This document shows positions 1 to 64,000 of a DNA stretch of 64,000 nucleotides, piece by piece. A program made the position numbers and the translations under genes. How positions within the stretch are numbered: the stretch's first letter is position 1; each line of letters starts with the position of its first letter. The DNA is taken from the NCBI GenBank assembly GCA_944323705.1, contig CALUTM010000002.1, positions 542-64,541 of the forward strand. The letters run 5' to 3'. The notes under the pieces were generated by a model. That model was not told the DNA's origin, ran no database searches, and saw only the letters and a program-made list of their open reading frames with translations. The DNA comes from Candidatus Gastranaerophilales bacterium (GTDB taxonomy: Bacteria > Cyanobacteriota > Vampirovibrionia > Gastranaerophilales > Gastranaerophilaceae).

Positions 1-966
1 ATACCCGAGTTTTCTGCCGGAAGCCACCAGAATTTGTTCTCTTACAATATCTATTTGGGAAATCATTTCCGTAACACAATGTTCTACCTGAACTCTGGTA
101 TTCATTTCCATAAAATACCATTTTCCGTCGTGGTCAAGCAAAAATTCACAAGTTCCGGCACCTTCATATCCTATTGCTTTAGCCGCACGAACTGCTGCTG
201 CCCCCATTTCATTACGCGTTTTTTCGTCTATTGCGGGAGAAGGAGCCTCCTCCAGAAGTTTTTGATGGCGGCGTTGAATTGAACAGTCTCTTTCTCCGAG
301 GTGAATAACATTACCGAAAGAATCGCCCAGTATTTGAACCTCAATATGTCTCGGATTTTCGAGGAATTTCTCGGCATAAATTCCGGGATTCCCGAAGAAC
401 TTTTCCGCTTCCATCCGGCAAAGATTCATGTTTGTTTCCAACTCATCGTCATTTCTTACGATTCGCATTCCTTTGCCGCCTCCGCCTGCGGTTGCCTTAA
501 GGATAATCGGATAACCTGCCTTATGGGCAAATTCTCTTGCCTGTTCCAACGATTCCAGAATCCCCGTTCCCGGCGTAACAGGAACATCATTTTCTATCAT
601 CGTTTTGCGTGCCGTTGCCTTGTCCCCCATTTTACGCATGGATTCCGCAGAGGGACCGATAAATTTTATACCGTGTTCAGTACAAATATCGACAAAATCT
701 GCCCTCTCCGACATAAAACCGTAACCGGGATGAATCGCGTCACATCCTGTCATAAGAGCGGTCGATATTATCGCAGGAATACTCAAATAACTCTGTGCAC
801 TCGGTGCGGGACCGATGCAGTATGCATCCGTAGCCAATCTTACATGCAAAGACTGTGCATCCGCTTGAGAATATATTGCAACCGTCGGAATCCCGAGCTC
901 TCTGCAAGCTCTTATTACCCTTACGGCAATTTCGCCTCTATTTGCTATTAAAACTCTTTTGAACAT
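1..966 (-). CDS. accC: Acetyl-CoA carboxylase biotin carboxylase subunit (partial, runs off window start)
   Basis: Manual translation from ATG 966 gives [33 protein letters not shown]...[11 protein letters not shown]. Absent from the ORF track because there is no stop in the window. Directly downstream of accB. Confidence 0.96.
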
Positions 967-1046
967 GCTATTCTTTCCTTTATCCTAATGGGACAGCTTT
1001 ACCCTCTCCAAAGGAGAGTGAACAAGCAATACTTTTGCGAATTCTA

Positions 1047-1505
1047 CTATTCAACGTACATCAAAACCTGACCATACTCGACAGGGTCACCGTTTTTAAC
1101 ACATATCTGTACAATTTTCCCTGCCTGTTCTGATTTGATTTCGTTCATAAGCTTCATTGCTTCAATAATACAAACAACGTCACCGACTTCTACATTTGAA
1201 CCTACTTCTACAAACGGATTTGCTTCCGGAGAAGATGCTGCATAAAAAGTACCTACCATTGGAGAAGTAATTGCCCTACCTTTAATTTCAGGTTCCTTTG
1301 CTTCAACCGCAGCTGAAGATGAAGGTACCTGTGCAGCCGCAGGCGTTGCAACCGCTGCTGTAGAAGGAGCTGCAACCATATTTACTTCCGGCAAGTCTTT
1401 TCTTATTGTTATTGCCTGTTCTCCGTCCTCCAAGGATATCTCCGTTAAATCGTTATCTGCTATAATTTTTGCTAATTTTTCTATATAATCTGTTTCAAAC
1501 TTCAT
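1047..1505 (-). CDS. accB: Biotin carboxyl carrier protein
   Basis: [10 protein letters not shown] biotinylation motif and Ala/Pro linker. Start placed at ATG 1505 after an AAGGAG RBS (track start 1523). Confidence 0.96.
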
Positions 1506-1625
1506 TATTTTCTCCTTAACCATATTTCACGATTAATGTTTTAAATTTAAGTCGGTACAGAAAGATAAAACGAAAGACAACTAAACCTGTCTAACCAACG
1601 CAATCAATCCGTACCGATTTACAAA

Positions 1626-2183
1626 CTACACTCTGTCAAGGTATTCGTTGCTTCTGGTATCAACTCTTATGATATCACCGTTTGCAACGAAGAACGGGAC
1701 TTGAACAACCGCCCCCGTTTCCAGTGTTGCGGGCTTTGTACCTCCCTGAGCGGTGTTACCCTTTTCTGCCGGAGGAGTATCAACGACTTCCAACTCAACA
1801 TGGGCAGGAATATCAACCCCTATAATTCTTTTATCGTGCATCAACACCTGAACAATCATATTTTCTTTAAGGTATTTAACCCCATCGCCTACGTGATCCT
1901 CAGGTATTTGAATCTGTTCATAAGATTCGTTATCCATCATAACGTAATCTTTTCCATCTTTATATAAGTATTGCATTTCTCTGCGGTCAAGCATAGCCTT
2001 AGCAACTTTTTCACCTGCTCTGAAAGTTTTTTCTACAACGTTTCCTGTTTCAACGTTTTTGAGTTTTGTTCTTACAAAGGCAGCACCTTTACCCGGTTTT
2101 ACGTGCAAAAATTCTACAACGTTCCACAAACCGTTATCAAGTTCAAGTGTTAAGCCATTCTTTAAATCGTTTACTGAAATCAT
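1626..2183 (-). CDS. efp: Elongation factor P
   Basis: HVKPGKGAAFVRTKLKN and KPATLETG motifs, 185 aa. Confidence 0.97.
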   Translation of the reverse strand: MISVNDLKNGLTLELDNGLWNVVEFLHVKPGKGAAFVRTKLKNVETGNVVEKTFRAGEKVAKAMLDRREMQYLYKDGKDYVMMDNESYEQIQIPEDHVGDGVKYLKENMIVQVLMHDKRIIGVDIPAHVELEVVDTPPAEKGNTAQGGTKPATLETGAVVQVPFFVANGDIIRVDTRSNEYLDRV

Positions 2184-2375
2184 ACATACTCCTTAATTGT
2201 ACTGTCTGTTCATTTTTTTAAATACTAACATAAACCAAAGTTTGGTGCAAGTTTCATCAATTTTTTCATAAAAAATATAAAAACCTATTGGCAAAAAAAA
2301 TTTTTTTATTATAATAATAGAACACCCACATTGGGGAGGAAATTTTAGAAATACATTACCCGAAAGGAATAGAAT

Positions 2376-2543
2376 ATGAATAGTAGTGACTTTGCTTTGC
2401 TGTCTCAAAATGTGTCTGAAGGCACTAATTCAAATCGGAATTACGCTTCCAATCCGCAAAGAACAGTTATCAAACATTTATTTCAAGCAAAAATTAAACA
2501 ATCACATGATAATCTGTTTAACTTTATCAATGACAATATCTAA
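2376..2543 (+). CDS. Small hypothetical protein (55 aa), below ORF-track cutoff
   Basis: AAAGGA RBS before ATG 2376. MNSSDFALLSQNVSEG...LFNFINDNI*. Upstream TTGGCA-16-TATAAT (2288-2315). Confidence 0.55.
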   Translation: MNSSDFALLSQNVSEGTNSNRNYASNPQRTVIKHLFQAKIKQSHDNLFNFINDNI

Positions 2544-4180
2544 CCCAAAAGAGTTTGTGCAAACTTAAGTGACTCGTCGGTAATTTCACCGCCCGCAAGC
2601 TCCGCTATGGCGTTAAGTTTGGCTTCACCGTCGAGAACGGTTATTTCTACACTCGTTCCGACATCCTGAGTTTTCTTAACATAAAAATGTCTGTCGGACT
2701 TAGAAGCAATTATCGCCTGATGTGTTATCATAATAACCTGCATAAATTTTGATAGTTCTTTAACTTCGTCCGCAACAGATTGGGAAGTTTTGCCGGATAT
2801 TCCCGTATCTATCTCATCAAAAATTACCGTATCTATATTATCATTCTCCGCAAAAATCGTCTTTATTGCGAGCATTACTCTGGAAATTTCGCCGCCCGAG
2901 GCAACCTTGGCAAGCGGTTTTAAATCTTCCGAGACATTAGTGGAAATCAAAAACTCCACCTTGTCGCACCCGTTGGGAGACAGAGAACAGGGCTCAAAAT
3001 GTATATCAAATCTCACTTTTGGCAATTCCAATTTTTCCAGCTTTTCGACGATTAAACCGGAAAGCCGTGAAGCACTCTCTTTTCTTGCAGCAGAAACTCT
3101 CCGGGCAAGTTCACGCAAATTATTTTCAAGGATTTCAATATCCTTCTCTAAGTCCTCTATATTTTGGGTAGAAAATTCAATTCCCTCCAGTTCTTTTCTG
3201 AAAACTTCACCCTGAGCAAGTACTTTTTCCAAACTTCCGCCATATTTACGTTTCAGCTTATCCAAAAGGAAAAGCCGCTCCTGTATAAGATTAATCCGCT
3301 CTTCATCGTTGTCAAGAGAATTTGAGTACTCTCTCAAAATTGAAGAAACATTTTTCAACCCCTCGATTGCCTCAATTAACTCTCCCTGTGCACTCTCAAG
3401 CGAACCGTCCATAAGTACCGCTTTTGAAATATTCGCCTTTATCTGCATTAAGCCGTCCAATACAGAGCCGTCATCGCCTGAAATTGCCCAATACGAAGAG
3501 CCCGTAAGCTCCTTAAGCTTTTCAACATTTTCCAACACGGAAAGCTCGTTATTCAACTCTTCATCCTCGGTGATAGAAGTTATTCGGGCTTCATCTATTT
3601 CATTTAGCTGAAACTTAAGAAAATCAATCTGTTCTTCGGTTTTATTCGCAGAAGATTTCAATTCGGCAAGTTTTTCTGTCATATCTCTGTATTTTGCAAA
3701 CTCTTTCCTATAAATGTCGAGATTCGCATCTTTTGTATATGAATCCAGTAATTCAATATGATACTTGGGCTGCAAAAACGAATATGTCTGATGTTGAGAA
3801 TGTATGTCAAGAAAAAGTTCACGAAAATTCTTCATAAACTCCTGATTAACCAAACATCCGTTTACCCTGGAACGTGAGCCTGTTTGGGTAATTTCACGGG
3901 ACAATACGATTTCTTCCCCGCTATTATCAATACCGTATTCGGAAAACAAATCCGTAAGATTTTGTTTTGTATTAACAATCGTAAGTTCAATTACAGCCTT
4001 GTCTGCACCTGTTTTTATAACCTCTTTTCCTGCTTTTGCCCCAAAAGCTATATCAATAGCATTAATCAAAATACTTTTTCCCGCACCGGTTTCGCCGGTT
4101 ATAATATTCAAGCCCTTGGAAAACTCCACTTCCGTTTCATCAATTAATATATAATTTTTTATAAGTATTTTTGATAACAT
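2540..4180 (-). CDS. recN: DNA repair protein RecN
   Basis: GETGAGKS Walker A, coiled coil, ASGGEISR signature, FDEIDTG Walker B. Confidence 0.96.
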   Translation of the reverse strand: MLSKILIKNYILIDETEVEFSKGLNIITGETGAGKSILINAIDIAFGAKAGKEVIKTGADKAVIELTIVNTKQNLTDLFSEYGIDNSGEEIVLSREITQTGSRSRVNGCLVNQEFMKNFRELFLDIHSQHQTYSFLQPKYHIELLDSYTKDANLDIYRKEFAKYRDMTEKLAELKSSANKTEEQIDFLKFQLNEIDEARITSITEDEELNNELSVLENVEKLKELTGSSYWAISGDDGSVLDGLMQIKANISKAVLMDGSLESAQGELIEAIEGLKNVSSILREYSNSLDNDEERINLIQERLFLLDKLKRKYGGSLEKVLAQGEVFRKELEGIEFSTQNIEDLEKDIEILENNLRELARRVSAARKESASRLSGLIVEKLEKLELPKVRFDIHFEPCSLSPNGCDKVEFLISTNVSEDLKPLAKVASGGEISRVMLAIKTIFAENDNIDTVIFDEIDTGISGKTSQSVADEVKELSKFMQVIMITHQAIIASKSDRHFYVKKTQDVGTSVEITVLDGEAKLNAIAELAGGEITDESLKFAQTLLG

Positions 4181-4183
4181 TAC

Positions 4184-5302
4184 CTATTCTTCCTCTTCCA
4201 AAGCCTCTTCCGCTTTGGCTTCATCATCCGTATTTAAAAGCTCCTTCGCATCATCTTCCGCAGATTCGTACTCTTCGTCGGAAGCCTCCGACTCTTCCTC
4301 CTCATTATCAGACGACACTTCATCAGTATCCGTCTCATCATACTCTTCAATTTCACTTTCAGGCTCTATTCTTTCATGCCTGTCTAATTTTTCCTCCATC
4401 AACTCATACTCATGCTCAACTATATTGCGTGGAAAAGTAAGAGTATAGGGGTTTTTTAATGCCAAAGCCAAATTATCACAATATTTTTCTAAATCACCTA
4501 TGTATTTATAAACACGGGCAAGACAATAATACAAGTCTCCGTTTTCTTCACTCTCAAGTCTTGTATGCAAAACCTCCAGAATTTCTTCCGTGCTGCCTTC
4601 TTTCAAACAAATTTTGACCAGAAGCTTGTATGCCTCAATATCATTCGGGTTATATTCCAAAGTCTTTTGTAAATAATTCTTTGCTTCTTCAATGTTTCCG
4701 TTTTGAAAAGCAATCGAACCCAAATTAAAATACGCCCAACTATAGTCAGGGGAAATTTCAAGAACCTTTTGATAATTTTCTATGGCAAAGTTTGTAAGCC
4801 CTTCTTTTTGATAAATATATCCCAAATAAAAGTAGGCAAATATATCTTTGGGATTTAAGCTGATTGCCTTTTGAAAATTGTCCGTTGCAAGATTTTTTTC
4901 ATCCTTATTAAAATAACAGAGCCCGAGATTAAAATAACAATTCCCGTCCTCGGCATCAGTTTTTAAAACCTCTCTGAAAGCGGCAATCGCAGCATCCCAT
5001 TCTTTAAGTTCCACAAGTACATCCCCGAGGTTGTAATAAAAATCCTCCTGCGGTGATATCTCAACGGCTTTTTCGTAACAAGCCTTAGCCTCCTCAAAAT
5101 TTTTAAGCTTCTCATATACAATCCCTAAGTTGTAATAAAGCTCCGCATCATCAGGGAAATACCTGATCAGATACTTGAGGTTCCCCTCCGCCTCCTCATT
5201 AAAACCGTTGTTCACAAGAAGTATGGAAAGTTCCCGTCTGGCTTGAAAATTTGAGGGATCATCTCTTAATATACCTTGAAGTGACTCTATATCATTATCC
5301 AT
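4184..5302 (-). CDS. Tetratricopeptide repeat protein with acidic C-terminal tail
   Basis: Repeated YYNLG/YFNLG/YFYLG TPR units and a Glu/Asp-rich last ~60 aa. Confidence 0.88.
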   Translation of the reverse strand: MDNDIESLQGILRDDPSNFQARRELSILLVNNGFNEEAEGNLKYLIRYFPDDAELYYNLGIVYEKLKNFEEAKACYEKAVEISPQEDFYYNLGDVLVELKEWDAAIAAFREVLKTDAEDGNCYFNLGLCYFNKDEKNLATDNFQKAISLNPKDIFAYFYLGYIYQKEGLTNFAIENYQKVLEISPDYSWAYFNLGSIAFQNGNIEEAKNYLQKTLEYNPNDIEAYKLLVKICLKEGSTEEILEVLHTRLESEENGDLYYCLARVYKYIGDLEKYCDNLALALKNPYTLTFPRNIVEHEYELMEEKLDRHERIEPESEIEEYDETDTDEVSSDNEEEESEASDEEYESAEDDAKELLNTDDEAKAEEALEEEE

Positions 5303-5422
5303 AAGTTAATTATAACAAAATCAGTATAAATAGTAAATTTTTGTAAACAATTTCTGTTTTACTAGCAAAAAATTTTAATTACGCGTTTTAGAACAAATGG
5401 ATGGTTGATTAATTTCAAAATA

Positions 5423-5431
5423 TGATATAAT
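5423..5431 (+). promoter_or_regulatory. Extended -10 promoter (TGnTATAAT) upstream of 5459 ORF and thyX
   Basis: TGATATAAT at 5423-5431, about 27 nt before ATG 5459. Confidence 0.5.
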
Positions 5432-5458
5432 TGTATAAAATAAAACGAGGTAAAGCAT

Positions 5459-5788
5459 ATGAGTGAAGTAAATGGTCCAAAATTTAGTGTTAATTCAGTG
5501 AATTTTAACGGTATGCAAAAATCAATGCCGGAAGTTCAGCAGGAAACTCAAACTGCGGATACACCGCAGCTGAATGATTTTTCCAATCCTAAAGCTGAAT
5601 CATTAGGACGTTCAATGCTGTTTAAAGGTGCTGATGATGTCAGCCACAATTTGAAAGCATTACTTGAAAATCCTCAAATTGCGGAAAATTCGGACAAAGC
5701 CTTTGAAACCGCATACAAAGCCGCTCAGAGTGCAGGGTTGGAAAACCCCTACGAAGAGGCTGCAAGTTTTGCAACCGGAGCCATGTAA
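5459..5788 (+). CDS. Hypothetical protein with N-terminal VNFNG leader
   Basis: 109 aa ORF with GAGG RBS; no recognisable domain. Confidence 0.7.
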   Translation: MSEVNGPKFSVNSVNFNGMQKSMPEVQQETQTADTPQLNDFSNPKAESLGRSMLFKGADDVSHNLKALLENPQIAENSDKAFETAYKAAQSAGLENPYEEAASFATGAM

Positions 5789-5809
5789 AAACACATTAAC
5801 GGAGAGAGT

Positions 5810-6505
5810 ATGGAAGAGAACAATAAGCCTGTTGTGCATTTAATCTCAAAACCCGAGAATATGCTCAAGACAATATACACTGCTTGCAGAACCTGTTACA
5901 GTGCCCTGTCACCGTATGAAATATACAACAGTACGGACGACGAAGAAAAAATGCTTACGCTGATAGAAAGAGTTATTTCTTCGGGGCATTATTCCACTAT
6001 TGAACATATACAGGTTACATTCGCAATTTCAAATGTTTCAAGAGCTTGTACACACCAACTCGTGAGACACCGTCACATGTCTTTTTCACAAAAATCACAA
6101 CGCTATGTGAAGGAAAAAGGACAATTTGACTATATTATTCCCCCCACGATTGCCAAAGACGAAAACCTTAAGAAAAAGTTTGTTGACTTTATGGAAGAAA
6201 TCTCAAAGAAATATTGCGAATTTACGGAAGCGGGTATTCCCGCGGAAGATGCAAGAGCAGTTCTTCCAAATGCCGCTGCAAGCTCTATTGTTGCAAGCCT
6301 CAACCTTAGAGAGATGATTCATCTTGCAAACCTTAGACTCTGCACGCGTGCACAGTATGAAATCAGAACCATGATTAAAATGATGTGTGAAGAATTGACT
6401 AAAGAAGAACCCTGGCTAAAACCGTATTTGGTACCAAAATGCGAAAGGCTCGGATATTGTGATGAAGATAAATCCTGCGGAAGGAAACCAAAATTAGCTC
6501 AATGA
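5810..6505 (+). CDS. thyX: FAD-dependent thymidylate synthase
   Basis: HYSTIEH, RACTHQLVRHRHMSFSQKSQRY and AQYEIR motifs. Confidence 0.96.
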   Translation: MEENNKPVVHLISKPENMLKTIYTACRTCYSALSPYEIYNSTDDEEKMLTLIERVISSGHYSTIEHIQVTFAISNVSRACTHQLVRHRHMSFSQKSQRYVKEKGQFDYIIPPTIAKDENLKKKFVDFMEEISKKYCEFTEAGIPAEDARAVLPNAAASSIVASLNLREMIHLANLRLCTRAQYEIRTMIKMMCEELTKEEPWLKPYLVPKCERLGYCDEDKSCGRKPKLAQ

Positions 6506-7293
6506 AAAAACTTGGAATAATCTTTACATTAATTTTTCTCCTCCTGACAGCATTCTATTATTTTGTACTTGCACCCGAAAAATATACCGAACCTGATTTG
6601 TACGACGAAATAATAAAACGCGGAAAGATTAAGGTCGGAATAAATACAGACTCCAAGCCCTTCGGTTTTTATAATAAAGATTGGGAAATCGAAGGATACG
6701 ACGCAGATTTGGCAAGATATATCGCACAATATCTGCTTAAGAGTCCGAATGCTGTTGAGTTTTTTCCTGTAACACCCGCAAACAGAATGATAAAAGTGTC
6801 AACGGGAGAACTTGATATTATAGTTGCGACAATGACTATAACTCCGCAAAGACAAGAGATTATAGACTTTTCCATCCCATACGATTATGCGGGACAGGCT
6901 CTGCTCGTAAAATCAAGCAGTAAAATAACGTCCATTGCCGATTTAAGCGGACAAAACGTGGGAGTTGTATACGGTACAACGGCAGAAAAAAATATGCTGA
7001 ATCTGGTTCCAAATGCAAATATTATCGGATTTAGAAACTACAGAACGGCGTATGAAGCTCTTAAGGCAGGAAAAATTGACGCACTTACCTCGGATGATAC
7101 AATTTTAAGCAGATTTGCTTTTGAAGATGACTCGGTAAAACTTTTGCCTAAAAGATATTCAAGAGAACCTTACGGAATTGCAATAAGAAAAGGTAAAAGT
7201 ACAAAAAAACTTAAAGAGAATATTGATTTTGCAATCACTGATATGAAACGCAAAAATGTTATCACCAGACTACGCCACAAGTGGGAACTTTAG
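6502..7293 (+). CDS. Amino-acid ABC transporter substrate-binding protein (family 3)
   Basis: N-terminal hydrophobic anchor, GYDADLA, TMTITPQRQEIIDFS, EPYGIA. No permease in the window. Confidence 0.9.
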   Translation: MKKLGIIFTLIFLLLTAFYYFVLAPEKYTEPDLYDEIIKRGKIKVGINTDSKPFGFYNKDWEIEGYDADLARYIAQYLLKSPNAVEFFPVTPANRMIKVSTGELDIIVATMTITPQRQEIIDFSIPYDYAGQALLVKSSSKITSIADLSGQNVGVVYGTTAEKNMLNLVPNANIIGFRNYRTAYEALKAGKIDALTSDDTILSRFAFEDDSVKLLPKRYSREPYGIAIRKGKSTKKLKENIDFAITDMKRKNVITRLRHKWEL

Positions 7294-7327
7294 CGGAAAC
7301 AGAAATTTCTTTTCTTATTTCAAAAAA

Positions 7328-7345
7328 CGGGTTGGGCACAACCCG
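7328..7345. repeat. Degenerate REP-like hairpin CGGGTTG-GGCA-CAACCCG
   Basis: Perfect 7-bp stem, resembling the GTAG-type hairpin at 7500. Confidence 0.5.
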
Positions 7346-7447
7346 ACAAATACTATAAAATCCCAATAAACATCTGAAAGAAGGCGGGGGTAAACAAACG
7401 GTTGGACGTAGAACTATCAATATCAAGCCCGATGAATCTCCATTTCT

Positions 7448-7607
7448 GTCTTTGCGAGGCTTTTAAGCCGAAGCAATCCGGCTTTTTATAATAAATACTG
7501 TAGGTCGGGCATTGCCCGACATTAAAAAGAGACTAAGTGACGGGGTGATTAAGTGAATAAGAAGTTAACATTCAAGAGATTCTTCAGTCGCTTTGCTCCC
7601 TCTGAAT
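7448..7607 (+). repeat. Composite palindromic repeat, copy 1 (left arm GTCTTTGCGAG..CGAAGCAATCC, nested GTAG hairpin, 77-bp core)
   Basis: 7531-7607 matches 42627-42703 at 70/77 nt; 7448-7479 resembles 42542-42574; GTAGGTCGGGCATTGCCCGAC at 7500-7520. Confidence 0.85.
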
Positions 7608-7718
7608 TGTATATGTTACGTAATTCGATGACAAAATTTTTAAATTTATTCGGGACAGTTGTGCATTTACCCCCTGAATGACGATAAGATAGAGAGAAGA
7701 TTCTTCTGTTATATATAT

Positions 7719-8135
7719 TTACCCCCCCTTTGCTCCTCGGACCTTATGCCTGAAGGCAAATTTTTTAAACAAACAGTACGTAAACACCGCCGCTGCAAGT
7801 GTCGCAATTATCTGAGCAATAAAAACATTCAACCCCAAAATTTTTACCGTAAATTCCAGAAGCCCAGCATTTATCAGATAACTGAAAAACCAGGTAGTAC
7901 AACATTTTGCATACTCTCTCAACCAATTCCCCCTGCTTTCAAATACGAGGAATTTCTGAGTCGTAAAAGAAACAACCGAAGATATCGCCCAGGCAAGAGC
8001 AAGTGCAATCTGATAAATACCCTCACCCCAAACCAGACAGAATAATGAATACAAAAGATAAGATACACCCGCGTTAAACCCGCCGATAACAAGAAATCTT
8101 ATTTTGTCAGATAAACTAAACCAGAATTTCTTCAT
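7719..8135 (-). CDS. GtrA family membrane protein
   Basis: IRFLVIGGFNAGVSYLLY...VSFTTQKFLVF, four TM segments. Start set at ATG 8135, just after the PGM stop. Confidence 0.88.
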   Translation of the reverse strand: MKKFWFSLSDKIRFLVIGGFNAGVSYLLYSLFCLVWGEGIYQIALALAWAISSVVSFTTQKFLVFESRGNWLREYAKCCTTWFFSYLINAGLLEFTVKILGLNVFIAQIIATLAAAVFTYCLFKKFAFRHKVRGAKGG

Positions 8136-8145
8136 AAAACAGTCC

Positions 8146-10407
8146 TTAGAATTTGTATTCAGGGATAACAAACTCCTCATTATTAGCATCTTTTTCAACA
8201 AATTGTAAATAATAATTAAGAGCCTTATCCTTTGCTTCTTCATAGAACGAGTCGGGAATTAATTCTCTGTGTAATTCAGTCCTTTCGCCCGAGTAATTTC
8301 CCATAACTCTGGCAAATTTTTCGATTACCTCCAAATTATCTCCGCCCGCATAAGCCTTGGTCTTTGCATCGGTTCCCGACGGACGGATTTCGACATACTT
8401 ATCGGCAAATCTCAGATATGTTCCGTCTCCAACAAACTTAACATCTTTAAGATTATCAAAACCGAGTTCCGCGAATGTATTATTCAAAACCTTTTTAATC
8501 GCTTCCAAATCAGCCTTACCTTCTCTTAGGGCTATTGCCAAAGACAGATAGAACAAATCATTCTGCGTCCTGAGTGCTTCACCTTTAATTTTTGCCTGTT
8601 TAAGTTTTTCAATATCAGGTTCTGATTCGTTGTAATATGCAATATCCTCACGGACATCATATTTTGCCCTGATATTGTTTTCATCAAAAATTTCTATTAA
8701 ATACTCGGAAAGCGTTTTATTATCTTTTTCAAGATTAGCAGCAAGCAACGACGCTACAATAATAGCTTCCGTAGCACTCTTTTCACGCATTGCTATTGCT
8801 TTTCTTCCCGCAAGAGATTCAATCAAATCCTCCGAGCCCATAATCATTCCGCCGGACTCTTCACCGCCAAAAATCAAGCGAGGCTGAACTCCGAGATTAA
8901 TTGAATTTCCGAAAACATCATCTACGATAACGTCCTTATCAGGGTTATTTTTCAGCTGCAACTCGACTTTTTTCATAATATTTGCAATTTCTTTAAACCC
9001 TACCGGCACATTTACCACCTTTATACCGTGTGCTTTTGCCCACTCATCCCACGAAAGAGCGGAAGCTGTCGTCTTTATCATAAATCTCGGATGATTTTTA
9101 AATTTACCCTGAGACTTTAATTGTTTAACTCTATAGTTCATAAGCATCAAAAATGCCTGATTTGCACTATACACAGTCAAAATCCTGTTGTCATCAAGTT
9201 GAATATAAGAAATACCGTATTCATCAAGCGTAGGTTCGTTTCCGATTGCTTCTATCTGACAGACAGTCAACCTGTCATGATCAGGGTCAGTTATTAATAC
9301 AACCGTCCCCAAAGGATAGTCAGCCAATACTTTTTCATAATGCATAGATTCAATAACGGGGAAAAATTTCTCTCCGTCAGGACGTTTTGCAAGAACCGTA
9401 GCGTCCACCGAATAATCATAAAATACTTTATTTCCCTTCGGGTCCGTATCATATTTACCTATTGAATGGAAAAACGGATCTTCCTCAACGTTATTCCATA
9501 CAAACTTATCCTGAATACCAAGTTTTTCCAAAACACGGCTTAACGTTCTGTATGCACAACCTCCGACACATTCTACAAAAAGCTTTGACTTCATCTTATT
9601 AACATTCTCGAGATGATGTGCAACACCGGATTTCAGATATTCGACGTACAAATCAATACCGTCGTTGAGTTTTGACATAACCGCCTCGTCAATCAGCGGA
9701 TTGTCCTCTGCTGCAACCCTAATTGTATAAGAACCGTCACGTTCTACGGTATCAAAGATTTCTTGAATCTTATTAACAAATTCCATAGACTCCTCCGGCA
9801 AATACTGACTGCCCTGAGAATTTAAGTCCTTTGTAGCAGTCTTTACAGAAATACCGTGGCTTGAAGTAATGTATTCACCGCCGACCAAATCGAGCTTAAA
9901 TGCAAGAAAAGATGCAAGCCAAATCGGAATGGTCTTTCTTCCTTGCGGAACAAGAGTTTTTATCCCTTGAGCAGCCTGTATACGTGCTATTGCATCAAGA
10001 TATAAGGCTGAATTATATCTGACCTCACTCCCCGCAAGCTTTATTACCTGTTTACCTTCATATTTTTCTCTAGCCACAAGAGCCTTTGCAAGCGTCGCAA
10101 GCACAATACCTACCAGATTAATCGGGAAACGCGTATCCTGAGGGTATAAAATATTCTGCGGTCCGCGAATTCCCGCCGTCGAAACCTTTGCCTCTTTGGC
10201 ATAATTTGCAAACCACTCAAGCAAGTTTAACCCCTCGGGATTAGACTCCGAATGAGGATAAAGATGTTCACGCTTAAGCGTAAACGTAAATTCTCCTTTA
10301 TTATCAAAATTCAATAAATCCAAATTTTTTATATAATCGGGTGTCTTGTCATAAACATTTTTAAACAACTCACCTTCTAACTCACAACCGGGTTTCAAAC
10401 TATTCAT
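8146..10407 (-). CDS. Phosphoglucomutase/phosphomannomutase family protein (long, divergent)
   Basis: STAGIRG, ITSSHG (phosphoserine loop), TDPDHDR (metal loop), GGEESGG, IRPSGT. Confidence 0.85.
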   Translation of the reverse strand: MNSLKPGCELEGELFKNVYDKTPDYIKNLDLLNFDNKGEFTFTLKREHLYPHSESNPEGLNLLEWFANYAKEAKVSTAGIRGPQNILYPQDTRFPINLVGIVLATLAKALVAREKYEGKQVIKLAGSEVRYNSALYLDAIARIQAAQGIKTLVPQGRKTIPIWLASFLAFKLDLVGGEYITSSHGISVKTATKDLNSQGSQYLPEESMEFVNKIQEIFDTVERDGSYTIRVAAEDNPLIDEAVMSKLNDGIDLYVEYLKSGVAHHLENVNKMKSKLFVECVGGCAYRTLSRVLEKLGIQDKFVWNNVEEDPFFHSIGKYDTDPKGNKVFYDYSVDATVLAKRPDGEKFFPVIESMHYEKVLADYPLGTVVLITDPDHDRLTVCQIEAIGNEPTLDEYGISYIQLDDNRILTVYSANQAFLMLMNYRVKQLKSQGKFKNHPRFMIKTTASALSWDEWAKAHGIKVVNVPVGFKEIANIMKKVELQLKNNPDKDVIVDDVFGNSINLGVQPRLIFGGEESGGMIMGSEDLIESLAGRKAIAMREKSATEAIIVASLLAANLEKDNKTLSEYLIEIFDENNIRAKYDVREDIAYYNESEPDIEKLKQAKIKGEALRTQNDLFYLSLAIALREGKADLEAIKKVLNNTFAELGFDNLKDVKFVGDGTYLRFADKYVEIRPSGTDAKTKAYAGGDNLEVIEKFARVMGNYSGERTELHRELIPDSFYEEAKDKALNYYLQFVEKDANNEEFVIPEYKF

Positions 10408-10507
10408 AATCTCTCCTGTTCTGTTATTTGGAATTATTATAACACAAAGAGTTCTCGAAAAAAGCTCTATTTGTTTAAAAATGTAACAATCTCGTACATA
10501 TAAAGGG

Positions 10508-10536
10508 TTGAAAATTTCTAATACATGCCCTATAAT
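10508..10536 (+). promoter_or_regulatory. Sigma70-type promoter of fliD
   Basis: TTGAAA (10508-10513), 17-bp spacer, TATAAT (10531-10536). Confidence 0.65.
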
Positions 10537-10590
10537 AAATATATATAGTATATACTCTGATTAACGAAATTATAAAAAAGGATTTTTATT

Positions 10591-12327
10591 ATGACAATAT
10601 CATTCAGCGGTTTGATTTCAGGCTTGGACACTTCGTCATGGGTAGAAGCACTGCTTTCGGTAAAACAGGAAAAAGTCAAGGTACTTGAGGCTGATTTAGA
10701 AGATTTACAAGGTGTAAAGACGACCTTGAACGATACGAGAAGTGCTTTCTCGACGCTCAGGAATGCCCTTGAGAAATTAACAGACGCCAAATTTGGCGGC
10801 TCATTTGACCTGTTTGCCCAAAACTCTGTTACATCATCAAACGAAGATATTTTTACCGCAACGGTAACAAGTAATGCCGTCAGACAGAATTATGACATTA
10901 CCGTTCAACAACTTGCTACATACACCAAGGCATCCGCTCAAGAAGCAGCTTCCGCAGTTGCAGATGATGATACGGTTCTTTCAAACCTCGGCATAACCGC
11001 AGGTACTTTAACAACTTATGTTAATGGTCAAAAACATACAGTGAACATTGATTCCGATGACACTCTGGGAGATTTGAAAGCACGTCTTGCAGAATTTGGC
11101 ATAAAAACAGAAGTGGATGAATCAGGTGTTCTAAGATTTTCAGCCCAAAACGAAGGTGATACGATTAATATCGGAGCCACAACAGACAGTTCAAATCTGG
11201 CTTCTCTGATAGGCTTAACCCAACAAGAAGACGGAACATACGCTTCTACAAATTCTCTTTACAAAGCCTCTGTCGCTTCCGTTTTAACCTCGGAAGATTC
11301 AGGTTTTAATCAACAAATTACGGCAGGAACTTTTACAATAGGTGATGCTACATTCACTATTGATGAAAATACAACGTTATCGTCGCTGATTTCAGAAATT
11401 AACGGCAATGAAGATGCTCAAGCTTATGCCTACTGGGATGATGCTACAGGCAGACTGTCCATAACTTCCACGGTAGAAGGAGCTTCCTACATTAATATTG
11501 AAGCAGGAACAAGCAACTTTACCGATGTTATGGGTTTCACAACCTCGGAATGGGATGAAAACGGAGAGCTTGTTTCATCAAGAATGTACACCGATGCACA
11601 AACACTCGGACAAAATGCAATTTTTACAATAAACGGTACAACGATGACATCGACATCGAATACGGTCACCTCCGATATTTCAAGAATAGACGGGGTTACA
11701 TTGACTCTTAAAAGAGCAAGCACTGAAGATGACGGCAATACCCAGCTCAGTGTAACACAGGATACTACTAAGCTTGTTGAAGCCGTAAACGAATTTATAA
11801 CAGCCTACAATGATGCTATTGCAAAAGTAGAAGAAGTAACAGCTTCCGGTGCGGATCTTCACGGAGAAACATCCCTGACCAGTTTAAAAAATACACTGAG
11901 AACGTATGCAAACGGTTCAAATACTACAAACGGCGGTATTTATAAACTGTTGTCCGATATTGGTATTTCGACAAGTGCTGCTGACGGGAATAACTTATCT
12001 ACGGATACTTATACGCTAAGCTTAGACGAAGATAAGTTCTTGCAAGCATTGCAGGAAAATCCCGATTCGGTTAAGTCAATTCTTGCAGGGGATAACGGAA
12101 TATTCAACATGATGGAAAGTGCGGTTGAACAGAGTCTCTCTGCAACTACGGGTTATTTTGATGTAAAAACTTCTACTCTTGATTCCGATATATCAAGGAT
12201 GGAAGAAAAAATCAGTAAACAAAATACAAATATTGAAACATATAGAACAAGATTGGAAAATCAGTTCTATCAAATGGAACTTGCTATTGCTCAAATGCAG
12301 CAAAATTACAGTTCCTTCCTGTCATAG
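10591..12327 (+). CDS. fliD: Flagellar filament capping protein (HAP2)
   Basis: MTISFSGLISGLDT N-terminus, YDITVQQLA, GQNAIFTING...SNTV...IDGVTLTL, C-terminal RLENQFYQMELAIAQM. Confidence 0.93.
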   Translation: MTISFSGLISGLDTSSWVEALLSVKQEKVKVLEADLEDLQGVKTTLNDTRSAFSTLRNALEKLTDAKFGGSFDLFAQNSVTSSNEDIFTATVTSNAVRQNYDITVQQLATYTKASAQEAASAVADDDTVLSNLGITAGTLTTYVNGQKHTVNIDSDDTLGDLKARLAEFGIKTEVDESGVLRFSAQNEGDTINIGATTDSSNLASLIGLTQQEDGTYASTNSLYKASVASVLTSEDSGFNQQITAGTFTIGDATFTIDENTTLSSLISEINGNEDAQAYAYWDDATGRLSITSTVEGASYINIEAGTSNFTDVMGFTTSEWDENGELVSSRMYTDAQTLGQNAIFTINGTTMTSTSNTVTSDISRIDGVTLTLKRASTEDDGNTQLSVTQDTTKLVEAVNEFITAYNDAIAKVEEVTASGADLHGETSLTSLKNTLRTYANGSNTTNGGIYKLLSDIGISTSAADGNNLSTDTYTLSLDEDKFLQALQENPDSVKSILAGDNGIFNMMESAVEQSLSATTGYFDVKTSTLDSDISRMEEKISKQNTNIETYRTRLENQFYQMELAIAQMQQNYSSFLS

Positions 12328-12353
12328 AAGAATGTCAGGTAATCAAAATTTGC

Positions 12354-12381
12354 AAGGGGTGTTACACACGAAACACCCCTT
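12354..12381. terminator. Hairpin terminator between convergent fliD and lepA
   Basis: AAGGGGTGTT / AACACCCCTT perfect 10-bp stem. Confidence 0.7.
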
Positions 12382-12393
12382 CTTTGTGTGATT

Positions 12394-14196
12394 TTATTCT
12401 TCATCAAGACTTAAAACAGCCATAAATGCTTCTTGCGGCACTTCCACACGCCCGATTGCCTTCATTCGTTTTTTACCCTTTTTCTGTTTTTCAAGAAGCT
12501 TACGTTTACGGGTAATATCACCGCCGTAACATTTATCAAGTACGCTTTTCCTCAGTGCCTTAATATTTGTTCTTGCAATAACCCGTCCGCCGATTGCTGC
12601 CTGAATAGGAACTTCAAACATCTGACGCGGAATTATGGTTTTTAATTTTTCCGTTAGTTTTTGCCCGATATAATAAGCATTATCTTCGTGGCATATTACA
12701 GAAAGTGCATCCACGACTTCTCCCGCTAACATTATATCAAGCTTTATAAGCTTTGAGCGTTTATAATCCTCAAATTCATAATCCAAGCTTGCGTACCCTT
12801 TAGAGCGGGATTTCAATTGGTCATAAAAGTCCGTAATTACCTCACTCAGGGGCAAATGATAGATTAAATCCACCCTTACCTTATCCAGATAATTCATATT
12901 GATAAATATACCCCGTTTTGTCTGGCATAAATCCATCAAAGTCCCGACATAGTCATTTGGTGTTATTATAGAAACTTTCACGTAAGGCTCTTCAATGTAA
13001 TCTCTGTATTGTGCTGCCGGAAGATTAGCAGGGTTATCGATTTCAACAACCTCACCGTTTGTCTTGTGCACCCTGTAGACAACGGAGGGAGCCGTCGTTA
13101 CTATAGAAAGGTCATACTCTCTTTCAAGTCTTTCCTGGGCAATTTCCATGTGAAGCATGCCGAGAAAACCGCATCTGAAGCCGAAACCTAAAGCACTTGA
13201 GGTTTCAGGCTCAAAAGTTATAGAACTGTCGGAAAGTTTTAACTTCTCCAGAGCCTCTTTAAGTTCGTGGTAATCTTCGTTATCAACCGGGTACAAGCCT
13301 GAAAACACCATCGGTAATGCCTCTTTATACCCCGGAAGAGGTTCTTGTGCAGGACTAACAACATGTGTTACAGTATCACCTACAAATCGCGTAATCTCTT
13401 TAATAGACCCCGCAAAATATCCTACATCCCCGCAAACCAGTTCCTCTACCTGCACTCTGTGCGGAGTAAGATACCCAAGCTCAACAATATCATATTCTTT
13501 GCCCGAAGCCATAAATTTAATCTTATCGCCAAGCCGCATTTTGCCGTCCATGATTTTAAAGAAACACAAAGTCCCCAAATAAGAATCATAGGCACTATCG
13601 AAAACAAGGGCTCTAAGCGGCTTTTCCGTTGTATCCACAGGCGGCGGAACGTATTTTACTATTGCTTCAAGAACTTCATCAATACCAATTCCGGTCTTTG
13701 CACTTACGGGAATTGCCATTGACGTATCAATACCCAAAATTTCTTCTATTTCCGCCTTAACCCTTTCAACATCGGCAGACGGAAGGTCTATTTTGTTTAT
13801 AACGGGAATTATCTCAAGATTCTGTTCTATCGCCATATAAACATTTGCCAAAGTTTGAGCCTCAACTCCTTGCGTCGCATCAACAACTAAAAGTGCACCT
13901 TCGCAAGCTGCAAGCGAACGTGAGACTTCATAAGAAAAATCAACATGACCGGGGGTATCAATAAGATTAAAAATATATTTTTCACCATCTTTTGCGGTAT
14001 AATTCATTCTTGCTGCATTGAGTTTGATGGTAATTCCACGCTCCCGTTCAATATCCATTGTGTCAAGAAGCTGATTCTGCATATCACGCTCGGCGATTGT
14101 TCCCGTAGCCTCCAATAATCTGTCGGCAAGGGTTGATTTGCCGTGATCAATGTGTGCTATTATACAAAAATTTCGTACATTATCTCTTCGTCTCAT
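12394..14196 (-). CDS. lepA: Elongation factor 4
   Basis: [45 protein letters not shown]. Confidence 0.98.
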
Positions 14197-14258
14197 AATA
14201 TTTTCATTATACATAAAAAACATTAGTTTGTTGTATAATCATATTGTAAGGGGACTTT

Positions 14259-14891
14259 ATGCCGAGATATATAGCGATAACCGATATTCACGGAGAACTG
14301 AATAAACTTGAAAGCGTGCTTTCTCAAATAGAGACAAAGCCGGATGATATTTTCGTGTTTATGGGAGATTATATCGACAGAGGTCCCGATTCAAAAGGGG
14401 TGGTTGACAGAATAATTAAACAATCTGAGACACATCGTTGCATTTATCTTATAGGTTCACACGAATATGCACTTTTGCATGCCCCGTCGGATGATTATTA
14501 TCAGTACCTTTTTGATAACTACGGCGGACCCGCAACTATCAGAAGTTACGGAAGCTTTGAAAATATTTTCCGAATACACGGAGAGTTTTTCAAAAGTCTT
14601 AAATTTTATTACCTTACGGATAAGTATCTTTTTGTACATGCGGGAATTAATCCCGACTATCCGCTTGACGAACAAAATGAAGTAGATTTGGTGTACATTA
14701 GAGGAAAATTTATATATTCAAAACACAAACTGCCGCAAAAAATTATTTTCGGACATACTGAGTTTGACGAACCGTATATCGACGATGACAAAATCTGTAT
14801 TGACCTCGGATGCGGGAAATATCCGAATGCTCACCTTTGTGCATTAATTCTTAACGAAAACGGTGCTGAAGAATTTGTATATTCCAAATAA
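14259..14891 (+). CDS. Ser/Thr protein phosphatase-like metallophosphoesterase
   Basis: DIHG, GDYIDRG, GSHE, FVHAG, FGHT motifs. Confidence 0.9.
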   Translation: MPRYIAITDIHGELNKLESVLSQIETKPDDIFVFMGDYIDRGPDSKGVVDRIIKQSETHRCIYLIGSHEYALLHAPSDDYYQYLFDNYGGPATIRSYGSFENIFRIHGEFFKSLKFYYLTDKYLFVHAGINPDYPLDEQNEVDLVYIRGKFIYSKHKLPQKIIFGHTEFDEPYIDDDKICIDLGCGKYPNAHLCALILNENGAEEFVYSK

Positions 14892-14909
14892 AAATGATAA
14901 ACTAAAATT

Positions 14910-16058
14910 ATGAGAAAGATTTTATTTGTTTTACTGGGTTTGCTTATATTTAATACGGCATTTGCCTCCAATAACGTTAGTTTCATATATATAAACGGCT
15001 CAAATAATAACGATGAAAAAATGAAAAACTGGTATGAAGAGGGGGTAAGAAAGCTTCATCCTGTTTTAAGGAAAAAGTTTACGGACGACAAAGAAATTAA
15101 GGCATATTATTCTCAAAACGGCGGACTGAATGTTAAAGAAGAACCGATTATCTTCTTTTGGGGAGATAAGAGTAAAAACGATTTGGACTTTGTAAAAAAC
15201 AGACTCGATATCTCAAAAGCAATAAGTTCAACGGGAGCGTATATTGTCAGAAGCCTTATTACTCAATACATGCATGATGCAGTTTGGGTTCAAAAACCTC
15301 ACAACATGGTGCCGATTTTGGAGGAACTTAATACATACGTTAAAAAAGAAGCCGCTGAAGAGCGGGATGTAATTCTATACGGATATTCCGCAGGAACTTT
15401 TGTTACTTATGAATACCTTTTAAACAAGCTCCGATACATAAATACGCACGAAATGTTTAAAGCATTCAATATGGATGAGGATTTTTTGAGCTTTGTTCAA
15501 GATAATCCTAAAAAACCCACATGTATATCTGCTCTGTCATACAATTATGCGGGAATAGCTTCCGTATCCGAGACGGGTGAGATTATAATCAACCAAGACA
15601 AGGAAAAACTCAAAGAAAATTATTTGAAACTCGATGAAATAACCGAAACTGCCTGTGCACCCGACAAGCATTTACGCGGTATAGTAAACTTTGCAAGTCC
15701 GCTTGTACTGTTTTATTCCGACATAGCGGACAGTGACTGGCAGCTTAATTATTGTACAAAAATTATGACCAAATATATTTTGGAAAACGGAATATTTTGG
15801 ATTACGGTAAATTTCAGAGAAGATCCTCTTGGCTTTCCTACAAGCAAAAATCTTACGGTTAGCGAATTTGCAGATATTCTCAATGTGGAACTGAAAAATC
15901 CTAGCGGAGTAATATATGACGATTCAAGCGTCTGGAGCAGAAGATTATTTGCATTTGCCCACACATCTTACTGGTCCGCAAGAAATGTTTTCGCAAAGGC
16001 TGTAGTAAAAAGCTTCGTAGACGGTTATAAATTTTTGTATGAACAAAACCGTTTGTGA
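14910..16058 (+). CDS. Secreted alpha/beta-hydrolase-like protein
   Basis: Signal peptide, GYSAG nucleophile elbow, VNFASP, EDP, AHTSYW. Confidence 0.6.
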   Translation: MRKILFVLLGLLIFNTAFASNNVSFIYINGSNNNDEKMKNWYEEGVRKLHPVLRKKFTDDKEIKAYYSQNGGLNVKEEPIIFFWGDKSKNDLDFVKNRLDISKAISSTGAYIVRSLITQYMHDAVWVQKPHNMVPILEELNTYVKKEAAEERDVILYGYSAGTFVTYEYLLNKLRYINTHEMFKAFNMDEDFLSFVQDNPKKPTCISALSYNYAGIASVSETGEIIINQDKEKLKENYLKLDEITETACAPDKHLRGIVNFASPLVLFYSDIADSDWQLNYCTKIMTKYILENGIFWITVNFREDPLGFPTSKNLTVSEFADILNVELKNPSGVIYDDSSVWSRRLFAFAHTSYWSARNVFAKAVVKSFVDGYKFLYEQNRL

Positions 16059-17756
16059 TTAACTCAAAAATAATTGTTTATTTATATAATCTTTAATATA
16101 CGCCCCAATACCGCCTTCGGGTAAAAAGAACCATTGATTAATAATCTTGTTTCTGGTCTCTTTTAATTTGTCGTTATTATTGGTAAAAATTTCATATAAA
16201 ACCGATTCAATATCATCCGTTTTTTGAATTTTGTACATGCCTTCCCTTAATTTAAGCCCGAAATCGTTAAAAGGCATACGACTTTGACTCTCCAAAAGAA
16301 CTATCGGTTTCCCGCTCACAAAATATTCCGCTAAAAAAGATGAACAGTCCGTAATTAAAATATCAGACGTCTTAAAAATATCATAATAATTTCCGAGAGT
16401 ATACGCATTACCGTTCGGAAGCTCACGCCACTTTTCTATATATTCATCATATTCTGCGGGTGTCATAAAATTCACGGCTTCACATTTTGATTTCAATACA
16501 GGGTGCGGTTTAATAAGAAATGAGTACTGCGGATGATTTTTCGCAAAATCAAGGAAAAATCCCGCATGTTCAACAAAATTGGACATTCCGAATCCGCCGT
16601 TTCTTTCTATCGAATGATGAGGAGCGTATATAATTCTCGGTTTTTTATGTTCGTCATCTTTCCACAATTTTTCAATATCGGGATTTATCGGGTCTAAATA
16701 GGCATCCATCTTAGGATATCCCGTTACATAGAGAATATCTTTGTTTTTAAGATTGGTACCTTTCTCATAAAATGTTTTGTGCCACTTACTTTCCGAAAAC
16801 ATTGTCCAGAGATTTGAACAAAAATTTCTTGGAGTAGTTGTTCCCCAACACTTGCTCTCTACCATATTAAACCCGTATGATATGGCACAAGTCAATGCAA
16901 ATTCGGATGTTACGGACGGCGGAATTTTGTGAACATCCACAAACCACGGATGGGTATAAAAAATTATATCTGCACCTAATTCCTTAAGATTGATACATAC
17001 TTCTCTCTTATAATCGTATCCGTCAATAATAGGCATATTGCGTTTGGAGAAAAACTCTATATCTTCTTTTTGCGGATAAATTTTATCCTTAAACCTCGTT
17101 GTTAAAGGCAGTGTGACAAGAAGAAGCTCAAACCTGTCGTCTTTTTTAAATTCATCATAAACAGACTGCCAACCCCATTTTTGATTACTTTCAACAATAA
17201 AAATAATTTTTATCTTGCCTTTTTTATTTCTCAATCGTTCAAGAACTTGCAAATAATTGTATTTGGAATTGTATTCTATATTATTACAGGCAAAAAAGTA
17301 TTTTAAAGTCTTGGCAGGATTTTTAGTAAACTTCAAATACCTCAATGCAATTGTTGTTTTCATTGCCAGTGCGTGTAATTTGTTCTTCAATGACAACTCG
17401 TTTATATACCTGTATTCTTTGTTTTCATGGAAGAAATCAAAAGTATTGAGATAGTTAAGACAAGTCAGGTGATCGAATACCGTAAAAATCAAAACATCGT
17501 AATCAGTACTGTTCAACTCCGAAGGTCTTACGGTATTAAATCCCAGATAAGAATCAGGTTTATTTTTTTCATACTTAACATCACATACCGCAACGACATT
17601 TAACTTATTTTTTACGTCATAAAGCTCAACAATTTTGTCAAACAAAAGCCCGCAACCGTACAAAATAACTTTTTTATTTTTGTATAGTCTTGACCATTGC
17701 TCAAGTTTGGCTTCAAAATTATGTTCTTTCAGATAGCTTTCATAAATAGAATTCAT
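16059..17756 (-). CDS. CDP-glycerol:glycerophosphate transferase family protein with N-terminal Rossmann-like module
   Basis: IIYAPHH, IKPHP, DILITDCSSFLAEYF..GKPIV; N-terminal KKVILYGCG...VVAVCD. Confidence 0.82.
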   Translation of the reverse strand: MNSIYESYLKEHNFEAKLEQWSRLYKNKKVILYGCGLLFDKIVELYDVKNKLNVVAVCDVKYEKNKPDSYLGFNTVRPSELNSTDYDVLIFTVFDHLTCLNYLNTFDFFHENKEYRYINELSLKNKLHALAMKTTIALRYLKFTKNPAKTLKYFFACNNIEYNSKYNYLQVLERLRNKKGKIKIIFIVESNQKWGWQSVYDEFKKDDRFELLLVTLPLTTRFKDKIYPQKEDIEFFSKRNMPIIDGYDYKREVCINLKELGADIIFYTHPWFVDVHKIPPSVTSEFALTCAISYGFNMVESKCWGTTTPRNFCSNLWTMFSESKWHKTFYEKGTNLKNKDILYVTGYPKMDAYLDPINPDIEKLWKDDEHKKPRIIYAPHHSIERNGGFGMSNFVEHAGFFLDFAKNHPQYSFLIKPHPVLKSKCEAVNFMTPAEYDEYIEKWRELPNGNAYTLGNYYDIFKTSDILITDCSSFLAEYFVSGKPIVLLESQSRMPFNDFGLKLREGMYKIQKTDDIESVLYEIFTNNNDKLKETRNKIINQWFFLPEGGIGAYIKDYINKQLFLS

Positions 17757-17767
17757 AACGTTCTCCG

Positions 17768-18883
17768 CTAAATCAATTCTTTCGGAATTGCATACAAAAT
17801 AGTTTCGTCATTATCAGGCGAATATTGCCCTATCTTGAATACGTAATCCTTAAGTAAATTATGCAGATATATCGGGATATCAAGCATATCATTGTCCGAA
17901 TGATAGATGGAAATTGCCATCTGAGGTCTGAATTTAAGGAGCGTATTTTCCCCGCCTTTTAAAGCACGCAGTTCAGCCCCTTCTATATCCATTTTAATAA
18001 AATCAACTTTTGCAATTTTTCTTCCCTCTACAAATTCATCTATGGAAACCGCATCAACTTCAAAACTTTTTTCGGAACCATTTTTATTGAATTGAGGATT
18101 TATACCTGAAGAATACGGAGCTGCAACATTCTGAGTAAAAACAAGTCTCTCCCTTTTATCCCACATTGCATAGGGTATAATTTCAAGCTCTTTCATTGAA
18201 TCTATGATATGTGCAAGCGATTTATTTTTCACTTTTTCATAAAGAAGTTCAAATGCATAAATCTTTTTCAGGTTCTTAAACAATTTCTTGAATATAACTG
18301 TATTCAAACCGTTAAACATTCCACCTTCAATTACTACTTCTATTGCATCATAATTAATATAAGATGTGTAATGTTTAATTGTTCTTTTTCTGTCCGGTGT
18401 TATGTTATGCATCTTCAGAACGTACTGTTGAAGCTTTTCCGTATTACCGCTGATTCTTGCTTCAATGAGATCTCTATATAGTACTCTGTCGTCTTCCGTA
18501 TCAAGAAAACCCAAAACCTCCGACAATTTGGACGGGATAAACTGATACCTTTTCAAAAGATTTTTAGATATTCTAATATAGTTGTTAATATCATAATAAA
18601 ATAAAACCGCATCAATAACCGTACTGTCTGAACGAGTCGAAACAACCATATAATTGAACTTATCTCTAATCAGTCCCAAATCATCAGGTCGATATATTTT
18701 TACCGAATCAATACAGCCTTGCTTGTAAGAATCAATATACGCTCCAATTTTAACATCTTTTCTAAACTCGGCAAGTCTTTCTTTTATAGAAATTCCCGCA
18801 TTTGCTGCTCCCCAAATGCATACAACGGCATTTTGCGGAATGTGTGAAAAAAAATCCTTTTCTTCTTGTGTTAATTCTGACAT
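17768..18883 (-). CDS. FkbM family methyltransferase with N-terminal Rossmann-like module
   Basis: VVIEGG, VSIDEF, DFIKMDIEGAEL.ALKG, MAISIYH. Confidence 0.88.
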   Translation of the reverse strand: MSELTQEEKDFFSHIPQNAVVCIWGAANAGISIKERLAEFRKDVKIGAYIDSYKQGCIDSVKIYRPDDLGLIRDKFNYMVVSTRSDSTVIDAVLFYYDINNYIRISKNLLKRYQFIPSKLSEVLGFLDTEDDRVLYRDLIEARISGNTEKLQQYVLKMHNITPDRKRTIKHYTSYINYDAIEVVIEGGMFNGLNTVIFKKLFKNLKKIYAFELLYEKVKNKSLAHIIDSMKELEIIPYAMWDKRERLVFTQNVAAPYSSGINPQFNKNGSEKSFEVDAVSIDEFVEGRKIAKVDFIKMDIEGAELRALKGGENTLLKFRPQMAISIYHSDNDMLDIPIYLHNLLKDYVFKIGQYSPDNDETILYAIPKELI

Positions 18884-18985
18884 AAACCCCTCATCCTCTC
18901 ATAAACATGGTATCAGACTTAGAATTTTGTGTCAATTTGGTATTTTATGCTATTATTATATAATTAAATTTGGGGATTATTTTTT

Positions 18986-20005
18986 ATGACAGATAATTTG
19001 AATAAAATTTTTGTTGAAAATAAACATTATATAGAAAAATTAAAAGAGAAGCTTAGGGGTAAAAAAGTAATACTATACGGAACCGGAAAATTTTTTAAAC
19101 TCCTCAAATCTAATGATGTTTTTGAGAATTTGGATGTTATAGGCGTATGCGACAAAAAGTATCTGCCGGAAGATGAAGAGAGAAAAGAATTCGGATATAA
19201 CGTAATCGCACTTGAACACCTCACTTCTCACAAAACAGCTTATATCCTTATTACAACTTTGGAACCGTTGTCTGTTATAAGAACACTAAAACGATTAAAT
19301 ATTGAAAAAACTATTCCTATAATAAAAATATCAGCCTGGAAAAGTTTGAAATTTCATATAAAAACATTTTTCAAAAAAACTTTTAGAGCAAGAAATAATA
19401 CTTTTGTATACATAAAAACCAACGGGAAAAAAATTTACAACCCGAAAATTAAAAATCTAAAAGTAAAATTTGTGGGCAGTAATAATTATATAGAAATTCA
19501 AGGACCTATTCTTATCAAAGAAAAAATGTATATTTCCTGCATAAATGATTGTAAAATACTCATCAACAATCACAACCGATACAGAAAAATGAAAATTTAT
19601 GCGGGACATAACAGTACCGTCGAAATAGGAAGCGGCACTACGGCAGAAGATGTCATAATAATATTAAAAGAAAGTCAGGGCAACAGGGTTATTATCGGCA
19701 AAAATTGTATGCTAAGTTATGGCGTATTTATTAGAACGGATGACAGCCATACAATTTACAACACGACAACCAAACAGGTAATAAATGTTTCTAAGGATGT
19801 TGAAATAGGTAATCATGTATGGCTAGCCTCCAATTGTCAAATCTTAAAAGGCTCCGCCATTCCTTCCAATTGTGTTGTCGGAACAAATTCGGTTGTCACC
19901 AAAGCCTTTAATGAAGAAAATTGTGTTATAGCCGGAAATCCTGCTAAAGTCGTGAAACGGGACATAAACTGGGACAGAAGAAATAACAGGAATTTTCCTA
20001 CTTAA
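18986..20005 (+). CDS. Hexapeptide-repeat acyltransferase with N-terminal Rossmann-like module
   Basis: DSHTIY, IGNHVW, NSVVTK, IAGNPAKVVK; N-terminal KKVILYGTG...VIGVCD. Confidence 0.85.
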   Translation: MTDNLNKIFVENKHYIEKLKEKLRGKKVILYGTGKFFKLLKSNDVFENLDVIGVCDKKYLPEDEERKEFGYNVIALEHLTSHKTAYILITTLEPLSVIRTLKRLNIEKTIPIIKISAWKSLKFHIKTFFKKTFRARNNTFVYIKTNGKKIYNPKIKNLKVKFVGSNNYIEIQGPILIKEKMYISCINDCKILINNHNRYRKMKIYAGHNSTVEIGSGTTAEDVIIILKESQGNRVIIGKNCMLSYGVFIRTDDSHTIYNTTTKQVINVSKDVEIGNHVWLASNCQILKGSAIPSNCVVGTNSVVTKAFNEENCVIAGNPAKVVKRDINWDRRNNRNFPT

Positions 20006-22826
20006 TCCTCTTTAGAGATGAGAGAAAATTAAAATTAATAACATCACCGTCTACTGTCGTTAAAAAGACCTGTGCACTATCTTCACCGACTTTGAGCTCA
20101 GGTATCTGCGAAAGCTCTGAAGCATAATAGTTCGCATCATTTCTTCCGCTATGTGAAATCCTGTTTGCCAGACTGTTTAATGAAATATTTCTCAAAAATC
20201 CCGCAAAACCCGTGTCTTTATCCGAAAATTTCGTATAAATTCTTAATGATGCATCGTTGGTCATCAAATCATACCTTCCGACAATATAAGTCGCAAGTTC
20301 ATTTGCGGCGGATTTTATCCGCATCGGCATTATAACATTATCCTTAAGCTTCAATTCACCTGAAATAACATCAAAGCTGCCGTCAGGAATACTTACCAAA
20401 TCGCCTATAGTTGCAGGGCTAATCATAGCAAGCGGGTTTCTGAAGAGTGAAGCGGCTTTCAGAATATACTCAACATACCCGACTTTTTCTATAGAACCGT
20501 TTTGGATGTCAAATAAAATTTGTCCGTTAAGCTTCATACTCTCATCGGTGCTGATTTCAATCAAGCCTCTTGCCTTACCCGTAATTTCTCTCGGAAGTCC
20601 GAGTACTGCTCCCGCCATAACATCAGAGTTTACGTCTTTTACGCCTAATCTTAAATAATATAATTTCTTGATTAAATCAGCCCTAACCTTGAGTGTTGAA
20701 ATCCCCTCCGCAATATCAAATTTGTTTGATTGAATCTGCAAAAGTCCGTCTTTATCAAGAGTCAAATTAGCATGGAGGTTTCCGAAATCTACCTCCTTAT
20801 ATTTGCCTTTATTGAGATGCAACATACACTTTTCTATAATAATCAACCCTTTTGTAAAAGTCGGAGCGTTATCATCACCAAGCATTTCTTCCGAAATATC
20901 TTCTGTTTGATTATCGGATTCCAAAGCCTGTTTCGCAGGCTCAGTCGTATTTGTGTTTGCAAGATTTGCCGCAAGCATCTTCTCCAAATCGACATTATCA
21001 ACAGTCAAATTAACGCTCTTTACAACAATCGGAAGTCTTAAATCATTTACAATATATCCGTTAAAATCGTACTTTGTTTTCTTAAATCTTCCCTGTGCAA
21101 TCGCACCGAGCTTATCACCTTTTGCCCCTATTTTTGCAGTCTTAATAAACAGTCTTTGAGCGGGAACAAAAACTTTATCAAAAGAAATCACACCGTCCAT
21201 TTTGGGAAATTCGCCATTATTATCAATACTCAATTCGCCGGAGACAGTACCTTTTCTGAAAATCTTTTGACAAGCCAGAAAATTCAAAAACTCACTCGGC
21301 AACGGACGCGGAATATTTAAACTCATATCCAAAAGCTTCATATTATCAGCCATATCAAGATTACCCTTGATTGCAAGTACCGGAGTCATGTTCTTTTGCA
21401 GCTTATCCGTTATATAATAATCAATTGTATTAATTCTCAAAATATTTTTTACCACGCTCAAATCAAGCTTAAATAAGGTTTTGTATTTTTCAAGCACCAT
21501 AGACTGCTCTCCAAGTTTAAACCCTTCACCCTCATTAAGCAGAAAATACCATACAACATCACAAGAACCGTTTTTGGAGGTCAAAGTCAACCTCGAGCCT
21601 GCATCTCCAACCAAACCTATAGGAGCCCCGAGGAGTTTGGAGGCATAATTTTTAAAGAAATCATCATTAACAAAAATATCGGAAACTATTTCAGTATCAC
21701 ATGTTTTCCAGTAATCTTTTACACCTCCAAGCATGGCAATACTGTTTTCTTTTTTGTTATTATAATACCCCTTAAAGTCTTTTAAGATTATCTCGGTATT
21801 TCCAATCTCAACTATGCCCTGCGTAATCTTAACGGGCATATTCAGTAAATCTTTAATTTTAAATTCGGATTCGTTTACGTTAACATCGCCTCTGATACTG
21901 TTTTTGCTGAGATGGAGATTAAAATCGACACCGCCCGTCACATCAACAATCGGAGCTAAAAGTTCCTTACCGTTCGGCAATATGATATTGGAAGTCAAAA
22001 TGTTATAAATATCTCTTGCACTGAAATCCTTTGACGAAATATTTAATTCAACACCCTGTTTTCTTGAAGCTGCTGCATTAATAACTATAGTCGATTTATC
22101 GACCTTAATTGGGAACTTATCTACATGCAGCTCCCCGCCTCCCATATAAATACAGTTCTTATCATCCGCGGAAATAACAATTTTTTCCGTACCCTTCGCC
22201 ATTTCAAAATCAAAATCAAAATGCAGCGGATAAACAGGAGCCTCTGAATCCGCTATTTTTATATTCTTGCTGCCTAAAATCTCACGATAGTTTCTCGTTC
22301 TGTCCAAAACAAGGTCTTTTGCGGCAAACTTTATTGCAATATCAGGATTATCATATATTATTAAACATTTTTTCACACCCAAAAGTGCGGAAAATATGTC
22401 AATATTAAAATCACAGGGTTTGGCTTCTTTCTTTTGTTCCTGCTGCGGGAAAAGTGCGATTAAATCAGCAGTATCAACATAGATATTCTCAGCAAGAACT
22501 TTTTTTATAATAATCTTTTTGGCAAAAATTTCACACAACGAAATTTCCGTATCAAGGTTTTTAAGATTCAAAATTTCTTTGTTATCTTTTTTCAACGAAA
22601 TCTCTGCAAGTTTAAACTTTGGATTAATCCCCGTTTTCAGGAAGGGCTTTTCAATCCGCAAATCAGCCTTCAAAGCTTTTTGGGCATACTGTTCCACCTT
22701 TTCTAAAACCAGAGTATTAGAAACAAGTGCGGGAATAATAAACATATATGTAATTACCGCCACACCAACCAAGAGTACAACTGCGGAAGTAATACCGATT
22801 AAAAATTTTTTTGCCCGACTCTTCAT
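19998..22826 (-). CDS. AsmA-like/YhdP-type envelope-spanning protein
   Basis: N-terminal TM anchor, long beta-rich body, C-terminal FDVISGELKLKDNV...IVGRYDL resembling the AsmA C-terminal region. Confidence 0.6.
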   Translation of the reverse strand: MKSRAKKFLIGITSAVVLLVGVAVITYMFIIPALVSNTLVLEKVEQYAQKALKADLRIEKPFLKTGINPKFKLAEISLKKDNKEILNLKNLDTEISLCEIFAKKIIIKKVLAENIYVDTADLIALFPQQEQKKEAKPCDFNIDIFSALLGVKKCLIIYDNPDIAIKFAAKDLVLDRTRNYREILGSKNIKIADSEAPVYPLHFDFDFEMAKGTEKIVISADDKNCIYMGGGELHVDKFPIKVDKSTIVINAAASRKQGVELNISSKDFSARDIYNILTSNIILPNGKELLAPIVDVTGGVDFNLHLSKNSIRGDVNVNESEFKIKDLLNMPVKITQGIVEIGNTEIILKDFKGYYNNKKENSIAMLGGVKDYWKTCDTEIVSDIFVNDDFFKNYASKLLGAPIGLVGDAGSRLTLTSKNGSCDVVWYFLLNEGEGFKLGEQSMVLEKYKTLFKLDLSVVKNILRINTIDYYITDKLQKNMTPVLAIKGNLDMADNMKLLDMSLNIPRPLPSEFLNFLACQKIFRKGTVSGELSIDNNGEFPKMDGVISFDKVFVPAQRLFIKTAKIGAKGDKLGAIAQGRFKKTKYDFNGYIVNDLRLPIVVKSVNLTVDNVDLEKMLAANLANTNTTEPAKQALESDNQTEDISEEMLGDDNAPTFTKGLIIIEKCMLHLNKGKYKEVDFGNLHANLTLDKDGLLQIQSNKFDIAEGISTLKVRADLIKKLYYLRLGVKDVNSDVMAGAVLGLPREITGKARGLIEISTDESMKLNGQILFDIQNGSIEKVGYVEYILKAASLFRNPLAMISPATIGDLVSIPDGSFDVISGELKLKDNVIMPMRIKSAANELATYIVGRYDLMTNDASLRIYTKFSDKDTGFAGFLRNISLNSLANRISHSGRNDANYYASELSQIPELKVGEDSAQVFLTTVDGDVINFNFLSSLKRIK

Positions 22827-22853
22827 AAGAAAATTATAGCATAAAATCCAATA

Positions 22854-25283
22854 TTATATAAAAAGATTAGAATTAGCAGAGCTGCTTTCATGAATATATT
22901 TTGCGACTCCGCCAATCTCCACTCCGTCAATGAGTTCCTCGGGTTTTATCCCCATAACATCCATTGACATGTTGCACGCAATAAACTTTACTCCTGATTT
23001 TTGAGCCTGCTCAATAAGTTCCCCGAGCGTCGAAACATTTTTCTGCTTCATAACCCATTTCATCATCAAAGAGCCGGCTCCACCCATATTCATTTTAGAG
23101 AGCGTCAATTTATCCGCACCCTTTGGCATCATAAGTCCAAACATTGTATCAATAAAGCCCTTTTTCGCATTTCCTTTTGGTTTTCTTAAAATATTCAACC
23201 CCCAGAAAGTAAAGAATAATGTAACCTCAGCACCCGCAGCCCTTGCACCGTTAGCAATTATCAGAGCGGCAAGAGCCTTGTCTAAATCGTTTGAGAACAC
23301 TACTATTGTTTGAGCGGTTCCGCTCTTTTCTTTCTTAATACCGACAGAGCCTTTTTGAATAACCGCTTTTATTGTTTTCTTATCGCTCTCTAGCTCTAAA
23401 AGACTATTTCCTGTGCTTTCGCACCAGGCAGCAATATCAGATTTAAATCCCCTGTCTGTTGCAATGACTTCTAAGACTTCACCGACATTAATATGTGAAA
23501 TCTCGGAGGCGACTTTCATAATCGGTCCGGGGCATTGCAAACCCGTTGCGTCAATTTTGAAAGCCGCTGACAGTGTATTTGCAGCCGGAATTTTTTCACG
23601 CACTTCAACTTTACCCCGCCTGTCCTTTATAATTTCCTTGTACAGAGTTATTCCTCCCATAAGCGAATAAACATTTGTAAATCCGTATTGCTCAAGAATT
23701 CTTGCCGCAATATAACTCGTATGTCCTGTATTACAGAATAAAACAACCTTCTTGTCCCTCGGGATTTCCTCTAATCTTACTCTTAATTTATCTATCGGAA
23801 TATTAATTGCCCCCTCGATTGTGTTTATTTTAAAAACCATCTCGGGTCTTACGTCAACAAGCAAACTTCCCTCAATATCTTCAAAAAAGGCAGGTTTTAC
23901 AAAACCTTTTAAAATATTGTCCGCACTCATTCCCAAAATATTAACGGGATCTTTTGCGGAGGAGTATGGCGGTGCATAACAAAGTTCACTGTCCAAAAGC
24001 TCTTGAACCCCGCCACCGTTTCGCATAACGGAAGAAACTACATCAATTCTTTTTTCAACACCATCCTGCCCAACCGCCTGTGCACCAAGAATTTTTCCCT
24101 CAGGCGTAAATAAGAGTTTGAACATAATCTGCACAGAATCAGGATAATACCCCGCATGGTCACGTCCGAAAATAATTGTTTTCCAGTAACTAATCCCCTT
24201 TGCCCTGAGTTGTTTTTCATTATTCCCGACCGCAGCCGCCGTCATACCAAAAACCTTCAAGACGGAAGAACCTTGAGATTTTTTATAAACCGATAATCCC
24301 TCATCGGCTTTATCCCCCTCATATTTACCCTCATATTTACCCCCGTATTTACCCCTATATTTACCCCCGCAAATATTATCGGCAATAATTCTGCCCTGTC
24401 TGTTTGCAGGTCCCGCAAGCGGAATAAAAGTATTTTCATCCGTAACAAAATCTTTTACAACTACGCCGTCACCGCCTGCATAAATATCGGGTACAGAAGT
24501 TTCCATTCTCTCATTCACAATAATTCCGCGTTCTATATCAAGCCCGATTGATTTCGCAAGCCCGAGTTCGGGTTTTACTCCGATTGCCATAATGACAATA
24601 TCAAACTCAACTTCTTTTTGAGAATTAAGAACAATTTTATTACCCGCAAACTCCTTTACCGCATCCGATAAAATAAGTTCCACGCCGTTATCACGCATCT
24701 CATTTTGAACAAATGCTGCAGCCTCATAGTCAACGGGTGCCAAAATCTGATTTTGAGCTTCGATTAATGTTGTCTTAAGCCCCATTTCAGCAAGATTTTC
24801 AGCCATTTCAATTCCGATAAATCCGCCTCCGATTACAACCGCCTTTTGGATATTATTGTTTCTTATAAAATCTTTAATCCTGTCTGCATCATAAAGAGTC
24901 CGTACAGTAAAAACTCTGTCTTTTGGCATACCTTCAAAATCAGGAAGAATCGGATTTGCCCCCTGAGCCAAAACAAGCTTGTCGTACGAGAGTTTTTCAC
25001 CGTTTTTTAGGATAACATTTTTAGATTCAACGTCAATCCCTATGACTTCACTGTTTAAACGAACATCTATGTTAAACCAGCTCTTAAATTTCTCGGGAGA
25101 AGAGACAAGCATTTTTTCTCTGTCATTAATCACCCCCGAGGTGTAATAAGGGAGACCGCAGTTTGCAATAGAAATCTCATTTGTCTTTTCTAAAATAACA
25201 ACTTCAGCTTTTTCATCAAGCCTTCTGATTCTTGCAGCTGCACTGGCACCGCAGGCACCGCCGCCTATAATAATTACCTTCAT
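22854..25283 (-). CDS. CoA-disulfide reductase-rhodanese-TusA/SirA-DsrE-like fusion
   Basis: GGGACG FAD loop, ANCGLPY redox Cys, GGGFIG, YAPPYS, rhodanese LFCNTG, TusA DATGLQCPGP, DsrE FFTFWG...IACNMSM. Confidence 0.9.
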   Translation of the reverse strand: MKVIIIGGGACGASAAARIRRLDEKAEVVILEKTNEISIANCGLPYYTSGVINDREKMLVSSPEKFKSWFNIDVRLNSEVIGIDVESKNVILKNGEKLSYDKLVLAQGANPILPDFEGMPKDRVFTVRTLYDADRIKDFIRNNNIQKAVVIGGGFIGIEMAENLAEMGLKTTLIEAQNQILAPVDYEAAAFVQNEMRDNGVELILSDAVKEFAGNKIVLNSQKEVEFDIVIMAIGVKPELGLAKSIGLDIERGIIVNERMETSVPDIYAGGDGVVVKDFVTDENTFIPLAGPANRQGRIIADNICGGKYRGKYGGKYEGKYEGDKADEGLSVYKKSQGSSVLKVFGMTAAAVGNNEKQLRAKGISYWKTIIFGRDHAGYYPDSVQIMFKLLFTPEGKILGAQAVGQDGVEKRIDVVSSVMRNGGGVQELLDSELCYAPPYSSAKDPVNILGMSADNILKGFVKPAFFEDIEGSLLVDVRPEMVFKINTIEGAINIPIDKLRVRLEEIPRDKKVVLFCNTGHTSYIAARILEQYGFTNVYSLMGGITLYKEIIKDRRGKVEVREKIPAANTLSAAFKIDATGLQCPGPIMKVASEISHINVGEVLEVIATDRGFKSDIAAWCESTGNSLLELESDKKTIKAVIQKGSVGIKKEKSGTAQTIVVFSNDLDKALAALIIANGARAAGAEVTLFFTFWGLNILRKPKGNAKKGFIDTMFGLMMPKGADKLTLSKMNMGGAGSLMMKWVMKQKNVSTLGELIEQAQKSGVKFIACNMSMDVMGIKPEELIDGVEIGGVAKYIHESSSANSNLFI
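24309..24368. repeat. In-frame 12-bp tandem repeat (ATATTTACCCCC-like, 4-5 units) encoding GGKYRGKYGGKYEGKYEGDK
   Basis: Units ATATTTACCCTC, ATATTTACCCCC, GTATTTACCCCT and ATATTTACCCCC at 24321-24368, preceded by TTTATCCCCCTC. Confidence 0.9.
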
Positions 25284-25292
25284 CAGACCCCG

Positions 25293-27728
<2,436 letters not shown>

Positions 27729-27835
27729 TCATCCCCCTCAATAAAAATCTAATCTGTATACTACTATTGTAGCACAAAAGCAAAATTTGCATAAGTAAAT
27801 ATTTTAGAGTACCATAATAAAGAGGAGAAACGGGA

Positions 27836-28159
27836 ATGCAGAAGATTATTAATCTAAAAAACATAGAGTACAAAGACCCTTACAACAAGGTTTCGATTTT
27901 TGACAACAAAAACAGCTCTCTGACCTTAATTTCATTCCGTGCGGGCCTCGGAAGAGACATTCACGTCGACGAGGAGGATGAGGTCGCACAAATAATAGAA
28001 GGGCATGCCGAGGTCAATATAGGCGGTGAAGTTTATACACTGAAAGCAGGCGAAATGATAGTCATGCCTGCCCAAACTCCACACGGGATAAGTGCAATAG
28101 AAGATACAAAAATGCTTTTGTTAAGACCAAAACATGAACATAGAAAACAGAGTTCTTGA
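27836..28159 (+). CDS. Cupin domain protein
   Basis: HV-x-EDE..QIIEG and MPAQTPHGI cupin motifs. Confidence 0.85.
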   Translation: MQKIINLKNIEYKDPYNKVSIFDNKNSSLTLISFRAGLGRDIHVDEEDEVAQIIEGHAEVNIGGEVYTLKAGEMIVMPAQTPHGISAIEDTKMLLLRPKHEHRKQSS

Positions 28160-28200
28160 TTTTTTATTATGTAGCTGATAATATGAGGGAGTTCACAGTT

Positions 28201-28272
28201 GGGCCTGTGGCGCAGCGGTAGCGCAGAGGACTCATAATCCTTTGGTCGTGGGTTCGAATCCCTCCGGGCCCA
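28201..28272 (+). tRNA. tRNA with CAT anticodon, probably tRNA-Ile2 (lysidine type)
   Basis: Acceptor GGGCCTG/CGGGCCC+A, anticodon arm GAGGA-CTCATAA-TCCTT, T loop TTCGAAT. Lacks the fMet C1:A72 mismatch and GGG/CCC anticodon stem. CCA not encoded. Confidence 0.9.
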
Positions 28273-28277
28273 ATTTT

Positions 28278-28304
28278 AAAAGACTTCCACGGCGGGAGTC
28301 TTTT
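28278..28304 (+). terminator. Rho-independent terminator after tRNA
   Basis: AAAAGACTTCC-ACGGC-GGGAGTCTTTT followed by more Ts. Confidence 0.75.
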
Positions 28305-28341
28305 TTAAAAGGGCGGGAGTCTTTTATACAAGGATAAGGAT

Positions 28342-29238
28342 ATGCAGGTTAATAATCAGAGCTCTATAACATACAAAGGGTTTCCTCGTTGTATAAATAA
28401 CGTAAACCCTATTTATCGCTACAGCCGCAAAGCAATCAATAAAATGGCAGAGGCTACAAGACAAAGAGTGCTCCCTATATCACCGGATTTGGAAGGCAAA
28501 GTAAAATATGTACAGTTAAACGAAGCTTCCGCATGGGATATTAACCCCAATCATTCATCAAAATACGTTTTATTTTTACACGGCATGGCTCAAAATGTAA
28601 GCAGCTATCAACGTTTGTATGAAGCTATTCTTCAAAAAGGACTCGGAGTTTTCGCCGTAGAATACCGCGGTCATGGTACAAATAAGCAAGCTGAGATAAC
28701 AGAAGATAAATTGCGAAGTGATGTTAAAAAAGCTTATAAATATTTAACAAAAAAAGAAGAAATCCAACCCGAAAATATTACGGTTGTAGGGCATAGTATG
28801 GGCACAAGTCTGGCAACAAATTTAGTCAGTAAAAATAAAGATATCAGCTCACTTATCCTGATTTCTCCAATCGCAAGTATTGCAATGGTTAGTCAAAAAT
28901 TTATGCTCAACAAAGAATTAGGGCTCGGTATTCCGCCCAAAGTAAAACAATTCACAGATAAAATTAAACCTTTAAAATGGCTGTATGAGATGTGCTTTAA
29001 TACCATAAACAAGATGAAAGACGTTAAATCCCCGACATATATTATTCAATCCCAGAATGATTCGGTTACAAAAATCGGAGGCTCAAGGAGACTTGCAAAA
29101 GTTGCCAAACGCAAGGGGGTTTTAAAAGAGTTCGTATTCTTCCCTAAAGGGGGACATAATATTGATAAAAACAAGCTTGAGGCAGTATCATATATTCTAG
29201 AAAAGTCAAACAGTCAAGTTTTAAAAACGCACCATTAA
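28342..29238 (+). CDS. Alpha/beta hydrolase with N-terminal ITYKG leader
   Basis: LFLHG, EYRGHG, GHSMG (Ser), QSQND (Asp), GGHN (His). Confidence 0.88.
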   Translation: MQVNNQSSITYKGFPRCINNVNPIYRYSRKAINKMAEATRQRVLPISPDLEGKVKYVQLNEASAWDINPNHSSKYVLFLHGMAQNVSSYQRLYEAILQKGLGVFAVEYRGHGTNKQAEITEDKLRSDVKKAYKYLTKKEEIQPENITVVGHSMGTSLATNLVSKNKDISSLILISPIASIAMVSQKFMLNKELGLGIPPKVKQFTDKIKPLKWLYEMCFNTINKMKDVKSPTYIIQSQNDSVTKIGGSRRLAKVAKRKGVLKEFVFFPKGGHNIDKNKLEAVSYILEKSNSQVLKTHH

Positions 29239-30317
29239 TTTGGGCGGGATTTTTTTGAGGAACGATACCTCTTCTCAGCGGCTTTTGCCTGATTTTCCGT
29301 ATATTTATAATTGCTTAAATCTAAATTAATCCGCCCCTCTGATTCTGTATTAAGGAGTCTCGTTATCTTGTAAGGGTAAAGTTCGTTACCTTTCAGGGCT
29401 CCTCTATTCATAAGTGCAATTATTTTATCCATATATTTTTGACAGTTGACGGGAATTTTCGGGAACCTGTCAATATACTTGCTCAGAGGCATATTTGACC
29501 TGTAACTGTTAGCACTTGCGGAAGCAAGAATAAAATTATCAATAGAATTTGCTCCGCCTAAAGATTCCGGTTTTACATGCTCAACAGTAGCAACGGAAGC
29601 TCTTAAGAGACGTTTTGCCGTCTCCTGATTGGAACGGTTTGCATACTTTACGATAAACGCATTTTCACTGCTGCCTGATGTCGGAAGAAAAAGTGCCTTG
29701 TCTTTCATCTTTTCAAAGGTCGAAACCTCACCGGGCAGCGGTGTAATCTCATCCAGTGAAGTGAGGAAAGTTTTTCTCTTAAATGTATCTTCCTGATTGT
29801 TTACCAGAATAACCTGACGGCAGCGTGTTGTCTTACGTCTCAAATCCAATGCGGTCTTAGGAGACAACTCCATGGAAATCTTATCTACACTGTCAAGAAC
29901 ATTAAATTCTTCCAATTTAAGTTTAGTCAATGCGTCATCATACCACTGTTTTAAACAAGCATCTATCGTTGAATTCGGCTGCTCTATTGCTTGCTGTTTC
30001 AAACGTTCAAAAATCGCCCTCTCAGTCTTTTGCATAAATTCTTTATAAGGAGAAAGAGTCTTTATTGTATCTTTCAGAGTGGAACATTTGTCCAATTTCT
30101 TTTCGATTCTTGACATATCTGAACCCGCAATCATTTTACCCCCGTAATAAGGGCAAGTTAGCCCTCGAAGTGCCTTTAGGGCATTCCCCGCCGTTGTAGC
30201 CGACCGAAAAGAGACCGTATCGGGTTTTATAAATAAATCAGCTTTAGGCAAGCAGACTGCTTTTGGTTGATATTTATTATAATTAAATTTATTTGCGAAA
30301 ATCGCATCAATACGCAT
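29235..30317 (-). CDS. HNH-like nuclease domain protein
   Basis: TVEHVKPESLGGANSIDNFILASASANSYRSN; N-terminal CPYYGG; DTVSFRS leader. Confidence 0.65.
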   Translation of the reverse strand: MRIDAIFANKFNYNKYQPKAVCLPKADLFIKPDTVSFRSATTAGNALKALRGLTCPYYGGKMIAGSDMSRIEKKLDKCSTLKDTIKTLSPYKEFMQKTERAIFERLKQQAIEQPNSTIDACLKQWYDDALTKLKLEEFNVLDSVDKISMELSPKTALDLRRKTTRCRQVILVNNQEDTFKRKTFLTSLDEITPLPGEVSTFEKMKDKALFLPTSGSSENAFIVKYANRSNQETAKRLLRASVATVEHVKPESLGGANSIDNFILASASANSYRSNMPLSKYIDRFPKIPVNCQKYMDKIIALMNRGALKGNELYPYKITRLLNTESEGRINLDLSNYKYTENQAKAAEKRYRSSKKSRPN

Positions 30318-30379
30318 TTATATATCCCTTAAAACAATAATAGCAGGCAATTTTTATTTTTACAAGTTTTGTTACAAAT

Positions 30380-31201
30380 ATGAAAATCTCTATGTTAAGA
30401 AAAATCTATCCTCACATTAACCCCAACTTGAAAAATATCAGGTGGAGAAACCTCAACGATACAGAACTGGAGCAGATAATGCAAGATAAACAGGTGCTTG
30501 CGAATTGCTACGAAAACAGTGTTATACATTCACTCCTGCTTACAAAAAACGGAAAAGAAATAATCAAAAAATTTATAAAAGTAGAAAATAAACACACAGA
30601 CGACCCTGCTTACAAAGCTTCATTTCATATAAATAATAAAAAGAAAAAATACAGATGCGGAATATCGGATTATTACGGGAAATATCTGCCATTATACGGT
30701 GCCTATTACGGCGGAGTAAACGAACTCATCAATTCCGAGAAGCATACGGCTCCGCTCGACCTTGGAATCAGTATCTTGACCGCAAAAATGATAAAAAATA
30801 ACCCCGAGCAAAAACCATTAATAACAAGACTCTATAAATTCCCGCTGATTACAAATCTCTCCTGCGAACGGAATAAACCTTCAAATACTTTCAAATGGCT
30901 GACAGGCAGAAATCCCGTAAGCATAGGAGAAACCGAAATTAATCTTTCACTCAAAAAATACGCAGAAGATGTACGGAAGCTTCTGAAAAGTTTTAATTGC
31001 CAAAAAGACTGTTTTGTTGTTATGAGCGGGTTTAAAAAAGTCGGAGATATCGATACATGGCATTGTTTGCCCGTTATAAAAACGGATTCCAAACAAGAGA
31101 CCGTAACTTTATTAAACAAGAGAGATAACAAGCTTAAGACGTATACTTTTGAAGAGTTGATTAATAATTTTAAAGCAGTTGTCGGCATAAAAAATATCTA
31201 G
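30380..31201 (+). CDS. Calpain/papain-like (clan CA) cysteine protease-like protein
   Basis: QVLANCY (Q..C), WLTG, WHCLPV (His), LLNKRD (Asn), in the order of the calpain triad. Confidence 0.6.
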   Translation: MKISMLRKIYPHINPNLKNIRWRNLNDTELEQIMQDKQVLANCYENSVIHSLLLTKNGKEIIKKFIKVENKHTDDPAYKASFHINNKKKKYRCGISDYYGKYLPLYGAYYGGVNELINSEKHTAPLDLGISILTAKMIKNNPEQKPLITRLYKFPLITNLSCERNKPSNTFKWLTGRNPVSIGETEINLSLKKYAEDVRKLLKSFNCQKDCFVVMSGFKKVGDIDTWHCLPVIKTDSKQETVTLLNKRDNKLKTYTFEELINNFKAVVGIKNI

Positions 31202-31232
31202 CAAAAAAATTTTTCAGAGCTTTTTATTAAGT

Positions 31233-31862
31233 ATGATACCCAACAATATTAATTTCCGCGGAATACCCATAGCAAAAACAAAAATTGCGGAAAACAATTT
31301 AACACTGTACAAATTAACCTCCCGGGATAAAGAATTTACGGACAGACTTTACCACAGTCTCAACCTGCCCGAATTATATCCGGGATTTAATAAACTGCAA
31401 TACGGGATTTGGGATGAAGTCACACATTTGGGACTTTCTCAGACTTATGAAAAAAATCAAAATACTATGCTGATTACGGCAGATAATCGTCCCTGCGGAG
31501 TATTAAACTATTCGGCACACTCCCCAAAATTCAACCTTAATTACGTAAGCACATGGCCGATTAAAATCGGGCAAAAAGTTCCGCTTGCCGGAAAAACATT
31601 ATTTATGGAATTTTTCAGACAATTTCTTAACAGCGACTGCCGTACAATTGAACTTTGTGCACTCAAATACGCACCGTTCAGTGCAATAAGCAAATATTTA
31701 TCTTTAGGCTTCAAACCACGAGGAGGCGATAATTTTCGAGAGCTCATGCGTACCGATAGAGAAAGTGCCGCAAAAACACTGCAAAAACTTGAACAATCAA
31801 TAAACCTGTCTTCCGTCAAGGACAGTAACGATTATGACCTAATCCAAAGACTGGAGATATAA
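31233..31862 (+). CDS. GNAT-like acetyltransferase with N-terminal INFRG leader
   Basis: LNYVSTWP...PLAGKTLF (motif A-like) and AISKYLSLGF (motif B-like). Confidence 0.55.
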   Translation: MIPNNINFRGIPIAKTKIAENNLTLYKLTSRDKEFTDRLYHSLNLPELYPGFNKLQYGIWDEVTHLGLSQTYEKNQNTMLITADNRPCGVLNYSAHSPKFNLNYVSTWPIKIGQKVPLAGKTLFMEFFRQFLNSDCRTIELCALKYAPFSAISKYLSLGFKPRGGDNFRELMRTDRESAAKTLQKLEQSINLSSVKDSNDYDLIQRLEI

Positions 31863-31866
31863 AATA

Positions 31867-33420
31867 TTATTTTTTCTTATCCGCCAATTCGCTATCCATC
31901 CGTAAAAATACGGGCTTGATATTCTCTTTATCTATCAAATGTCCGCTGATAAGAGTCTCACAGGTTATATCATCAAGTTTGGTTTTGATATCATAACCCA
32001 ACTGCTCTGCCATAGCACTGGCTATATTAGGACAATAAGGATAAATAAGAGAGGCGACCACGGTCATTACCTGCAAAACATTTGTCAATACTTCTCCGCA
32101 CCTTTCGGTTTTCCCTTCCTTTGCAAGAGTCCACGGTGCGTTATCCGTCACATATTTATTGACAAAATCAACCAGTTCCATAATCTTCTGTGACGCTTCC
32201 TGAACTTCAAAATAATCAAAATGATGTTTAACAGCCTTAACCGTCTCAAGTGCCTTTTCTTTTAACTCATTTTTACCTAAAAATTCTTGTTTTATATCCC
32301 CGTCAAAATACTTAACAAGCATTGACAAAGTTCTGTTCAAAAGGTTGCCCATTGAGTTTGCCAAATGAGCATTAACCTTTTCCTTAAAATCTTCGTCCGA
32401 ATAATTGCCGTCCTTTCCGCAGGGTGCGGCAGATGCCATATAATACCTGAACGGGTCGGGAATATCGAGATTAAATGCCTCCAACACGGCCGTAGGTGAT
32501 ATTACGTTCCCCAGAGATTTTGACATTTTAGCCTCATCTATTGTTATCCAACCGTGTGCCAAAATATGCTTAGGCAGCGGCAAATCCAATGCCATAAGAA
32601 TAGCGGGCCAATATATACTGTGAAACTTGAGAATGTCTTTCCCTATAACCTGAACATCCGCAGGCCAAAGTTTCTCAAACTTCCCGTCGCTTCCCTCCGG
32701 GTCATATCCGATTGCGGTAATATAATTGGAAAGAGCATCAATCCAAACGTAAATTACCTGAGAATCATCGCCCAAAACGGGTATACCCCAACTTACGTTT
32801 GAATTTACGCGGGATACGGAAATATCCTCTATATTCTCAAGCTGATTCAACACCTCATTAGCCCTAAAAGCGGGAACAATGAAATCAGGGTGTGTTTTTA
32901 TATGTTTAATAATTGCATCCTTATATTTGGTAAGTTTAAAGAAATAATTTTCCTCTTCAACAACTTCGGGTTTTTTCAAGTGGTCAGGGCATAACCCGTC
33001 CTCCGTTAAATCCTTTTCATTCAAAAAAGCTTCGCAGCCCGAGCAATAAAGTCCCTTATACGAATGCTTATAAATATCTCCCTTATCCACAAGTTTTTTG
33101 AAAATCTTTTGTACTACTTTTTCATGCTGCTCGTCGGTTGTTCTGATAAATTGCGAATACCCGATATCAAGTGTTTTCCAGGCATCTTTAAACTTTTGAG
33201 CATTAATGTCGCAAAAATCTTTCGGAGAAATTCCCTTTTCCACAGAGGTTTTCTGTATTTTAATCCCGTGTTCATCCGTTCCGGTCAAAAAATATGTATC
33301 CTCACACCTTTGCGTAAAATGTCTGTATATAACATCCGTCAATATTTTTTCGTACGCATGCCCGATATGCGGAGCACCGTTAACATAATCTATTGCCGTT
33401 GTGGTATAAAATTTAGCCAT
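31867..33420 (-). CDS. metG: Methionine--tRNA ligase (short form, no C-terminal tRNA-binding domain)
   Basis: HIGH, GTDEHG, YVWIDAL, GKDILKFH, KMSKS. Confidence 0.97.
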   Translation of the reverse strand: MAKFYTTTAIDYVNGAPHIGHAYEKILTDVIYRHFTQRCEDTYFLTGTDEHGIKIQKTSVEKGISPKDFCDINAQKFKDAWKTLDIGYSQFIRTTDEQHEKVVQKIFKKLVDKGDIYKHSYKGLYCSGCEAFLNEKDLTEDGLCPDHLKKPEVVEEENYFFKLTKYKDAIIKHIKTHPDFIVPAFRANEVLNQLENIEDISVSRVNSNVSWGIPVLGDDSQVIYVWIDALSNYITAIGYDPEGSDGKFEKLWPADVQVIGKDILKFHSIYWPAILMALDLPLPKHILAHGWITIDEAKMSKSLGNVISPTAVLEAFNLDIPDPFRYYMASAAPCGKDGNYSDEDFKEKVNAHLANSMGNLLNRTLSMLVKYFDGDIKQEFLGKNELKEKALETVKAVKHHFDYFEVQEASQKIMELVDFVNKYVTDNAPWTLAKEGKTERCGEVLTNVLQVMTVVASLIYPYCPNIASAMAEQLGYDIKTKLDDITCETLISGHLIDKENIKPVFLRMDSELADKKK

Positions 33421-33521
33421 AATCTCAAATCCTCTCATAATTCAACATTATCCCGATTATAGCACAAAAGTTACAATTATTGCCTCAAAAAGAGTTTAAA
33501 TATCATAACCGATTACGGCAA

Positions 33522-33839
33522 CTACTCCAAACAACCCGCAATAATTTTGTATATAATTCTCAACTCTTCATCCGTTGCCCTATCCATTAAGCCGATTATT
33601 TTATCGTACAAACTTGCCCTGTCCCGCAGGTGTTCCGTCTTAAAGAGTTTCGTATAATCAACCCCGAGTGCGTAAGCGAACTTTTCTATCAAATCAGCTT
33701 TGGGAAAACTTTTGCCCGTTTCAATATGACTCATGTGCTTAGGATCAATTCCGACCATTTCCGCAAGTTGATATTGCGTGATTCCTTTTTTATTCCTTAA
33801 TTCTTTTAGCCTTAATCCGAAATCTTTTTTTAAGTCCAT
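33522..33839 (-). CDS. XRE-family HTH regulator
   Basis: RLKELRNKKGITQYQLAEMVGIDPKHMSHIETG. Confidence 0.88.
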   Translation of the reverse strand: MDLKKDFGLRLKELRNKKGITQYQLAEMVGIDPKHMSHIETGKSFPKADLIEKFAYALGVDYTKLFKTEHLRDRASLYDKIIGLMDRATDEELRIIYKIIAGCLE

Positions 33840-33989
33840 AAGTCCTCCCCCATGAGAATAATCGGAGTAATAAAACTTATAAACCGTATTTAAAACATTT
33901 TTTATTCAAAATATCTATATTAAATATTGTATTTCTGTATTTGATATGGTAAAATCTTTGCTAAATATGTTTGCAATAAGGAATTAGTC

Positions 33990-35237
33990 GTGGAAGTAAA
34001 ACTAAGTATCGTTATTCCCGTATACAATGTAGAAAAATATCTGAGAGAGTGTTTGGACAGTATCTTAAATCAGACTTTCCAGGATTTTGAGATAATTTGT
34101 GTGGATGACGGCTCGACTGACAAGTCGCTAGAGATTTTGCAGGAGTATAAAAGAAAAGACGACAGGTTTGTAATTTTGCAGCAAAGACATTCGGGTGCGG
34201 GAAGTGCAAGAAATAACGGAATAAGGCTTGCCGAGGGGAAATATATTCAGTTTCTTGACTCCGATGATTATTTTGAACCAACCTTGCTTGAAGAGATGTA
34301 CAATCACGCAGAGAAGTTTGGTGCGGATTTGACGGTCTGTTCATCAAGAAAAGTAGATGATGAGGGAAATATAACAGAGACAGGAAGTCCGAATTTCCCT
34401 ATAAATATAGACAAAGTCCCGATGGAAAAGGTTTTTAATCGAGAAGATTTTAAGGACGATATATTTTCCTTATTTACCCCCGTTGTTTGGAATAAATTAA
34501 TCAAAAAATCGTTCTTGAAAGAAAATAACCTTGAATTTCCGCCGCTTACGATTTATGAAGACATTGCTTTTATGCACAGCCTTGTTATTTCAGCCGAAAG
34601 AATTGCGGCATTTAATAAAGAACTTATCAATTACCGTTTTAACAGACCTGGAAGCCTTGTAAGTACCCGCTCAAGCCATACAATTGATGCCGTTAAATCC
34701 TGTATGTATTTAGGCGAATTTCTTAAATCAAGAGGATTTTTACCTGAGTATGAAAACGCATACCGAAAAGTTTTCATCAACCACATAAGGGCAGAAATAA
34801 GTTATTGTAACGAGGATGAGTACAAAAACTTTCTTCAAGAGTTTAAAACGCTTCTGCCTAATGATTGGCAAAAATATCAATCTGCTTTAAGAAAAGACTA
34901 TATCACGCCCGAATATCTCAAGAAATTTATCGGGAACAAAAAAGTAATGCTCTGGGGCGGAAGTCTTTTTATTAGGCAGGTGCTCGAAAAAGAAACGGAG
35001 AAGAACCCGAATATTTTAGGAATAATTGACAGAAACGAAGCCTCAGCAGGCAAACAGTTCTGTAATTATACCATTTACCCGCCTGATGCGATAAACGAAT
35101 TAAAACCTGACGGAGTGATTTTGACGGTTCTATCCAATAACGAATCCATTTATGAGTCATTAAAAGAGGAGTTCAGAGAAAAATATCCGACTGTGGAGCT
35201 TTTGCCGAACATCTTTGAAGAGGAGTTAAAGTATTAA
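33990..35237 (+). CDS. GT2 glycosyltransferase with C-terminal Rossmann-like module
   Basis: SIVIPVYN, VDDGSTD, ARNNG, FLDSDD; C-terminal KKVMLWGGSLF...ILGIID...YPP...LKPD. Confidence 0.92.
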   Translation: MEVKLSIVIPVYNVEKYLRECLDSILNQTFQDFEIICVDDGSTDKSLEILQEYKRKDDRFVILQQRHSGAGSARNNGIRLAEGKYIQFLDSDDYFEPTLLEEMYNHAEKFGADLTVCSSRKVDDEGNITETGSPNFPINIDKVPMEKVFNREDFKDDIFSLFTPVVWNKLIKKSFLKENNLEFPPLTIYEDIAFMHSLVISAERIAAFNKELINYRFNRPGSLVSTRSSHTIDAVKSCMYLGEFLKSRGFLPEYENAYRKVFINHIRAEISYCNEDEYKNFLQEFKTLLPNDWQKYQSALRKDYITPEYLKKFIGNKKVMLWGGSLFIRQVLEKETEKNPNILGIIDRNEASAGKQFCNYTIYPPDAINELKPDGVILTVLSNNESIYESLKEEFREKYPTVELLPNIFEEELKY

Positions 35238-36475
35238 TGCCTAAAATTTCAGTTATTGTTCCCGTATATAATGTGGAAAAATATTTACAAGAATGCTTGG
35301 GCAGTATTCTTAACCAAACATTTCATGATTTCGAGGTAATTTGCGTTGATGACGGCTCAACCGACGAGTCCTTGGCAATTTTACAAGAGTATAATAAAAA
35401 AGACGACAGGTTTGTTATTATACGGCAAAGACATTCAGGGGCGGGGGCTGCAAGAAATAACAGAATAAAACTTGCCAAAGGGAAATACATTCAGTTCCTT
35501 GATGCGGATGATTATTTTGAACCGACTTTGCTTGAGGAAATGTACAACCATGCGGAGAAATACGGTGCGGATATGACTGCCTGCTCCATTAACAGAATTG
35601 GCAAAGAAGGGAATATTATCAGTTATAAAAACCCCAACTCTCCTATTAATTTCGATAAAACTCCCTTGGAAACACCGTTTTGTTGGGAAGATTATAAAAA
35701 AGACATCTTTTCTATGTTTAATGTAGCCATCTGGAACAAACTCTATCTGAAAGAGATGCTTGTCAATAACAATCTCACATTTCCCGATTTAACAAGCTGT
35801 GAAGATGTTGCATTCGGGTATATTTCAAGAATTTGTGCAAAAAAAATATGCGTGTTTGATAAAAAACTTGTTAATTACCGTCAAGATAGAGAGGGCTGCC
35901 TCACAAAAAAACAAGAAAACCACGCCCTAAATGTCATCAAAGCCGCTAAAATCGTTGAAGATTTTTTGAAAAAACAGGGCATATATGAGGAACTCAAAGA
36001 AAGTTACACAGAAGCCATAAAAAGGCATTTAGGTTGGACAATAGGAAGCTGCAATGATGAACAGTATCAGATATTTGAACAAACATTAAAAAGCCTGATG
36101 CCTACAGAATGGAATTTATTTTGGTCCGTTTTGAGAAAAAATAATGCAATGCTTGAATATATAAAGAAATCTACCCGAAATAAAAAAATTATGTTATGGG
36201 GTGCGAGTCTCTTTATTAAAGAAGTTTTAGAAAAAGAAACCGAAAGAAATCCGAATATTCTGGGAATAATTGACCGTAATACGGAGTGTACGGGGAAAAC
36301 CTTAGGTAACTATAATATTTATCCCCCCGATATGATTCATAAATTGAAACCAGACGGAATAATTTTAACAGTTTTACATAACAATAAATCAATATATGAA
36401 TCTTTAAAACAAGAGTTTAAGGAAAAATACCACGGAACAGAATTATTACCAAATATCTTTGAGGAACAGCAATGA
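35237..36475 (+). CDS. GT2 glycosyltransferase, tandem paralog of 33990
   Basis: SVIVPVYN, VDDGSTD, FLDADD; near-identical N-terminal third and C-terminal module. Confidence 0.92.
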   Translation: MPKISVIVPVYNVEKYLQECLGSILNQTFHDFEVICVDDGSTDESLAILQEYNKKDDRFVIIRQRHSGAGAARNNRIKLAKGKYIQFLDADDYFEPTLLEEMYNHAEKYGADMTACSINRIGKEGNIISYKNPNSPINFDKTPLETPFCWEDYKKDIFSMFNVAIWNKLYLKEMLVNNNLTFPDLTSCEDVAFGYISRICAKKICVFDKKLVNYRQDREGCLTKKQENHALNVIKAAKIVEDFLKKQGIYEELKESYTEAIKRHLGWTIGSCNDEQYQIFEQTLKSLMPTEWNLFWSVLRKNNAMLEYIKKSTRNKKIMLWGASLFIKEVLEKETERNPNILGIIDRNTECTGKTLGNYNIYPPDMIHKLKPDGIILTVLHNNKSIYESLKQEFKEKYHGTELLPNIFEEQQ

Positions 36476-37713
36476 ATAAAATTCCGATAGTTTTGGCGTC
36501 AGACAGAAACTGTGCTATGCAAATGTATATAACAATCTTGTCTGCAATCGCAAATAAAAAGAAAGATAGTTTTTATGACTTTTACTGCCTCATTCCGTCC
36601 AAATTTTCCAAATTTGTAAACCAAAAATTTAAAAGGCTGATAAGCAGGCATCAGAATGTAAATTTAACTTTTATAAGTATGAAAAATATATTTTCTCACC
36701 TGCCAATGCAAATCGAACATATTACCTCCCCGACTTTTTATAGGTTAAAAATCGCGGAATTATTACCCCAATACGACAAAGCACTTTATCTTGATATTGA
36801 CACAATTGTATTAGAAGATTTGACTCAATTATTCAATACCGATTTAGGAAACAATTATATAGGAGGTGTCCCTGCAGCAAGCTACATAATAGGATATGAC
36901 CGTTTAAAAGATTATTTTGACGATATCGGTCTGAAGGATATGGCATATTATATTAATGCAGGTGTCATACTCTGGAATCTTAAACAAATAAGACAAGAAA
37001 ATGTAACAGAAAAACTTTTGGCATTAACAAAAAATACTTATAAATTTATGGATCAAGATATTATAAACCTTGTTTGTTACGGCAAAATAAAACATTTGGA
37101 TTTTAAATATAACCTCATGACACCCTATAAACACCGCTTTTTAGACAAACCTGAATTATGCAATAAAATATATGAGATATATGGTGAAACAAATTTAAAA
37201 AACGCAATAAAAAATCCTGTTATTATTCATTATGCCTCAAGCCTTAAGCCCTGGAACGATAAAAAAGTATGGCTCGGAAATTATTGGCAGCATTATGCAA
37301 AAAAGGCTCCTGCCAAAATCAGGATTAAAGAAAGTTCAAGTACAAGATTTTTAAACCAAATCTCTGAAAACAAATTCAAAAAACTTGTCTTTTGGGGGGC
37401 AAGTCTGTTCCTGAAAGATTTAATAGAAACAAAAAGAATAAAACGCCATAAAATCTTGGGTATAGTAGATGCTGACCCGTCTAAACACGGTAAAAAAATC
37501 GGTGACTTTCAAATATATTCTCCACAAGACTTGAATGTGTTAAAACCCGATGCAGTTATTTTCGCAATTAAAAATCGTAATGAGGATATTTATCCACAGA
37601 TACAAAATATTCTGAAAAAAGAATACCCGAATATAAAACTTTTACCAAATGCGTTTAACTTCAAGACAAAACGAAAATACAACAAAACAGACGCAAGAAA
37701 GGATGAAGCATGA
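36472..37713 (+). CDS. GT8 glycosyltransferase with C-terminal Rossmann-like module
   Basis: ALYLDID, INAGV, DQDIIN, IIHYA...KPW. Confidence 0.9.
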   Translation: MNKIPIVLASDRNCAMQMYITILSAIANKKKDSFYDFYCLIPSKFSKFVNQKFKRLISRHQNVNLTFISMKNIFSHLPMQIEHITSPTFYRLKIAELLPQYDKALYLDIDTIVLEDLTQLFNTDLGNNYIGGVPAASYIIGYDRLKDYFDDIGLKDMAYYINAGVILWNLKQIRQENVTEKLLALTKNTYKFMDQDIINLVCYGKIKHLDFKYNLMTPYKHRFLDKPELCNKIYEIYGETNLKNAIKNPVIIHYASSLKPWNDKKVWLGNYWQHYAKKAPAKIRIKESSSTRFLNQISENKFKKLVFWGASLFLKDLIETKRIKRHKILGIVDADPSKHGKKIGDFQIYSPQDLNVLKPDAVIFAIKNRNEDIYPQIQNILKKEYPNIKLLPNAFNFKTKRKYNKTDARKDEA

Positions 37714-39089
37714 AATTTGCAAGAATGAGACAAATGTACAAATACAATCCCGCAAGCTGGAATCTGGAAGGAAATATCGGCGATTGCATACAAAATATTG
37801 CAATAGAAAATTTATATAAAAAATTGGGTATAACCGATTTAATCCAAATCAATCGCGACGATTTAATCAACTATCACGGAGAAAAAGCAATTCTTCCCAT
37901 GCAAGGATGGTTCGGTAACCTTCACGATTCATTTTTAGCATCCTGGTCAAAAGATATTATCCCAATATTTATAGGATTTCATCTAAATGATGCCATGAAC
38001 TGCAGAGATGTTTTTGTTGAAAAAGATTTACACAACAAAATTAAAAACTATGAACCAATCGGATGCAGAGACAGAAGCACAAGAGACTTTCTTAGCCGAC
38101 TCGGCATTGAAACATATTTCTCCGCTTGTGCTACGCTTACCCTTCCCAAAAGGACAAAAGAACCGAAAGACGGAAAGATATTTCTGGTTGATTTATCTCC
38201 AAAAGCAATGGATATAATTCCTAAAAAAATCAGACAACAGGCAGATGAATCCATTACACACATATATCAATTCACAAAATATCCGCTAAGCGAAGAAGAA
38301 GTTGCAGACTACGAAAACTACACAAAAAAAATCCTCGAAAGATATTATAATGAAGCAAAATTGGTAATAACTTCCCGCATACACTCGGCTATGCCCTGTA
38401 TCGCAATGGGAATTCCCGTTATTTTTATCCACTCAAAACTGAAAGATTCCCGCTTGGATGTGCTGGACGGAATTATTCCAAAATATTCCCCCAACGACAA
38501 GTATGCAATTAATTGGAATCCCAAAGCCCCGAATATTGAAAAAATGAAAGAACAAATTATTAATAATGTACTGTACCAAATATGCAAATGTGCTAAAAAC
38601 AACGGTGTTGAAATAAAAACCGATACGGAATATAAAAATAACCTGCACGAAATGCAAAAACTTGATGCTGAACTCGAGAAAAAGGAATTTATTAACAAAT
38701 TAAAATTATTTCCGTCAAGATTTATATTTGGCACAATCGGAGCAATAAGAGATTTTGTATCTTATCAGAGTGCACAATTTAAACTGTTAAAAAACATATA
38801 CCGTCATAAAACTGTTATTTTATGGGGAGCAAGTTTATACTTAGAAAAATTTCTTAAAAGATATAAAATAAAAAATAAAAACATCGTCGGAATTGTTGAT
38901 AAAAACTATGAAAAACATTTCCAAAAACTTGGCGAATATACAATCTATCCTCCCGAAAAGATTGCAGAATTGAATGCGGATACGATAATATGCACCATTA
39001 AAAATCATCACGAAAAAGTGTATCCGCAAGTAAAAAAATATATTGAAGAGAATTTCCCGGACAAAACAATACTACCCGATATATTTTGA
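37710..39089 (+). CDS. Polysaccharide pyruvyl transferase family protein with C-terminal Rossmann-like module
   Basis: NIGD, IGCRD, VITSRIHSAMPCIAMGIPV. Confidence 0.85.
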   Translation: MKFARMRQMYKYNPASWNLEGNIGDCIQNIAIENLYKKLGITDLIQINRDDLINYHGEKAILPMQGWFGNLHDSFLASWSKDIIPIFIGFHLNDAMNCRDVFVEKDLHNKIKNYEPIGCRDRSTRDFLSRLGIETYFSACATLTLPKRTKEPKDGKIFLVDLSPKAMDIIPKKIRQQADESITHIYQFTKYPLSEEEVADYENYTKKILERYYNEAKLVITSRIHSAMPCIAMGIPVIFIHSKLKDSRLDVLDGIIPKYSPNDKYAINWNPKAPNIEKMKEQIINNVLYQICKCAKNNGVEIKTDTEYKNNLHEMQKLDAELEKKEFINKLKLFPSRFIFGTIGAIRDFVSYQSAQFKLLKNIYRHKTVILWGASLYLEKFLKRYKIKNKNIVGIVDKNYEKHFQKLGEYTIYPPEKIAELNADTIICTIKNHHEKVYPQVKKYIEENFPDKTILPDIF

Positions 39090-39100
39090 GGTGAAATAAT

Positions 39101-40231
39101 ATGATAAAAGAAAAAATGCTACAAGATTTTTTGGACAAAATCCCCAATGAAGGCGAAATATTTATCTTTGGAGCCTGCAAAATTGGAGAAAAAATTTTAA
39201 AGGATTTAGAAATATATAAGCCAAATGTGAAAATAGTCGGTTTTATTGATAATAAAGTCACGGGAAGTTTTGACGGACTTCCTGTACAAAGTCTCAAGAA
39301 TTTTGTAAAAAATGAAAATAAACCGGTAATAATGTCAACAAAAAATGATGAAAGATTAATACTCAATATATTTGATTTGTATAATATTCCGGCAGTTCAA
39401 CTGACAGAAGCTGCAAACCATTACTATCGTTATCTTGCAAATATTTTAAACGACGAAAATTATAAAAAGATAATTAATATTTTTGATAAACGAGAGGACC
39501 GACATCTGTTTGACCTGATTTTTAAAACCCGTATTAAACTTTCGGATTCAAAAGAAATTGAAAATTTCTATTATACCCATTGTGCCACAAAGTATAAAGT
39601 AAATCGTGTTTATAAAAAGCAGTATCTTGATAAAATCAATCAAAATACAATAAAAACACTTTTTGATGCAGGATTCTATGACGGCACTAATGTTATTGCA
39701 TATAATCGCCTGCTTCCGCATTTGGAAAAAATCTGCGGATTTGAAGCCATATACGATATTACAAGAAATCCCTTAATAGAAGAATTCATTTTAGATAAAA
39801 AACTTGAAATTATTCCGTATGTTTTGGGAAACAAAAATGAAGAAATCAAGTTTTGCTTGGAAAAAGATAATTTAGGTGCATCTTTTTGTGAAGGTACCTC
39901 GACAAAGAAAATATCTTCTTCAATAGAAACAGAGAATCGCATAGTTAATATGATTACCTTGGACAAATTTTGTTTTGAAAGAAATATTTTCCCCGATTTC
40001 ATCAAAATGGATATAGAGGGTGCAGAACTCTCAGCCCTCAATGGCGGAATTAAAACCATAAAAAAATGCCGCCCTCAACTTGCGATTTCCATTTATCACT
40101 CAAGCGAAGATTTTGTTAATATTCCGCTTTATCTAAAAGAAAATCTTGAAAATTACAAATTCCGACTCGGACATTATTCTCCGGACCTATCCGAAACAGT
40201 GCTTTATGCAATACCTGATGAGTTAGCGTAA
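39101..40231 (+). CDS. FkbM family methyltransferase with N-terminal Rossmann-like module
   Basis: FDAGFYDG, ITLDKF, DFIKMDIEGAEL, LAISIYH; paralog of 17768-18883. Confidence 0.88.
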   Translation: MIKEKMLQDFLDKIPNEGEIFIFGACKIGEKILKDLEIYKPNVKIVGFIDNKVTGSFDGLPVQSLKNFVKNENKPVIMSTKNDERLILNIFDLYNIPAVQLTEAANHYYRYLANILNDENYKKIINIFDKREDRHLFDLIFKTRIKLSDSKEIENFYYTHCATKYKVNRVYKKQYLDKINQNTIKTLFDAGFYDGTNVIAYNRLLPHLEKICGFEAIYDITRNPLIEEFILDKKLEIIPYVLGNKNEEIKFCLEKDNLGASFCEGTSTKKISSSIETENRIVNMITLDKFCFERNIFPDFIKMDIEGAELSALNGGIKTIKKCRPQLAISIYHSSEDFVNIPLYLKENLENYKFRLGHYSPDLSETVLYAIPDELA

Positions 40232-40244
40232 AAAGGAGAGAATT

Positions 40245-40780
40245 ATGATAGATTGTAAACGTGACATTTATGACCCAGAAGATAAAAAAGAAAACAAAAT
40301 CTACAGATATGCTTTAGGTAAAAAGGGGGATAATATGATTATTTGTATCGCCCTTAATCCGAGTTCTGCAACAAATATAGAAACAGATCCAACTTTGAGA
40401 GCCGTTTGCAACATTGCAAAAAACAATGAGTATAAAGGTTTTGTTCTTCTGAATATATGTCCAAAAAGAGGAGTTAATCCTGATTTGGTAAAATGTGATA
40501 AAGAGTTTATCAATAAGAATATTTTAATTATAGAAAAATATTTGAAAGAATATGAAAAAGCAGATATTTGGTGTGCCTGGGGAAACAAGGTCGACCAAGA
40601 ACCTTTCAGAGCTTGTTTTAAATCGATTGCAAAATTAATAGGAAACAGAATCTGGTATTGTACTTCATTAACTAAGAAAACCACCCGCATCATCCGCTAT
40701 TTATTCCTTATAAAAGTACTTTAAAAAAGCTTAGTAACATAGAAAAAGAAAATTATATAAAACATTACGAGAAAGACTAA
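40245..40780 (+). pseudogene. DUF1643 family protein, frameshifted near the C-terminus
   Basis: ALNPS, D.T, WCAWG motifs. The conserved HPxHPL(F/Y) motif lies in another frame from 40682 and runs to TAA 40778-40780; one extra A in the run at 40677-40680 restores it. Confidence 0.7.
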
Positions 40781-40943
40781 GGGATTGTCTTGACCTGTTC
40801 GCATTAAATGTGTCTGGGGATTTTGCATCAGAACTTACGTTCTTTTTGCAAAACTCCTTCACACTCTATTCACAGACCGTTCAAACTTTTAAAATGTACT
40901 TTTGCACATTGGGAGTTCTCATAAATATTTACTCTCATAAAAT

Positions 40944-40977
40944 AAAAAACCGAATAACAAATGTCATTCGGTTTTTT
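40944..40977. terminator. Bidirectional terminator at the tRNA-Ala 3' end
   Basis: AAAAAACCGAAT-N10-ATTCGGTTTTTT. Confidence 0.8.
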
Positions 40978-40978
40978 A

Positions 40979-41051
40979 TGGAGGCTAGGGGATTCGAACT
41001 CCTGACCCTCTGCGTGCAAAGCAGATGCTCTACCAACTGAGCTAAGCCCCC
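40979..41051 (-). tRNA. tRNA-Ala(TGC)
   Basis: GGGGGCT/AGCCTCC+A acceptor with G3:U70, TCTGC-TTTGCAC-GCAGA anticodon arm, TTCGAAT T loop. Confidence 0.96.
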
Positions 41052-41200
41052 GCATTATTCAATTTTCATTTACACGTAACTCGATTATCTGCAAATGTCG
41101 CTTAATTCATTTACCCTTCGGCTACATTTTCTATTGTACATGATGATTTTTTTTTGTAAAGGGGGGGGGAGGGGTAAATATAAAGGGTAAAAAAGTATAC

Positions 41201-42445
41201 CTATAATTTTTTAACTATTTCTTCCAGGCAAATTTTTACGTGAGCGTAATTTAGTCCCCCCTGCATATAAGCTACATACGGTTCCCGCATAGGACCGTCT
41301 GCCGATAATTCAATTGTAGAGCCTTCAATAAAAGTCCCGCCTGCCATAATTACTTTATCCTCATATCCGGGGATGTATTCGGGAATCGGTGTCACATATC
41401 CGTTTACGGGAGAGAGGGATTGAATTGTCCTGCAAAATTCCTCTAAGTGTTCCGGTTTTCCGAAAATTATATTCTGTATAATATCCGTCCGCTTTTCATC
41501 ATATCTCGGGGCGGAATTAAATCCTATGTCTTCAAATACTTTTGCGGCAAGTATCGCACCTTTTACGGCGTCCGCCACTACGGAAGGTGCCATAAAAAGT
41601 CCTTGAAAAATCAATCTGTGTTGATTAAACATCGCACCGCCTTCCGAGCCTATTCCGGGTGCGGTCAGACGATTGGCGGAACGCTCGACAAGGAGTTCCT
41701 TACCCGCAATGTATCCTCCGGCTTCTACTATTCCGCCTCCCGGGTTTTTGATTAAAGAACCCGCGATTAAGTCGGCACCTACTTCTAAAGGCTCACGAGA
41801 ATCAACAAATTCGCCATAACAATTATCTACAAAACAAATACAGTTCGGGTTTTTAGATTTTACAATTTTACAAATTCTCTCAATAGTGTCCATTGATAAA
41901 GATTTTCTTGTAGAATACCCTTTTGAACGTTGTATCAAGACCATTGTAACGGTTTCATCAACCATTTCTTCGATTTTATCAAAGTCGATATCCGTTTCAT
42001 TAATCAAGGGGACTTCGTCGTACAAAACTCCGTTTCCGATAAGCGACGCTCTTTTGGTCTCCTCGTCCCCCGCAGTTCCGATTACTTCCTGCATTGTGTC
42101 GTAAGGAGTTCCGGCAACAGAGAGGAGCTTGTCGCCGTATTTTAAGTTTCCGAATAAAGCACAGGCAAGCGTATGCGTGCCGGAGGCAAAATGAATTCTG
42201 ACAAGAGCTTTTTCCGCACAAAAAACCTGTGCAAAGACCTTGTCAAGAACCTCTCTTCCTAAATCATCATGCCCGTAGCCCGACACCGTATAAAAATGTT
42301 CCGGGGCTACTTTATTATCAAAAAAGGCTTTCAGGACTTTTCTCTGGTTAAAGTCTCTTATATCATTTATCCCTTCAAACTGTTTTTCCAAAAACTTTTC
42401 GGCTTGTTTAAAATCATATTCCATAATACAAAAATCATATAGCAA
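41201..42445 (-). CDS. YnbB-like PLP-dependent protein (methionine gamma-lyase/aluminium resistance family)
   Basis: GYGHDDLGR, SGTH, IQRSKGY, FVDNCYGEF, AGSLIKNPGGG. Confidence 0.92.
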   Translation of the reverse strand: MLYDFCIMEYDFKQAEKFLEKQFEGINDIRDFNQRKVLKAFFDNKVAPEHFYTVSGYGHDDLGREVLDKVFAQVFCAEKALVRIHFASGTHTLACALFGNLKYGDKLLSVAGTPYDTMQEVIGTAGDEETKRASLIGNGVLYDEVPLINETDIDFDKIEEMVDETVTMVLIQRSKGYSTRKSLSMDTIERICKIVKSKNPNCICFVDNCYGEFVDSREPLEVGADLIAGSLIKNPGGGIVEAGGYIAGKELLVERSANRLTAPGIGSEGGAMFNQHRLIFQGLFMAPSVVADAVKGAILAAKVFEDIGFNSAPRYDEKRTDIIQNIIFGKPEHLEEFCRTIQSLSPVNGYVTPIPEYIPGYEDKVIMAGGTFIEGSTIELSADGPMREPYVAYMQGGLNYAHVKICLEEIVKKL

Positions 42446-42541
42446 GCAAGATTTATCGTCAAATGGGGTAAATAATCACCAAAGAGAGGAAGTTCTATAA
42501 TTGTAAATAATGTCTACAAGGCTGTACAAACCGAACTTTAT

Positions 42542-42706
42542 GTCATTGCGAGACGGATTAAGTCGAAGCAATCCAGCCTATTATAAACTTTAATTTTTGT
42601 GATTCGTTAGTAGTAGTTAAAAAAGTGACTAAGTGACTGGGTGAATAAGTGAGTAAGAAGTTAACATTTAAGAGATTCATCAGTCGCGTTGCTCCTTCTG
42701 AATGAC
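42542..42706 (+). repeat. Composite palindromic repeat, copy 2 (GTCATTGCGAG...GAATGAC)
   Basis: Outer GTCATT/AATGAC inverted ends; core 42627-42703 is 70/77 identical to 7531-7607. Confidence 0.85.
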
Positions 42707-42834
42707 GGAAAGTCTGCAAGGAAATTCTTCTGCTACATTTACCCCTATTTACCCCCCTTTTCAACCATGCAGACTAATCGGACGTTAAGCCTACAAACCT
42801 TATTTTCCCCCCCTGAATGACGAGAAAATTATGC

Positions 42835-45708
42835 TTACTGTTTGGTTAACTCCTGATACATTTTCATAAGTTCGGCGACGGTTTCGGATTCAGTGAACCA
42901 TCGGAGCTTACCGTTTTCATCCCGTTGTTTAAAACCGTAGGCTTCCATTACTGCCCTGTCGTTTTCCTGGTGTGCTTTTCTGAGTTCAACGGGCATTGTC
43001 AAATCGTCATACAAATCCGCAAGCGAACAATCGGGATACAATGCCCGTGCGTCTAAAATCCCCTGTGCAGTCTTTTCTATTTTTGCCTTCTGCTCATCTG
43101 TCGGACTGCACCACGGGAAGTTGTTGTAGACAATGTCTTTAGAATAACGATAATCACTTTTTAACCTTCCGCAAACAGCTCCTACCCAAGCCATGTGAAC
43201 ATTGGAAGTTAAAATACCCATTTCATATAATGTTGCATATTTTATAATGTGCACAGAATCACTACTTAAACTGTTATTAGCAAGAAAACCAATCGGAATA
43301 TATTTCCGTCTTTCCGAAGAAACTCTTGGTATTATTATATAGTCAGATTCAGGCATATTTTCCACATGGAATCTTGTAGGTTTATCCGCCAGTTTTCTCG
43401 TACCCTCGCTTTTGCTCAATAAACGCAGGTTTCTGACATTTTCAACTCTTTTTAAGCAATGCGGCATTTGTCTCAACTCCGCAGGAGAACAGTCTCCCAA
43501 CCATAGACAATAACGTGGTTTTTGATTAATAAATTCTTCAGCACCGTACCAAGGTTTAAAATATTGTTCGGATTTAGGTTCCCGTTTTATAAAATCAAGC
43601 ATTTCTTCACGGGTAAATAGGTAATTTCCGCCGTCAATTGGTTTATTGCCTATTCCTATTTCAGGTACATTACATAATGGCTTATTGCGGCTTTCTATAA
43701 ATACATCAGGTGCATCAATCAGGTAAGCGTTAATATTATCAACAATTTGCATACGCTCATTTGAGTACAGTTTTTTGTGTCCGTCATTTGCTACATAACT
43801 AAACCCGACAATTACACAGTGGACATGAGCTTTAGAATTTGATTCACTGTCCCATCTGAATGTTTTGTGTGCATAATTAATACTTATTCCCTGCTCAAAC
43901 AAAGGCTTCCATAATATTGGCACCTGCTCGCCTTGTGTTATCGAGTTTGTGGAAACAAGAGCGGTTTTTATGTCATGCTGAACTTGTTTCAGCATCTGTG
44001 GTTGGACAGACCCTGAAATAAATTCAGGGTGACATGATGCGTACATAAGTTGTGAAGCTTTAAAATACCAACAGGAGACATAATCAAGGTTCCCTGCATT
44101 TTTCCATTTGGTACCAAAAATATTAAACAAATCTTCTTTTTGAGCCGGAGACATCAGCCTTGCACCAACAAACGGCGGGTTGCCCATAATATAATTGCAT
44201 TTATCCCTCGGGATTACGTCCTCCCAATCAATCCGCAAGGCGTTAGCCTCTACTATATTTGCGTATGTTTTGAGCGGGAGAAAATCCAAATCCATGTGGA
44301 CAATATCTTCCGTCTTTTTCATCATTTGGGATTCGGCTATCCAGAGAGCGGTTTTTGCAACAGTTACCGCAAAATCATTGATTTCTATCCCGTAAAACTG
44401 TCCGATTGAAACTTTTATGGGGTTTGTGACCGCACCCATGGTAATCTGACCGCGGTAAAGCTCATATAAAATCTCGTTTTCAAGTTTTCTTAATGAAATA
44501 TACGTTTCCGTCAAAAAGTTTCCGCTTCCGCAGGCGGGGTCTAAAAAGTTCAGATTTGCAATTTTTGTTTGAAATTCAATCAACTTTTTATCATATTCTT
44601 TAAGAAGTTTTTTGCTTTGAATTACATTCTTAAACTCATTTTTTATCGCTTCAAATTCTTCATTAAGTTCGTCCATAAACAACGGGTCGATTACTTTATG
44701 GATATTCTCGATTGAAGTATAGTGCATACCGCCTTTTCTTCTGGTCTCGGGGTTAAGGGTGCTTTCAAATACCGCACCGAAAATTGTAGGGCTTATGTCC
44801 GACCAGTCAAAATCCGCACTTGCTTTATTAAGGAGCAAATCTCTGATTTCGTCGGTAAAATTAGGGATTTCAATATGTTCATTTGCAAACAGCCCGCCGT
44901 TTACGTAAGGAAATTCCGCAAGCTCGGGTTCCATATACGGGTCGCGGTCTTGGGGTTTGGTATTCAGGACTTCAAATAATTCAATCAATCCTTTTCGCAT
45001 TCTTCCCGTTTCAAAACGTGACAGGTAATCTAAAAACATATTATGTTTGGGGAAAATTCCCGCATCTTCAGCATAGAGACAGAAAACAAGTCTTACGCAG
45101 AGAATATTCAAACTTTTCAATGTTTCTTCGGAAGTTTTGTCTATATATCTGTCTAAAAATGCGTCATAAAGCAGCCCTACAATATCACCTGCCTTAACGG
45201 AAACTTCCATTTCTTTTTTGAGGTGTTCGCTTCCCTGATTAATCAAAAAATCAAGCCGGTAATATTCTTTTTCCAAATCTTTGAGAAGAATTTCCTGCGG
45301 TTCACCGTTCGGGCGTTCCATATCGTAAACACAAAACTTTTGAAAATTGCATGTTACAACCCACCTGGGGTGCTGTGATACGGGAAGCTCCGTTATGTAT
45401 CTTTTTGCCTGCTGAAACGGATTTAAATAACTTCCGTCCGATTGCTTGATAGCTTTATACAAATCCTTATCGGAACTTTTTTGTTCAATCAAAACTTTTG
45501 TTGAGGGAATATACGCGTCAATAAAACTCGTATGGTCAAGGTGAACTTTATCTTCAAAAGAAATAAACTGTTCCGCATGCTCAACACCCAAAACATCATG
45601 CAATAAGGAAATCCAGTACTTTTGGCTCTCACCTTTTTCGTAACCTTTGTCCTGCCAGTATTCAATAAAATCTTTTATTTCGCTTCTCTGTAATGTTTTC
45701 ATCATCAC
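42835..45708 (-). CDS. MmeI-family Type IIL restriction-modification enzyme (nuclease + N6-adenine MTase + TRD)
   Basis: FIDAYIP...LIEQKS PD-(D/E)XK, NGGLF, FLDPACGSGNF, MGNPPF, STNSITQGEQV, C-terminal LADLYD...LRKAH. Confidence 0.92.
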   Translation of the reverse strand: MMMKTLQRSEIKDFIEYWQDKGYEKGESQKYWISLLHDVLGVEHAEQFISFEDKVHLDHTSFIDAYIPSTKVLIEQKSSDKDLYKAIKQSDGSYLNPFQQAKRYITELPVSQHPRWVVTCNFQKFCVYDMERPNGEPQEILLKDLEKEYYRLDFLINQGSEHLKKEMEVSVKAGDIVGLLYDAFLDRYIDKTSEETLKSLNILCVRLVFCLYAEDAGIFPKHNMFLDYLSRFETGRMRKGLIELFEVLNTKPQDRDPYMEPELAEFPYVNGGLFANEHIEIPNFTDEIRDLLLNKASADFDWSDISPTIFGAVFESTLNPETRRKGGMHYTSIENIHKVIDPLFMDELNEEFEAIKNEFKNVIQSKKLLKEYDKKLIEFQTKIANLNFLDPACGSGNFLTETYISLRKLENEILYELYRGQITMGAVTNPIKVSIGQFYGIEINDFAVTVAKTALWIAESQMMKKTEDIVHMDLDFLPLKTYANIVEANALRIDWEDVIPRDKCNYIMGNPPFVGARLMSPAQKEDLFNIFGTKWKNAGNLDYVSCWYFKASQLMYASCHPEFISGSVQPQMLKQVQHDIKTALVSTNSITQGEQVPILWKPLFEQGISINYAHKTFRWDSESNSKAHVHCVIVGFSYVANDGHKKLYSNERMQIVDNINAYLIDAPDVFIESRNKPLCNVPEIGIGNKPIDGGNYLFTREEMLDFIKREPKSEQYFKPWYGAEEFINQKPRYCLWLGDCSPAELRQMPHCLKRVENVRNLRLLSKSEGTRKLADKPTRFHVENMPESDYIIIPRVSSERRKYIPIGFLANNSLSSDSVHIIKYATLYEMGILTSNVHMAWVGAVCGRLKSDYRYSKDIVYNNFPWCSPTDEQKAKIEKTAQGILDARALYPDCSLADLYDDLTMPVELRKAHQENDRAVMEAYGFKQRDENGKLRWFTESETVAELMKMYQELTKQ
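43970..44035. repeat. Double-hairpin palindromic element inserted in-frame in the RM gene
   Basis: ATGTCA-TGCTGAACTTGTTTCAGCA-TCT..AGA-CCCTGAAATAAATTCAGGG-TGACAT; encodes CHPEFISGSVQPQMLKQVQHD. Confidence 0.88.
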
Positions 45709-45832
45709 ACAAACTCCTGTTATTATTTAAATTATAACAGGATAAATAACTTATGTCGAACGGTTAAAAGCAACAATTAAGTCATATCTTATCGGGCGAT
45801 GTTTTTATTTATAATGCATATTATTTTGTAGT

Positions 45833-46534
45833 ATGAAAAAAATCCTGTGCTTGCTTCTTTTCGTTATAATTCCTGTATTTGCATACGAAGTTTATACTCC
45901 CGAGAACTATAATTACAAAAACAGCGAAGATAAACTTCTGTTCGTTGTAGATTATTCAAACAGTATGGGAGAATATTTGGAACACAAAACAAAAGCAAAT
46001 CAGGTGAAAGACATGATGAATTACATACTTCCCCGCATTTCGCCTTCAACCAAAGTCGGAATGCGAGTTTACGGACATACCTGCAATCTTCTTGCATATA
46101 ACGCTTGCAGAAGCTCCGAACTCGTAGTACCGCTCAATTTTGCAAACTCTTCGGCAATCCTTTCCAAAATGGAAAAACTCAGACCGAGAGGAATGACCCC
46201 GATTACGTATTCGCTCAAGCAGGCAGTCAAGGACGATTTAGACGGATATGAAGGTATAAAACACATAATTCTGCTTACTGACGGCGGAGAAAACTGCGAC
46301 GAAAGCCCGTGTGATTATTCGATAGAACTCGTCAAAAAACGAAGAGACATTAAAATCGACGTAATTGCATTCAATGTCCGTGACGAAGACGACTTAGCCC
46401 AACTTAAATGCACCGCGGACGTAACAGGAGGGAAATTTTCCGAAGCAAATACAAAGGCACAACTTTTCCGCTCAATGGAAGAAATGATTTTACCGCACAA
46501 AAGCGTCGAAGCGGTTATTTATGAAAGTCAATAA
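45833..46534 (+). CDS. Secreted vWA domain protein
   Basis: Signal peptide, DYSNS MIDAS, GMTP, LLTDG. Confidence 0.88.
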   Translation: MKKILCLLLFVIIPVFAYEVYTPENYNYKNSEDKLLFVVDYSNSMGEYLEHKTKANQVKDMMNYILPRISPSTKVGMRVYGHTCNLLAYNACRSSELVVPLNFANSSAILSKMEKLRPRGMTPITYSLKQAVKDDLDGYEGIKHIILLTDGGENCDESPCDYSIELVKKRRDIKIDVIAFNVRDEDDLAQLKCTADVTGGKFSEANTKAQLFRSMEEMILPHKSVEAVIYESQ

Positions 46535-46535
46535 T

Positions 46536-47156
46536 TTAGTTTTCAAGACTCTCTTTTATATTCTTGAGCTTTACATTCAAATCTTCTCTGAGTTTATTTT
46601 TCAAACTATCCATCTGTTGTATTAATTCTTCTTCTCTTTTTTCAAGTAAAGCCGACTCGGCTTCTTCAGCCTTATATTTATTAAAATCTTTATTATACAT
46701 TTTGCAAAAATTTCGCATTTTGCTTATATAAGCATCCGTAAGATTTTTCTTTTGTGAATTGTATAAAAGCTCTAAATGTACTCCTTCAATATCTTTTACT
46801 AACCCTAAGGATTTTTGCGGTATCAACTGCCCCAGAAGATAAGAAAGTGCGGGCAAAAACGGCATATCAGTTGTTTGTAACAAATACGGCTTTTTATCAG
46901 CAGTAATAAAAACCCGCTCTTTACCCGGCTTTTCTGCCGCTTTAACCGTATTAATTTCGATAATTTTACCTGCCCTGTCTTTTAATATTGAATCCAACCC
47001 CAAAATAACTTTTGGAGCTGTAAGAGAGAAATGCGAATTCTTACCGTTAACTTCGGCGGCTGCTTCCGTAAGAATCCTTTGCATACATTGATTATTTTTG
47101 ATTTTAGATTGAAAATTTACACATTGATTTATATTATTCTGAACCTTCATTTTCAT
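46536..47156 (-). CDS. Hypothetical protein with VNFQS leader and coiled-coil C-terminus
   Basis: AAAGG RBS before ATG 47156; MKMKVQNNINQCVNFQS. Confidence 0.7.
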   Translation of the reverse strand: MKMKVQNNINQCVNFQSKIKNNQCMQRILTEAAAEVNGKNSHFSLTAPKVILGLDSILKDRAGKIIEINTVKAAEKPGKERVFITADKKPYLLQTTDMPFLPALSYLLGQLIPQKSLGLVKDIEGVHLELLYNSQKKNLTDAYISKMRNFCKMYNKDFNKYKAEEAESALLEKREEELIQQMDSLKNKLREDLNVKLKNIKESLEN

Positions 47157-47197
47157 GCCTTTCTTTATTGCATGAAAACAGGTCAAAAATAAATTTG

Positions 47198-47452
47198 CTA
47201 TTTAACAAGAGTAGAGATAAATCTGATAGAGTCGTCTTTTAATTCTCTTACAAAATCTATGGCAATTTTAGAGAGAGGTCTGTTGTCGATTTTGTCAAAT
47301 ATTGCATATATCGGGTCTCCGCCGTTGTTGAATCTCATCTGACGGTCTTGTTTATTCAAATAATAAAAATGATAGTTTTCAGGAATTTCCAAGGCTCCTG
47401 CCGGTTTTTTATTTCTTTCGATTGCGTCTTGTATTGCTGCCATTTTGTTCAC
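47198..47452 (-). CDS. Small hypothetical protein (84 aa)
   Basis: GAGAG RBS, co-oriented with the downstream ORF, plausible protein composition. Confidence 0.6.
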   Translation of the reverse strand: MNKMAAIQDAIERNKKPAGALEIPENYHFYYLNKQDRQMRFNNGGDPIYAIFDKIDNRPLSKIAIDFVRELKDDSIRFISTLVK

Positions 47453-47619
47453 TCTCTCTTGTTTAATTATCTCTTACATATATATAAAGTATATTCGTTT
47501 CAAAAAATTGCCTTTTTTCTTCCTTTTTGTTAAGAAATGTAAAGATGAATTTATTTTTCCTGCCAAAAATTAATAATAGTACACAATTATAAAACGGGTA
47601 AATGTTGTATAATTAGTTT

Positions 47620-49977
47620 ATGGATAATCTTGAACAGATTAAAAAAGCCATAGAAATTGAGGTTAAATATAAGTATATAAATATTGACGGGAAAACAAGG
47701 AGTTTTTCGTCTTTCATTTGTTCGGAACTCAGGCGGGAGATAAAGGCTTCCAAAAATCCTAAATGGAAAGTCTTGTTGGAGCATTTTGAGCGTTATCAAA
47801 CGGATACGCTTCCGCAGAGAAAAAAAACACTGGAAAGGCTGGTAAATGCAATAAAAGCGGATATGGCACCTCAGGCGGACGTAAAGCAAAATATCACGTT
47901 AAAATCCGATGTAATGTACCTGAAGGGAATCGGTCCGAAAATTGCTTATATTTTGAATAAAATGGGGATTTACACCGTTTCGGATTTACTGTACTATTTT
48001 CCCCGCAAACACGTTGATTATTCAACAAGAACGCGTATACGAGACCTGGAAGTCGGTGAGACTACAACTATTTTCGGTACCATTAAATCCGTAGAAGCCT
48101 TTACCACAAAAAACAATCTCGGAGTTGTAAAAGTCAGGATTAATGACGGTTCGGGGAGTATAAATCTGAATTTCTTTTCATCAAAGACAAACAAATACAC
48201 TCTTGAGCGGATGAAAGCACAATTCCCCCGGGGTGCGGGCATAATGGTCTCAGGTATGGTAAAGTTAAACAGCTACGACGGTATGCTCACTCTTGATAAG
48301 CCCACATATTCAATAATGGAGGATGATATCTTAAACCCCGCAAATATTAATCTTGCAAGAATTGTTCCGATTTATCCGTTAAGCGAAAATCTTAATATAA
48401 AAACACTAAGAAAGGCTATTTTCAATACAATACAACTGTTCAAGCCGGAAATTGAAAGCGTGCTTCCTCAGTATATTATGGAAAAATATAACCTCCTTGA
48501 AAAACGCGATGCCATTGAGAATATTCATTTCCCGAAAGACAAGGAAATGTTAGACAGAGCAAGGTATACGCTCGTTTTTGAGGAATTATTCTTAATCCAA
48601 TTAAGACTTGCACTTTTAAGGGAAGAAAATAATAAGCATCTTTTATCCATCCCGTTGGAGATTAAGAGAGACGGTCTTGTAATGAAGTTTATCCATTCTC
48701 TCCCGTTTGAATTAACTTCCGCTCAAAAGCGTGCGATAAACGAGATTTTAAACGATTTAAACTCCACAAAACCTATGCAAAGACTTTTACAAGGAGACGT
48801 CGGAAGCGGAAAGACCGTTGTTGCGACAATTATGCTTCTTGCCGCAATAGAAAACGGCTATCAGGCTGCGATTATGGCTCCGACGGAAATCCTTGCACGT
48901 CAGCATTATAATAACCTTGTAAACTGGCTTACTCCGTTAGGATTAAAGGTGGAATTACTCATCGGAAGTATAGGCAAAAAGCAACGCAGAGAGTCCGAAA
49001 CCAACTTGATAAACGGGCAGGCACATATTGCCGTCGGAACACACGCTCTTATACAAGAGGGAGTAAATTTTGCCAACCTTGGGGCGGTTGTTATTGATGA
49101 GCAGCACAGATTTGGGGTTAAGCAAAGACTTGCCTTAAGAAAAAAATCTCAAAACCCGCAGGTGCTTACGATGACTGCTACACCAATCCCGAGAACGCTT
49201 GCAATAACTTTGAACGGAGATTTGGATTTAACGGTAATAGATGAACTGCCAAAGGGAAGAAAACCTATTATAACCACAATGACAAATTCAAGGCGTAAAA
49301 TAGCGGAATTAATAAGAAGAGAGGTAGAAGCAGGGCGGCAGGCTTATATTGTTTATCCCCTGATTGATGAGAGCGAAACATTATCGGCAAAAGCGGCAGC
49401 GATTGAAAAAGAAAAATGGCAAAACGAAGTTTTCCCCGAATTCAGAGTCGGGCTGCTCCATGGAAAGTTAAAGAATGACGAAAAAGACGACGTTATGGAA
49501 AAATTCAAGAACAAAGAATACGATATCCTTGTATCTACTACCGTTGTGGAAGTCGGAGTCGATGTGCCGGATGCAACGGTTATTGTAATAGAAAATGCTG
49601 AGCGTTTCGGGCTTTCACAGCTTCATCAGCTTCGCGGGCGTGTCGGCAGGAGTGAATTGCAATCTTACTGTATTTTATCATCTTCGACAAAATCACAGGA
49701 GACAAGAGCAAGACTTGATATAATGACACAAACCAACGACGGATTTGTAATTGCGGAAAAAGATTTACAAATCAGAGGTCCGGGAGAATTTCTCGGGACT
49801 CGTCAGAGCGGATTACCTGATATGCTTATTGCGGACATAGTAGGTGATGCACAGATTTTAGAACAGGCACGGGCAGAAGCGATAAACTTTGTGAAAAACA
49901 ACGACATCAATGATTATCCGCTCTTAAGAGATGCAAAAGGACTAAATTTTGAAGGGGACATTTTTGGTGCGGGATAA
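47620..49977 (+). CDS. recG: ATP-dependent DNA helicase RecG
   Basis: QGDVGSGKT, IDEQHRFGV, MTATPIPR, LHQLRGRVGR, RGPGE; cyanobacterial-like N-terminal extension. Confidence 0.97.
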   Translation: MDNLEQIKKAIEIEVKYKYINIDGKTRSFSSFICSELRREIKASKNPKWKVLLEHFERYQTDTLPQRKKTLERLVNAIKADMAPQADVKQNITLKSDVMYLKGIGPKIAYILNKMGIYTVSDLLYYFPRKHVDYSTRTRIRDLEVGETTTIFGTIKSVEAFTTKNNLGVVKVRINDGSGSINLNFFSSKTNKYTLERMKAQFPRGAGIMVSGMVKLNSYDGMLTLDKPTYSIMEDDILNPANINLARIVPIYPLSENLNIKTLRKAIFNTIQLFKPEIESVLPQYIMEKYNLLEKRDAIENIHFPKDKEMLDRARYTLVFEELFLIQLRLALLREENNKHLLSIPLEIKRDGLVMKFIHSLPFELTSAQKRAINEILNDLNSTKPMQRLLQGDVGSGKTVVATIMLLAAIENGYQAAIMAPTEILARQHYNNLVNWLTPLGLKVELLIGSIGKKQRRESETNLINGQAHIAVGTHALIQEGVNFANLGAVVIDEQHRFGVKQRLALRKKSQNPQVLTMTATPIPRTLAITLNGDLDLTVIDELPKGRKPIITTMTNSRRKIAELIRREVEAGRQAYIVYPLIDESETLSAKAAAIEKEKWQNEVFPEFRVGLLHGKLKNDEKDDVMEKFKNKEYDILVSTTVVEVGVDVPDATVIVIENAERFGLSQLHQLRGRVGRSELQSYCILSSSTKSQETRARLDIMTQTNDGFVIAEKDLQIRGPGEFLGTRQSGLPDMLIADIVGDAQILEQARAEAINFVKNNDINDYPLLRDAKGLNFEGDIFGAG

Positions 49978-50068
49978 AATGTTTTTCGGTCATTTTTTAA
50001 GATTTGTAATTTTATTTTGTGTATTTTAAAATATAAGTGTAATTAAGACACTAGACGGGAATGTGAAA

Positions 50069-51859
50069 ATGACCAAAAATATAAGAAACATAGCAATAAT
50101 AGCACACGTAGACCACGGAAAAACAACGCTTGTTGACTGTATGCTCAAGCAAAGCGGCGTATTCAGAGAAAACCAACAGGTTCAGGAACGTGTACTGGAC
50201 AGTAACGACCTTGAGCGGGAAAGAGGGATTACCATTCTTTCCAAAAACATATCCGTAACTTACAAGGGAGTCAAAATCAATGTTGTTGATACTCCCGGAC
50301 ACGCGGATTTTGGCGGAGAAGTGGAACGTGTTCTCGGAATGGTCGACGGAGCACTTTTGATTGTGGATGCGGCGGAAGGTCCGATGCCTCAGACAAGATT
50401 TGTGCTTTCAAAAGCTTTAGAGCTCGGAATTAAAATTATTGTCGTAATAAATAAGATTGATAAACCCGCTGCGGACCCGGACGGTACTTTGGATAAGGTA
50501 TTCAACTTATTCACGGAACTTACCGACAGAGAGGATTTAATAGATTTTCCGTATATATATGCAAGCAGCCTGAACGGATTTGCAATAAGGCATCTTGATG
50601 ACGAGAGAAAAGACATAACACCGCTTTTAGACTGCATTTTGGAAAATATTCAGGAACCTTCCGGCGACAGTACAAAACCGTTCCAGTTCAGAGCAACAAC
50701 TCTGGATTACAATGAATACGTAGGAAGAATTGTTATCGGGCGTATTGCAAACGGGATTGTGCATTCGCAAGAACAAGTTGCCTGGATTAATGCCGCAGGA
50801 GAAGTCTCAAGAGGAAAAATTACCAAGCTTTTCGGCTTTAAGGATCTCGGAAGGGTCGAAATTGACTCTGCCGAAGCGGGTGACATTGTAGGTATTGCAG
50901 GATTTTCAGACATTCACATCGGGGAAACCCTGTGTGACGTTAATCATATTGAAGCCCTACCGCTAATCAAAGTTGATGAGCCTACGCTGCAAATGAATTT
51001 TTCGGTAAATGACAGCCCGTTTGCAGGTCAGGAAGGCAAATTCGTAACTTCAAGACAGTTGAGAAAGAGGCTCTACGACGAATTGGAAAAGAATGTCAGT
51101 TTGAGAGTAGAAGATACAGATTCTACCGACTGTTTTAAAGTCAGCGGCAGAGGCGAACTCCACCTCGGTATTCTTATAGAGACAATGCGCAGAGAAGGTT
51201 ACGAATTTCAGGTTTCCAAACCTGAAGTTATATTCAAAGGCGAAGGCGAAAATCTTCAAGAACCCTTTGAGGATTTACTTATAGATGTACCTGAAGAATA
51301 TGCGGGCTCTTGCATTGACAAACTTTCAGGCAGAAAAGCCGTAATGAAAGAGATGCAAAATGCAAACGGCAGAACAAATATGAAATTTTCAATCCCTGCA
51401 AGAGGCTTAATAGGCTTTAGAACAGAATTTATCCGCATGACAAGAGGGGAAGGAATAATGTATCATACCTTCGATGAATACAAGCCTTACGCAGGAGATA
51501 TCCCCAAACAAAGATGCGGTTCAATCCTTGCACACGAACAGGGCGAAGCTATTCCTTACGCACTTGCTCAGTTCGAAGACAGGGGAGTTTTCTTTGTGAC
51601 TCCAAAAACTAAAGTATACAGAGGAATGATTATAGGTGAAGGAAACAGGCCGCAGGATATTGTGGTAAATATCTGCAAGACCAAAAAACTAACCAATATG
51701 AGAAGTGCTACCGCTGATGTTATGGTAACTCTTCAGGCACATAAAGAACTCTCTCTTGAAGATTGTCTTGAATATATCGGTGACGATGAGCTTGTGGAAA
51801 TTACACCCGAAAATATCAGAATGAGAAAACGGGATTTGGTTAAATTTAAAAGCATATAA
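50069..51859 (+). CDS. typA: Translational GTPase TypA/BipA
   Basis: [36 protein letters not shown]. Confidence 0.98.
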
Positions 51860-51862
51860 CGA

Positions 51863-52237
51863 CTACAAATTTTTATTTATAAGTATTTCAAACTTATTAA
51901 GGATTTCGTCTCCTATAACATGCTCTATCTTGCAGGCAGTTTCTTCTGCAAGTTCGTGGTTGACTCCGAGAATTTTTTCAAAAAACAAAGACAAAACCTG
52001 ATGTTTTTTAACAATTTCCTTCGCCTTTTTAATCCCTTCTTCAGTTATGGAAAGCGTTCCGTAGTGACCGTAATTGATAAGTCCCGCCTGCTCAAGCCGC
52101 TGCAAAGCCTCAGTCACAGATGCTCTGGAAACATTTAACTTCCGCGAAACATCGATTGCCTTGACCTTATTTTGAGCAAGATAAATATTGTATACAGCCT
52201 CAATGTAATCCTCTAAACTTGAAGAGATTTCAGCCAT
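51863..52237 (-). CDS. DtxR/MntR family metal-dependent regulator
   Basis: SLEDY, VSRASVT, ACKIEH; AGGAGG RBS; no FeoA domain. Confidence 0.9.
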   Translation of the reverse strand: MAEISSSLEDYIEAVYNIYLAQNKVKAIDVSRKLNVSRASVTEALQRLEQAGLINYGHYGTLSITEEGIKKAKEIVKKHQVLSLFFEKILGVNHELAEETACKIEHVIGDEILNKFEILINKNL

Positions 52238-53367
52238 TTCATACCTCCTATCATATAAAAAGAGCCGCAAATTACGTTCAGTCTGTCTTGTGATAAATCA
52301 CTTTCCGAAGAATATTTATGAGCCTCTATCGGACATTTTAACTTTAATTCTTCAAAAGTACAAGCACTCGGATAATCAAAGTCGTTTAAATAAACTTCGT
52401 CCTCTTCCCTAAACAGTATATTCATCATCCTTTGGTAATCTTTGTTTTTAAGACAACCGAAAACAAACCGTCTCTTCTCTTCAGGGAAATAATAATCAAG
52501 ATTATCCCTCAATGCCTGTATTCCGTTCGGATTATGAGAACCGTCAACAATCAGATTTTTTTCGGGAAAATACTGAAACCTGCAAGGATTTTCGACCTTC
52601 CTGAGCCCTTCTGCAATTACATCATCCCCAATATCCTTAAATAAATAATTTACGGCATTGATTGCAAGTGCCAGATTTTCCCTCTGATGCATACCCCGAA
52701 GAGACAATGCCTCTATAAATTCCGATTTTACAAAAGGGGTCGCAAAAATAAACATGGAATTCATCTCGTCCGCTCTGTCCTTTATTGCCTCATACCCCAT
52801 TGAGGTAATCACGGGACATTCGGGTTTTATAATACCCGCCTTTTCAAAAGCAATTTTCTCCTTTGTATCCCCGAGTCTTTCCGTATGATCCAAATCTATC
52901 TGCGTTATTATGGAGCATAGATTGCTTTTAATAACATTCGTAGCATCAAGCCTCCCGCCAAGTCCTGTTTCAAGAACGGCAACATCAACGTTATTCCGCT
53001 TAAAGTACAAAAACATCATAACCGTAAGAATTTCAAACTCAGTCAAATGAATCCCGCACTCTGCAATTTCAAAAACATAATTTGCAAAATCTTCCTTGGA
53101 AATCTCAATTCCGTTAACTTTTATCCGCTCCGTATACTCCCAAATATGCGGACTTGTATAAAGCCCCGTTTTATAGCCCGCTTCGCGTAATATAGAATCT
53201 AAAATCGTGCAAACAGAACCCTTACCGTTGGTACCCGCAACATGAATACATTTGAGACTGTCCTGCGGGTTTGAAAATTTTTCAAGTGCCGCCTCAATTC
53301 TTTCAAGCCCCAAATCAATATAAAATTTCCCTCTGCTTGTTAAAAGTTTTATTGCTTCTTCATACAT
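52213..53367 (-). CDS. folC: Folylpolyglutamate synthase/dihydrofolate synthase
   Basis: HVAGTNGKGS, YTSPH, ETGLGGRLDATN, EKAGIIK, DGSHNP. Confidence 0.95.
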   Translation of the reverse strand: MYEEAIKLLTSRGKFYIDLGLERIEAALEKFSNPQDSLKCIHVAGTNGKGSVCTILDSILREAGYKTGLYTSPHIWEYTERIKVNGIEISKEDFANYVFEIAECGIHLTEFEILTVMMFLYFKRNNVDVAVLETGLGGRLDATNVIKSNLCSIITQIDLDHTERLGDTKEKIAFEKAGIIKPECPVITSMGYEAIKDRADEMNSMFIFATPFVKSEFIEALSLRGMHQRENLALAINAVNYLFKDIGDDVIAEGLRKVENPCRFQYFPEKNLIVDGSHNPNGIQALRDNLDYYFPEEKRRFVFGCLKNKDYQRMMNILFREEDEVYLNDFDYPSACTFEELKLKCPIEAHKYSSESDLSQDRLNVICGSFYMIGGMKWLKSLQV

Positions 53368-53442
53368 ACAGCCCCTCGACTTTCGGCACCTTACCAACAA
53401 CTTTCGTTCCTATTCTGTTCACACCACAATTAGCATTCCGAA

Positions 53443-53571
53443 GCTGCGGTATTTATATTTTACATTATAAATAACCAGTTGCATACTCTAAATTGAAAAC
53501 TCAGAGTCTTTTCAAAAACAGCAAAATACACCGATTAACCTGCATACCCCAAAACGCTTATATACCGCAGC
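53443..53571. other. 129-bp element with 10-bp terminal inverted repeats and internal hairpin in the folC leader
   Basis: GCTGCGGTAT (53443-53452) / ATACCGCAGC (53562-53571); internal TTGAAAACTC-A-GAGTCTTTTCAA. Confidence 0.5.
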
Positions 53572-53599
53572 AATAAAATAACAATTCGAAATAAAACCG

Positions 53600-55462
53600 C
53601 TAAGATTCACTCTCTGCGGGAAGAAGATTCTTCGGGATATATTCCTCTTCCTCCTCAGGCGGCAAATTGATAGGAATTCGGAACCCGAAGGTAGAGCCTT
53701 CACCCTCTTTGGAGTTAACAAACACCTGACCGTGGTGATGCTTTTCTACCGTAACCTTTACCAAATGTAAGCCAAGCCCGGTACCCTTAACTGTATGCGT
53801 AGCATTTTCGCATCTGTAAAAACGGTCAAAAACTTTCTTCTGGTCTTTTTCGGACAAACCGGGACCTTGATCCTCCACGCTTACTTCTACATATTCACCG
53901 TCACGCGAACGCTCAATCCGTATTTTTATACGCTTTCCGTCAGGAGAATACTTGATTGCATTTGAGAGAATATTCATAAATGCACGTGAAATACTGTCTA
54001 CATTCAAATACACCTGAGGCAAATCGGGCTCTTTCATTATGGAAATCGTCAGGTCATGTTCTTTTGCAAGCACCTGAACCTGATTAACAGCATCCTCAAC
54101 AATCTCAACAATATCCTGCTTTGTTTTCTCTAAACGTATATTTTGAGCTTCATAGCGTGAAAAATCAAGAATATCGTTTACCATCCTGTTAAGCCGTATA
54201 ATTTCCTGATTCATAACCCCTATAAATTCTCTCTGAGTATTAAAGTCAAAATCGTTACCAAAGTTATAAAGCGTATCAATATAACTTCTCAAAACGGTTA
54301 CGGGCGTTCTGAGTTCATGGGAAACGTTTGATATAAAGTTAGACCTGAGCTGATCCATCTCAACATCTTTTGTCACGTCAATCAGAACAATAATGTATCC
54401 TACATAAGAATTTGAACGGGTAAACATCGGAGAAATTAAACATTTTAATATCCTTCGGTCAATCTCAATATTGAAAGGCACCGGAGCACCTTCATCATCA
54501 AGCGGAGTATCCTTGAATTGAGTAATTTTATCCGCAAAACAAAATTCGCCGCTCGAGTCGCAGAATTGCTGAATTTGAGTATTAATAATATCCGACTCCT
54601 CAACCTCCAGAAGCCTTTTTGCATAATTATTGACCATAATTACTTTGTCGTGGTTATCACAAACAACAACCCCGTTAACAATACTCATTAATACCGACTC
54701 CAGTTTGTTTCTCTCAAAAGTCAGGCTCTCAATGGTCTGTTCATTATACCTGCTCAACTTTTCCGACATATCATTAAATGCCGAATAAAGCTCCTTGACT
54801 TCTTTATCGACATCCTTATCGTCAATCATATACCCGAACTCACCGGATGAAATCTTCTTAACTCCCTGATAAAGCTTGCGGAGTTCACGAGTTATAATAG
54901 ATGAATTCATATAAATAATTCCGACAATGACAAGCCATGCAAGAATGAACACTATGGCAACCGACATGTTTGAAGTCGCAGAAACTCTATCCATAATATT
55001 TCCGCTTAAACCAACCGTAACGGAACCGACATTAACGGAATTACTCAAATTCTTTACCACCATGGGAGAACTTACCGTAATCCGAGCCTTTTCCGCCTGC
55101 TCTGGATAATCATCTTTGCTGGAATAAATAACTTTAGAATTATTGTCCTTAAAAATGATAAAAGCAATATCATCATTGCTTTTCAGTACGGAAGCGGAAT
55201 TTGTCCTCAAAGCATCGTATTTCGCAAGCTCGGGAACCTCTTTTGTAACCTCAACTCCTTCTATCGCAAGAGTTTTGGAGAGCACCTGTGCAAAATTTTT
55301 ATAAGCACTGTTCATATTTTGGCTTATACTGTATGTTGCAAAACCCGCGGCAAGAAGAATAAAAGCAGTGCTCACGCCCAAACCCGCTAAGATAAGCCTG
55401 GTCTGAGCAGTCATTCCCTTTTTTTTCCCCTTATTTTTTTCTAATTCTCCGCTCTTTTCCAT
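53600..55462 (-). CDS. nblS: HAMP-PAS sensor histidine kinase, NblS/Hik33-like
   Basis: AQTRLI N-terminal TM, second TM, HAMP, PAS, FISNVSHELRTP, NILSNAIKYS, DQGPG, GTGLGL. Confidence 0.75.
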   Translation of the reverse strand: MEKSGELEKNKGKKKGMTAQTRLILAGLGVSTAFILLAAGFATYSISQNMNSAYKNFAQVLSKTLAIEGVEVTKEVPELAKYDALRTNSASVLKSNDDIAFIIFKDNNSKVIYSSKDDYPEQAEKARITVSSPMVVKNLSNSVNVGSVTVGLSGNIMDRVSATSNMSVAIVFILAWLVIVGIIYMNSSIITRELRKLYQGVKKISSGEFGYMIDDKDVDKEVKELYSAFNDMSEKLSRYNEQTIESLTFERNKLESVLMSIVNGVVVCDNHDKVIMVNNYAKRLLEVEESDIINTQIQQFCDSSGEFCFADKITQFKDTPLDDEGAPVPFNIEIDRRILKCLISPMFTRSNSYVGYIIVLIDVTKDVEMDQLRSNFISNVSHELRTPVTVLRSYIDTLYNFGNDFDFNTQREFIGVMNQEIIRLNRMVNDILDFSRYEAQNIRLEKTKQDIVEIVEDAVNQVQVLAKEHDLTISIMKEPDLPQVYLNVDSISRAFMNILSNAIKYSPDGKRIKIRIERSRDGEYVEVSVEDQGPGLSEKDQKKVFDRFYRCENATHTVKGTGLGLHLVKVTVEKHHHGQVFVNSKEGEGSTFGFRIPINLPPEEEEEYIPKNLLPAESES

Positions 55463-55542
55463 ACCGAAATTATATCATGTAAACTTTCTTTAAGCAATGC
55501 AAAGAGACAGATAAAATCATGCTCCACTTGTCTCCAAAGTTT

Positions 55543-55830
55543 TTACAGCGGTACAATATCTAACTTATAGCCTAAAGGAACAAGAATTTTTAATAATGTA
55601 TCTATCTGTGGTGCTGTCTTTGATTTTTCCAGTCTTGCCAGATATTCCTGTTTAATATTACATTTTTGGGCAAACTCTGATTGTGTTAAGCCAAGTTCTT
55701 TCCTTATCTTAATAATTTTTCCCATTAACTCGACCTTTAGCTCGATTTCAGCAAGCTCCTCCTTGGAAAGTTCAAGAGAATCCTTAAAACTTGCCCAATC
55801 AGCACTATATTTTTTGTGTTCATTATTCAT
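55543..55830 (-). CDS. XRE HTH antitoxin (HigA-like)
   Basis: IRKELGLTQSEFA...LARLE...PQIDTLLKIL, immediately after a RelE/HigB-like gene. Confidence 0.85.
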   Translation of the reverse strand: MNNEHKKYSADWASFKDSLELSKEELAEIELKVELMGKIIKIRKELGLTQSEFAQKCNIKQEYLARLEKSKTAPQIDTLLKILVPLGYKLDIVPL

Positions 55831-55831
55831 C

Positions 55832-56200
55832 TTATAAGTTCCTTTCATTAAAATCTTTCATTAAACGTATAGCCTTTTCAATTTCCCTTTTGGGTGTTTT
55901 TTGCGTACGTTTCATAAAGTAATTCAGTATAACATATTTATTGTCCTTCTTATAGAAGAAAAAGAATCTGTCTCTCAGAGGTCGCAGCTCAAAGATTTCG
56001 CAATCTATGTATTTTATATATGGTTCACCGAGTTCTGTTCCATAGGTCTCGAGCATTTCCATATATTCAACTATTTTATTAAGTTTTATTCTTGCGTCTT
56101 TTGAACTTGCAGAGCGATTTTTAAGTTTCACAATATAATCTTGAGCTTCCGAGTAACCGTTCTTATCCTGTCAAAAAACTATTTGATATTTTTTTACCAT
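55832..56200 (-). pseudogene. RelE/HigB-like toxin with in-frame TGA at codon 10
   Basis: ATG 56200 reads MVKKYQIVF*QDKNG..., in frame with IKLNKI..YGT..GEPYIK...ELRPLRDR...FMKRTQKTP. Confidence 0.8.
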
Positions 56201-56215
56201 AATTTACTATTAACT

Positions 56216-56241
56216 ATATTATAACTAATTAGTTATAATAT
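56216..56241. promoter_or_regulatory. Perfect 26-bp palindrome, probable antitoxin operator
   Basis: ATATTATAACTAATTAGTTATAATAT, 16 nt upstream of the toxin ATG; contains TATAAT on both strands. Confidence 0.7.
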
Positions 56242-56271
56242 TTCAACCCTCCGCCTATACAAAAAGTACCG

Positions 56272-56730
56272 TCACGATACACAGACAGGGTTTTCAAGCT
56301 CTCGTTTTATATCCTCAACCGAAACGTGTAATATCGGAGAATCGTCATCTTTTTTGAGGTAAACATCAACAATTCCCGCCTGCACAATAAACCGTTTGCA
56401 CAGAATGCAGATAAAATTGTGACCGTAAATATACATTGTAGCACCCATACATCTGTCCTGCCCCGCCTGAATTATTGCATTCTGCTCCGCATGAATGGAA
56501 CGGCAGGTTTCATAACAAGTGCCGGAAGGGATTTTGTTCTTTATCCTGTAACATTCACCGCGTTCATAGCAGGACTCGACACCGGAAGGCGTCCCGTTGT
56601 AGCCCGTTGCTTTTATCTTTTTGTCCTGACCGACTATAACTGCTCCTACCTGTGCACGCAAACAATTAGAGCGTGAAGAACACGTTTTTGCCATATCCAA
56701 AAAATAATCTGTCCAGGATTTTATTGCCAT
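56272..56730 (-). CDS. dCMP deaminase (ComEB-like)
   Basis: TGYNG, HAEQNAI, CILC zinc motif. Confidence 0.9.
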   Translation of the reverse strand: MAIKSWTDYFLDMAKTCSSRSNCLRAQVGAVIVGQDKKIKATGYNGTPSGVESCYERGECYRIKNKIPSGTCYETCRSIHAEQNAIIQAGQDRCMGATMYIYGHNFICILCKRFIVQAGIVDVYLKKDDDSPILHVSVEDIKRELENPVCVS

Positions 56731-56749
56731 AACAGAATTATATAATAAA

Positions 56750-56774
56750 AAACCGCAAGTGAAAACTGCGGTTT
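56750..56774 (-). terminator. Rho-independent terminator after small ORF
   Basis: AAACCGCA/TGCGGTTT stem followed by a T run on the minus strand. Confidence 0.65.
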
Positions 56775-56807
56775 CGGAATAAATGTATTTTGAGTCTCGC
56801 TCTTAAT

Positions 56808-56957
56808 TTATACGGTGACTTCCTCTTTAAAATAATCTACGACCGTGTCCAGTACATTATCAAAGAAGAAGTCCAATTCTTGTGACAATGACATATCCAT
56901 TGATTGTGATTTTGCTTCTGTGTTGAATCTTGATAACATTTCATTTTCGATACGCAT
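56808..56957 (-). CDS. Small acidic hypothetical protein (49 aa), below track cutoff
   Basis: AGGAAAGGA RBS; MRIENEMLSRF...VVDYFKEEVTV*; terminator downstream. Confidence 0.6.
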   Translation of the reverse strand: MRIENEMLSRFNTEAKSQSMDMSLSQELDFFFDNVLDTVVDYFKEEVTV

Positions 56958-57170
56958 ATTTTTTAATCCTTTCCTAAATTGTTCTCAGATTTTGCTTACA
57001 TTTTTTATATCGGCATTTTTTTGAAAAACTTTAGAGTTTTTGTCAGAAGTTTTACAAATGTTTACATTCTTTATTTAATTATTTTGTTTTCAATGTCAAT
57101 ATTGCTTGTAAAATTATGCGATTTGTATTAAAATTAGCTTGTTAAATGAACATTTTAAGGGGTGGAGTAT

Positions 57171-58292
57171 ATGAAATTTGTTGCAAATAGAGACGATTTA
57201 TTAAACGGTATCAGAATAGTAGAAAGAGCTACCGTAGTAAAAGGTTTGCAGCCCGTTTTGGCAAACGTTTTGATTGAGACCGAAGGGAGTAATCAAATAA
57301 AATTAACCGCAACAGATTTTGACCTGTCAATAATAACGCTCATCAACGCAAACGTTGAAAGTGACGGTAAAATTACGCTTCCTGCCAAGAAACTGGGAGA
57401 AATCTTATCACGATTGAACGACGATTTGATTAACCTTGAGTTAAACGGCTCAACGGCAACAATTACCTGCAAAAATTCCAAATTTGACATAATCGGGATT
57501 TCGGCAAACGAATTCCCGCAGATAGAAGAAAATATTGCTGAAACCGATTGTATGGAAATCGAGACAAAACCGTTTACTAAAGCTATCAGAGAGGTAGTTT
57601 CCGCCGCTGCGGGCTATGAGACAAACAATCTGCTCTCAGGAGTTGTGTGCGAAGTAAACAAAAATATTCTTGAAATGGCGGCTACTGACGGAAACAGGTT
57701 GGCAAGAGTGAGAGAGGTCGTTAAGAATAATTCCTCAAACGAAGAAAATCCGTTCGAAATGCTTATTTCCTCAAAAGTACTTGCAGAATTGTCCAAAATT
57801 TCACTGCTTACCGAATCGGATACAATCAAGATTTGCAAAGAGATGAAAAAAATTGTGATTACAATAGATAAAACCAAAATTGTAACACGCCTTATGCACG
57901 GTCAGTTCCCGAAATATAATCAGCTGATACCTCAGTCTTTTCCTAAGGAAGCCACGGTTAACAAGGGGAATTTGATTGCTGCACTTGAAAGAGTTGCCGT
58001 AATGGTTAACGAAAAAAACAGTATTGTTAAATTTGAATTCGCCGATAACACACTGAAATTGTCCGGTGATTCGCCTGAGGCAGGGAATTCACAGGATGAA
58101 ATCGATATAAATTACACGGGAGAGCCATTGGCAATTGCATTCAATTACAAATTTGTTTTGGAATTCTTAAAAATTGCCGAATCCGAGGAAGTTAAAATTC
58201 AATTAAACACACCGCTTTCCGCAACGGTTTTTGCTCCGATTTCGGACGAAGATTATATCTATCTTGTAATGCCTGTACAACTCAGGGGCTAG
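57171..58292 (+). CDS. dnaN: DNA polymerase III beta clamp
   Basis: ATDFDL, ATDGNRL, GQFPKY, IAFNY, YLVMPVQL. Confidence 0.96.
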   Translation: MKFVANRDDLLNGIRIVERATVVKGLQPVLANVLIETEGSNQIKLTATDFDLSIITLINANVESDGKITLPAKKLGEILSRLNDDLINLELNGSTATITCKNSKFDIIGISANEFPQIEENIAETDCMEIETKPFTKAIREVVSAAAGYETNNLLSGVVCEVNKNILEMAATDGNRLARVREVVKNNSSNEENPFEMLISSKVLAELSKISLLTESDTIKICKEMKKIVITIDKTKIVTRLMHGQFPKYNQLIPQSFPKEATVNKGNLIAALERVAVMVNEKNSIVKFEFADNTLKLSGDSPEAGNSQDEIDINYTGEPLAIAFNYKFVLEFLKIAESEEVKIQLNTPLSATVFAPISDEDYIYLVMPVQLRG

Positions 58293-58301
58293 AGGTTTAA
58301 A

Positions 58302-58796
58302 ATGAGAGGAAAAGCTTTTAAATTCGGAGATAACATCTCGACAGACCATATCGCACCCGGAAGGTTGTTCCACTTGCGTTCTGACTTGCAGGAATTTTCA
58401 AAACACGTTCTTGAAGATGCGGATGAAAATTTTGCAAAAAATATGAAAAAGGGTGATTTTGTTGTTGCCGGAAACAACTTTGGGCTAGGCTCTTCAAGAG
58501 AACATGCACCGCAAATTATTAAAATAGCAGGTGTTGGAGCAGTTATTGCCAAGTCATTTGCCAGAATTTTCTACAGAAATGCAATCAATATAGGGCTGCT
58601 GGCTATTGAATGTGACACCGACGGAATTGATGCGGGAGATGAGTTGGACCTTGATATAAAAGAAGGGATTTTAAGAAACCTTACAAAAGGTACCATCACG
58701 GCAATAGAACCACTTCCTGAGGTAATGATTAAGCTTCTTGAAGATGGAGGATTAATAGAACATATAAAAAAACATGGCGATTTAGTGCTTGAATAG
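58302..58796 (+). CDS. leuD: 3-isopropylmalate dehydratase small subunit (LeuD/HacB-type)
   Basis: NISTDHIAP, NFGLGSSREHA, SFARIFYRNAINIG. Confidence 0.85.
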   Translation: MRGKAFKFGDNISTDHIAPGRLFHLRSDLQEFSKHVLEDADENFAKNMKKGDFVVAGNNFGLGSSREHAPQIIKIAGVGAVIAKSFARIFYRNAINIGLLAIECDTDGIDAGDELDLDIKEGILRNLTKGTITAIEPLPEVMIKLLEDGGLIEHIKKHGDLVLE

Positions 58797-58804
58797 GAGA
58801 AAAT

Positions 58805-59320
58805 ATGACAGACAACAAAAATACTATCTGCTGTCCCGCTTGCGGATGCGAAATGAAGAAGATTTATAATTCTGAGGCTAAGATTAATATTGATATCTGC
58901 ACAGAAGGCTGTGGAGGTATCTTTTTTGACAACAGAGAATTAAATAAATTTGACGAAACTCATGAGAGCATTGACGAAATACTGGAGTCTGTTAAAGATC
59001 GTGAATTTAGAAAGGTAGACGAATCAGAAACCCGTATTTGTCCAATATGTAACGTACCGATGGTGAAAATGGGAGCAGGTGTCAGCGGGGTAGAAATAGA
59101 TGTGTGCAACATCTGTGGTGCGAAATTCCTTGATAACAAAGAGCTTCAGGAAATCAGAAGCGGGGAAAAAGTTGACCTGACGAAAGCGTACGCAGTATTT
59201 GAAGCTCTGTACGAAGAAAATCTCCAAAATGTTCTCGGTGATAATGCCAACAAACCAGCCTCACCATCACCACGCAGGCAATTTTTTGAGGACATGGTTT
59301 GCAGCTTTTTAGTTAAATAA
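58805..59320 (+). CDS. Double zinc-ribbon (zf-TFIIB-like) protein
   Basis: CPAC..ID.C..C.GIFFD..EL and CPIC..IDVC..C..FLD..EL. Confidence 0.8.
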   Translation: MTDNKNTICCPACGCEMKKIYNSEAKINIDICTEGCGGIFFDNRELNKFDETHESIDEILESVKDREFRKVDESETRICPICNVPMVKMGAGVSGVEIDVCNICGAKFLDNKELQEIRSGEKVDLTKAYAVFEALYEENLQNVLGDNANKPASPSPRRQFFEDMVCSFLVK

Positions 59321-59323
59321 TTT

Positions 59324-60646
59324 CTACATATATCTCAGATTAATATATACAGAGCTTATTATCAGTGAAATTGCGACAACCGCAACACCGTATTTCATAA
59401 ATCTTAAGAAGGCAATCGGATGCCCTTCTTTAGCAGCATTTTCCGAGACGATAACGTTTGCTGCCGCACCTATTATTGTCATGTTTCCGCCAAGACAAGC
59501 ACCCAATGACAAACACCACCACAACGGTGTCGTATAATCCGCTCCCATAACTTTTTCAATTTCAACCAACATAGGAGACATTGTAGCCGTATAAGGAATG
59601 TTATCAATAATACCGGATATTATACCTGAAGCCCACAAGATAAGCATCGATGCTGCTTCCTGAGAACCTTGCGTAACTTGCAAAATCCATTCTGCCATGA
59701 GTTTTATACCGCCTGATGCTTCAACACCACCGATGATTATAAACAAACCAACAAAAAAGAATATTGTATTCCACTCAACTTCTTTAAAAACTTCGGTCGG
59801 TTTTTCAAACAACAGTAAAAATGCCGCCCCGAGCATTGCAGAAACACAAGTTTCAATATGAGTCATATCATGAGTTACAAAGCCGAGAATAACCAGGAAT
59901 AAAACGATAATTGAACGAATCATAAGATTTTTATCGGTTATGGTGTGGGTATTGTCAATCTTTGCAATCTCTTTCATTTTTTCTTCATCTGCCTTAAGCA
60001 CGGTTCTGAAAATAAGTGCCATAAGCAAAACCACAGCAAAGAGAATTATGGCAACAACCAGAGTCAGATTGTTAACAAAATCCATAAATGAAAATCCTGC
60101 CGCACTTCCGATGATAATATTCGGAGGGTCACCGATTAAAGTCGCGGTACCGCCGATATTAGACGCAAATACCTCGGTTAAAAGAAACGGAACCGGGTCA
60201 AGCTCCAGTTTATGTGCAATTGCAAAGGTAATAGGCATCACCAGAATAACGGTAGTTACATTATCAAGGAACGCACTTACTACAGCGGTAAAGATACCTA
60301 ATACTGCCAATATCGCAATCGGATGTCCTTTGGTTAATTTTAAAAGCTCATTTGCCATATAATTAAACATGCCACTTTTGGTCGTTATATTTACAATAAT
60401 CATCATAGAGACAAGTAGAAATATAACATTAAAATCAACATATTGAACAAAATAAGTAGGATTCAAAATCCCGTCCGTAATTCTTGTCTGGCTCACAAGC
60501 CCGAGAATAACGGTAATACCTGCACCCAAAAGTGCTATTGTAACCTTGGGGATTCTTTCGGCTGCTATAAAAATATATGCCAAAACCAATAATCCCGCTG
60601 AAATCGCTACATTATGAGCTGATACAAAATTATGAATTAATTCCAT
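59324..60646 (-). CDS. ArsB/NhaD family ion transporter
   Basis: SAFLDNVTTV, SNIGGTATLIGDPPNIIIG, DNIPY, LGGN...GAAAN. Confidence 0.9.
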   Translation of the reverse strand: MELIHNFVSAHNVAISAGLLVLAYIFIAAERIPKVTIALLGAGITVILGLVSQTRITDGILNPTYFVQYVDFNVIFLLVSMMIIVNITTKSGMFNYMANELLKLTKGHPIAILAVLGIFTAVVSAFLDNVTTVILVMPITFAIAHKLELDPVPFLLTEVFASNIGGTATLIGDPPNIIIGSAAGFSFMDFVNNLTLVVAIILFAVVLLMALIFRTVLKADEEKMKEIAKIDNTHTITDKNLMIRSIIVLFLVILGFVTHDMTHIETCVSAMLGAAFLLLFEKPTEVFKEVEWNTIFFFVGLFIIIGGVEASGGIKLMAEWILQVTQGSQEAASMLILWASGIISGIIDNIPYTATMSPMLVEIEKVMGADYTTPLWWCLSLGACLGGNMTIIGAAANVIVSENAAKEGHPIAFLRFMKYGVAVVAISLIISSVYINLRYM

Positions 60647-60701
60647 ATTCTCTCCTTATTCCATTTCTATATTTCTTCTGTTTTTATAATATCATAAAAA
60701 A

Positions 60702-62936
60702 TTATTCTCTTACCATAGAAATTAAAATTTCTTGAGGGATGTAAGTATTTTTAACCCCGGAATCAGTATTTGCCATAAAAAATTCTACCGACTCACCCTC
60801 CTTAATCCCTAATTTATCAAACGGAATACAAACATCAATAACATCATTATAGACAACATTAATCCCCTCGGGATTATCGAGCGTCCACATATTAGGATGC
60901 AGAACCGTCGTAAATCTTGGCGGATAAAAAGTGTCACGCAAAAGCGTCAGGGTCAATTCGTGCTCAAATTTTTCGAGCAAAACAGGATAAGGATTATCCG
61001 TTTTACTGATTAATCGTATAAACGCTCTATCGCTTATACGAGAAGCATTTCTCATATAAATATAAAATTGATTAATTCTGTCAACAAAACTTATCTCACC
61101 CGACCCTTTGTTGATATGTAGTCTAAAATAGATATTATCCTTATCACACCCGAAGTTTATCTTATCGACATTTTTATTTTCCCGATAAACAGGACCGTCG
61201 AGCATGCTTATTGAGCCGGAGTTGTACCAATCATCATAACTTTGTACCAAACCGTCCATTCTCGGCGTTATACTTCGTTTAGGATACTTAAACGGCATTT
61301 CTATAGTAGTAATCAAAGTTTTGTCCAAATAATCAGGATATTTCAAGCCCAAAATGACATATACATTCTTCAAACGCTCTCTGAACATGTAATCAAAAAC
61401 AAAATCCTGACCCGAATTATTAGGCTCTCCATACCACCAGAACCAGTCACTTCCTTCAGCAATTAAGATTTCACGCCTTGCGTATTTAATATTCTCATCA
61501 TCCTTATGAGTTTTTACGTATGCATCAAAATCATCTTTTGTTTGCTTTAAATAAGCCCAAGCCTTGTTTTTTTCTGACTCACCAATCCAATACTGAAAAG
61601 TTTTATCTATCCAAGAGCCGGAATATATTTTCTTCAAAGTTTTTTTATGCTTATCCGTCTCAATATAATCACTAATCAGAACCGTTTCCAAAGTCTCATC
61701 ATTTTCAATCATTGTATAAATATTGTCCAAAAAATCCCTTCCGTCATTTTGATAATTCTCCCAACAGTTTTCACAGTCGGACGCAATCGTCAAAAGATGT
61801 GTATCGTCAGGTGAGACAAGAAGTTTATTCTGAATCATCTTAATTTTTTCGTACAAATCACCCGCTGCCATATCAGAATTAACACCGGCATACTCAAAAT
61901 TAATAAGATTAGGAATAGAACGGTCTCTAAATATAATATCTATCGAAGAGTCCTTGGTTTCATAGTTATAAACCTTTAACAAATGATACGGATCATTCAA
62001 ATTCCCCTTAAAATCTCTGACAAATTCAAAATTAATCGAATCGGAAAGAATCCCCTCATCGGAAATAGTCCACTCTATCCCTTCCTTTGCAAGGTAATTC
62101 AAAGTTTTAGGTCCCAAGCACAGCTCAGGCGGCCATATTCCCTTGGGTCTTACGCCAAAGACTTCTTCTATCCTGTCCAAAGCACTTCTGATTTGGAATT
62201 TTGCGTCATCAGCCATGCCGAGTGCCTGCGGGAGTCCTTCCGTAGTAGATACCGATTTTATAGAGGTTTTTACGTCAAACAGAATCGGCAGAATGGCATG
62301 ATAATACGGACTTGTCGTTAATTCAATTCTTCCCGTTTGAATATATTTCTTATACGCAGGAATAATCTCTCTGATTATTTGTTTTTGTATACCGATAATT
62401 TCGATTCTGTCCTCTCGTGTATACCCGCTCTGCTTTGCCCATAATTCTTTGAGCCTCGGATATCTGTCATAATGAACGGAATCAATCCACACAAGATTAA
62501 ATAATGCCATCAAGTCAGAAAGTTCTTCCGCAGAAAAATCCTCTATATCAGCAACATCTTTTGCAAATCTTTTTTGATAAAGATTTCTGTAAGTTTCGCT
62601 TCTATAAATCATGGTCTCAAATTTGGAGCTGAAAAAATTATTTAATATAAAAGCCTTTTCTTCATCAGTCAGATTTTCGGTATCGGCAACAGAAAGCTCC
62701 GAGTGAATATCGTGATATCCGTTTTCGGTATAATCAATTATAGAATCCAAAAGAGCAGGCACAATATTAAAATTCAACTTCAATTTTGGAAACTTTTCCA
62801 AGACCAAAGCCATATCCAAATAGTCCTTCACCGCATGCAAACGCACCCAGGGCATAAGATATGTACCTTCAAGTTCATAGACCGGTTGATGCATGTGCCA
62901 ATAAATTGCGAGCGATAACTTTTTCTGCCTGTTCAT
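60702..62936 (-). CDS. Glycoside hydrolase family 57 protein
   Basis: WHMHQP, PYYHAILP, WPPE, DCENCWE, EGSDWFWW. Confidence 0.92.
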   Translation of the reverse strand: MNRQKKLSLAIYWHMHQPVYELEGTYLMPWVRLHAVKDYLDMALVLEKFPKLKLNFNIVPALLDSIIDYTENGYHDIHSELSVADTENLTDEEKAFILNNFFSSKFETMIYRSETYRNLYQKRFAKDVADIEDFSAEELSDLMALFNLVWIDSVHYDRYPRLKELWAKQSGYTREDRIEIIGIQKQIIREIIPAYKKYIQTGRIELTTSPYYHAILPILFDVKTSIKSVSTTEGLPQALGMADDAKFQIRSALDRIEEVFGVRPKGIWPPELCLGPKTLNYLAKEGIEWTISDEGILSDSINFEFVRDFKGNLNDPYHLLKVYNYETKDSSIDIIFRDRSIPNLINFEYAGVNSDMAAGDLYEKIKMIQNKLLVSPDDTHLLTIASDCENCWENYQNDGRDFLDNIYTMIENDETLETVLISDYIETDKHKKTLKKIYSGSWIDKTFQYWIGESEKNKAWAYLKQTKDDFDAYVKTHKDDENIKYARREILIAEGSDWFWWYGEPNNSGQDFVFDYMFRERLKNVYVILGLKYPDYLDKTLITTIEMPFKYPKRSITPRMDGLVQSYDDWYNSGSISMLDGPVYRENKNVDKINFGCDKDNIYFRLHINKGSGEISFVDRINQFYIYMRNASRISDRAFIRLISKTDNPYPVLLEKFEHELTLTLLRDTFYPPRFTTVLHPNMWTLDNPEGINVVYNDVIDVCIPFDKLGIKEGESVEFFMANTDSGVKNTYIPQEILISMVRE

Positions 62937-62964
62937 ACACTTAGAGTATACAGGAAAGTAATAT

Positions 62965-63627
62965 TTACATCAAGCCTTCACACAACACAAATCGTCCTAA
63001 AAGCTCCACCTCACAGTATTTTTTAAGCGAATCAACAAGACATTTATTTTCACAAAAACCGCCCGACAAATATATTTTTTCGGGTTTTTTACAAAAATTC
63101 CAGGCATTAAAAGCAATACCATGAACAAACTTTGATATTGCCTCCGCAGGACCTACACCCGCAGAAATGGAGTCCATAATCTTTTCCATCCCAAAAATCC
63201 CGCAGGTAACCGTAAATTTTTCCTCACTGAATTTCAACTCTTCCGCCCTGACTCCGTAGAATTTTAACAACATTTCAACCGTTGCACCCGTAGAGCTTGC
63301 ACAAGATGTATTCCAGTCCATATCCTGAAATTTACCATCTTTAAATCTTATCCACTTTGCATCACGGCTGCCCAAATCCAATATTGTAGCATTCTTATCG
63401 ACATTTCTTTTTTCGGCACCGCGTGCAAGAGCTATAATCTCGTTTTCGCTTGCATTTGACATGTGCCCGCAAGAACGGGTCGATACGATTGACTGTGATT
63501 TTATTATATTTGAGGGAAGTATGCTGTAATATCTGTTATTTTCACTATAAACCGTATACTTTCCGTCAAAAAGTTCCGTATCGCTTATTATTTTTGAATA
63601 AGTCGTCCCTGCATCCAAATAAAGCAT
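62965..63627 (-). CDS. BadF/BadG/BcrA/BcrD-type ATPase (CoA-dehydratase activator-like)
   Basis: LDAGTTYSK, LDLGSRDAK, NTSCASSTG, LSGG. Confidence 0.82.
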   Translation of the reverse strand: MLYLDAGTTYSKIISDTELFDGKYTVYSENNRYYSILPSNIIKSQSIVSTRSCGHMSNASENEIIALARGAEKRNVDKNATILDLGSRDAKWIRFKDGKFQDMDWNTSCASSTGATVEMLLKFYGVRAEELKFSEEKFTVTCGIFGMEKIMDSISAGVGPAEAISKFVHGIAFNAWNFCKKPEKIYLSGGFCENKCLVDSLKKYCEVELLGRFVLCEGLM

Positions 63628-63628
63628 A

Positions 63629-64000
63629 CTAAAATCTCATAAAATTCATCTTATGCTTTTCAAGATATGTTTTCAAATCGCGTTTAATTTCGGGACACAA
63701 TATGTAAAGAACAATGATATTCGGAACACACAATGCAATCATCATTGCATCCGTAATATCGATTACCGATTTTACGTTCATCGCAGACCCGATAATTATA
63801 AACAGACAGTATATTAAATTGAAAGCAAGAACACGTTTTTTACCTTCTCCGAACAAGAATGTCCAAGCTTTTTGACCGTAGTATGCCCAGGAGATTAAAG
63901 TCGAAAGAGCAAACATAATGGCAATTGCCGAAAGTATAATCGGGAAGAACGGAATGACCGATTGAAAAGCGTTAGATGCAAGTTCAATACCCGAGATTTC
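63629..64000 (-). CDS. Alanine/glycine:cation symporter (AgcS/AlsT family), C-terminal part
   Basis: FALSTLISWAYYG, IIIGS, D.MM..L..PN; the frame stays open to the window end. Confidence 0.9.
   Translation of the reverse strand, partial: EISGIELASNAFQSVIPFFPIILSAIAIMFALSTLISWAYYGQKAWTFLFGEGKKRVLAFNLIYCLFIIIGSAMNVKSVIDITDAMMIALCVPNIIVLYILCPEIKRDLKTYLEKHKMNFMRF

Follow-up and report, generated by a model that had tools for sequence, protein, structure and literature searches.

Five otherwise unrelated proteins encoded in the window, by which we mean the whole stretch of 64,000 nucleotides analysed here, begin with a shared leader that is real and selected at the protein level. Our best explanation, to which we assign a probability of about one half, is that they belong to a large class of proteins specific to the Gastranaerophilales, whose disordered two-module leader is a putative Sec-independent sorting or secretion signal. 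The leader looks lineage-specific and new both to the literature, in which we found no paper that describes it, and to Pfam and NCBIfam, none of whose models matches it. The Gastranaerophilales are an uncultured gut lineage of non-photosynthetic relatives of cyanobacteria, and the gyrB of the window is 98% identical to that of Candidatus Gastranaerophilales MAGs. The five genes, together with fliD, the only flagellar gene in the window, are located as follows.

5459..5788, plus strand: orphan protein of 109 aa; leader at residues 1-18 (nt 5459-5512), MSEVNGPKFSVNSVNFNG
10591..12327, plus strand: fliD (flagellar filament cap), with Pfam FliD_N and FliD_C
28342..29238, plus strand: alpha/beta hydrolase of 298 aa; leader at residues 1-13 (nt 28342-28380), MQVNNQSSITYKG
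29235..30317, minus strand, start at 30317: protein of 360 aa with a Zn-knuckle (TCPYYG) and a C-terminal HNH nuclease; leader region at residues 1-39
31233..31862, plus strand: GNAT-fold protein of 209 aa; leader at residues 1-10 (nt 31233-31262), MIPNNINFRG
46536..47156, minus strand, start at 47156: orphan protein of 206 aa with a coiled-coil-like C-terminus; leader at residues 1-17 (nt 47156-47106), MKMKVQNNINQCVNFQS

The first-pass annotation had described a short motif near the N-terminus of these five proteins, and it is present at all five sites; in the HNH protein the leader (nt 30317-30201) reads MRIDAI...DLFIKPDTVSFRS and ...KPDTVSFRS, with VSFRS at residues 35-39. The proteins are mutually unrelated, as had been proposed, with no BLASTP pair among them at E<0.1, and they carry no Sec signal peptide: their maximal Kyte-Doolittle hydropathy over 12 residues lies between -0.01 and 1.03, compared to 2.8-3.4 for the signal peptides in the window, so that no hydrophobic h-region is present. 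The enzyme labels given to three of them also hold. The hydrolase matches Pfam Hydrolase_4 and Abhydrolase_1 from about residue 72, and the HNH domain is weak in Pfam and reaches E=1.3e-5 against phrog_2214 in PHROGs. For the 31233 protein, the AlphaFold2 model shows a GNAT fold behind residues 1-20 (pLDDT <50), and nearly all of its top 50 Foldseek matches in the PDB are acetyltransferases (best E=2e-4). The 109-aa orphan has no match in Pfam, NCBIfam, PADLOC or PHROGs; its start is preceded by a GAGG Shine-Dalgarno sequence, and its orthologue at L049:16918-17250 retains MSEINGHNFGVNQTNFNG. An AAAGG Shine-Dalgarno sequence precedes the start at 47156. The RecN match of this protein is a spurious coiled-coil match, and the same four databases hold no other family match for it.

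The leader consists of two modules separated by an Asn/Gln-rich spacer. Module 1 is Met-x-Ile/Val at the extreme N-terminus; its third or fourth residue is small and non-polar, and its typical form is M-[KNQR]-[IV]-x-[PST]-[IV]-x-N. The spacer varies from 0 to about 60 residues and is poor in acidic residues and Leu. Module 2 is [TSIVP]-[SN(TA)]-[F>Y,H]-[KRQTN]-[GSA], with the core form [TSIVP]-[SN]-F-[KRQTN]-[GSA], and in some leader families there is also D-x-F-[VI]-[KR]-S as a further element. Relative to protein interiors, leaders contain 2.7x the Asn, 2.2x the Gln, 0.3x the Asp/Glu and 0.6x the Leu, a composition partly built into the classifier. The leader is predicted to be intrinsically disordered; in the AlphaFold2 model of the hydrolase, whose mean pLDDT is 92.7, residues 1-15 nevertheless fall below 50.

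Conservation within families is extensive, and the leader is kept even in members that share no more than 35-70% identity with the window protein elsewhere. All of the more than 100 homologue clusters of the hydrolase begin with M-x-I...[ST][FYH][KQT][GS]. The HNH family comprises about 735 representatives at 50% identity, and nearly all of the best 150 of these start with M-[KR]-[IV]-x-x-[IV], followed by a spacer, [VI][SN]F[TKG][GS] and then CPCCG or CPYSG. The family of the GNAT-fold protein is far smaller, with only four clusters among 5.8 billion proteins, in which F8, G10 and IPIAK are invariant. Because the Ser residues of the leader use both TCN and AGY codons, and because its Phe codons (TTT:TTC 33:10) match the genome-wide usage of 75% TTT, the selection acts on the protein.

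Our comparison sample comprised about 1.6-1.7 Mb of loci from more than 80 related species. The leader occurs there in more than 30 mutually unrelated BLAST families (about 1.6 Mb) and is thus more widespread than first noted; it was found again in the independently fetched loci L087, L092 and L099 and on the JGI contig L101. About 2-5% of the genes in the sampled loci bear it, and up to about one quarter in some 20-kb islands. The regular expression of the first-pass annotation matches 12 times in the 19,731 residues of the 53 window proteins, six of these within the first 40 residues. Enrichment at N-termini, by which that annotation would have had the motif judged, was borne out: across 1296 ORFs (710 families) from 80 related species, the density is 17 per 10^4 at residues 1-10 versus 1.6 per 10^4 past residue 200. 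Control patterns gave N-terminal to interior ratios of 0.9x (reversed motif), 1.2x (Leu for Phe) and 0.8x (Tyr for Phe). A Tyr in place of the Phe, as ITYKG has it, is accordingly not enriched in general; within the hydrolase family it is a genuine F/Y/H variant. A stricter two-module classifier, built and tuned post hoc, as all our classifiers were, with the data already known and on our own ORF calls, was positive for 25 of 1205 real N-termini and for none of 1342 out-of-frame shadow ORFs (p=7e-9), and for 6 of 5922 internal Met-started segments (odds ratio 21, p=1e-14).

These counts bear on the reading that there is no signal at all, the motif being a product of chance or of the composition of AT-rich 5' coding ends (Asn, Ile, Lys and Phe codons), or of ORFs overextended upstream. 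In its favour, the G+C content of the source genome is 32-41%, the motif is short, and a looser classifier placed real N-termini only 2.3x above shadow ORFs, 2.2% of which were positive. A cross-validated 14-column HMM achieved weak separation. Moreover, in an unbiased reduced-alphabet k-mer scan, hsFbg-type patterns ranked slightly under hydrophobic signal-peptide patterns and did not pass Bonferroni correction. However, shadow ORFs and internal segments yield next to no two-module hits, the reversed and substituted patterns are not enriched, the leader is kept through synonymous change and in families whose hundreds of members were predicted by other gene finders, and Shine-Dalgarno sequences stand upstream of the window starts. 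This reading is therefore largely refuted already, and we regard it as scarcely credible.

The proteins behind the leader look like an effector set. They include esterase/lipase-type hydrolases, HNH nucleases, GNAT proteins, an AAA ATPase, a PRTase, phosphoesterases of the PHP and metallophosphoesterase types, along with small membrane proteins of the glycine-zipper type (for example L022:4543, L014:5014 and L074:15377); they reach 656 aa, with multidomain enzymes among them, and several require ATP, acetyl-CoA or PLP. In several species, an ABC exporter gene and a gene for a CHAP protein lie downstream of the hydrolase gene, and the CHAP peptidoglycan hydrolase has leader-like sequences and no Sec signal. 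Beside the window HNH gene there is no obvious co-oriented immunity gene, which makes a classic toxin-immunity pair of the antibacterial kind less likely for this protein. Across roughly 1.7 Mb sampled, no secretion apparatus adjoins the leader genes.

Several observations bear on where the leader may send these proteins. Instead of the leader, about 17 of the 20 remote soil homologues of the hydrolase that we examined have a hydrophobic stretch (Kyte-Doolittle 2.5-3.4) at the N-terminus; the leader thus occupies the site of a Sec-type signal-anchor. The catalytic domain of the leader-bearing metallophosphoesterase begins directly behind the leader, as that of exported 5'-nucleotidases does behind the signal peptide. 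The leader-bearing aminotransferase exists beside leaderless housekeeping paralogues, and the CHAP hydrolase must leave the cytoplasm to reach peptidoglycan. All four observations speak against an intracellular role, in which the leader would act without export as an N-terminal degron or adaptor-binding peptide of the ClpXP N-motif type, or as a tag recruiting proteins to a cytoplasmic hub or the membrane. For such a role one may cite the ATP-, acetyl-CoA- and PLP-dependent enzymes, a disordered conserved peptide that behaves like a short linear motif, and the transmembrane subset, in which a basic module 2 before the membrane segment fits a cytoplasmic N-tail under the positive-inside rule. 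ClpX N-motifs (polar-T/phi-phi-basic-phi) also loosely resemble T-S-F-K-A. We consider an intracellular role unlikely, though not far-fetched.

As a sorting signal, the leader would be a short linear element placed before otherwise unrelated domains and read by a dedicated receptor, which could be an export gate, a chaperone or an adaptor of a Sec-independent pathway; through this pathway, proteins that resemble effectors and turn over fast as a set would leave the cytoplasm. If the enzymes that depend on ATP, acetyl-CoA or PLP are exported, this would suggest that they act in the cytoplasm of another cell rather than in the medium. The same enzymes are equally compatible with a cytoplasmic role of the leader. 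Going one step further, and only tentatively, since we hold it to be possible at somewhat worse than even odds, gut and rumen Gastranaerophilales may possess an undescribed, motif-defined, Sec-independent export or delivery pathway, with the leader marking a large set of rapidly diversifying effectors aimed at other microbes or at eukaryotic cells. Such a pathway could run through a repurposed flagellar gate or through machinery that is new. The effectors would then be nucleases, lipase-type hydrolases, acetyltransferases, ATPases and pore-type glycine-zipper proteins, and the pathway would echo the predatory habit of the Vampirovibrionales, the sister order.

The first-pass annotation had gone further in another direction and proposed that the leader routes enzymes through the flagellar export system or a derivative of it, so that the gate would serve as a general route for non-flagellar enzymes. 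Such use of the gate has precedents in the flagellum-dependent secretion of Campylobacter Cia/Fed proteins and Yersinia YplA. By analogy, the leader may be likened to type III signals in general, since it lies at the N-terminus, is disordered and polar, contains few acidic residues and has Ile/Val at position 3. Flagellar genes do exist in the lineage: beside fliD in the window, relatives carry fliJ-fliK-flgE operons and flagellins. One leader-bearing PRTase gene adjoins flgE (L052), and a FliK-like family starts with MNI[ED]T... and places a Phe motif behind a polar spacer. The Gastranaerophilales MEL.A1 and MEL.C1 are without flagella.

The FliD N-terminus, which had suggested the link because it literally begins MTISFSG, does not sustain it. 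MTISFSGLISGLD aligns with MASISSLGVGSGLD of E. coli, ISFSG falling on ISSLG with I, S and G invariant; it has neither an Asn-rich spacer nor K/R/Q/T/N behind the Phe. Judged from this alignment, it is a FliD-family N-terminus, and FliD stands outside the leader class. Module 2 is likewise absent from the flagellins of the lineage (MPVIIRTNM...), from FlgB/C/F/G and from the FlgE-family hook protein, the motif of the FliK-like family, KF[SA]DELK, is acidic and of the FxxxL type rather than F-[KR]-[GSA], and no leader gene is embedded in any of the flagellar operons sampled. Early rod and hook subunits combine a hydrophobic N-terminal signal with FxxxPhi, a gate-recognition motif docking at FlhB (Bryant et al. 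2022, PMC8983047), and in Salmonella at least 19-30 residues are required between the two (PMC8983047). The leader parallels these dual signals (PMC8983047) in that it lies at the N-terminus, is unstructured and does not use Sec, and also in its layout: a small non-polar residue stands 3-7 positions from the start, and a second motif, built around Phe, comes after a polar spacer. It differs in its module 2, F-[KRQTN]-[GSA] versus FxxxPhi, with a hydrophobic residue (L/I/V/M/F/Y/W) at F+4 in 12 of the 31 leader families (39%; background 34.7%). It differs also in the position of the Phe, usually 6-28 residues from the start as opposed to at least 30 in flagellar subunits (by family <20 in 19, 20-29 in nine and at least 30 in three of 31), and in its cargo of enzymes and orphan proteins rather than axial subunits. 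Furthermore, delivery to the medium fits ATP-, acetyl-CoA- or PLP-dependent proteins poorly. Overall, the leader most plausibly serves in targeting or export, and to this extent the first-pass annotation is supported, whereas its flagellar route is unsupported by these data and in our view unlikely.

Injectisome effector signals offer a looser parallel. As in the rules derived for Pseudomonas syringae Hop proteins, the leader has Ile/Val at positions 3-4, few acidic residues and a polar-rich composition, and it too heads diverse proteins of effector-like character, membrane proteins among them; it differs from type III signals in having a conserved sequence motif, which they lack. To our knowledge, no injectisome is known in Melainabacteria, and none was seen in the Melainabacteria loci sampled.

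A second comparison is with double-glycine leaders, which cyanobacterial relatives use widely (NHLP/Nif11 type) and which are defined by Gly at -2, Gly/Ala/Ser at -1 and hydrophobic positions at -4, -7 and -12. These too are short, N-terminal and common to unrelated cargo, with a small final residue, here the Gly, Ala or Ser that closes module 2. The glycine-zipper subset resembles class II and Cdz-type bacteriocins, and an ABC exporter and Sec-less CHAP genes follow the hydrolase in several species, as would suit a cleavable bacteriocin-type leader cut behind the [GSA] of module 2 by an ABC exporter or dedicated peptidase (type I or PCAT-like). We nevertheless find this quite improbable. At position -2, virtually every instance has K/R/Q/T/N and none has Gly, and the acidic/hydrophobic pattern of the LSxxELxxIxGG kind is missing. 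In L088 and L092, the neighbour of the hydrolase is an MsbA-like ABC exporter (605 aa) that matches MsbA best (512 bits) and lacks a C39 peptidase domain; the roughly 1.7 Mb of loci sampled contain no ABC transporter with such a domain, and none of these loci has an ABC protein above 650 aa. Much of the cargo, up to 656 aa and with large multidomain enzymes, would also be atypical of this route and differs from PCAT substrates.

Other N-terminal signals mark subsets of proteins as well, often in single lineages. The twin-arginine, YSIRK-G/S, autotransporter ESPR and KxYKxGKxW motifs do so within Sec or Tat N-regions, and they precede an h-region and a signal-peptidase site; leader proteins have no h-region (Kyte-Doolittle at most 1.0) and no RR. 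The five leader proteins thus lack the run of 7-15 or more hydrophobic residues of a Sec signal peptide or signal-anchor, leaders in general lack the S/T-R-R-x-F-L-K of Tat substrates, with no RR pair in any of them, and also the lipobox L-x-x-C, having no conserved Cys. Nor do they show the prepilin signature (G/A, F-T-L-x-E and about 20 hydrophobic residues), and the true prepilins of the lineage, with MEKRA|FTLAEVLITLGIIG (KRA|FTLAEV...), are clearly distinct. In its distribution the leader is comparable to the prepilin-type expansions of Elusimicrobia, Lentisphaerae and Planctomycetes, in which one short N-terminal signature likewise heads many unrelated proteins in a single lineage, but there the signal is G|FTLIE followed by a hydrophobic helix that the leader lacks. 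Considering that normal Sec signal peptides occur in the same genome, the leader represents a separate system.

A two-part, predicted-disordered N-terminal peptide (the leader) is confirmed as a lineage-wide feature of more than 30 unrelated protein families. Its module 1 forms the extreme N-terminus and, in the many families inspected, typically reads M-[KNQR]-[IV]-x-[PST]-[IV]-x-N, e.g., MNIQPINN, MKINSVQN, MRISPINT or MQIQPVTN. It is followed by a spacer enriched in Asn (2.7x) and Gln (2.2x) and depleted in Asp/Glu (0.3x) and Leu (0.6x), a composition partly built into our classifier, and by module 2, [TSIVP]-[SN]-F-[KRQTN]-[GSA], whose Phe is found at a distance of 6-42 residues from the start in the local families and of about 40-70 in the HNH family. 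D-x-F-[VI]-[KR]-S is an additional, third element of some leader families. In the form D-x-F-[VI]-[KR]-[ST] it occurs near module 2 in several unrelated families (the 29235 family, members P0266-P0415, and the related-genome loci L052:16755, L076:8828 and L087:9204), and is about 4.6x enriched within the first 90 residues, in small numbers. Five window proteins had drawn attention to the leader:

5459-5788 (+), orphan; N-terminus MSEVNGPKFSVNSVNFNG
28342-29238 (+), alpha/beta hydrolase; N-terminus MQVNNQSSITYKG
29235-30317 (-), HNH nuclease, start at 30317; ...KPDTVSFRS (residues 35-39)
31233-31862 (+), GNAT-fold protein; N-terminus MIPNNINFRG
46536-47156 (-), orphan, start at 47156, preceded by an AAAGG ribosome-binding site; N-terminus MKMKVQNNINQCVNFQS

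All five N-termini read back as the first-pass annotation had reported them, and its description of the proteins as mutually unrelated and devoid of a Sec signal peptide also holds: no pair scored E<0.1 in BLASTP, no h-region was present, and the maximum Kyte-Doolittle value over 12 residues was at most 1.0. Genuine signal peptides of the window (at 14910, 45833 and 6502) reach 2.8-3.4 by the same measure, and the presence of such ordinary Sec signal peptides in the same genome suggests that the leader marks a separate route. The proposed functions were likewise recovered, with a Pfam match for the alpha/beta hydrolase, a weak Pfam match for the HNH nuclease (E=1.3e-5 in PHROGs), and a GNAT fold for the 209-aa protein by AlphaFold2 and Foldseek. 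Between two leader genes lies an orphan (30380-31201) whose MKISML... start resembles module 1 and which has no clear module 2; its start differs by gene caller in other strains (234-269 aa).

The enrichment of the motif was quantified on ORFs called in 80 gyrB-anchored loci of distinct species plus the window (1296 ORFs, 710 BLAST families). The pattern originally proposed, [IV]-[SNT]-[FY]-x-[GS], occurs 12 times in the 19,731 residues of the window, six times within the first 40 residues; in the full set its density is 17 per 10^4 residues at positions 1-10 versus 1.6 per 10^4 past position 200. The refined core [SN]F[KRTNQ][GSA] has 51 occurrences (35 families) within the N-terminal 45 residues and 70 (48 families) elsewhere, in six times more sequence, while control patterns were not enriched (reversed, 0.9x; Leu for Phe, 1.2x; Tyr for Phe, 0.8x). 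A two-module classifier, requiring Ile or Val at position 3-4, a stretch ahead of the Phe with at least 20% Asn+Gln and at most 8% Asp+Glu, and module 2 within 52 residues, accepted 25/1205 real N-termini versus 0/1342 shadow ORFs read out of frame (p=7e-9) and 6/5922 segments starting at an internal Met (p=1e-14, odds ratio 21 for real N-termini); a looser version accepted 5.0%, 2.2% and 0.5%, respectively. A 14-column short-motif HMM separated weakly in two-fold cross-validation, and unbiased exact and reduced-alphabet k-mer scans placed ordinary signal peptides on top, with hsFbg-type patterns just behind and below Bonferroni significance. That the leader is an effect of chance or composition is essentially excluded. 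A signal at the RNA or DNA level could be ruled out, since the Ser codons of module 2 include both TCN and AGY and its Phe codons (33 TTT : 10 TTC) match the genome average, indicating that the leader is read as protein.

Within individual families the leader is strongly retained. It is present in all of the approximately 110 homologue clusters of the hydrolase family, down to about 35% identity and with Phe, Tyr or His at the aromatic position of module 2, and only two very remote matches were without it. The HNH family numbers 735 representatives at 50% identity; of the best 150, almost all open with M-[KR]-[IV]-x-x-[IV], followed by a spacer and [VI][SN]F[TKG][GS] ahead of a CPCCG/CPYSG zinc knuckle, and Phe8 and Gly10 are invariant across the four clusters of the GNAT family. 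Disorder is nevertheless predicted for the leader, AlphaFold2 giving pLDDT <50 for residues 1-15 of the hydrolase (whole-model mean 92.7) and residues 1-20 of the GNAT protein. Being conserved yet seemingly unstructured, it would act like a short linear recognition motif. Such a motif could also serve inside the cell as a degron or adaptor tag, a reading that we consider rather unlikely.

Besides the window hydrolase, the Zn-knuckle-HNH nucleases and a GNAT, leader-bearing proteins include a class I/II aminotransferase fused to an additional C-terminal domain (its genome also has leaderless housekeeping paralogues), a metallophosphoesterase with its catalytic domain immediately behind the leader, an IetA/TRIP13-like AAA ATPase, a PRTase-CE / PRTase_III-A protein, a PHP phosphoesterase, a protein weakly resembling tyrosine phosphatases and many orphans of 80-600 aa; a subset carries a glycine-zipper transmembrane segment 5-25 residues past module 2. 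The genes are grouped in variable islands, with four consecutive beside gyrB in L074 and five or six among 22 in L087, and island content at one chromosomal site varies between species, as expected of an accessory set with fast turnover. The leader recurs in loci collected without reference to gyrB (L087, L092, L099) and in a low-GC JGI contig (L101). As further observations on these regions, L088:12842-13666 and L092:12854-13636 encode CHAP-domain proteins of the peptidoglycan hydrolase type, with Asn/Tyr/Phe/Gly-rich N-termini and no Sec signal, in a conserved order of hydrolase, MsbA-like ABC and CHAP genes. In one strain (L093:1-9848) a mobile element with serine recombinase, ParB-like, IstB-like and HTH genes abuts the leader-bearing hydrolase gene, standing in place of the orphan genes of L092. 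Type IV prepilin-like proteins of the lineage (L088:16014-16694, L079:18504-19331) have Ala instead of Gly before the FTLAEV helix (MEKRA/FTLAEV, the slash marking the junction), one of them with a 21-residue leader.

The 64-kb window belongs to a Candidatus Gastranaerophilales genome (Melainabacteria/Vampirovibrionia), an uncultured group widespread in the gut communities of humans, primates and ruminants. The gyrB of the window (25293-27728, minus strand) is 98% identical to that of MAG CALUPJ01 and 83-97% identical to those of another 79 species-level MAGs, which come from guts of humans, primates, rodents and ruminants, and the locus was found again in many gut metagenome assemblies. With a G+C content of 32-41%, the window holds ordinary chromosomal genes (among them efp, recN, thyX, lepA, gyrB, metG, typA, dnaN and recG), a polysaccharide cluster, an MmeI-type restriction-modification enzyme and a solitary fliD. 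The restriction-modification enzyme, at 42835-45708, is a complete MmeI-family (type IIL) protein with all five MmeI domains matched. The surface-polysaccharide cluster (33990-40231) comprises two GT2 genes, one GT8, a pyruvyl transferase and a Methyltransf_21 gene (39101-40231), carries a C2185-like_N domain on its first four products and contains the G+C minimum of the window (0.316, 36-40 kb). Three neighbouring paralogous genes at 16059-20005 (565, 371 and 339 aa), in a low-G+C block (0.328), share with the Methyltransf_21 gene a Rossmann-like '...KKVILYG.G' N-terminal start. The DUF1643 ORF at 40245-40724 measures 159 aa versus 178 aa in other strains of the species (L001-L006), which may reflect a frameshift or a C-terminal difference, and directly upstream of gyrB, 22854-25283 encodes an 809-aa fusion of pyridine-nucleotide disulfide reductase, rhodanese, TusA and DsrE.

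The most informative, albeit indirect, result on leader function comes from comparing hydrolase homologues. Close relatives in JGI metagenomes are exclusively low-GC, and the sole N-terminus recovered (L101) has the leader. Among 20 remote homologues examined from other, mostly soil, metagenomes (54-65% G+C, alignable from approximately residue 64), about 17 have a hydrophobic signal-anchor (Kyte-Doolittle 2.5-3.4) exactly at the leader position, suggesting that the leader sits where a signal for export or membrane insertion would otherwise be; this swap was seen only against the remote soil homologues, with no leader-to-signal-peptide exchange in the local dataset. The reading we favour, at a probability of about one half, is that of a novel signal for the sorting or secretion of an effector-like protein set, whereby the leader would direct these proteins via a Sec-independent route. 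In the DNA sampled, leader genes have no secretion machinery as neighbours, and the window has no secretion gene but fliD. A cleavable ABC-type leader is quite improbable; the ABC gene that follows the hydrolase in several species was considered as a bacteriocin exporter and rejected, being MsbA-like without a C39 domain. A phage or virion-targeting origin was also dismissed, as IMG/VR viral contigs contained no HNH or GNAT relatives, and PHROGs matches were to generic HNH and esterase families only.

The first-pass annotation had read the leader as a flagellar-type export signal shared with FliD (10591-12327, plus strand). We know of no study of flagellar export signals in this phylum. The leader resembles such signals in being N-terminal, polar, acid-poor and disordered with Ile/Val at position 3, its two-module layout adds a general likeness, and flagellar genes are present in the lineage. 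However, window FliD (MTISFSGLISGLD) aligns with E. coli FliD (MASISSLGVGSGLD, translated from the gene because the N-terminus is absent from solved FliD structures), and I, S, G and SGLD are invariant, so that ISFSG is what the FliD family has at its N-terminus, here with a lineage-specific Phe; both an Asn-rich spacer and K/R/Q/T/N after the Phe are missing from it. Module 2 is also missing from the lineage flagellins (MPVIIRTNM..., MAATAAITINTN...) and from FlgB/C/F/G. Salmonella early flagellar subunits carry the gate-recognition motif FxxxPhi (PMC8983047), whereas F+4 is hydrophobic in 39% of leader families against a background of 35%, and the module 2 Phe is at position 30 or beyond in only 3/31 families. 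With the flagellin, rod protein, FliD and FliK-like comparisons and both the FxxxPhi and spacing rules negative, the proposed export signal was not sustained, and service in a flagellar route is unlikely. According to the literature, there has been at least one loss of flagella among Gastranaerophilales, these being absent from MEL.A1 and MEL.C1 and present in MEL.B1, MEL.B2 and ACD20. Flagellar genes of the lineage appear scattered in small units: fliD is solitary, flanked by a phosphoglucomutase-like gene and lepA, with no adjoining flaG, fliS or flagellin, and a conserved fliJ-fliK-flgE mini-operon is located away from the remaining flagellar genes. In relatives, large proteins that begin MGM[SA]ASQAR[LY]LAL adjoin fliD or flagellin genes (L064:7712-9781, with no NCBIfam match; L040:17162-18775; L067:18047-19180) and may be a lineage-specific flagellar component.

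A Sec-independent sorting or secretion signal defined by sequence would allow candidate secreted or effector proteins of these organisms to be listed straight from metagenomes, and would offer a handle on the cognate machinery via phylogenetic profiling. The shared leader explains why many 'orphan' genes of the lineage are alike over their first 10-40 residues, and knowing it helps with annotation and the choice of start codons. Were the cargo delivered into other cells, gut Melainabacteria would come to be seen as organisms that engage other cells, possibly as antagonists or parasites, rather than as passive fermenters.

A FliK-like family (>1000 clusters, P0146-P0265 among its members; L052:19296-20351, minus strand) was recognised by a weak Flg_hook match and conserved fliJ-fliK-flgE synteny. 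Its N-terminus reads MNI[ED]T, a polar spacer and, about 25-40 residues from the start, [VA]KF[SA]DELK, which judged by sequence looks like a gate-recognition motif, as KF[SA]DELK is FxxxL and fits that of Salmonella early subunits (PMC8983047); this acidic Phe motif is clearly unlike module 2. Pfam, NCBIfam and PADLOC models gave no match to the leader, and we found no description of it in the literature. The leader is outside every signal family tested (Sec, Tat, lipoprotein, prepilin, GG leader and the early flagellar dual signal) and would be a rare Sec-independent N-terminal signal with a recognisable consensus.

Follow-up and report, generated by a model that had tools for sequence, protein, structure and literature searches.

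All eight glycan-modifying enzymes encoded in two small gene islands of an uncultured gut bacterium of the Gastranaerophilales (Melainabacteria) carry one copy each of an alpha/beta module of ~95 to 110 aa. The eight copies are one homologous family, and the module is an autonomously folding, Rossmann-like domain that is non-catalytic and portable. The window (the whole stretch of 64,000 nucleotides that was analyzed) encodes as hosts a TagF-like glycerophosphotransferase, two FkbM methyltransferases, a left-handed beta-helix (LbH) O-acetyltransferase, two GT2 enzymes, a GT8 enzyme, and a pyruvyl transferase (Table 1). A previous sequence-only reading had proposed a related module of ~90 aa, slightly less than measured here, on these enzymes at two loci. 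BLASTP, HMM searches, hhalign, and AF2 confirmed this. The reading had also described the catalytic folds as unrelated. Since GT2 and GT8 are both GT-A enzymes, this applies to about five unrelated folds and not to eight. Likewise, its statement that every pathway member has the module is correct for all eight enzymes but not for the DUF1643 protein, the XRE-type regulator, and the two genes at 14259-16058.

Table 1. Module-bearing enzymes, their modules, and neighboring genes without module in the window
Feature	Position	Strand	Description
Metallophosphoesterase	14259-14891	+	Without module; Pfam Metallophos
382-aa protein	14910-16058	+	Without module; no family match
GPT565	16059-17756	-	565 aa, TagF-like CDP-glycerol glycerophosphotransferase; Pfam Glyphos_transf aa 319-487
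GPT565 module	17469-17744	-	N-terminal, aa ~5-96; module HMM E 8.5e-16
FkbM371	17768-18883	-	371 aa, FkbM methyltransferase; Pfam Methyltransf_21 aa 200-342
FkbM371 module	18569-18865	-	Divergent FkbM-type, N-terminal, aa ~7-105; HMM E 4.1e-4
Hex339	18986-20005	+	339 aa, left-handed beta-helix O-acetyltransferase, WbbJ/maltose-acetyltransferase type; Pfam Hexapep
Hex339 module	19016-19324	+	N-terminal, aa ~11-113; module HMM E 4.9e-15
XRE-type HTH regulator	33522-33839	-	Without module, divergent from locus 2; Pfam HTH_19/HTH_3
GT2a415	33990-35237	+	415 aa, GT2; Pfam Glycos_transf_2 aa 6-176
GT2a415 module	34869-35219	+	C-type, C-terminal, aa ~294-410; HMM E 1.3e-41
GT2b412	35237-36475	+	412 aa, GT2 (Pfam)
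GT2b412 module	36140-36463	+	C-type, C-terminal, aa ~302-409; HMM E 5.3e-41
GT8_413	36472-37713	+	413 aa, GT8; Pfam Glyco_transf_8 aa 6-264
GT8_413 module	37327-37659	+	C-type, C-terminal, aa ~286-396; AF2 pLDDT 91.5
Pyr459	37710-39089	+	459 aa, polysaccharide pyruvyl transferase; Pfam PS_pyruv_trans aa 103-240
Pyr459 module	38772-39086	+	C-type, C-terminal, aa ~355-459; HMM E 4.4e-40
FkbM376	39101-40231	+	376 aa, FkbM methyltransferase; Pfam Methyltransf_21 aa 212-352
FkbM376 module	39107-39367	+	FkbM-type, N-terminal, aa ~3-89; HMM E 3e-6
DUF1643 protein	40245-40724	+	Without module; last gene, after FkbM gene; Pfam DUF1643

The catalytic assignments of all eight enzymes agreed with Pfam, and each protein had ~100 to 200 aa without a Pfam call at its module-bearing end. 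For Hex339, the best NCBIfam match (WbbJ) was restricted to the LbH part. No transmembrane segment was found in the eight enzymes (maximal Kyte-Doolittle mean over 19 residues, ≤1.46).

In an all-versus-all BLASTP comparison, the four C-terminal copies showed 35 to 38% identity over ~95 to 118 aa (E about 1e-20); GT2a and GT2b were paralogues along their full length (59% identity). The N terminus of GPT565 was matched to the C terminus of Pyr459 with 44 bits and to Hex339 with 42 bits. The FkbM N termini reached only ~20 bits, yet in the homologous position every time. Six of the eight copies were related at E values of 1e-5 to 1e-65. An HMM of the four C-terminal copies was then run against the 271 six-frame ORFs of the window. 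The best eight ORFs were precisely the eight enzymes, with E values of 5.7e-9 for GPT565, 2.3e-5 for Hex339, 0.044 for FkbM376, and 0.42 for FkbM371; the ninth ORF followed at 0.54. With a deeper profile of 97 module instances from public non-FkbM proteins, FkbM376 was detected at 3e-6 and FkbM371 at 4e-4, compared to 0.32 for the top background ORF. The classical double-Rossmann CoA-disulfide reductase encoded in the window did not match this profile. When 76 non-FkbM modules were aligned with 13 FkbM N termini by hhalign, a probability of 96.3% was obtained (E 1.6e-9, 77 columns). Together with the HMM ranking, this shows that the eight segments do align as one family. Three subtypes were distinguished: the C-type (four copies), the GPT/Hex type (two), and the FkbM type (two). 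In the module tree, the Hex339 module is sister to that of GPT565 (SH-aLRT 99). The two FkbM copies are divergent and are joined to the family by profile-profile comparison and by their predicted fold.

The AF2 models of the GT8 C-terminal module (pLDDT 91.5) and of the FkbM376 N-domain (~90) had an identical order of secondary structure elements, a0-b1-aA-b2-b3-aB-b4-aC-b5. Only the Gly ending b1 and the Asp ending b2 were invariant in all subtypes, as seen in alignments of 8, 76, and 95 sequences; in the GT8 module model, this Asp ends strand E43-47. The acidic residue that ends b2 in classical Rossmann folds was therefore present. In contrast, the GxGxxG/A loop that follows b1 in classical dinucleotide-binding Rossmann folds was missing, with only its first Gly being invariant. 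The corresponding loops read WGASLF in the C-type, YGCGLLF in GPT, YGTGKFF in Hex, and FGACKIG and WGAANAG in the FkbM type, giving the patterns GxGxxF for the N-type and GAxxxG for the FkbM type. The presence of WGASLF instead of GxGxxG in the C-type argues against classical dinucleotide binding, and the invariant Gly and Asp point to a retained putative ligand site. In a Foldseek search with the GT8 module model, the top match was 3nkl (TM 0.60). Further neighbors were the Rex/RSP NADH domain, VioB with TDP-sugar (7txp), KijD1 with TDP (5t64, 5t67), and the WbaP DUF (8t53).

Rather than being a new fold, the module represents a divergent, Gastranaerophilales-specific branch of known accessory domains of glycan enzymes, a group that is split by Pfam into PF08484, PF22674 (C2185-like_N), PF17836 (PglD_N), and PF13727 (CoA_binding_3). 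The previous suggestion that the domain may be of a known kind was therefore right, with PF08484, PglD_N, and CoA_binding_3 as relatives. PF08484 matched slightly below its cutoff, and none of the eight window copies reached a Pfam gathering threshold. PF08484 scored 23.0 bits on the GT8 copy (cutoff 23.5; E 7.6e-5), 21.4 bits on the isolated Pyr459 module (E 2.3e-4), and 14.8 bits on the GT2b412 copy (E 0.026), and did not match the GT2a, GPT, Hex, and both FkbM copies. PglD_N matched no window copy, and neither did PF13727 even at E≤10, where HMMER filters may drop very weak matches. The NeuD model TIGR03570 covered only aa 209-321 of Hex339 (profile positions 97-202). Among 95 public relatives, the Pfam calls were PF08484 (31), PglD_N (6), CoA_binding (6), and PF22674 (4).

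The structure 3nkl comes from Vibrio fischeri and comprises the cytoplasmic N-terminal domain of a WbpM/PglF-like "UDP-D-quinovosamine 4-dehydrogenase"; it was also the best PDB sequence match of three independent profiles, A1 (E 3.2e-8), A4 (5.6e-7), and A5 (0.004); WbaP chains were matched only at E ~0.1, by profile A1. PF13727 is the DUF of large phosphoglycosyl transferases such as WbaP, CpsE, and EpsZ and occurs also in PglF/WbpM. The module shares with 3nkl/PF13727 the motif pattern hhh[YW]GAx...hhhhD...G..hY.P..L, and both are non-catalytic cytoplasmic accessory domains on glycan enzymes. However, the module hosts are soluble and lack the four-helix TM bundle found ahead of the DUF in WbaP, and the C-type glycine loop is shrunk to GAS. 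Moreover, the module is found on many enzyme types and on every operon enzyme, whereas PF13727 is found only on the initiating transferase or dehydratase. The WbaP DUF forms the dimer interface and, in a thermal-shift screen, was stabilized by UMP, UDP, and UTP; the full-length enzyme is strongly inhibited by UMP (PMC10942596). Beta-sheet augmentation between DUFs was also reported (PMC12802240). Thus, the nearest characterized relatives combine binding of nucleotides or NDP-sugars with homodimer interfaces (PMC10942596, PMC12802240).

The nearest Pfam model, PF08484 (Methyltransf_14), describes the C-terminal domain of the sugar C-3-methyltransferases TcaB9 and KijD1. In these enzymes, this domain contributes to the NDP-sugar site. 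The module is predicted to be equivalent in fold to this domain: the KijD1 structures 5t64, 5t67, and 5t6b were matched with Foldseek probabilities of 0.98 to 1.0 (TM 0.48 to 0.54, 95 to 98 columns), and these matches include structures solved with TDP and dTDP-sugar. Unlike the PF08484 systems, the module hosts are not Zn-ribbon (Zn-finger) plus SAM C-methyltransferases. PglD_N is the N-terminal domain of the NeuD/PglD/VioB/PglB acetyltransferases, a small Rossmann-like fold ahead of a left-handed beta-helix (VioB, 7txp; PglB acetyltransferase domain, 4m98), and in this respect resembles the module. In contrast to PglD/NeuD, the Hex339 beta-helix is of the WbbJ/MAT type, and the module-to-helix spacing is ~60 to 70 aa. 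The redox-sensing repressors Rex/RSP, with their ligand-sensing and dimerizing NADH domain, were recurrent Foldseek neighbors of the C-type and FkbM-type models. However, identity was only 12 to 21%, the C-type copies lack the GxGxxG loop, and no winged helix or HTH was found in the eight proteins, Rex being aligned through its Rossmann part only. The likeness to Rex is a fold resemblance and not family membership.

The module was detected at E≤1e-3 in 4,085 protein clusters. In the relatives, it is placed N-terminally, C-terminally, internally, in tandem, or alone, and its hosts comprise at least 10 catalytic types, in agreement with its proposed portability. The host domains include GT2, GT8, Stealth+GT8, Fer4+FrhB+pyruvyl transferase, class I methyltransferases, Capsule_synth, TagF-like, LbH, and FkbM. 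Two to three copies per chain were present in 12/95 public relatives, and a family of ~255-aa proteins is built of two modules. Standalone single modules adjoin module enzymes in two related loci (L009, 10862-11314; L033, 10295-10732). Within 32 gene runs of related loci, 108/116 genes carried the module; this ratio is partly built in, because these loci were found via the module. For the interior genes only, it was 44/52. Thus, in Gastranaerophilales nearly all enzymes encoded in operons of this kind bear the module, and this is a conserved lineage feature. In the module tree, 21 changes by enzyme class were counted versus 55 to 66 in shuffles, and 95 changes by genome versus 86 to 97. The copies group by host enzyme and not by genome; hence, the fusions are old.

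The presence of the module on nearly every operon enzyme hints at joint control or joint assembly of the pathway. We consider it somewhat probable that the module acts like its relatives. It would bind a nucleotide-type ligand at the canonical b1-loop/b2-Asp site and pair with another copy. All pathway enzymes would thereby gain an identical non-catalytic handle, which may serve joint ligand-dependent control, oligomerization at the inner membrane face, or both. This function is extrapolated from relatives with 14 to 22% identity and TM values of 0.5 to 0.6. A nucleotide sensor would be of little obvious use on FkbM and pyruvyl transferase, neither of which uses or releases nucleotides. The docking or acceptor-recognition role that was proposed originally appears doubtful. 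According to this explanation, modules of different enzymes bind each other or a common scaffold (standalone or tandem-module proteins), the soluble enzymes form one complex on one acceptor, and the conserved Gly and Asp would be structural. It is in line with the fact that the donors differ, so that the operon enzymes have in common only the acceptor and one another. The standalone modules beside module enzymes are also in its favor, the multi-copy chains and the two-module family suggest module-module packing, and the DUFs of the relatives make protein interfaces. However, the interfaces known in relatives are homodimeric, and a single operon mixes subtypes (C- and FkbM-type, or GPT/Hex- and FkbM-type) that share only 17 to 20% identity. 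In addition, the copies do not co-vary by genome, and an invariant b2 Asp is a ribose-binding hallmark of Rossmann folds and not an interface residue.

Alternatively, the module could hold the nucleotide of an NDP- or NMP-linked sugar substrate, as the N-domain of PglD/VioB or the C-domain of TcaB9/KijD1 does, and tailoring and possibly glycosyl transfers would occur on a nucleotide-linked intermediate. The ligands in the VioB and KijD1 structures and the proximity to PF08484 are consistent with this, and it is plausible for the methyltransferases and the acetyltransferase. We nevertheless regard it as unlikely: in GT2, GT8, TagF-like, Stealth, and KpsC/S-like enzymes, the catalytic fold itself accommodates the nucleotide donor, and the acceptors are lipid- or polymer-linked. 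Furthermore, the predicted linker of ~60 to 100 mostly helical aa between module and catalytic domain is unlike an active-site wall, and the beta-helix of Hex339 is not of the NeuD/PglD type. It is very improbable that every copy is an integral subdomain of the enzyme family in which it is found, or that the similarity is generic to Rossmann folds or due to chance. In favor of this explanation, the FkbM-type copy diverges most and invariably accompanies FkbM. The solved FkbM methyltransferase 2py6 (Methylobacillus flagellatus, structural genomics) matched the catalytic C terminus by sequence (E 3.9e-13), and its Foldseek alignment with the FkbM376 model over 413 columns (global TM only 0.36) suggests a similar two-domain layout, i.e., an N-terminal domain also in 2py6. 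Homology of this domain to the module is not established, because the N-terminal profile A5 did not detect 2py6. Against this explanation, the cross-family HMM and hhalign scores are significant, and other Rossmann proteins of the window were not matched. The module occurs in varied positions on its many catalytic types and also alone, Pfam models of every host family exclude it, and GT2 genes of ~290 aa that lack it are found in the same operons. Finally, the FkbM-like enzyme P0138 has a clear C-type module (E 8.5e-26). The explanation is thus largely refuted.

Flagellin had been suggested as a possible substrate. This link was not supported: its only basis, fliD, is located ~3.7 kb away, with lepA and two other genes between, and no flagellar gene adjoins the operon in 33 related loci. 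Among the relatives, the host enzymes include Stealth, TagF-like, and KpsC/S-like enzymes, pyruvyl transferases, and MBOAT plus AlgX-like proteins, a repertoire that, like the Capsule_synth hosts, indicates a surface polysaccharide. Most likely, the product is a capsule- or teichoic acid-like surface polymer with glycerol-phosphate, pyruvate, methyl, and acetyl groups, and not a flagellin glycan.

These glycan operons of Gastranaerophilales are small, low in GC, and variable, and encode no export machinery. In 14 loci, an XRE regulator homologue immediately precedes the module operon, forming a conserved left border in relatives, and DUF1643 homologues were found at the equivalent position in 8 loci. 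The gene pair at 14259-16058 is the conserved left flank of the variable island 1. In L009, orthologues of this pair flank a module island of different make-up, with an AsmA-like gene opposite.

Two small groups of glycan-enzyme genes were found between positions 16059 and 40231 of the window (see the table), with housekeeping genes in between. The stretch separating them contains an AsmA/DUF748-like protein, a CoA-disulfide reductase fusion, gyrB, tRNA-Met, four mixed genes, and metG. The five genes of locus 2 form a single plus-strand operon. G+C content is 31-34% in both loci (16000-20000 and 36000-40000) vs. 37-40% around them. Both loci occupy conserved chromosomal sites at which gene content varies among related MAGs, and a tRNA-Ala gene (40979-41051) adjoins locus 2. 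Such low-G+C, variable sites fit hypervariable, exchanged surface-glycan islands. No transmembrane (TM)-compatible hydrophobic segment was detected in any of the eight enzymes, and membrane anchoring via TM helices was therefore rejected.

Positions of the eight module-bearing glycan enzymes in the window
Enzyme	Type	Position	Strand	Locus	Pfam or fold
GPT565	TagF-like glycerophosphotransferase	16059-17756	minus	1	Pfam Glyphos_transf
FkbM371	FkbM methyltransferase	17768-18883	minus	1	Pfam Methyltransf_21
Hex339	LbH O-acetyltransferase	18986-20005	plus	1	hexapeptide beta-helix
GT2a415	GT2	33990-35237	plus	2	
GT2b412	GT2	35237-36475	plus	2	
GT8_413	GT8	36472-37713	plus	2	
Pyr459	pyruvyl transferase	37710-39089	plus	2	Pfam PS_pyruv_trans
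FkbM376	FkbM methyltransferase	39101-40231	plus	2	

The sequence-only reading had proposed that all eight enzymes share one module, and this was borne out by BLASTP, HMMs, hhalign, and AF2 models. At the protein end where each copy had been placed, Pfam left 100-200 residues unassigned. BLASTP joined the four C-terminal copies (C-type; both GT2s, GT8, and Pyr459) at E of about 1e-20 with 35-38% identity, and gave 44 bits between GPT565 and Pyr459 and 42 bits between GPT565 and Hex339. For the FkbM N-termini, scores were ~20 bits at most, yet the matches lie in homologous position. When an HMM built from the four C-terminal copies was run on the full set of 271 ORFs from six-frame translation of the window, the eight enzymes took ranks 1-8, although the E-values of FkbM376 (0.044) and FkbM371 (0.42) were not significant alone. 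A deeper profile, based on 97 modules from public proteins without an FkbM domain, recovered FkbM376 at 3e-6 and FkbM371 at 4e-4; the best unrelated window ORF scored 0.32, and the window's classical Rossmann proteins were unmatched. In hhalign, 76 C-type, GPT, and Hex modules matched 13 FkbM N-termini with 96.3% probability (E 1.6e-9, 77 columns).

The order of structural elements is identical in the models of the GT8 module (pLDDT 91.5; H4-14, E20-23, H27-34, E43-47, E61-64, H66-72, E76-79, H85-99) and the FkbM376 N-domain (pLDDT ~90; H2-12, E18-23, H27-39, E43-49, E60-63, H65-71, E76-78, H84-93). The copies fall into three subtypes, namely C-type (four), GPT/Hex type (two; sisters with SH-aLRT 99), and FkbM type (two). 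Across subtypes, the sole invariant residues are a Gly at the end of beta1 and an Asp at the end of beta2. All eight enzymes carry a single homologous, autonomous, non-catalytic Rossmann-like domain, in which the Gly and Asp of the classical ligand site are invariant.

C-type copies have a strongly conserved LLPNIF tail, mostly as the final residues of the protein (e.g., window 35205-35225 and 39066-39086). The tail also follows internal module copies (708-aa protein of L004, a related locus), forms a short last strand in the model, and does not occur in the other two subtypes (GPT/Hex and FkbM); it might have a role in strand pairing.

The module is portable. A close-homologue search returned only 4 near relatives each for the GT8 and the FkbM module. 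When 1.84 billion representative proteins were searched with a profile, 4,085 clusters matched at E<=1e-3 (339 at E<=1e-10), and the module in them was N-terminal, C-terminal, internal, or alone. The 95 top profile matches were scanned with Pfam. Their host domains were GT2 (39), GT8 (10), class I methyltransferases (6), hexapeptide acetyltransferases (6), radical SAM (5), pyruvyl transferases (4), and FkbM (3). The module itself was called as PF08484 in 31 matches, PglD_N in 6, CoA_binding in 6, and PF22674 (C2185-like_N) in 4; two or three copies per chain were present in 12/95. Pfam-confirmed architectures in relatives included Stealth CR1/CR2 with GT8 and module; Fer4, FrhB/FdhB, pyruvyl transferase, and module; module with class I methyltransferase; GT2, module, and O-methyltransferase; an unknown N-terminal part with module and Capsule_synth (KpsC/S-like); module with a full TagF-like domain; and a standalone module. 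A family of ~255-aa proteins consists of two tandem modules and nothing else (P0029, P0046, and P0055). The public protein P0006 (628 aa) has a module, a ~230-aa unassigned middle, and two further modules; P0060 (699 aa), a homologue of the GPT565 catalytic domain, bears two N-terminal modules where GPT565 bears one. The beta-helix of Hex339 is of the WbbJ/maltose-acetyltransferase rather than the NeuD/PglD type, showing that its module is not an integral PglD N-domain.

The sequence-only reading had also anticipated that the domain may be known. Matches from Pfam, PDB profiles, and Foldseek indeed place it in a known group of small Rossmann-like domains; the novelty lies in how it is deployed. 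Pfam called none of the eight copies at threshold. PF08484 (C-methyltransferase C-terminal domain) came closest with 23.0 bits for C-type copies (cut-off, 23.5); when run in isolation, the N-type and FkbM-type modules yielded nothing beyond noise (BrxB, holin, and UMPH-1). The best PDB sequence match of three profiles was 3nkl, the N-terminal domain of a WbpM/PglF-like enzyme, with E-values of 3.2e-8 (all eight copies), 5.6e-7 (76 non-FkbM copies), and 0.004 (13 FkbM copies). In Foldseek, the module model retrieved 3nkl (TM 0.60), the Rex/RSP NADH domain, NAD(P) domains of amine dehydrogenases, VioB with TDP-sugar, KijD1 with TDP, and the WbaP DUF. The full FkbM376 model matched 2py6 over its whole length, and its N-domain had Rex, the PglB acetyltransferase N-domain, WbaP, and 2g6t as neighbours. 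The standalone PF22674 protein of the related locus L001 gave just weak DapB-like matches in the PDB. Literature searches on 'Methyltransf_14', WbaP plus Rossmann, and the KijD1/TcaB9 C-terminal domain returned nothing.

A C-type motif scan of species genomes, seeded with the four C-type copies and biased accordingly, detected 33 loci (best, 88% identical), nearly all from Gastranaerophilales/Melainabacteria gut MAGs. Every locus had 2-6 consecutive co-directional module genes. The 32 gene runs comprised 108 genes with and 8 without the module; since the loci were found via the module, only the count of interior genes (44/52) is informative. The earlier claim that the module sits on every pathway member held for nearly all enzymes in this wider set. 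Along a tree built from 112 module copies, there were 21 changes of host-enzyme class (shuffles, 55-66) and 95 of genome of origin (shuffles, 86-97). Module copies therefore group by host enzyme and not by genome, indicating that the fusions are old and the copies have not been homogenised per genome. The same grouping led to the rejection of a recent origin by local duplication and of gene conversion within the operon. One Gastranaerophilales MAG (L004 and L024, overlapping ranges of contig CALUQE010000003.1) has two adjacent module operons with about ten module genes in ~36 kb, separated by a ParB-like/DNA-methyltransferase-like gene and two small genes.

Flagellin had been suggested as the substrate. 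The sole flagellar gene of the window is fliD (10591-12327), with lepA and two other genes lying between it and locus 1; the remainder of the window is housekeeping, with no flagellin, flippase, polymerase, or transporter gene. A FliD homologue was found near the operon in none of the related loci, and the variable glycan operons lack flippase, polymerase, transporter, and sugar-nucleotide genes. The enzyme repertoire includes TagF-like, Stealth, and KpsC/S-like proteins; pyruvyl, methyl, and acetyl transferases; and, in one relative, MBOAT/AlgX. By established knowledge of these families, such a set of enzymes belongs to capsule- or teichoic-acid-like polymers made at the cytoplasmic face, and the product of the pathway is most likely of that type. 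Flagellin glycosylation as the preferred target was rejected because of this repertoire and the missing flagellar-gene synteny.

The best-studied relative of the module is the WbaP 'DUF', for which a role was proposed only in 2024. This domain (PF13727) forms the dimer interface, and thermal-shift screening showed its stabilisation by UMP, UDP, and UTP; full-length WbaP is strongly inhibited by UMP, and allosteric regulation was proposed by the authors (PMC10942596). In EpsZ, DUF-DUF beta-sheet augmentation was described (PMC12802240). By analogy with these nearest characterised relatives, the module may bind a nucleotide-type ligand and may pair with another copy. With both properties, the module would serve the entire pathway as a common handle through which its enzymes could be controlled or assembled.

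Other readings were weighed against this common-handle model. An integral catalytic subdomain, which the sequence-only reading had named as one outcome that would overturn it, is essentially excluded by the many hosts and the terminal, internal, and solitary positions of the module, as is chance resemblance. The heterotypic docking tag of that reading appears unlikely. We consider it slightly less likely still that the module holds a nucleotide-linked substrate. Rather unlikely, too, is a plug-and-play assembly of variable surface glycans, in which every soluble enzyme of the hypervariable Gastranaerophilales islands would bear the same Rossmann-like tag, and tags and standalone or tandem-module adaptors would join each other or a shared ligand-bearing anchor. 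If plug-and-play assembly were true, any tagged enzyme gained by gene exchange would automatically join one shared assembly line, and polysaccharide synthesis would follow a docking-domain logic like that of modular polyketide synthases.

In an order of uncultured, flagellated gut cyanobacterial relatives, a non-catalytic domain is carried by nearly all enzymes of small variable glycan operons, regardless of catalytic fold or protein end. This near-universal rule suggests pathway-level organisation, by common ligand control or common assembly. For annotation, the module family merits its own model.

The frame of locus 2 is conserved, with a divergent XRE regulator followed by module enzymes, an FkbM enzyme, and DUF1643. 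The DUF1643 protein (40245-40724; family f6), itself without a module, is the conserved last operon gene directly after FkbM and was present in 8 related loci (L006, L014, L017, L021, L024, L028, L029, and L034). Locus 1 forms another variable island; its counterpart in L009 has other module genes, an MBOAT, and an AlgX-like protein, enclosed by orthologues of a metallophosphoesterase, a 382-aa protein, and the AsmA-like protein. The 382-aa protein (14910-16058) matches no Pfam or NCBIfam family, shows strong conservation in L009 (E 1.5e-178), and forms, together with the metallophosphoesterase, the left border of island 1; module operons in L011 and L012 also have the metallophosphoesterase immediately upstream. 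The 942-aa protein (19998-22826), with one N-terminal TM helix and a weak DUF748/AsmA-like match, is conserved beside island 1 in L009 (E 1.6e-260). A few kb downstream of module operons, several MAGs have serine recombinase (Resolvase and Recombinase) and DUF927-like genes (f4 and f10; e.g., L027 16860-19962), and their recurrence suggests mobile elements beside the islands.

In the window, an 809-aa fusion (22854-25283) joins a Pyr_redox_2 domain of CoA-disulfide-reductase type to rhodanese, TusA, and DsrE-like domains and resembles a multidomain enzyme for sulfur transfer. At 42835-45708 lies a type IIL restriction-modification enzyme of the MmeI family, complete with the five MmeI domains. 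The only other sugar-related genes, both without a module, are at 7719-10407, where a 753-aa phosphoglucomutase/phosphomannomutase-like protein and, overlapping its end, a GtrA-like membrane protein are encoded.

Follow-up and report, generated by a model that had tools for sequence, protein, structure and literature searches.

The window, a 64,000-nucleotide stretch of contig CALUTM010000002.1 from a Candidatus Gastranaerophilales bacterium, carries on its reverse strand (positions 42835 to 45708) a gene with an intact frame for a 957-amino-acid MmeI-family Type IIL restriction-modification (RM) enzyme. All five MmeI Pfam domains are present (PF20464, PF20465, PF20473, PF20466, and PF20467), and the MmeI chain 5HR4 matches the host protein over residues 11 to 936 (E = 4.5e-194). 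Checked against key MmeI residues taken from PMC4833311, the protein has motif I (DPACGSGNF), motif IV (NPPF, residues 510 to 513), endonuclease residues D64, E75, and K77, and adenine-box residues H329 and W619, all of which are invariant among aligned homologues. One polypeptide combines an N-terminal PD-ExK nuclease, a helical spacer, a gamma-class N6-adenine methyltransferase, a target recognition domain, and a C-terminal bundle, which places it in the MmeI-family Type IIL group, and the gene is predicted to encode an intact enzyme of this kind. An AlphaFold model of the host protein has a mean pLDDT of 68 and scores low over the whole methyltransferase domain, so its low values at residues 561 to 578 are uninformative. 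Below, Q denotes the allele of the analyzed genome (G000), and other labels (G0xx, P00xx, L0xx) denote relatives, homologue alleles, and loci.

Inside this gene lies a palindromic element (positions 43970 to 44035; forward strand, ATGTCATGCTGAACTTGTTTCAGCATCTGTGGTTGGACAGACCCTGAAATAAATTCAGGGTGACAT) whose conserved 64-bp core (43971 to 44034, TGTCA...TGACA) consists of two TGTC-tagged REP hairpins joined in a compact inverted dimer, whose tags face outward and whose tails face inward. Each unit has a TGTC tag, an 8-bp stem, and a 5-nt loop. Unit A (43971 to 43997) reads tag-first on the forward strand as TGTC, ATGCTGAA, CTTGT, TTCAGCAT, and CT, and unit B (44008 to 44034) reads tag-first on the reverse (coding) strand as TGTC, ACCCTGAA, TTTAT, TTCAGGGT, and CT; the 10-nt spacer between them (GTGGTTGGAC, 43998 to 44007) varies among copies, including those in G054. 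The RNA fold of the element has a predicted energy of -31.8 kcal/mol versus -14.2 on average for shuffled sequences (z = -5.9), and none of 200 shuffles was equally good. Only one of six reading frames is open across the dimer, and it is the one used by the host gene; the resulting peptide, CHPEFISGSVQPQMLKQVQHD, is flanked in the host protein by ...WYFKASQLMYAS and IKTALVSTNS. Of the two marks of a transposon-derived MITE, terminal inverted repeats and a target-site duplication, the first is seen in the inverted ends of the dimer (TGTCA/TGACA), while no duplication is readable at the junctions, where Q differs from insert-free alleles by the replacement of one codon and by exchanged flanks.

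The segment from CWY to LVSTNS spans 24 residues in 114 of the 120 nearest homologues and 44 in Q, a net gain of 20 residues, and homologues with 90 to 97% identity to Q lack the insert. MmeI itself has a short loop here, and the insert maps between its I525 and Q526; the loop there joins a helix to a strand and is separated by about 45 residues from NPPF and from the W619 adenine box alike. The first-pass annotation had described a 66-bp element with ATGTCA/TGACAT ends and two internal hairpins, inserted in frame into a short loop of an MmeI-family protein, and each of these points is borne out: the element lies where it was placed, the host frame is intact, the closest homologues lack the segment, and, as described below, further copies exist in the genome. 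The codon that takes the insert in Q is also occupied by a 64-bp dimer in four other alleles (G032, P0061, L074, and L076), and the architecture was recovered at that codon in four independent assemblies; of two metagenome pattern scans, the first gave no match and the second, looser one gave one allele. The five insert-bearing alleles are about 25% diverged, have no stop codon in the insert, and have in common the flank residues F-K-A-x-x-x-M/I-Y ... I-K, which are missing from insert-free alleles. Their dimers vary: Q has ACCCTGAA/TTTAT, L076 has ATCCTGAA together with ATTCCGAA, and the loops of P0061 read CTTGT. In P0060 the same MmeI loop is filled by an unrelated repeat family, which favors a tolerant loop over one targeted for its sequence.

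We searched 201 Gastranaerophilales genomes with a strict pattern and found 4187 units in 152 of them (maximum, 312 per genome), with the reversed pattern, used as a control, giving 0. In a family unit the tag is (C/T)GTC, the 8-bp stem starts with A, the loop is 5 nt long, and TCT is conserved in the short tail (mostly TCTTAC in intergenic copies). This genome has 8 strict units, its remaining copies of the repeat are all intergenic, and G054 holds eight intergenic copies with the identical 64-bp architecture. An Rfam scan of the repeat loci returned tRNAs and sub-threshold noise only. A six-frame peptide search of the 201 genomes yielded just one more clear case within coding sequence, in a Mu-like transposase; a word-indexed protein search with residues 550 to 589 had matched the query alone. 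Many peptide matches in long open reading frames were rejected as coding insertions and lie in 5' leaders or ahead of the true start; those discounted include pilin-like genes (L063 to L066 and L068) as well as L061, L069, and L070. The repeat is a genuine dispersed palindromic family, almost always intergenic, in Gastranaerophilales. Of the earlier idea of a protein-invading repeat, the dispersed palindromic repeat stands and the habitual invader does not, given the intergenic position of the other copies here and the single further coding case.

Rickettsia palindromic elements enter unrelated genes without disturbing the frame, and loops tolerate them; these elements are reportedly the subject of work by Ogata et al. 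in 2000, Claverie and Ogata in 2003, and Abergel et al. in 2006. RPE-1 is longer (about 100 to 150 bp) and enters many genes in one genome, whereas coding copies here are rare exceptions, and Rickettsia is obligately intracellular whereas the lineage studied here is a free-living gut bacterium. REPINs and RAYT transposases are said to have been described by Bertels and Rainey in 2011. As with REPINs, the dispersed unit here is an inverted doublet of REP hairpins, but the REPIN/RAYT tag is GTAG (GTAG REPs in PMC3733652) and the tag here is TGTC. A role for RAYT was considered and rejected: this genome's two RAYT-like Y1_Tnp (PF01797) genes, located on C36 and C41, have other, unrelated palindromes on their flanks (GTTGGGCA... 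and GGTGGGCA...) and no TGTC units.

Judged by its sequence, the repeat unit fits the CGTC-2 family of the published CGTC-tagged REPs (Di Nocera, De Gregorio, and Rocco 2013, BMC Genomics 14:522; PMC3733652). Both units carry TGTC, an accepted tag variant, and CGTC variants occur in relatives; the stems (ATGCTGAA/TTCAGCAT and ACCCTGAA/TTCAGGGT) are 8 bp long and begin with an A-T pair in both units, followed by T-A in one and C-G in the other; the loops, CTTGT and TTTAT, are 5 nt; and the repeat is multicopy, mostly intergenic, and often arranged in inverted dimers. Like CGTC-2 REPs, it flanks no transposase gene and occasionally forms in-frame intragenic dimers encoding 20 to 30 residues (PMC3733652), and the intragenic CGTC-2 insert of Sulfurovum encodes RHSELVSGS, near CHPELVSGS here (PMC3733652). 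The superfamily also takes in R. conorii RPE-4 (a CGTC-4 REP) and RPE-6 (a CGTC-1 REP) (PMC3733652), which makes the first-pass comparison with Rickettsia elements an apt one. There are differences: the conserved short unpaired tail is TCT(TAC) rather than the CGTC-2 consensus CCA, and the host of the insert is an RM enzyme rather than the repair gene of the CGTC-2 paper (PMC3733652). That paper covers five phyla (Proteobacteria, Chlorobi, Bacteroidetes, Spirochaetes, and Thermotogae) with no report from Melainabacteria/Cyanobacteriota, and it describes neither delivery on a recombination patch nor covariation within coding DNA (PMC3733652).

The minimal recombination patch spans positions 43963 to 44065 on the reverse strand, where about 31 nt upstream and 6 to 8 nt downstream of the dimer (gene sense) differ from otherwise near-identical insert-free alleles and are similar to those of alleles that bear the insert; a few additional SNPs extend beyond it, out to about position 44150. 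Over 5.9 kb, 85 of the 258 differences between Q and P0002 fall inside one 200-nt bin pair at the patch, and the next 700 nt contain 0. The blastn alignment of Q with G034 is interrupted exactly at the patch, with syntenic flanks on either side, and the 31 upstream nucleotides of the Q patch match P0061 and G032 at 24 of 31 positions, compared with 16 of 31 for G034. With the loop masked, Q groups with the insert-free P0002 (support, 100/99) and the other four insert-bearing alleles form a separate clade (100/100), while G050 is the sister of P0061 yet lacks the insert; the MmeI-family genes compared are mosaic throughout, and whole-gene trees are therefore approximate. No second copy of the patch flanks was found in this genome. 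Because the nearest allele lacks the dimer and differs sharply only in a patch of about 100 to 200 bp, recombination most likely delivered it, and the probable donor is an allele of the other MmeI clade already carrying the dimer. Self-insertion of the element in this genome is unlikely, and to that extent the first-pass reading of a protein-invading repeat is not supported. Parsimony favors a gain in Q over a loss in all of its close relatives, and we infer a single origin of the dimer at this codon from five alleles, whose stems differ by whole family-typical variants, a pattern that separate insertions at one favored site might equally yield. Divergence shifts near the insertion loop are seen at the Q/P0002 patch and also between G017 and P0060; more generally, divergence breakpoints are spread along entire MmeI-family genes, with the G050/P0061 shift at the start of the target recognition domain.

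Across the five alleles, 98.8% of cells pair under a model of two local hairpins, three pairs are altered on both sides, and none of 500 shuffles reached the covariation score. A single long hairpin (cruciform) was also tried and shows no excess covariation. Unit A retains stem pairing in all five alleles, with two positions altered on both sides. Identity between alleles is 83 to 98% in the hairpin parts, 65 to 83% in flanking coding DNA, and 10 to 50% (1 to 5 of 10 positions) in the spacer, and the same stretch of peptide reads IPKQVRND in L076 versus MLKQVQHD in Q. Pairing in the stems is maintained through compensatory changes even as the peptide varies, which argues for a preserving force that acts on nucleic acid, for which copy-correction against family members, intrastrand repair, and a true DNA or RNA role are candidates. 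The first-pass suggestion that the insert modulates a defense enzyme finds no support, as conservation of the hairpin stems is not matched by conservation of the peptide.

We consider it probable that this is a REP dimer in a tolerant MmeI loop, acquired by short-tract recombination and of little consequence for the protein. An ancestral dimer would have entered an MmeI-family gene at the loop that leads from a helix to the beta-strand IKTALVST in the methyltransferase fold. Its survival would be due to its single open frame and to a position facing away from the AdoMet/DNA cleft, as judged from general class I methyltransferase topology. Q, from an otherwise insert-free clade, would then have received the dimer through homologous recombination over a short tract or through gene conversion, and not by transposition in place. 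Translation of the dimer would yield a flexible loop of 21 residues that affects the enzyme little, a tolerance that we infer.

A possible, though unlikely, reading that is compatible with this insertion history is that the intragenic hairpins have been selected for a nucleic-acid function, be it as the target of an Ssn-type single-stranded DNA nuclease or another hairpin-binding protein, as a recombination signal exchanging RM segments, or as an mRNA structure affecting expression. The covarying stems, better conserved than the already conserved coding DNA around them and encoding an unconserved peptide, would follow from such selection, but concerted evolution with family copies or hairpin-templated repair gives an identical pattern, and the comparison comprises five alleles only. 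The published precedent is that of NTS/SRM hairpins and the Ssn GIY-YIG single-strand DNA nucleases (Nat Commun 2025;16:2388; PMC11893778), in which Neisseria SsnA cleaves its own hairpin in single-stranded DNA and reduces integration of transforming DNA (PMC11893778). Like NTS (CGTCATTCCCGCG...CGGGAATC) and SRM, the TGTC repeat is an oriented hairpin with a (C/T)GTCAT lead and ATC past the stem, present in hundreds of copies in some genomes (PMC11893778). As in Ssn systems (PMC11893778), the units flank a small single-domain GIY-YIG gene (about 95 residues) in inverted orientation in four relatives, on both sides in G090 (L035), G192 (L033), and G101 (L034) and partly in G190 (L036). The likeness has bounds: TGTC units agree with the SRM lead HGTCWY, but their AT-rich stems depart from its GC-rich stem positions, and cleavage is demonstrated for the Ssn hairpin (PMC11893778) whereas the TGTC repeat is known here from sequence alone. 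The literal SRM string, HGTCWYN(0-2)YYVSBRHN(0-5)WNVSBRGN(0-2)RNCYNB, was tried as well; neither unit nor the family consensus matches it, and it has 1 match genome-wide.

Unit number also tracks the presence of a close GIY-YIG homologue (Spearman rho 0.49, p = 3e-13, uncorrected for phylogeny), yet G088, G089, and G147 hold 71 to 102 units without such a gene. No GIY-YIG gene flanked by the TGTC hairpin type was found in this genome, whose own ssn-like GIY-YIG genes are flanked by a different hairpin, TGTCATTGCGAG. Some divergence shifts do lie near the loop (the Q/P0002 patch and G017/P0060), as they would if the element marked sites of recombination, but breakpoints occur all along the genes, that of G050/P0061 at the start of the target recognition domain. 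A more specific version, that the hairpins are kept in the RM gene as DNA signals (Ssn-type nuclease targets or hairpin-dependent recombination points) governing cassette or module exchange between strains, is in our view doubtful.

It is improbable that the dimer entered Q and the other alleles separately, drawn to a favored target in the MmeI loop; on that view the shared position would reflect the site and not common descent. The five dimers do differ in family-typical stems and loops, insert presence departs from the backbone tree (G050 being insert-free beside its sister P0061), and Xanthomonas recB genes carry different REPs at about one site (PMC3733652). However, the insert-bearing alleles have common flank residues, and in Q the flanks accompany the element (24/31 versus 16/31) and have no other copy in the genome. 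Units are also few here (8 strict) with no cognate GIY-YIG gene, and the other repeat family in the P0060 loop speaks for tolerance and not for a sequence target.

An adaptive role of the 21-residue loop at the protein level, by which it would alter RM activity, specificity, or regulation, seems very unlikely. The insert is stop-free in five alleles that are about 25% diverged and has moved into a new backbone, but the peptide is unconserved where the DNA pairs (MLKQVQHD versus IPKQVRND), its middle residues vary freely, the helix-to-strand loop is some 45 residues distant from NPPF and likewise from the W619 adenine box, and most MmeI-family members work without it. A palindrome that arose by chance or through misassembly of the 87-contig draft genome is extremely unlikely in view of the fold z score (-5.9), the 64-bp architecture at the same codon in four independent assemblies, and the thousands of family copies against a reversed control of 0.

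Tolerated in-frame REP insertion was already known, and arrival on a short recombination patch appears to be what this case adds: an in-frame repeat insertion can, on our reading, move between diverged alleles of a defense gene on a patch of about 100 to 200 bp. The findings extend the range of the CGTC/TGTC-tagged REP family, together with its association with small GIY-YIG genes, to gut Melainabacteria. For enzyme engineering, they indicate that the MmeI I525/Q526 loop accepts 20 to 41 extra residues, from two unrelated repeats. The five alleles also offer a natural test case bearing on the question of whether REP hairpins in coding DNA are kept as nucleic acid structures, and if the DNA-signal reading were true, a "selfish" repeat would now be part of the machinery that shuffles the alleles of defense genes.

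The open reading frame that holds the element (window 42835-45708, minus strand, 957 residues) matches all five MmeI Pfam domains and aligns with the solved MmeI chain 5HR4 over residues 11-936 (E = 4.5e-194). Motif I, NPPF, the His/Trp adenine box, and the PD-ExK site, the essential residues according to the MmeI structure paper (PMC4833311), are all kept in the host and are invariant across 44 aligned homologues. The 66-nt palindromic element at 43970-44035 reads on the + strand as the first-pass annotation described it. Its 64-bp core on the coding strand is TGTC-ACCCTGAA-TTTAT-TTCAGGGT-CT / GTCCAACCAC / AG-ATGCTGAA-ACAAG-TTCAGCAT-GACA, that is, two inverted units with tags outward and a 10-nt spacer between them, each unit running from a TGTC tag through an 8-bp stem with a 5-nt loop to a short tail. 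As RNA, the element has a folding energy of -31.8 kcal/mol, whereas shuffled sequences average -14.2 (z = -5.9), and not one shuffle in 200 folds as well. Only one of its six reading frames is open, and the host gene uses that frame.

Comparison with homologues shows that the element is an insertion in the MmeI gene. It is absent from homologues of 90-97% identity, and the segment from CWY to LVSTNS is 24 residues long in 114 of the 120 homologues and 25 in two, as against 44 in the query and in the homologue P0061 and 65 in a third, P0060, which bears out the earlier claim that this loop is short in the MmeI family and that the element is extra. On the MmeI sequence the insert site falls between I525 and Q526, roughly 41 residues C-terminal to NPPF and roughly 44 N-terminal to W570. 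A structure model, poor in this domain, places the site between helix 544-559 and strand 581-587; residues 561-578 are of low confidence, which is weak evidence in a domain poorly modelled throughout. In class I methyltransferases a helix-to-strand loop and the ligand cleft are on opposite sides of the sheet, and by this general topology the insert loop would also point away from the cleft. In P0060 (L073:1501-4413), the same loop carries 41 extra residues from an unrelated GC-rich repeat with CTCCCGCCCCTTGTGGGAGGGAG-type hairpins; the MmeI-family loop has thus accepted inserts of two unrelated repeat families.

The MmeI genes of the query group are strongly mosaic (window 42835-45708 compared with the related loci L010, L077, L011, and L012). 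Most of the query gene is identical to its syntenic counterpart in genome G034, with the target recognition domain part (gene positions about 2300-2600) differing by up to 39% per 100 nt, which suggests different recognition specificities. A 64-bp dimer occurs at the same codon in four other alleles, one from a genome of the same genus (G032) and three more (P0061, L074, and L076), with related flanks (...YFKAxxxMY-- / IK...) not seen in insert-free alleles. In a tree built with the loop masked, these four form one clade with the insert-free G050 allele (100/100 support), whereas the query pairs with the insert-free homologue P0002 in another (100/99 support). An alignment of query and P0002 over the gene plus syntenic flanks (5874 positions) shows only 258 differences, of which 85 are concentrated in the two 100-nt bins containing the element and none falls in the following 700 nt. 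The blastn alignment between the query and the syntenic G034 locus breaks exactly at the element, and the 31 nt upstream of it match P0061 and G032 at 24 positions, compared with 16 for G034. The simplest reading is that a single dimer insertion would have occurred long ago in another MmeI clade and that a recombination or gene-conversion tract of ~100-200 bp would later have brought the dimer and its immediate flanks into the query allele. Such a patch exchange is unsurprising because these MmeI genes are mosaic throughout.

Taken as two local hairpins, the stems are paired in 98.8% of cells over the five alleles, with three positions changed on both sides; none of 500 shuffles attains the covariation score, and a single long hairpin gives no covariation signal of this kind. 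Identity between alleles is 83-98% in the hairpin parts, 65-83% in flanking coding DNA, and 10-50% in the spacer. The peptide shifts while pairing stays, as from MLKQVQHD in the query to IPKQVRND in L076, and whatever constrains or homogenizes the element therefore acts at the level of the nucleic acid rather than the protein. Selection for a working hairpin, gene conversion by other members of the family, and repair templated by the hairpin are all candidate causes, which five alleles are too few to tell apart.

The query genome (1.93 Mb, 87 contigs, 36.9% G+C) contains ~15 further units of the family, so the element does have the other genomic copies by which the earlier proposal was to be checked. 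Some are paired as inverted dimers whose spacer is ~25 nt long (C59:9745-9830, C63:7498-7585, and C10:43790-43887), and none of the ~15 lies in a long ORF. A single unit at C63:2785-2830 stands just upstream of a 116-residue ORF, with an AGGAG provided by its 3′ arm some 12 nt ahead of the ATG. Scanning 201 genomes of the order with the family pattern GTCANNCYGAAYTYRKTTCRGNNKCT returned 4187 units in 152 genomes (maximum, 312 per genome); the reversed control pattern returned zero in the same set. The related genome G054 carries many intergenic compact 64-bp heterodimers with exactly the layout of the element in the restriction-modification (RM) gene.

A six-frame search of the 201 genomes with the 23-residue element peptide gave well over a hundred matches, nearly all in frames under 120 residues or with stops, and most long-frame matches fall ahead of the genuine start codon of a pilin-like or other gene. 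In type IV pilin-like genes (L063-L066 and L068; genomes G177, G119, and G088), whose N-terminal motifs are ...FSLVELL... or ...FTLAEVL..., family dimers directly precede the probable start codons and could be 5′ leader structures. One further clear internal coding case is a Mu-like transposase of ~603 residues (PF09299; weak rve match) with the dimer at residue 525. Open frames of ~603-625 residues corresponding to it occur in at least six genomes, which represent several genera: the translated and compared copies L059 (G134:C12), L060 (G083:C34), and L062 (G094:C8) are near-identical, and G159, G127, and G169 have matching ~603-residue frames. This looks like one event spread by a mobile element. 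In the G094 copy, a different, GC-rich repeat (ALLVGGVKRARSGADSSPLPPIR) is also inserted in frame, near residue 385. The proposed protein-invading repeat is in frame in the MmeI gene, but with a single further clear internal case in 201 genomes, the family invades proteins only rarely.

The element is an intragenic dimer of the CGTC type of REP, and intragenic REP dimers are already known. CGTC-tagged REPs have a CGTC, often TGTC, tag, stems of 8-9 bp beginning with A/T pairs, loops of 4-5 nt, and a short tail; they occur mainly as inverted dimers, lack an associated transposase, and in occasional intragenic dimers encode 20-30 residues (PMC3733652). The CGTC-2 family is defined by eight-bp stems and 5-nt loops (Di Nocera et al. 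2013, PMC3733652), and a Sulfurovum CGTC-2 insert encodes RHSELVSGS (supplement of PMC3733652), close to the CHPELVSGS of our element. Rickettsia conorii RPE-6 and RPE-4 are equated with CGTC-1 and CGTC-4 (PMC3733652), and the analogy first drawn with Rickettsia palindromic elements therefore holds within one superfamily. A link to REP-associated transposases (RAYTs) was rejected: both RAYT-like genes of the query genome are flanked by unrelated palindromes. One of them, a tyrosine transposase gene at C36:6655-7023 (L021; flanking palindromes GTCGGTTGGGCA...TGCCCAAC), carries an in-frame copy of its own flanking palindrome, GTTGGGCAAGTATGCCCAACCGAC, read as NVGQVCPTD.

In Neisseria, a 94-residue GIY-YIG protein whose gene has the repeats on its flanks cleaves CGTC-tagged NTS hairpins when the DNA is single-stranded (PMC11893778). 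Family units likewise flank single-domain GIY-YIG genes of ~95 residues in G090 (four units upstream, five downstream in opposite orientation), G192, G101, and partly G190. Over 201 genomes, unit number correlates with presence of a close GIY-YIG homologue (Spearman rho 0.49, p = 3e-13, phylogeny uncorrected; median, 27 units with and 4 without), though G088, G089, and G147 have no close homologue despite 71-102 units. Only a subtype with 57% identity is present in the query genome, where another hairpin, TGTCATTGCGAG...CGAAGCAATCC, flanks the copies, and neither hairpin of the element matches the literal SRM search string of PMC11893778. At least three copies of a ~98-residue single-domain GIY-YIG gene of this genome (C23:19409-19850, C24:25965-26395, and C82:3455-3716 with C1:1-245) have inverted TGTCATTGCGAGGACGATTAGTCCGAAGCAATCC hairpins on both sides, arranged like the NTS-ssnA-NTS of the Ssn paper (PMC11893778). 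A lone TGTCATTGCGAGGACGATTAGTCCGAAGCAATCC hairpin is also present a short way downstream from the stop codon of the RM gene (window 42541-42574), followed by sequence that appears to resemble the upstream leader of these cassettes.

Overall, the original observation is confirmed and its interpretation supported in part only. The features of modest added interest are the apparent delivery in a short patch, hairpin covariation within coding DNA, and an MmeI loop that has taken two unrelated repeats.
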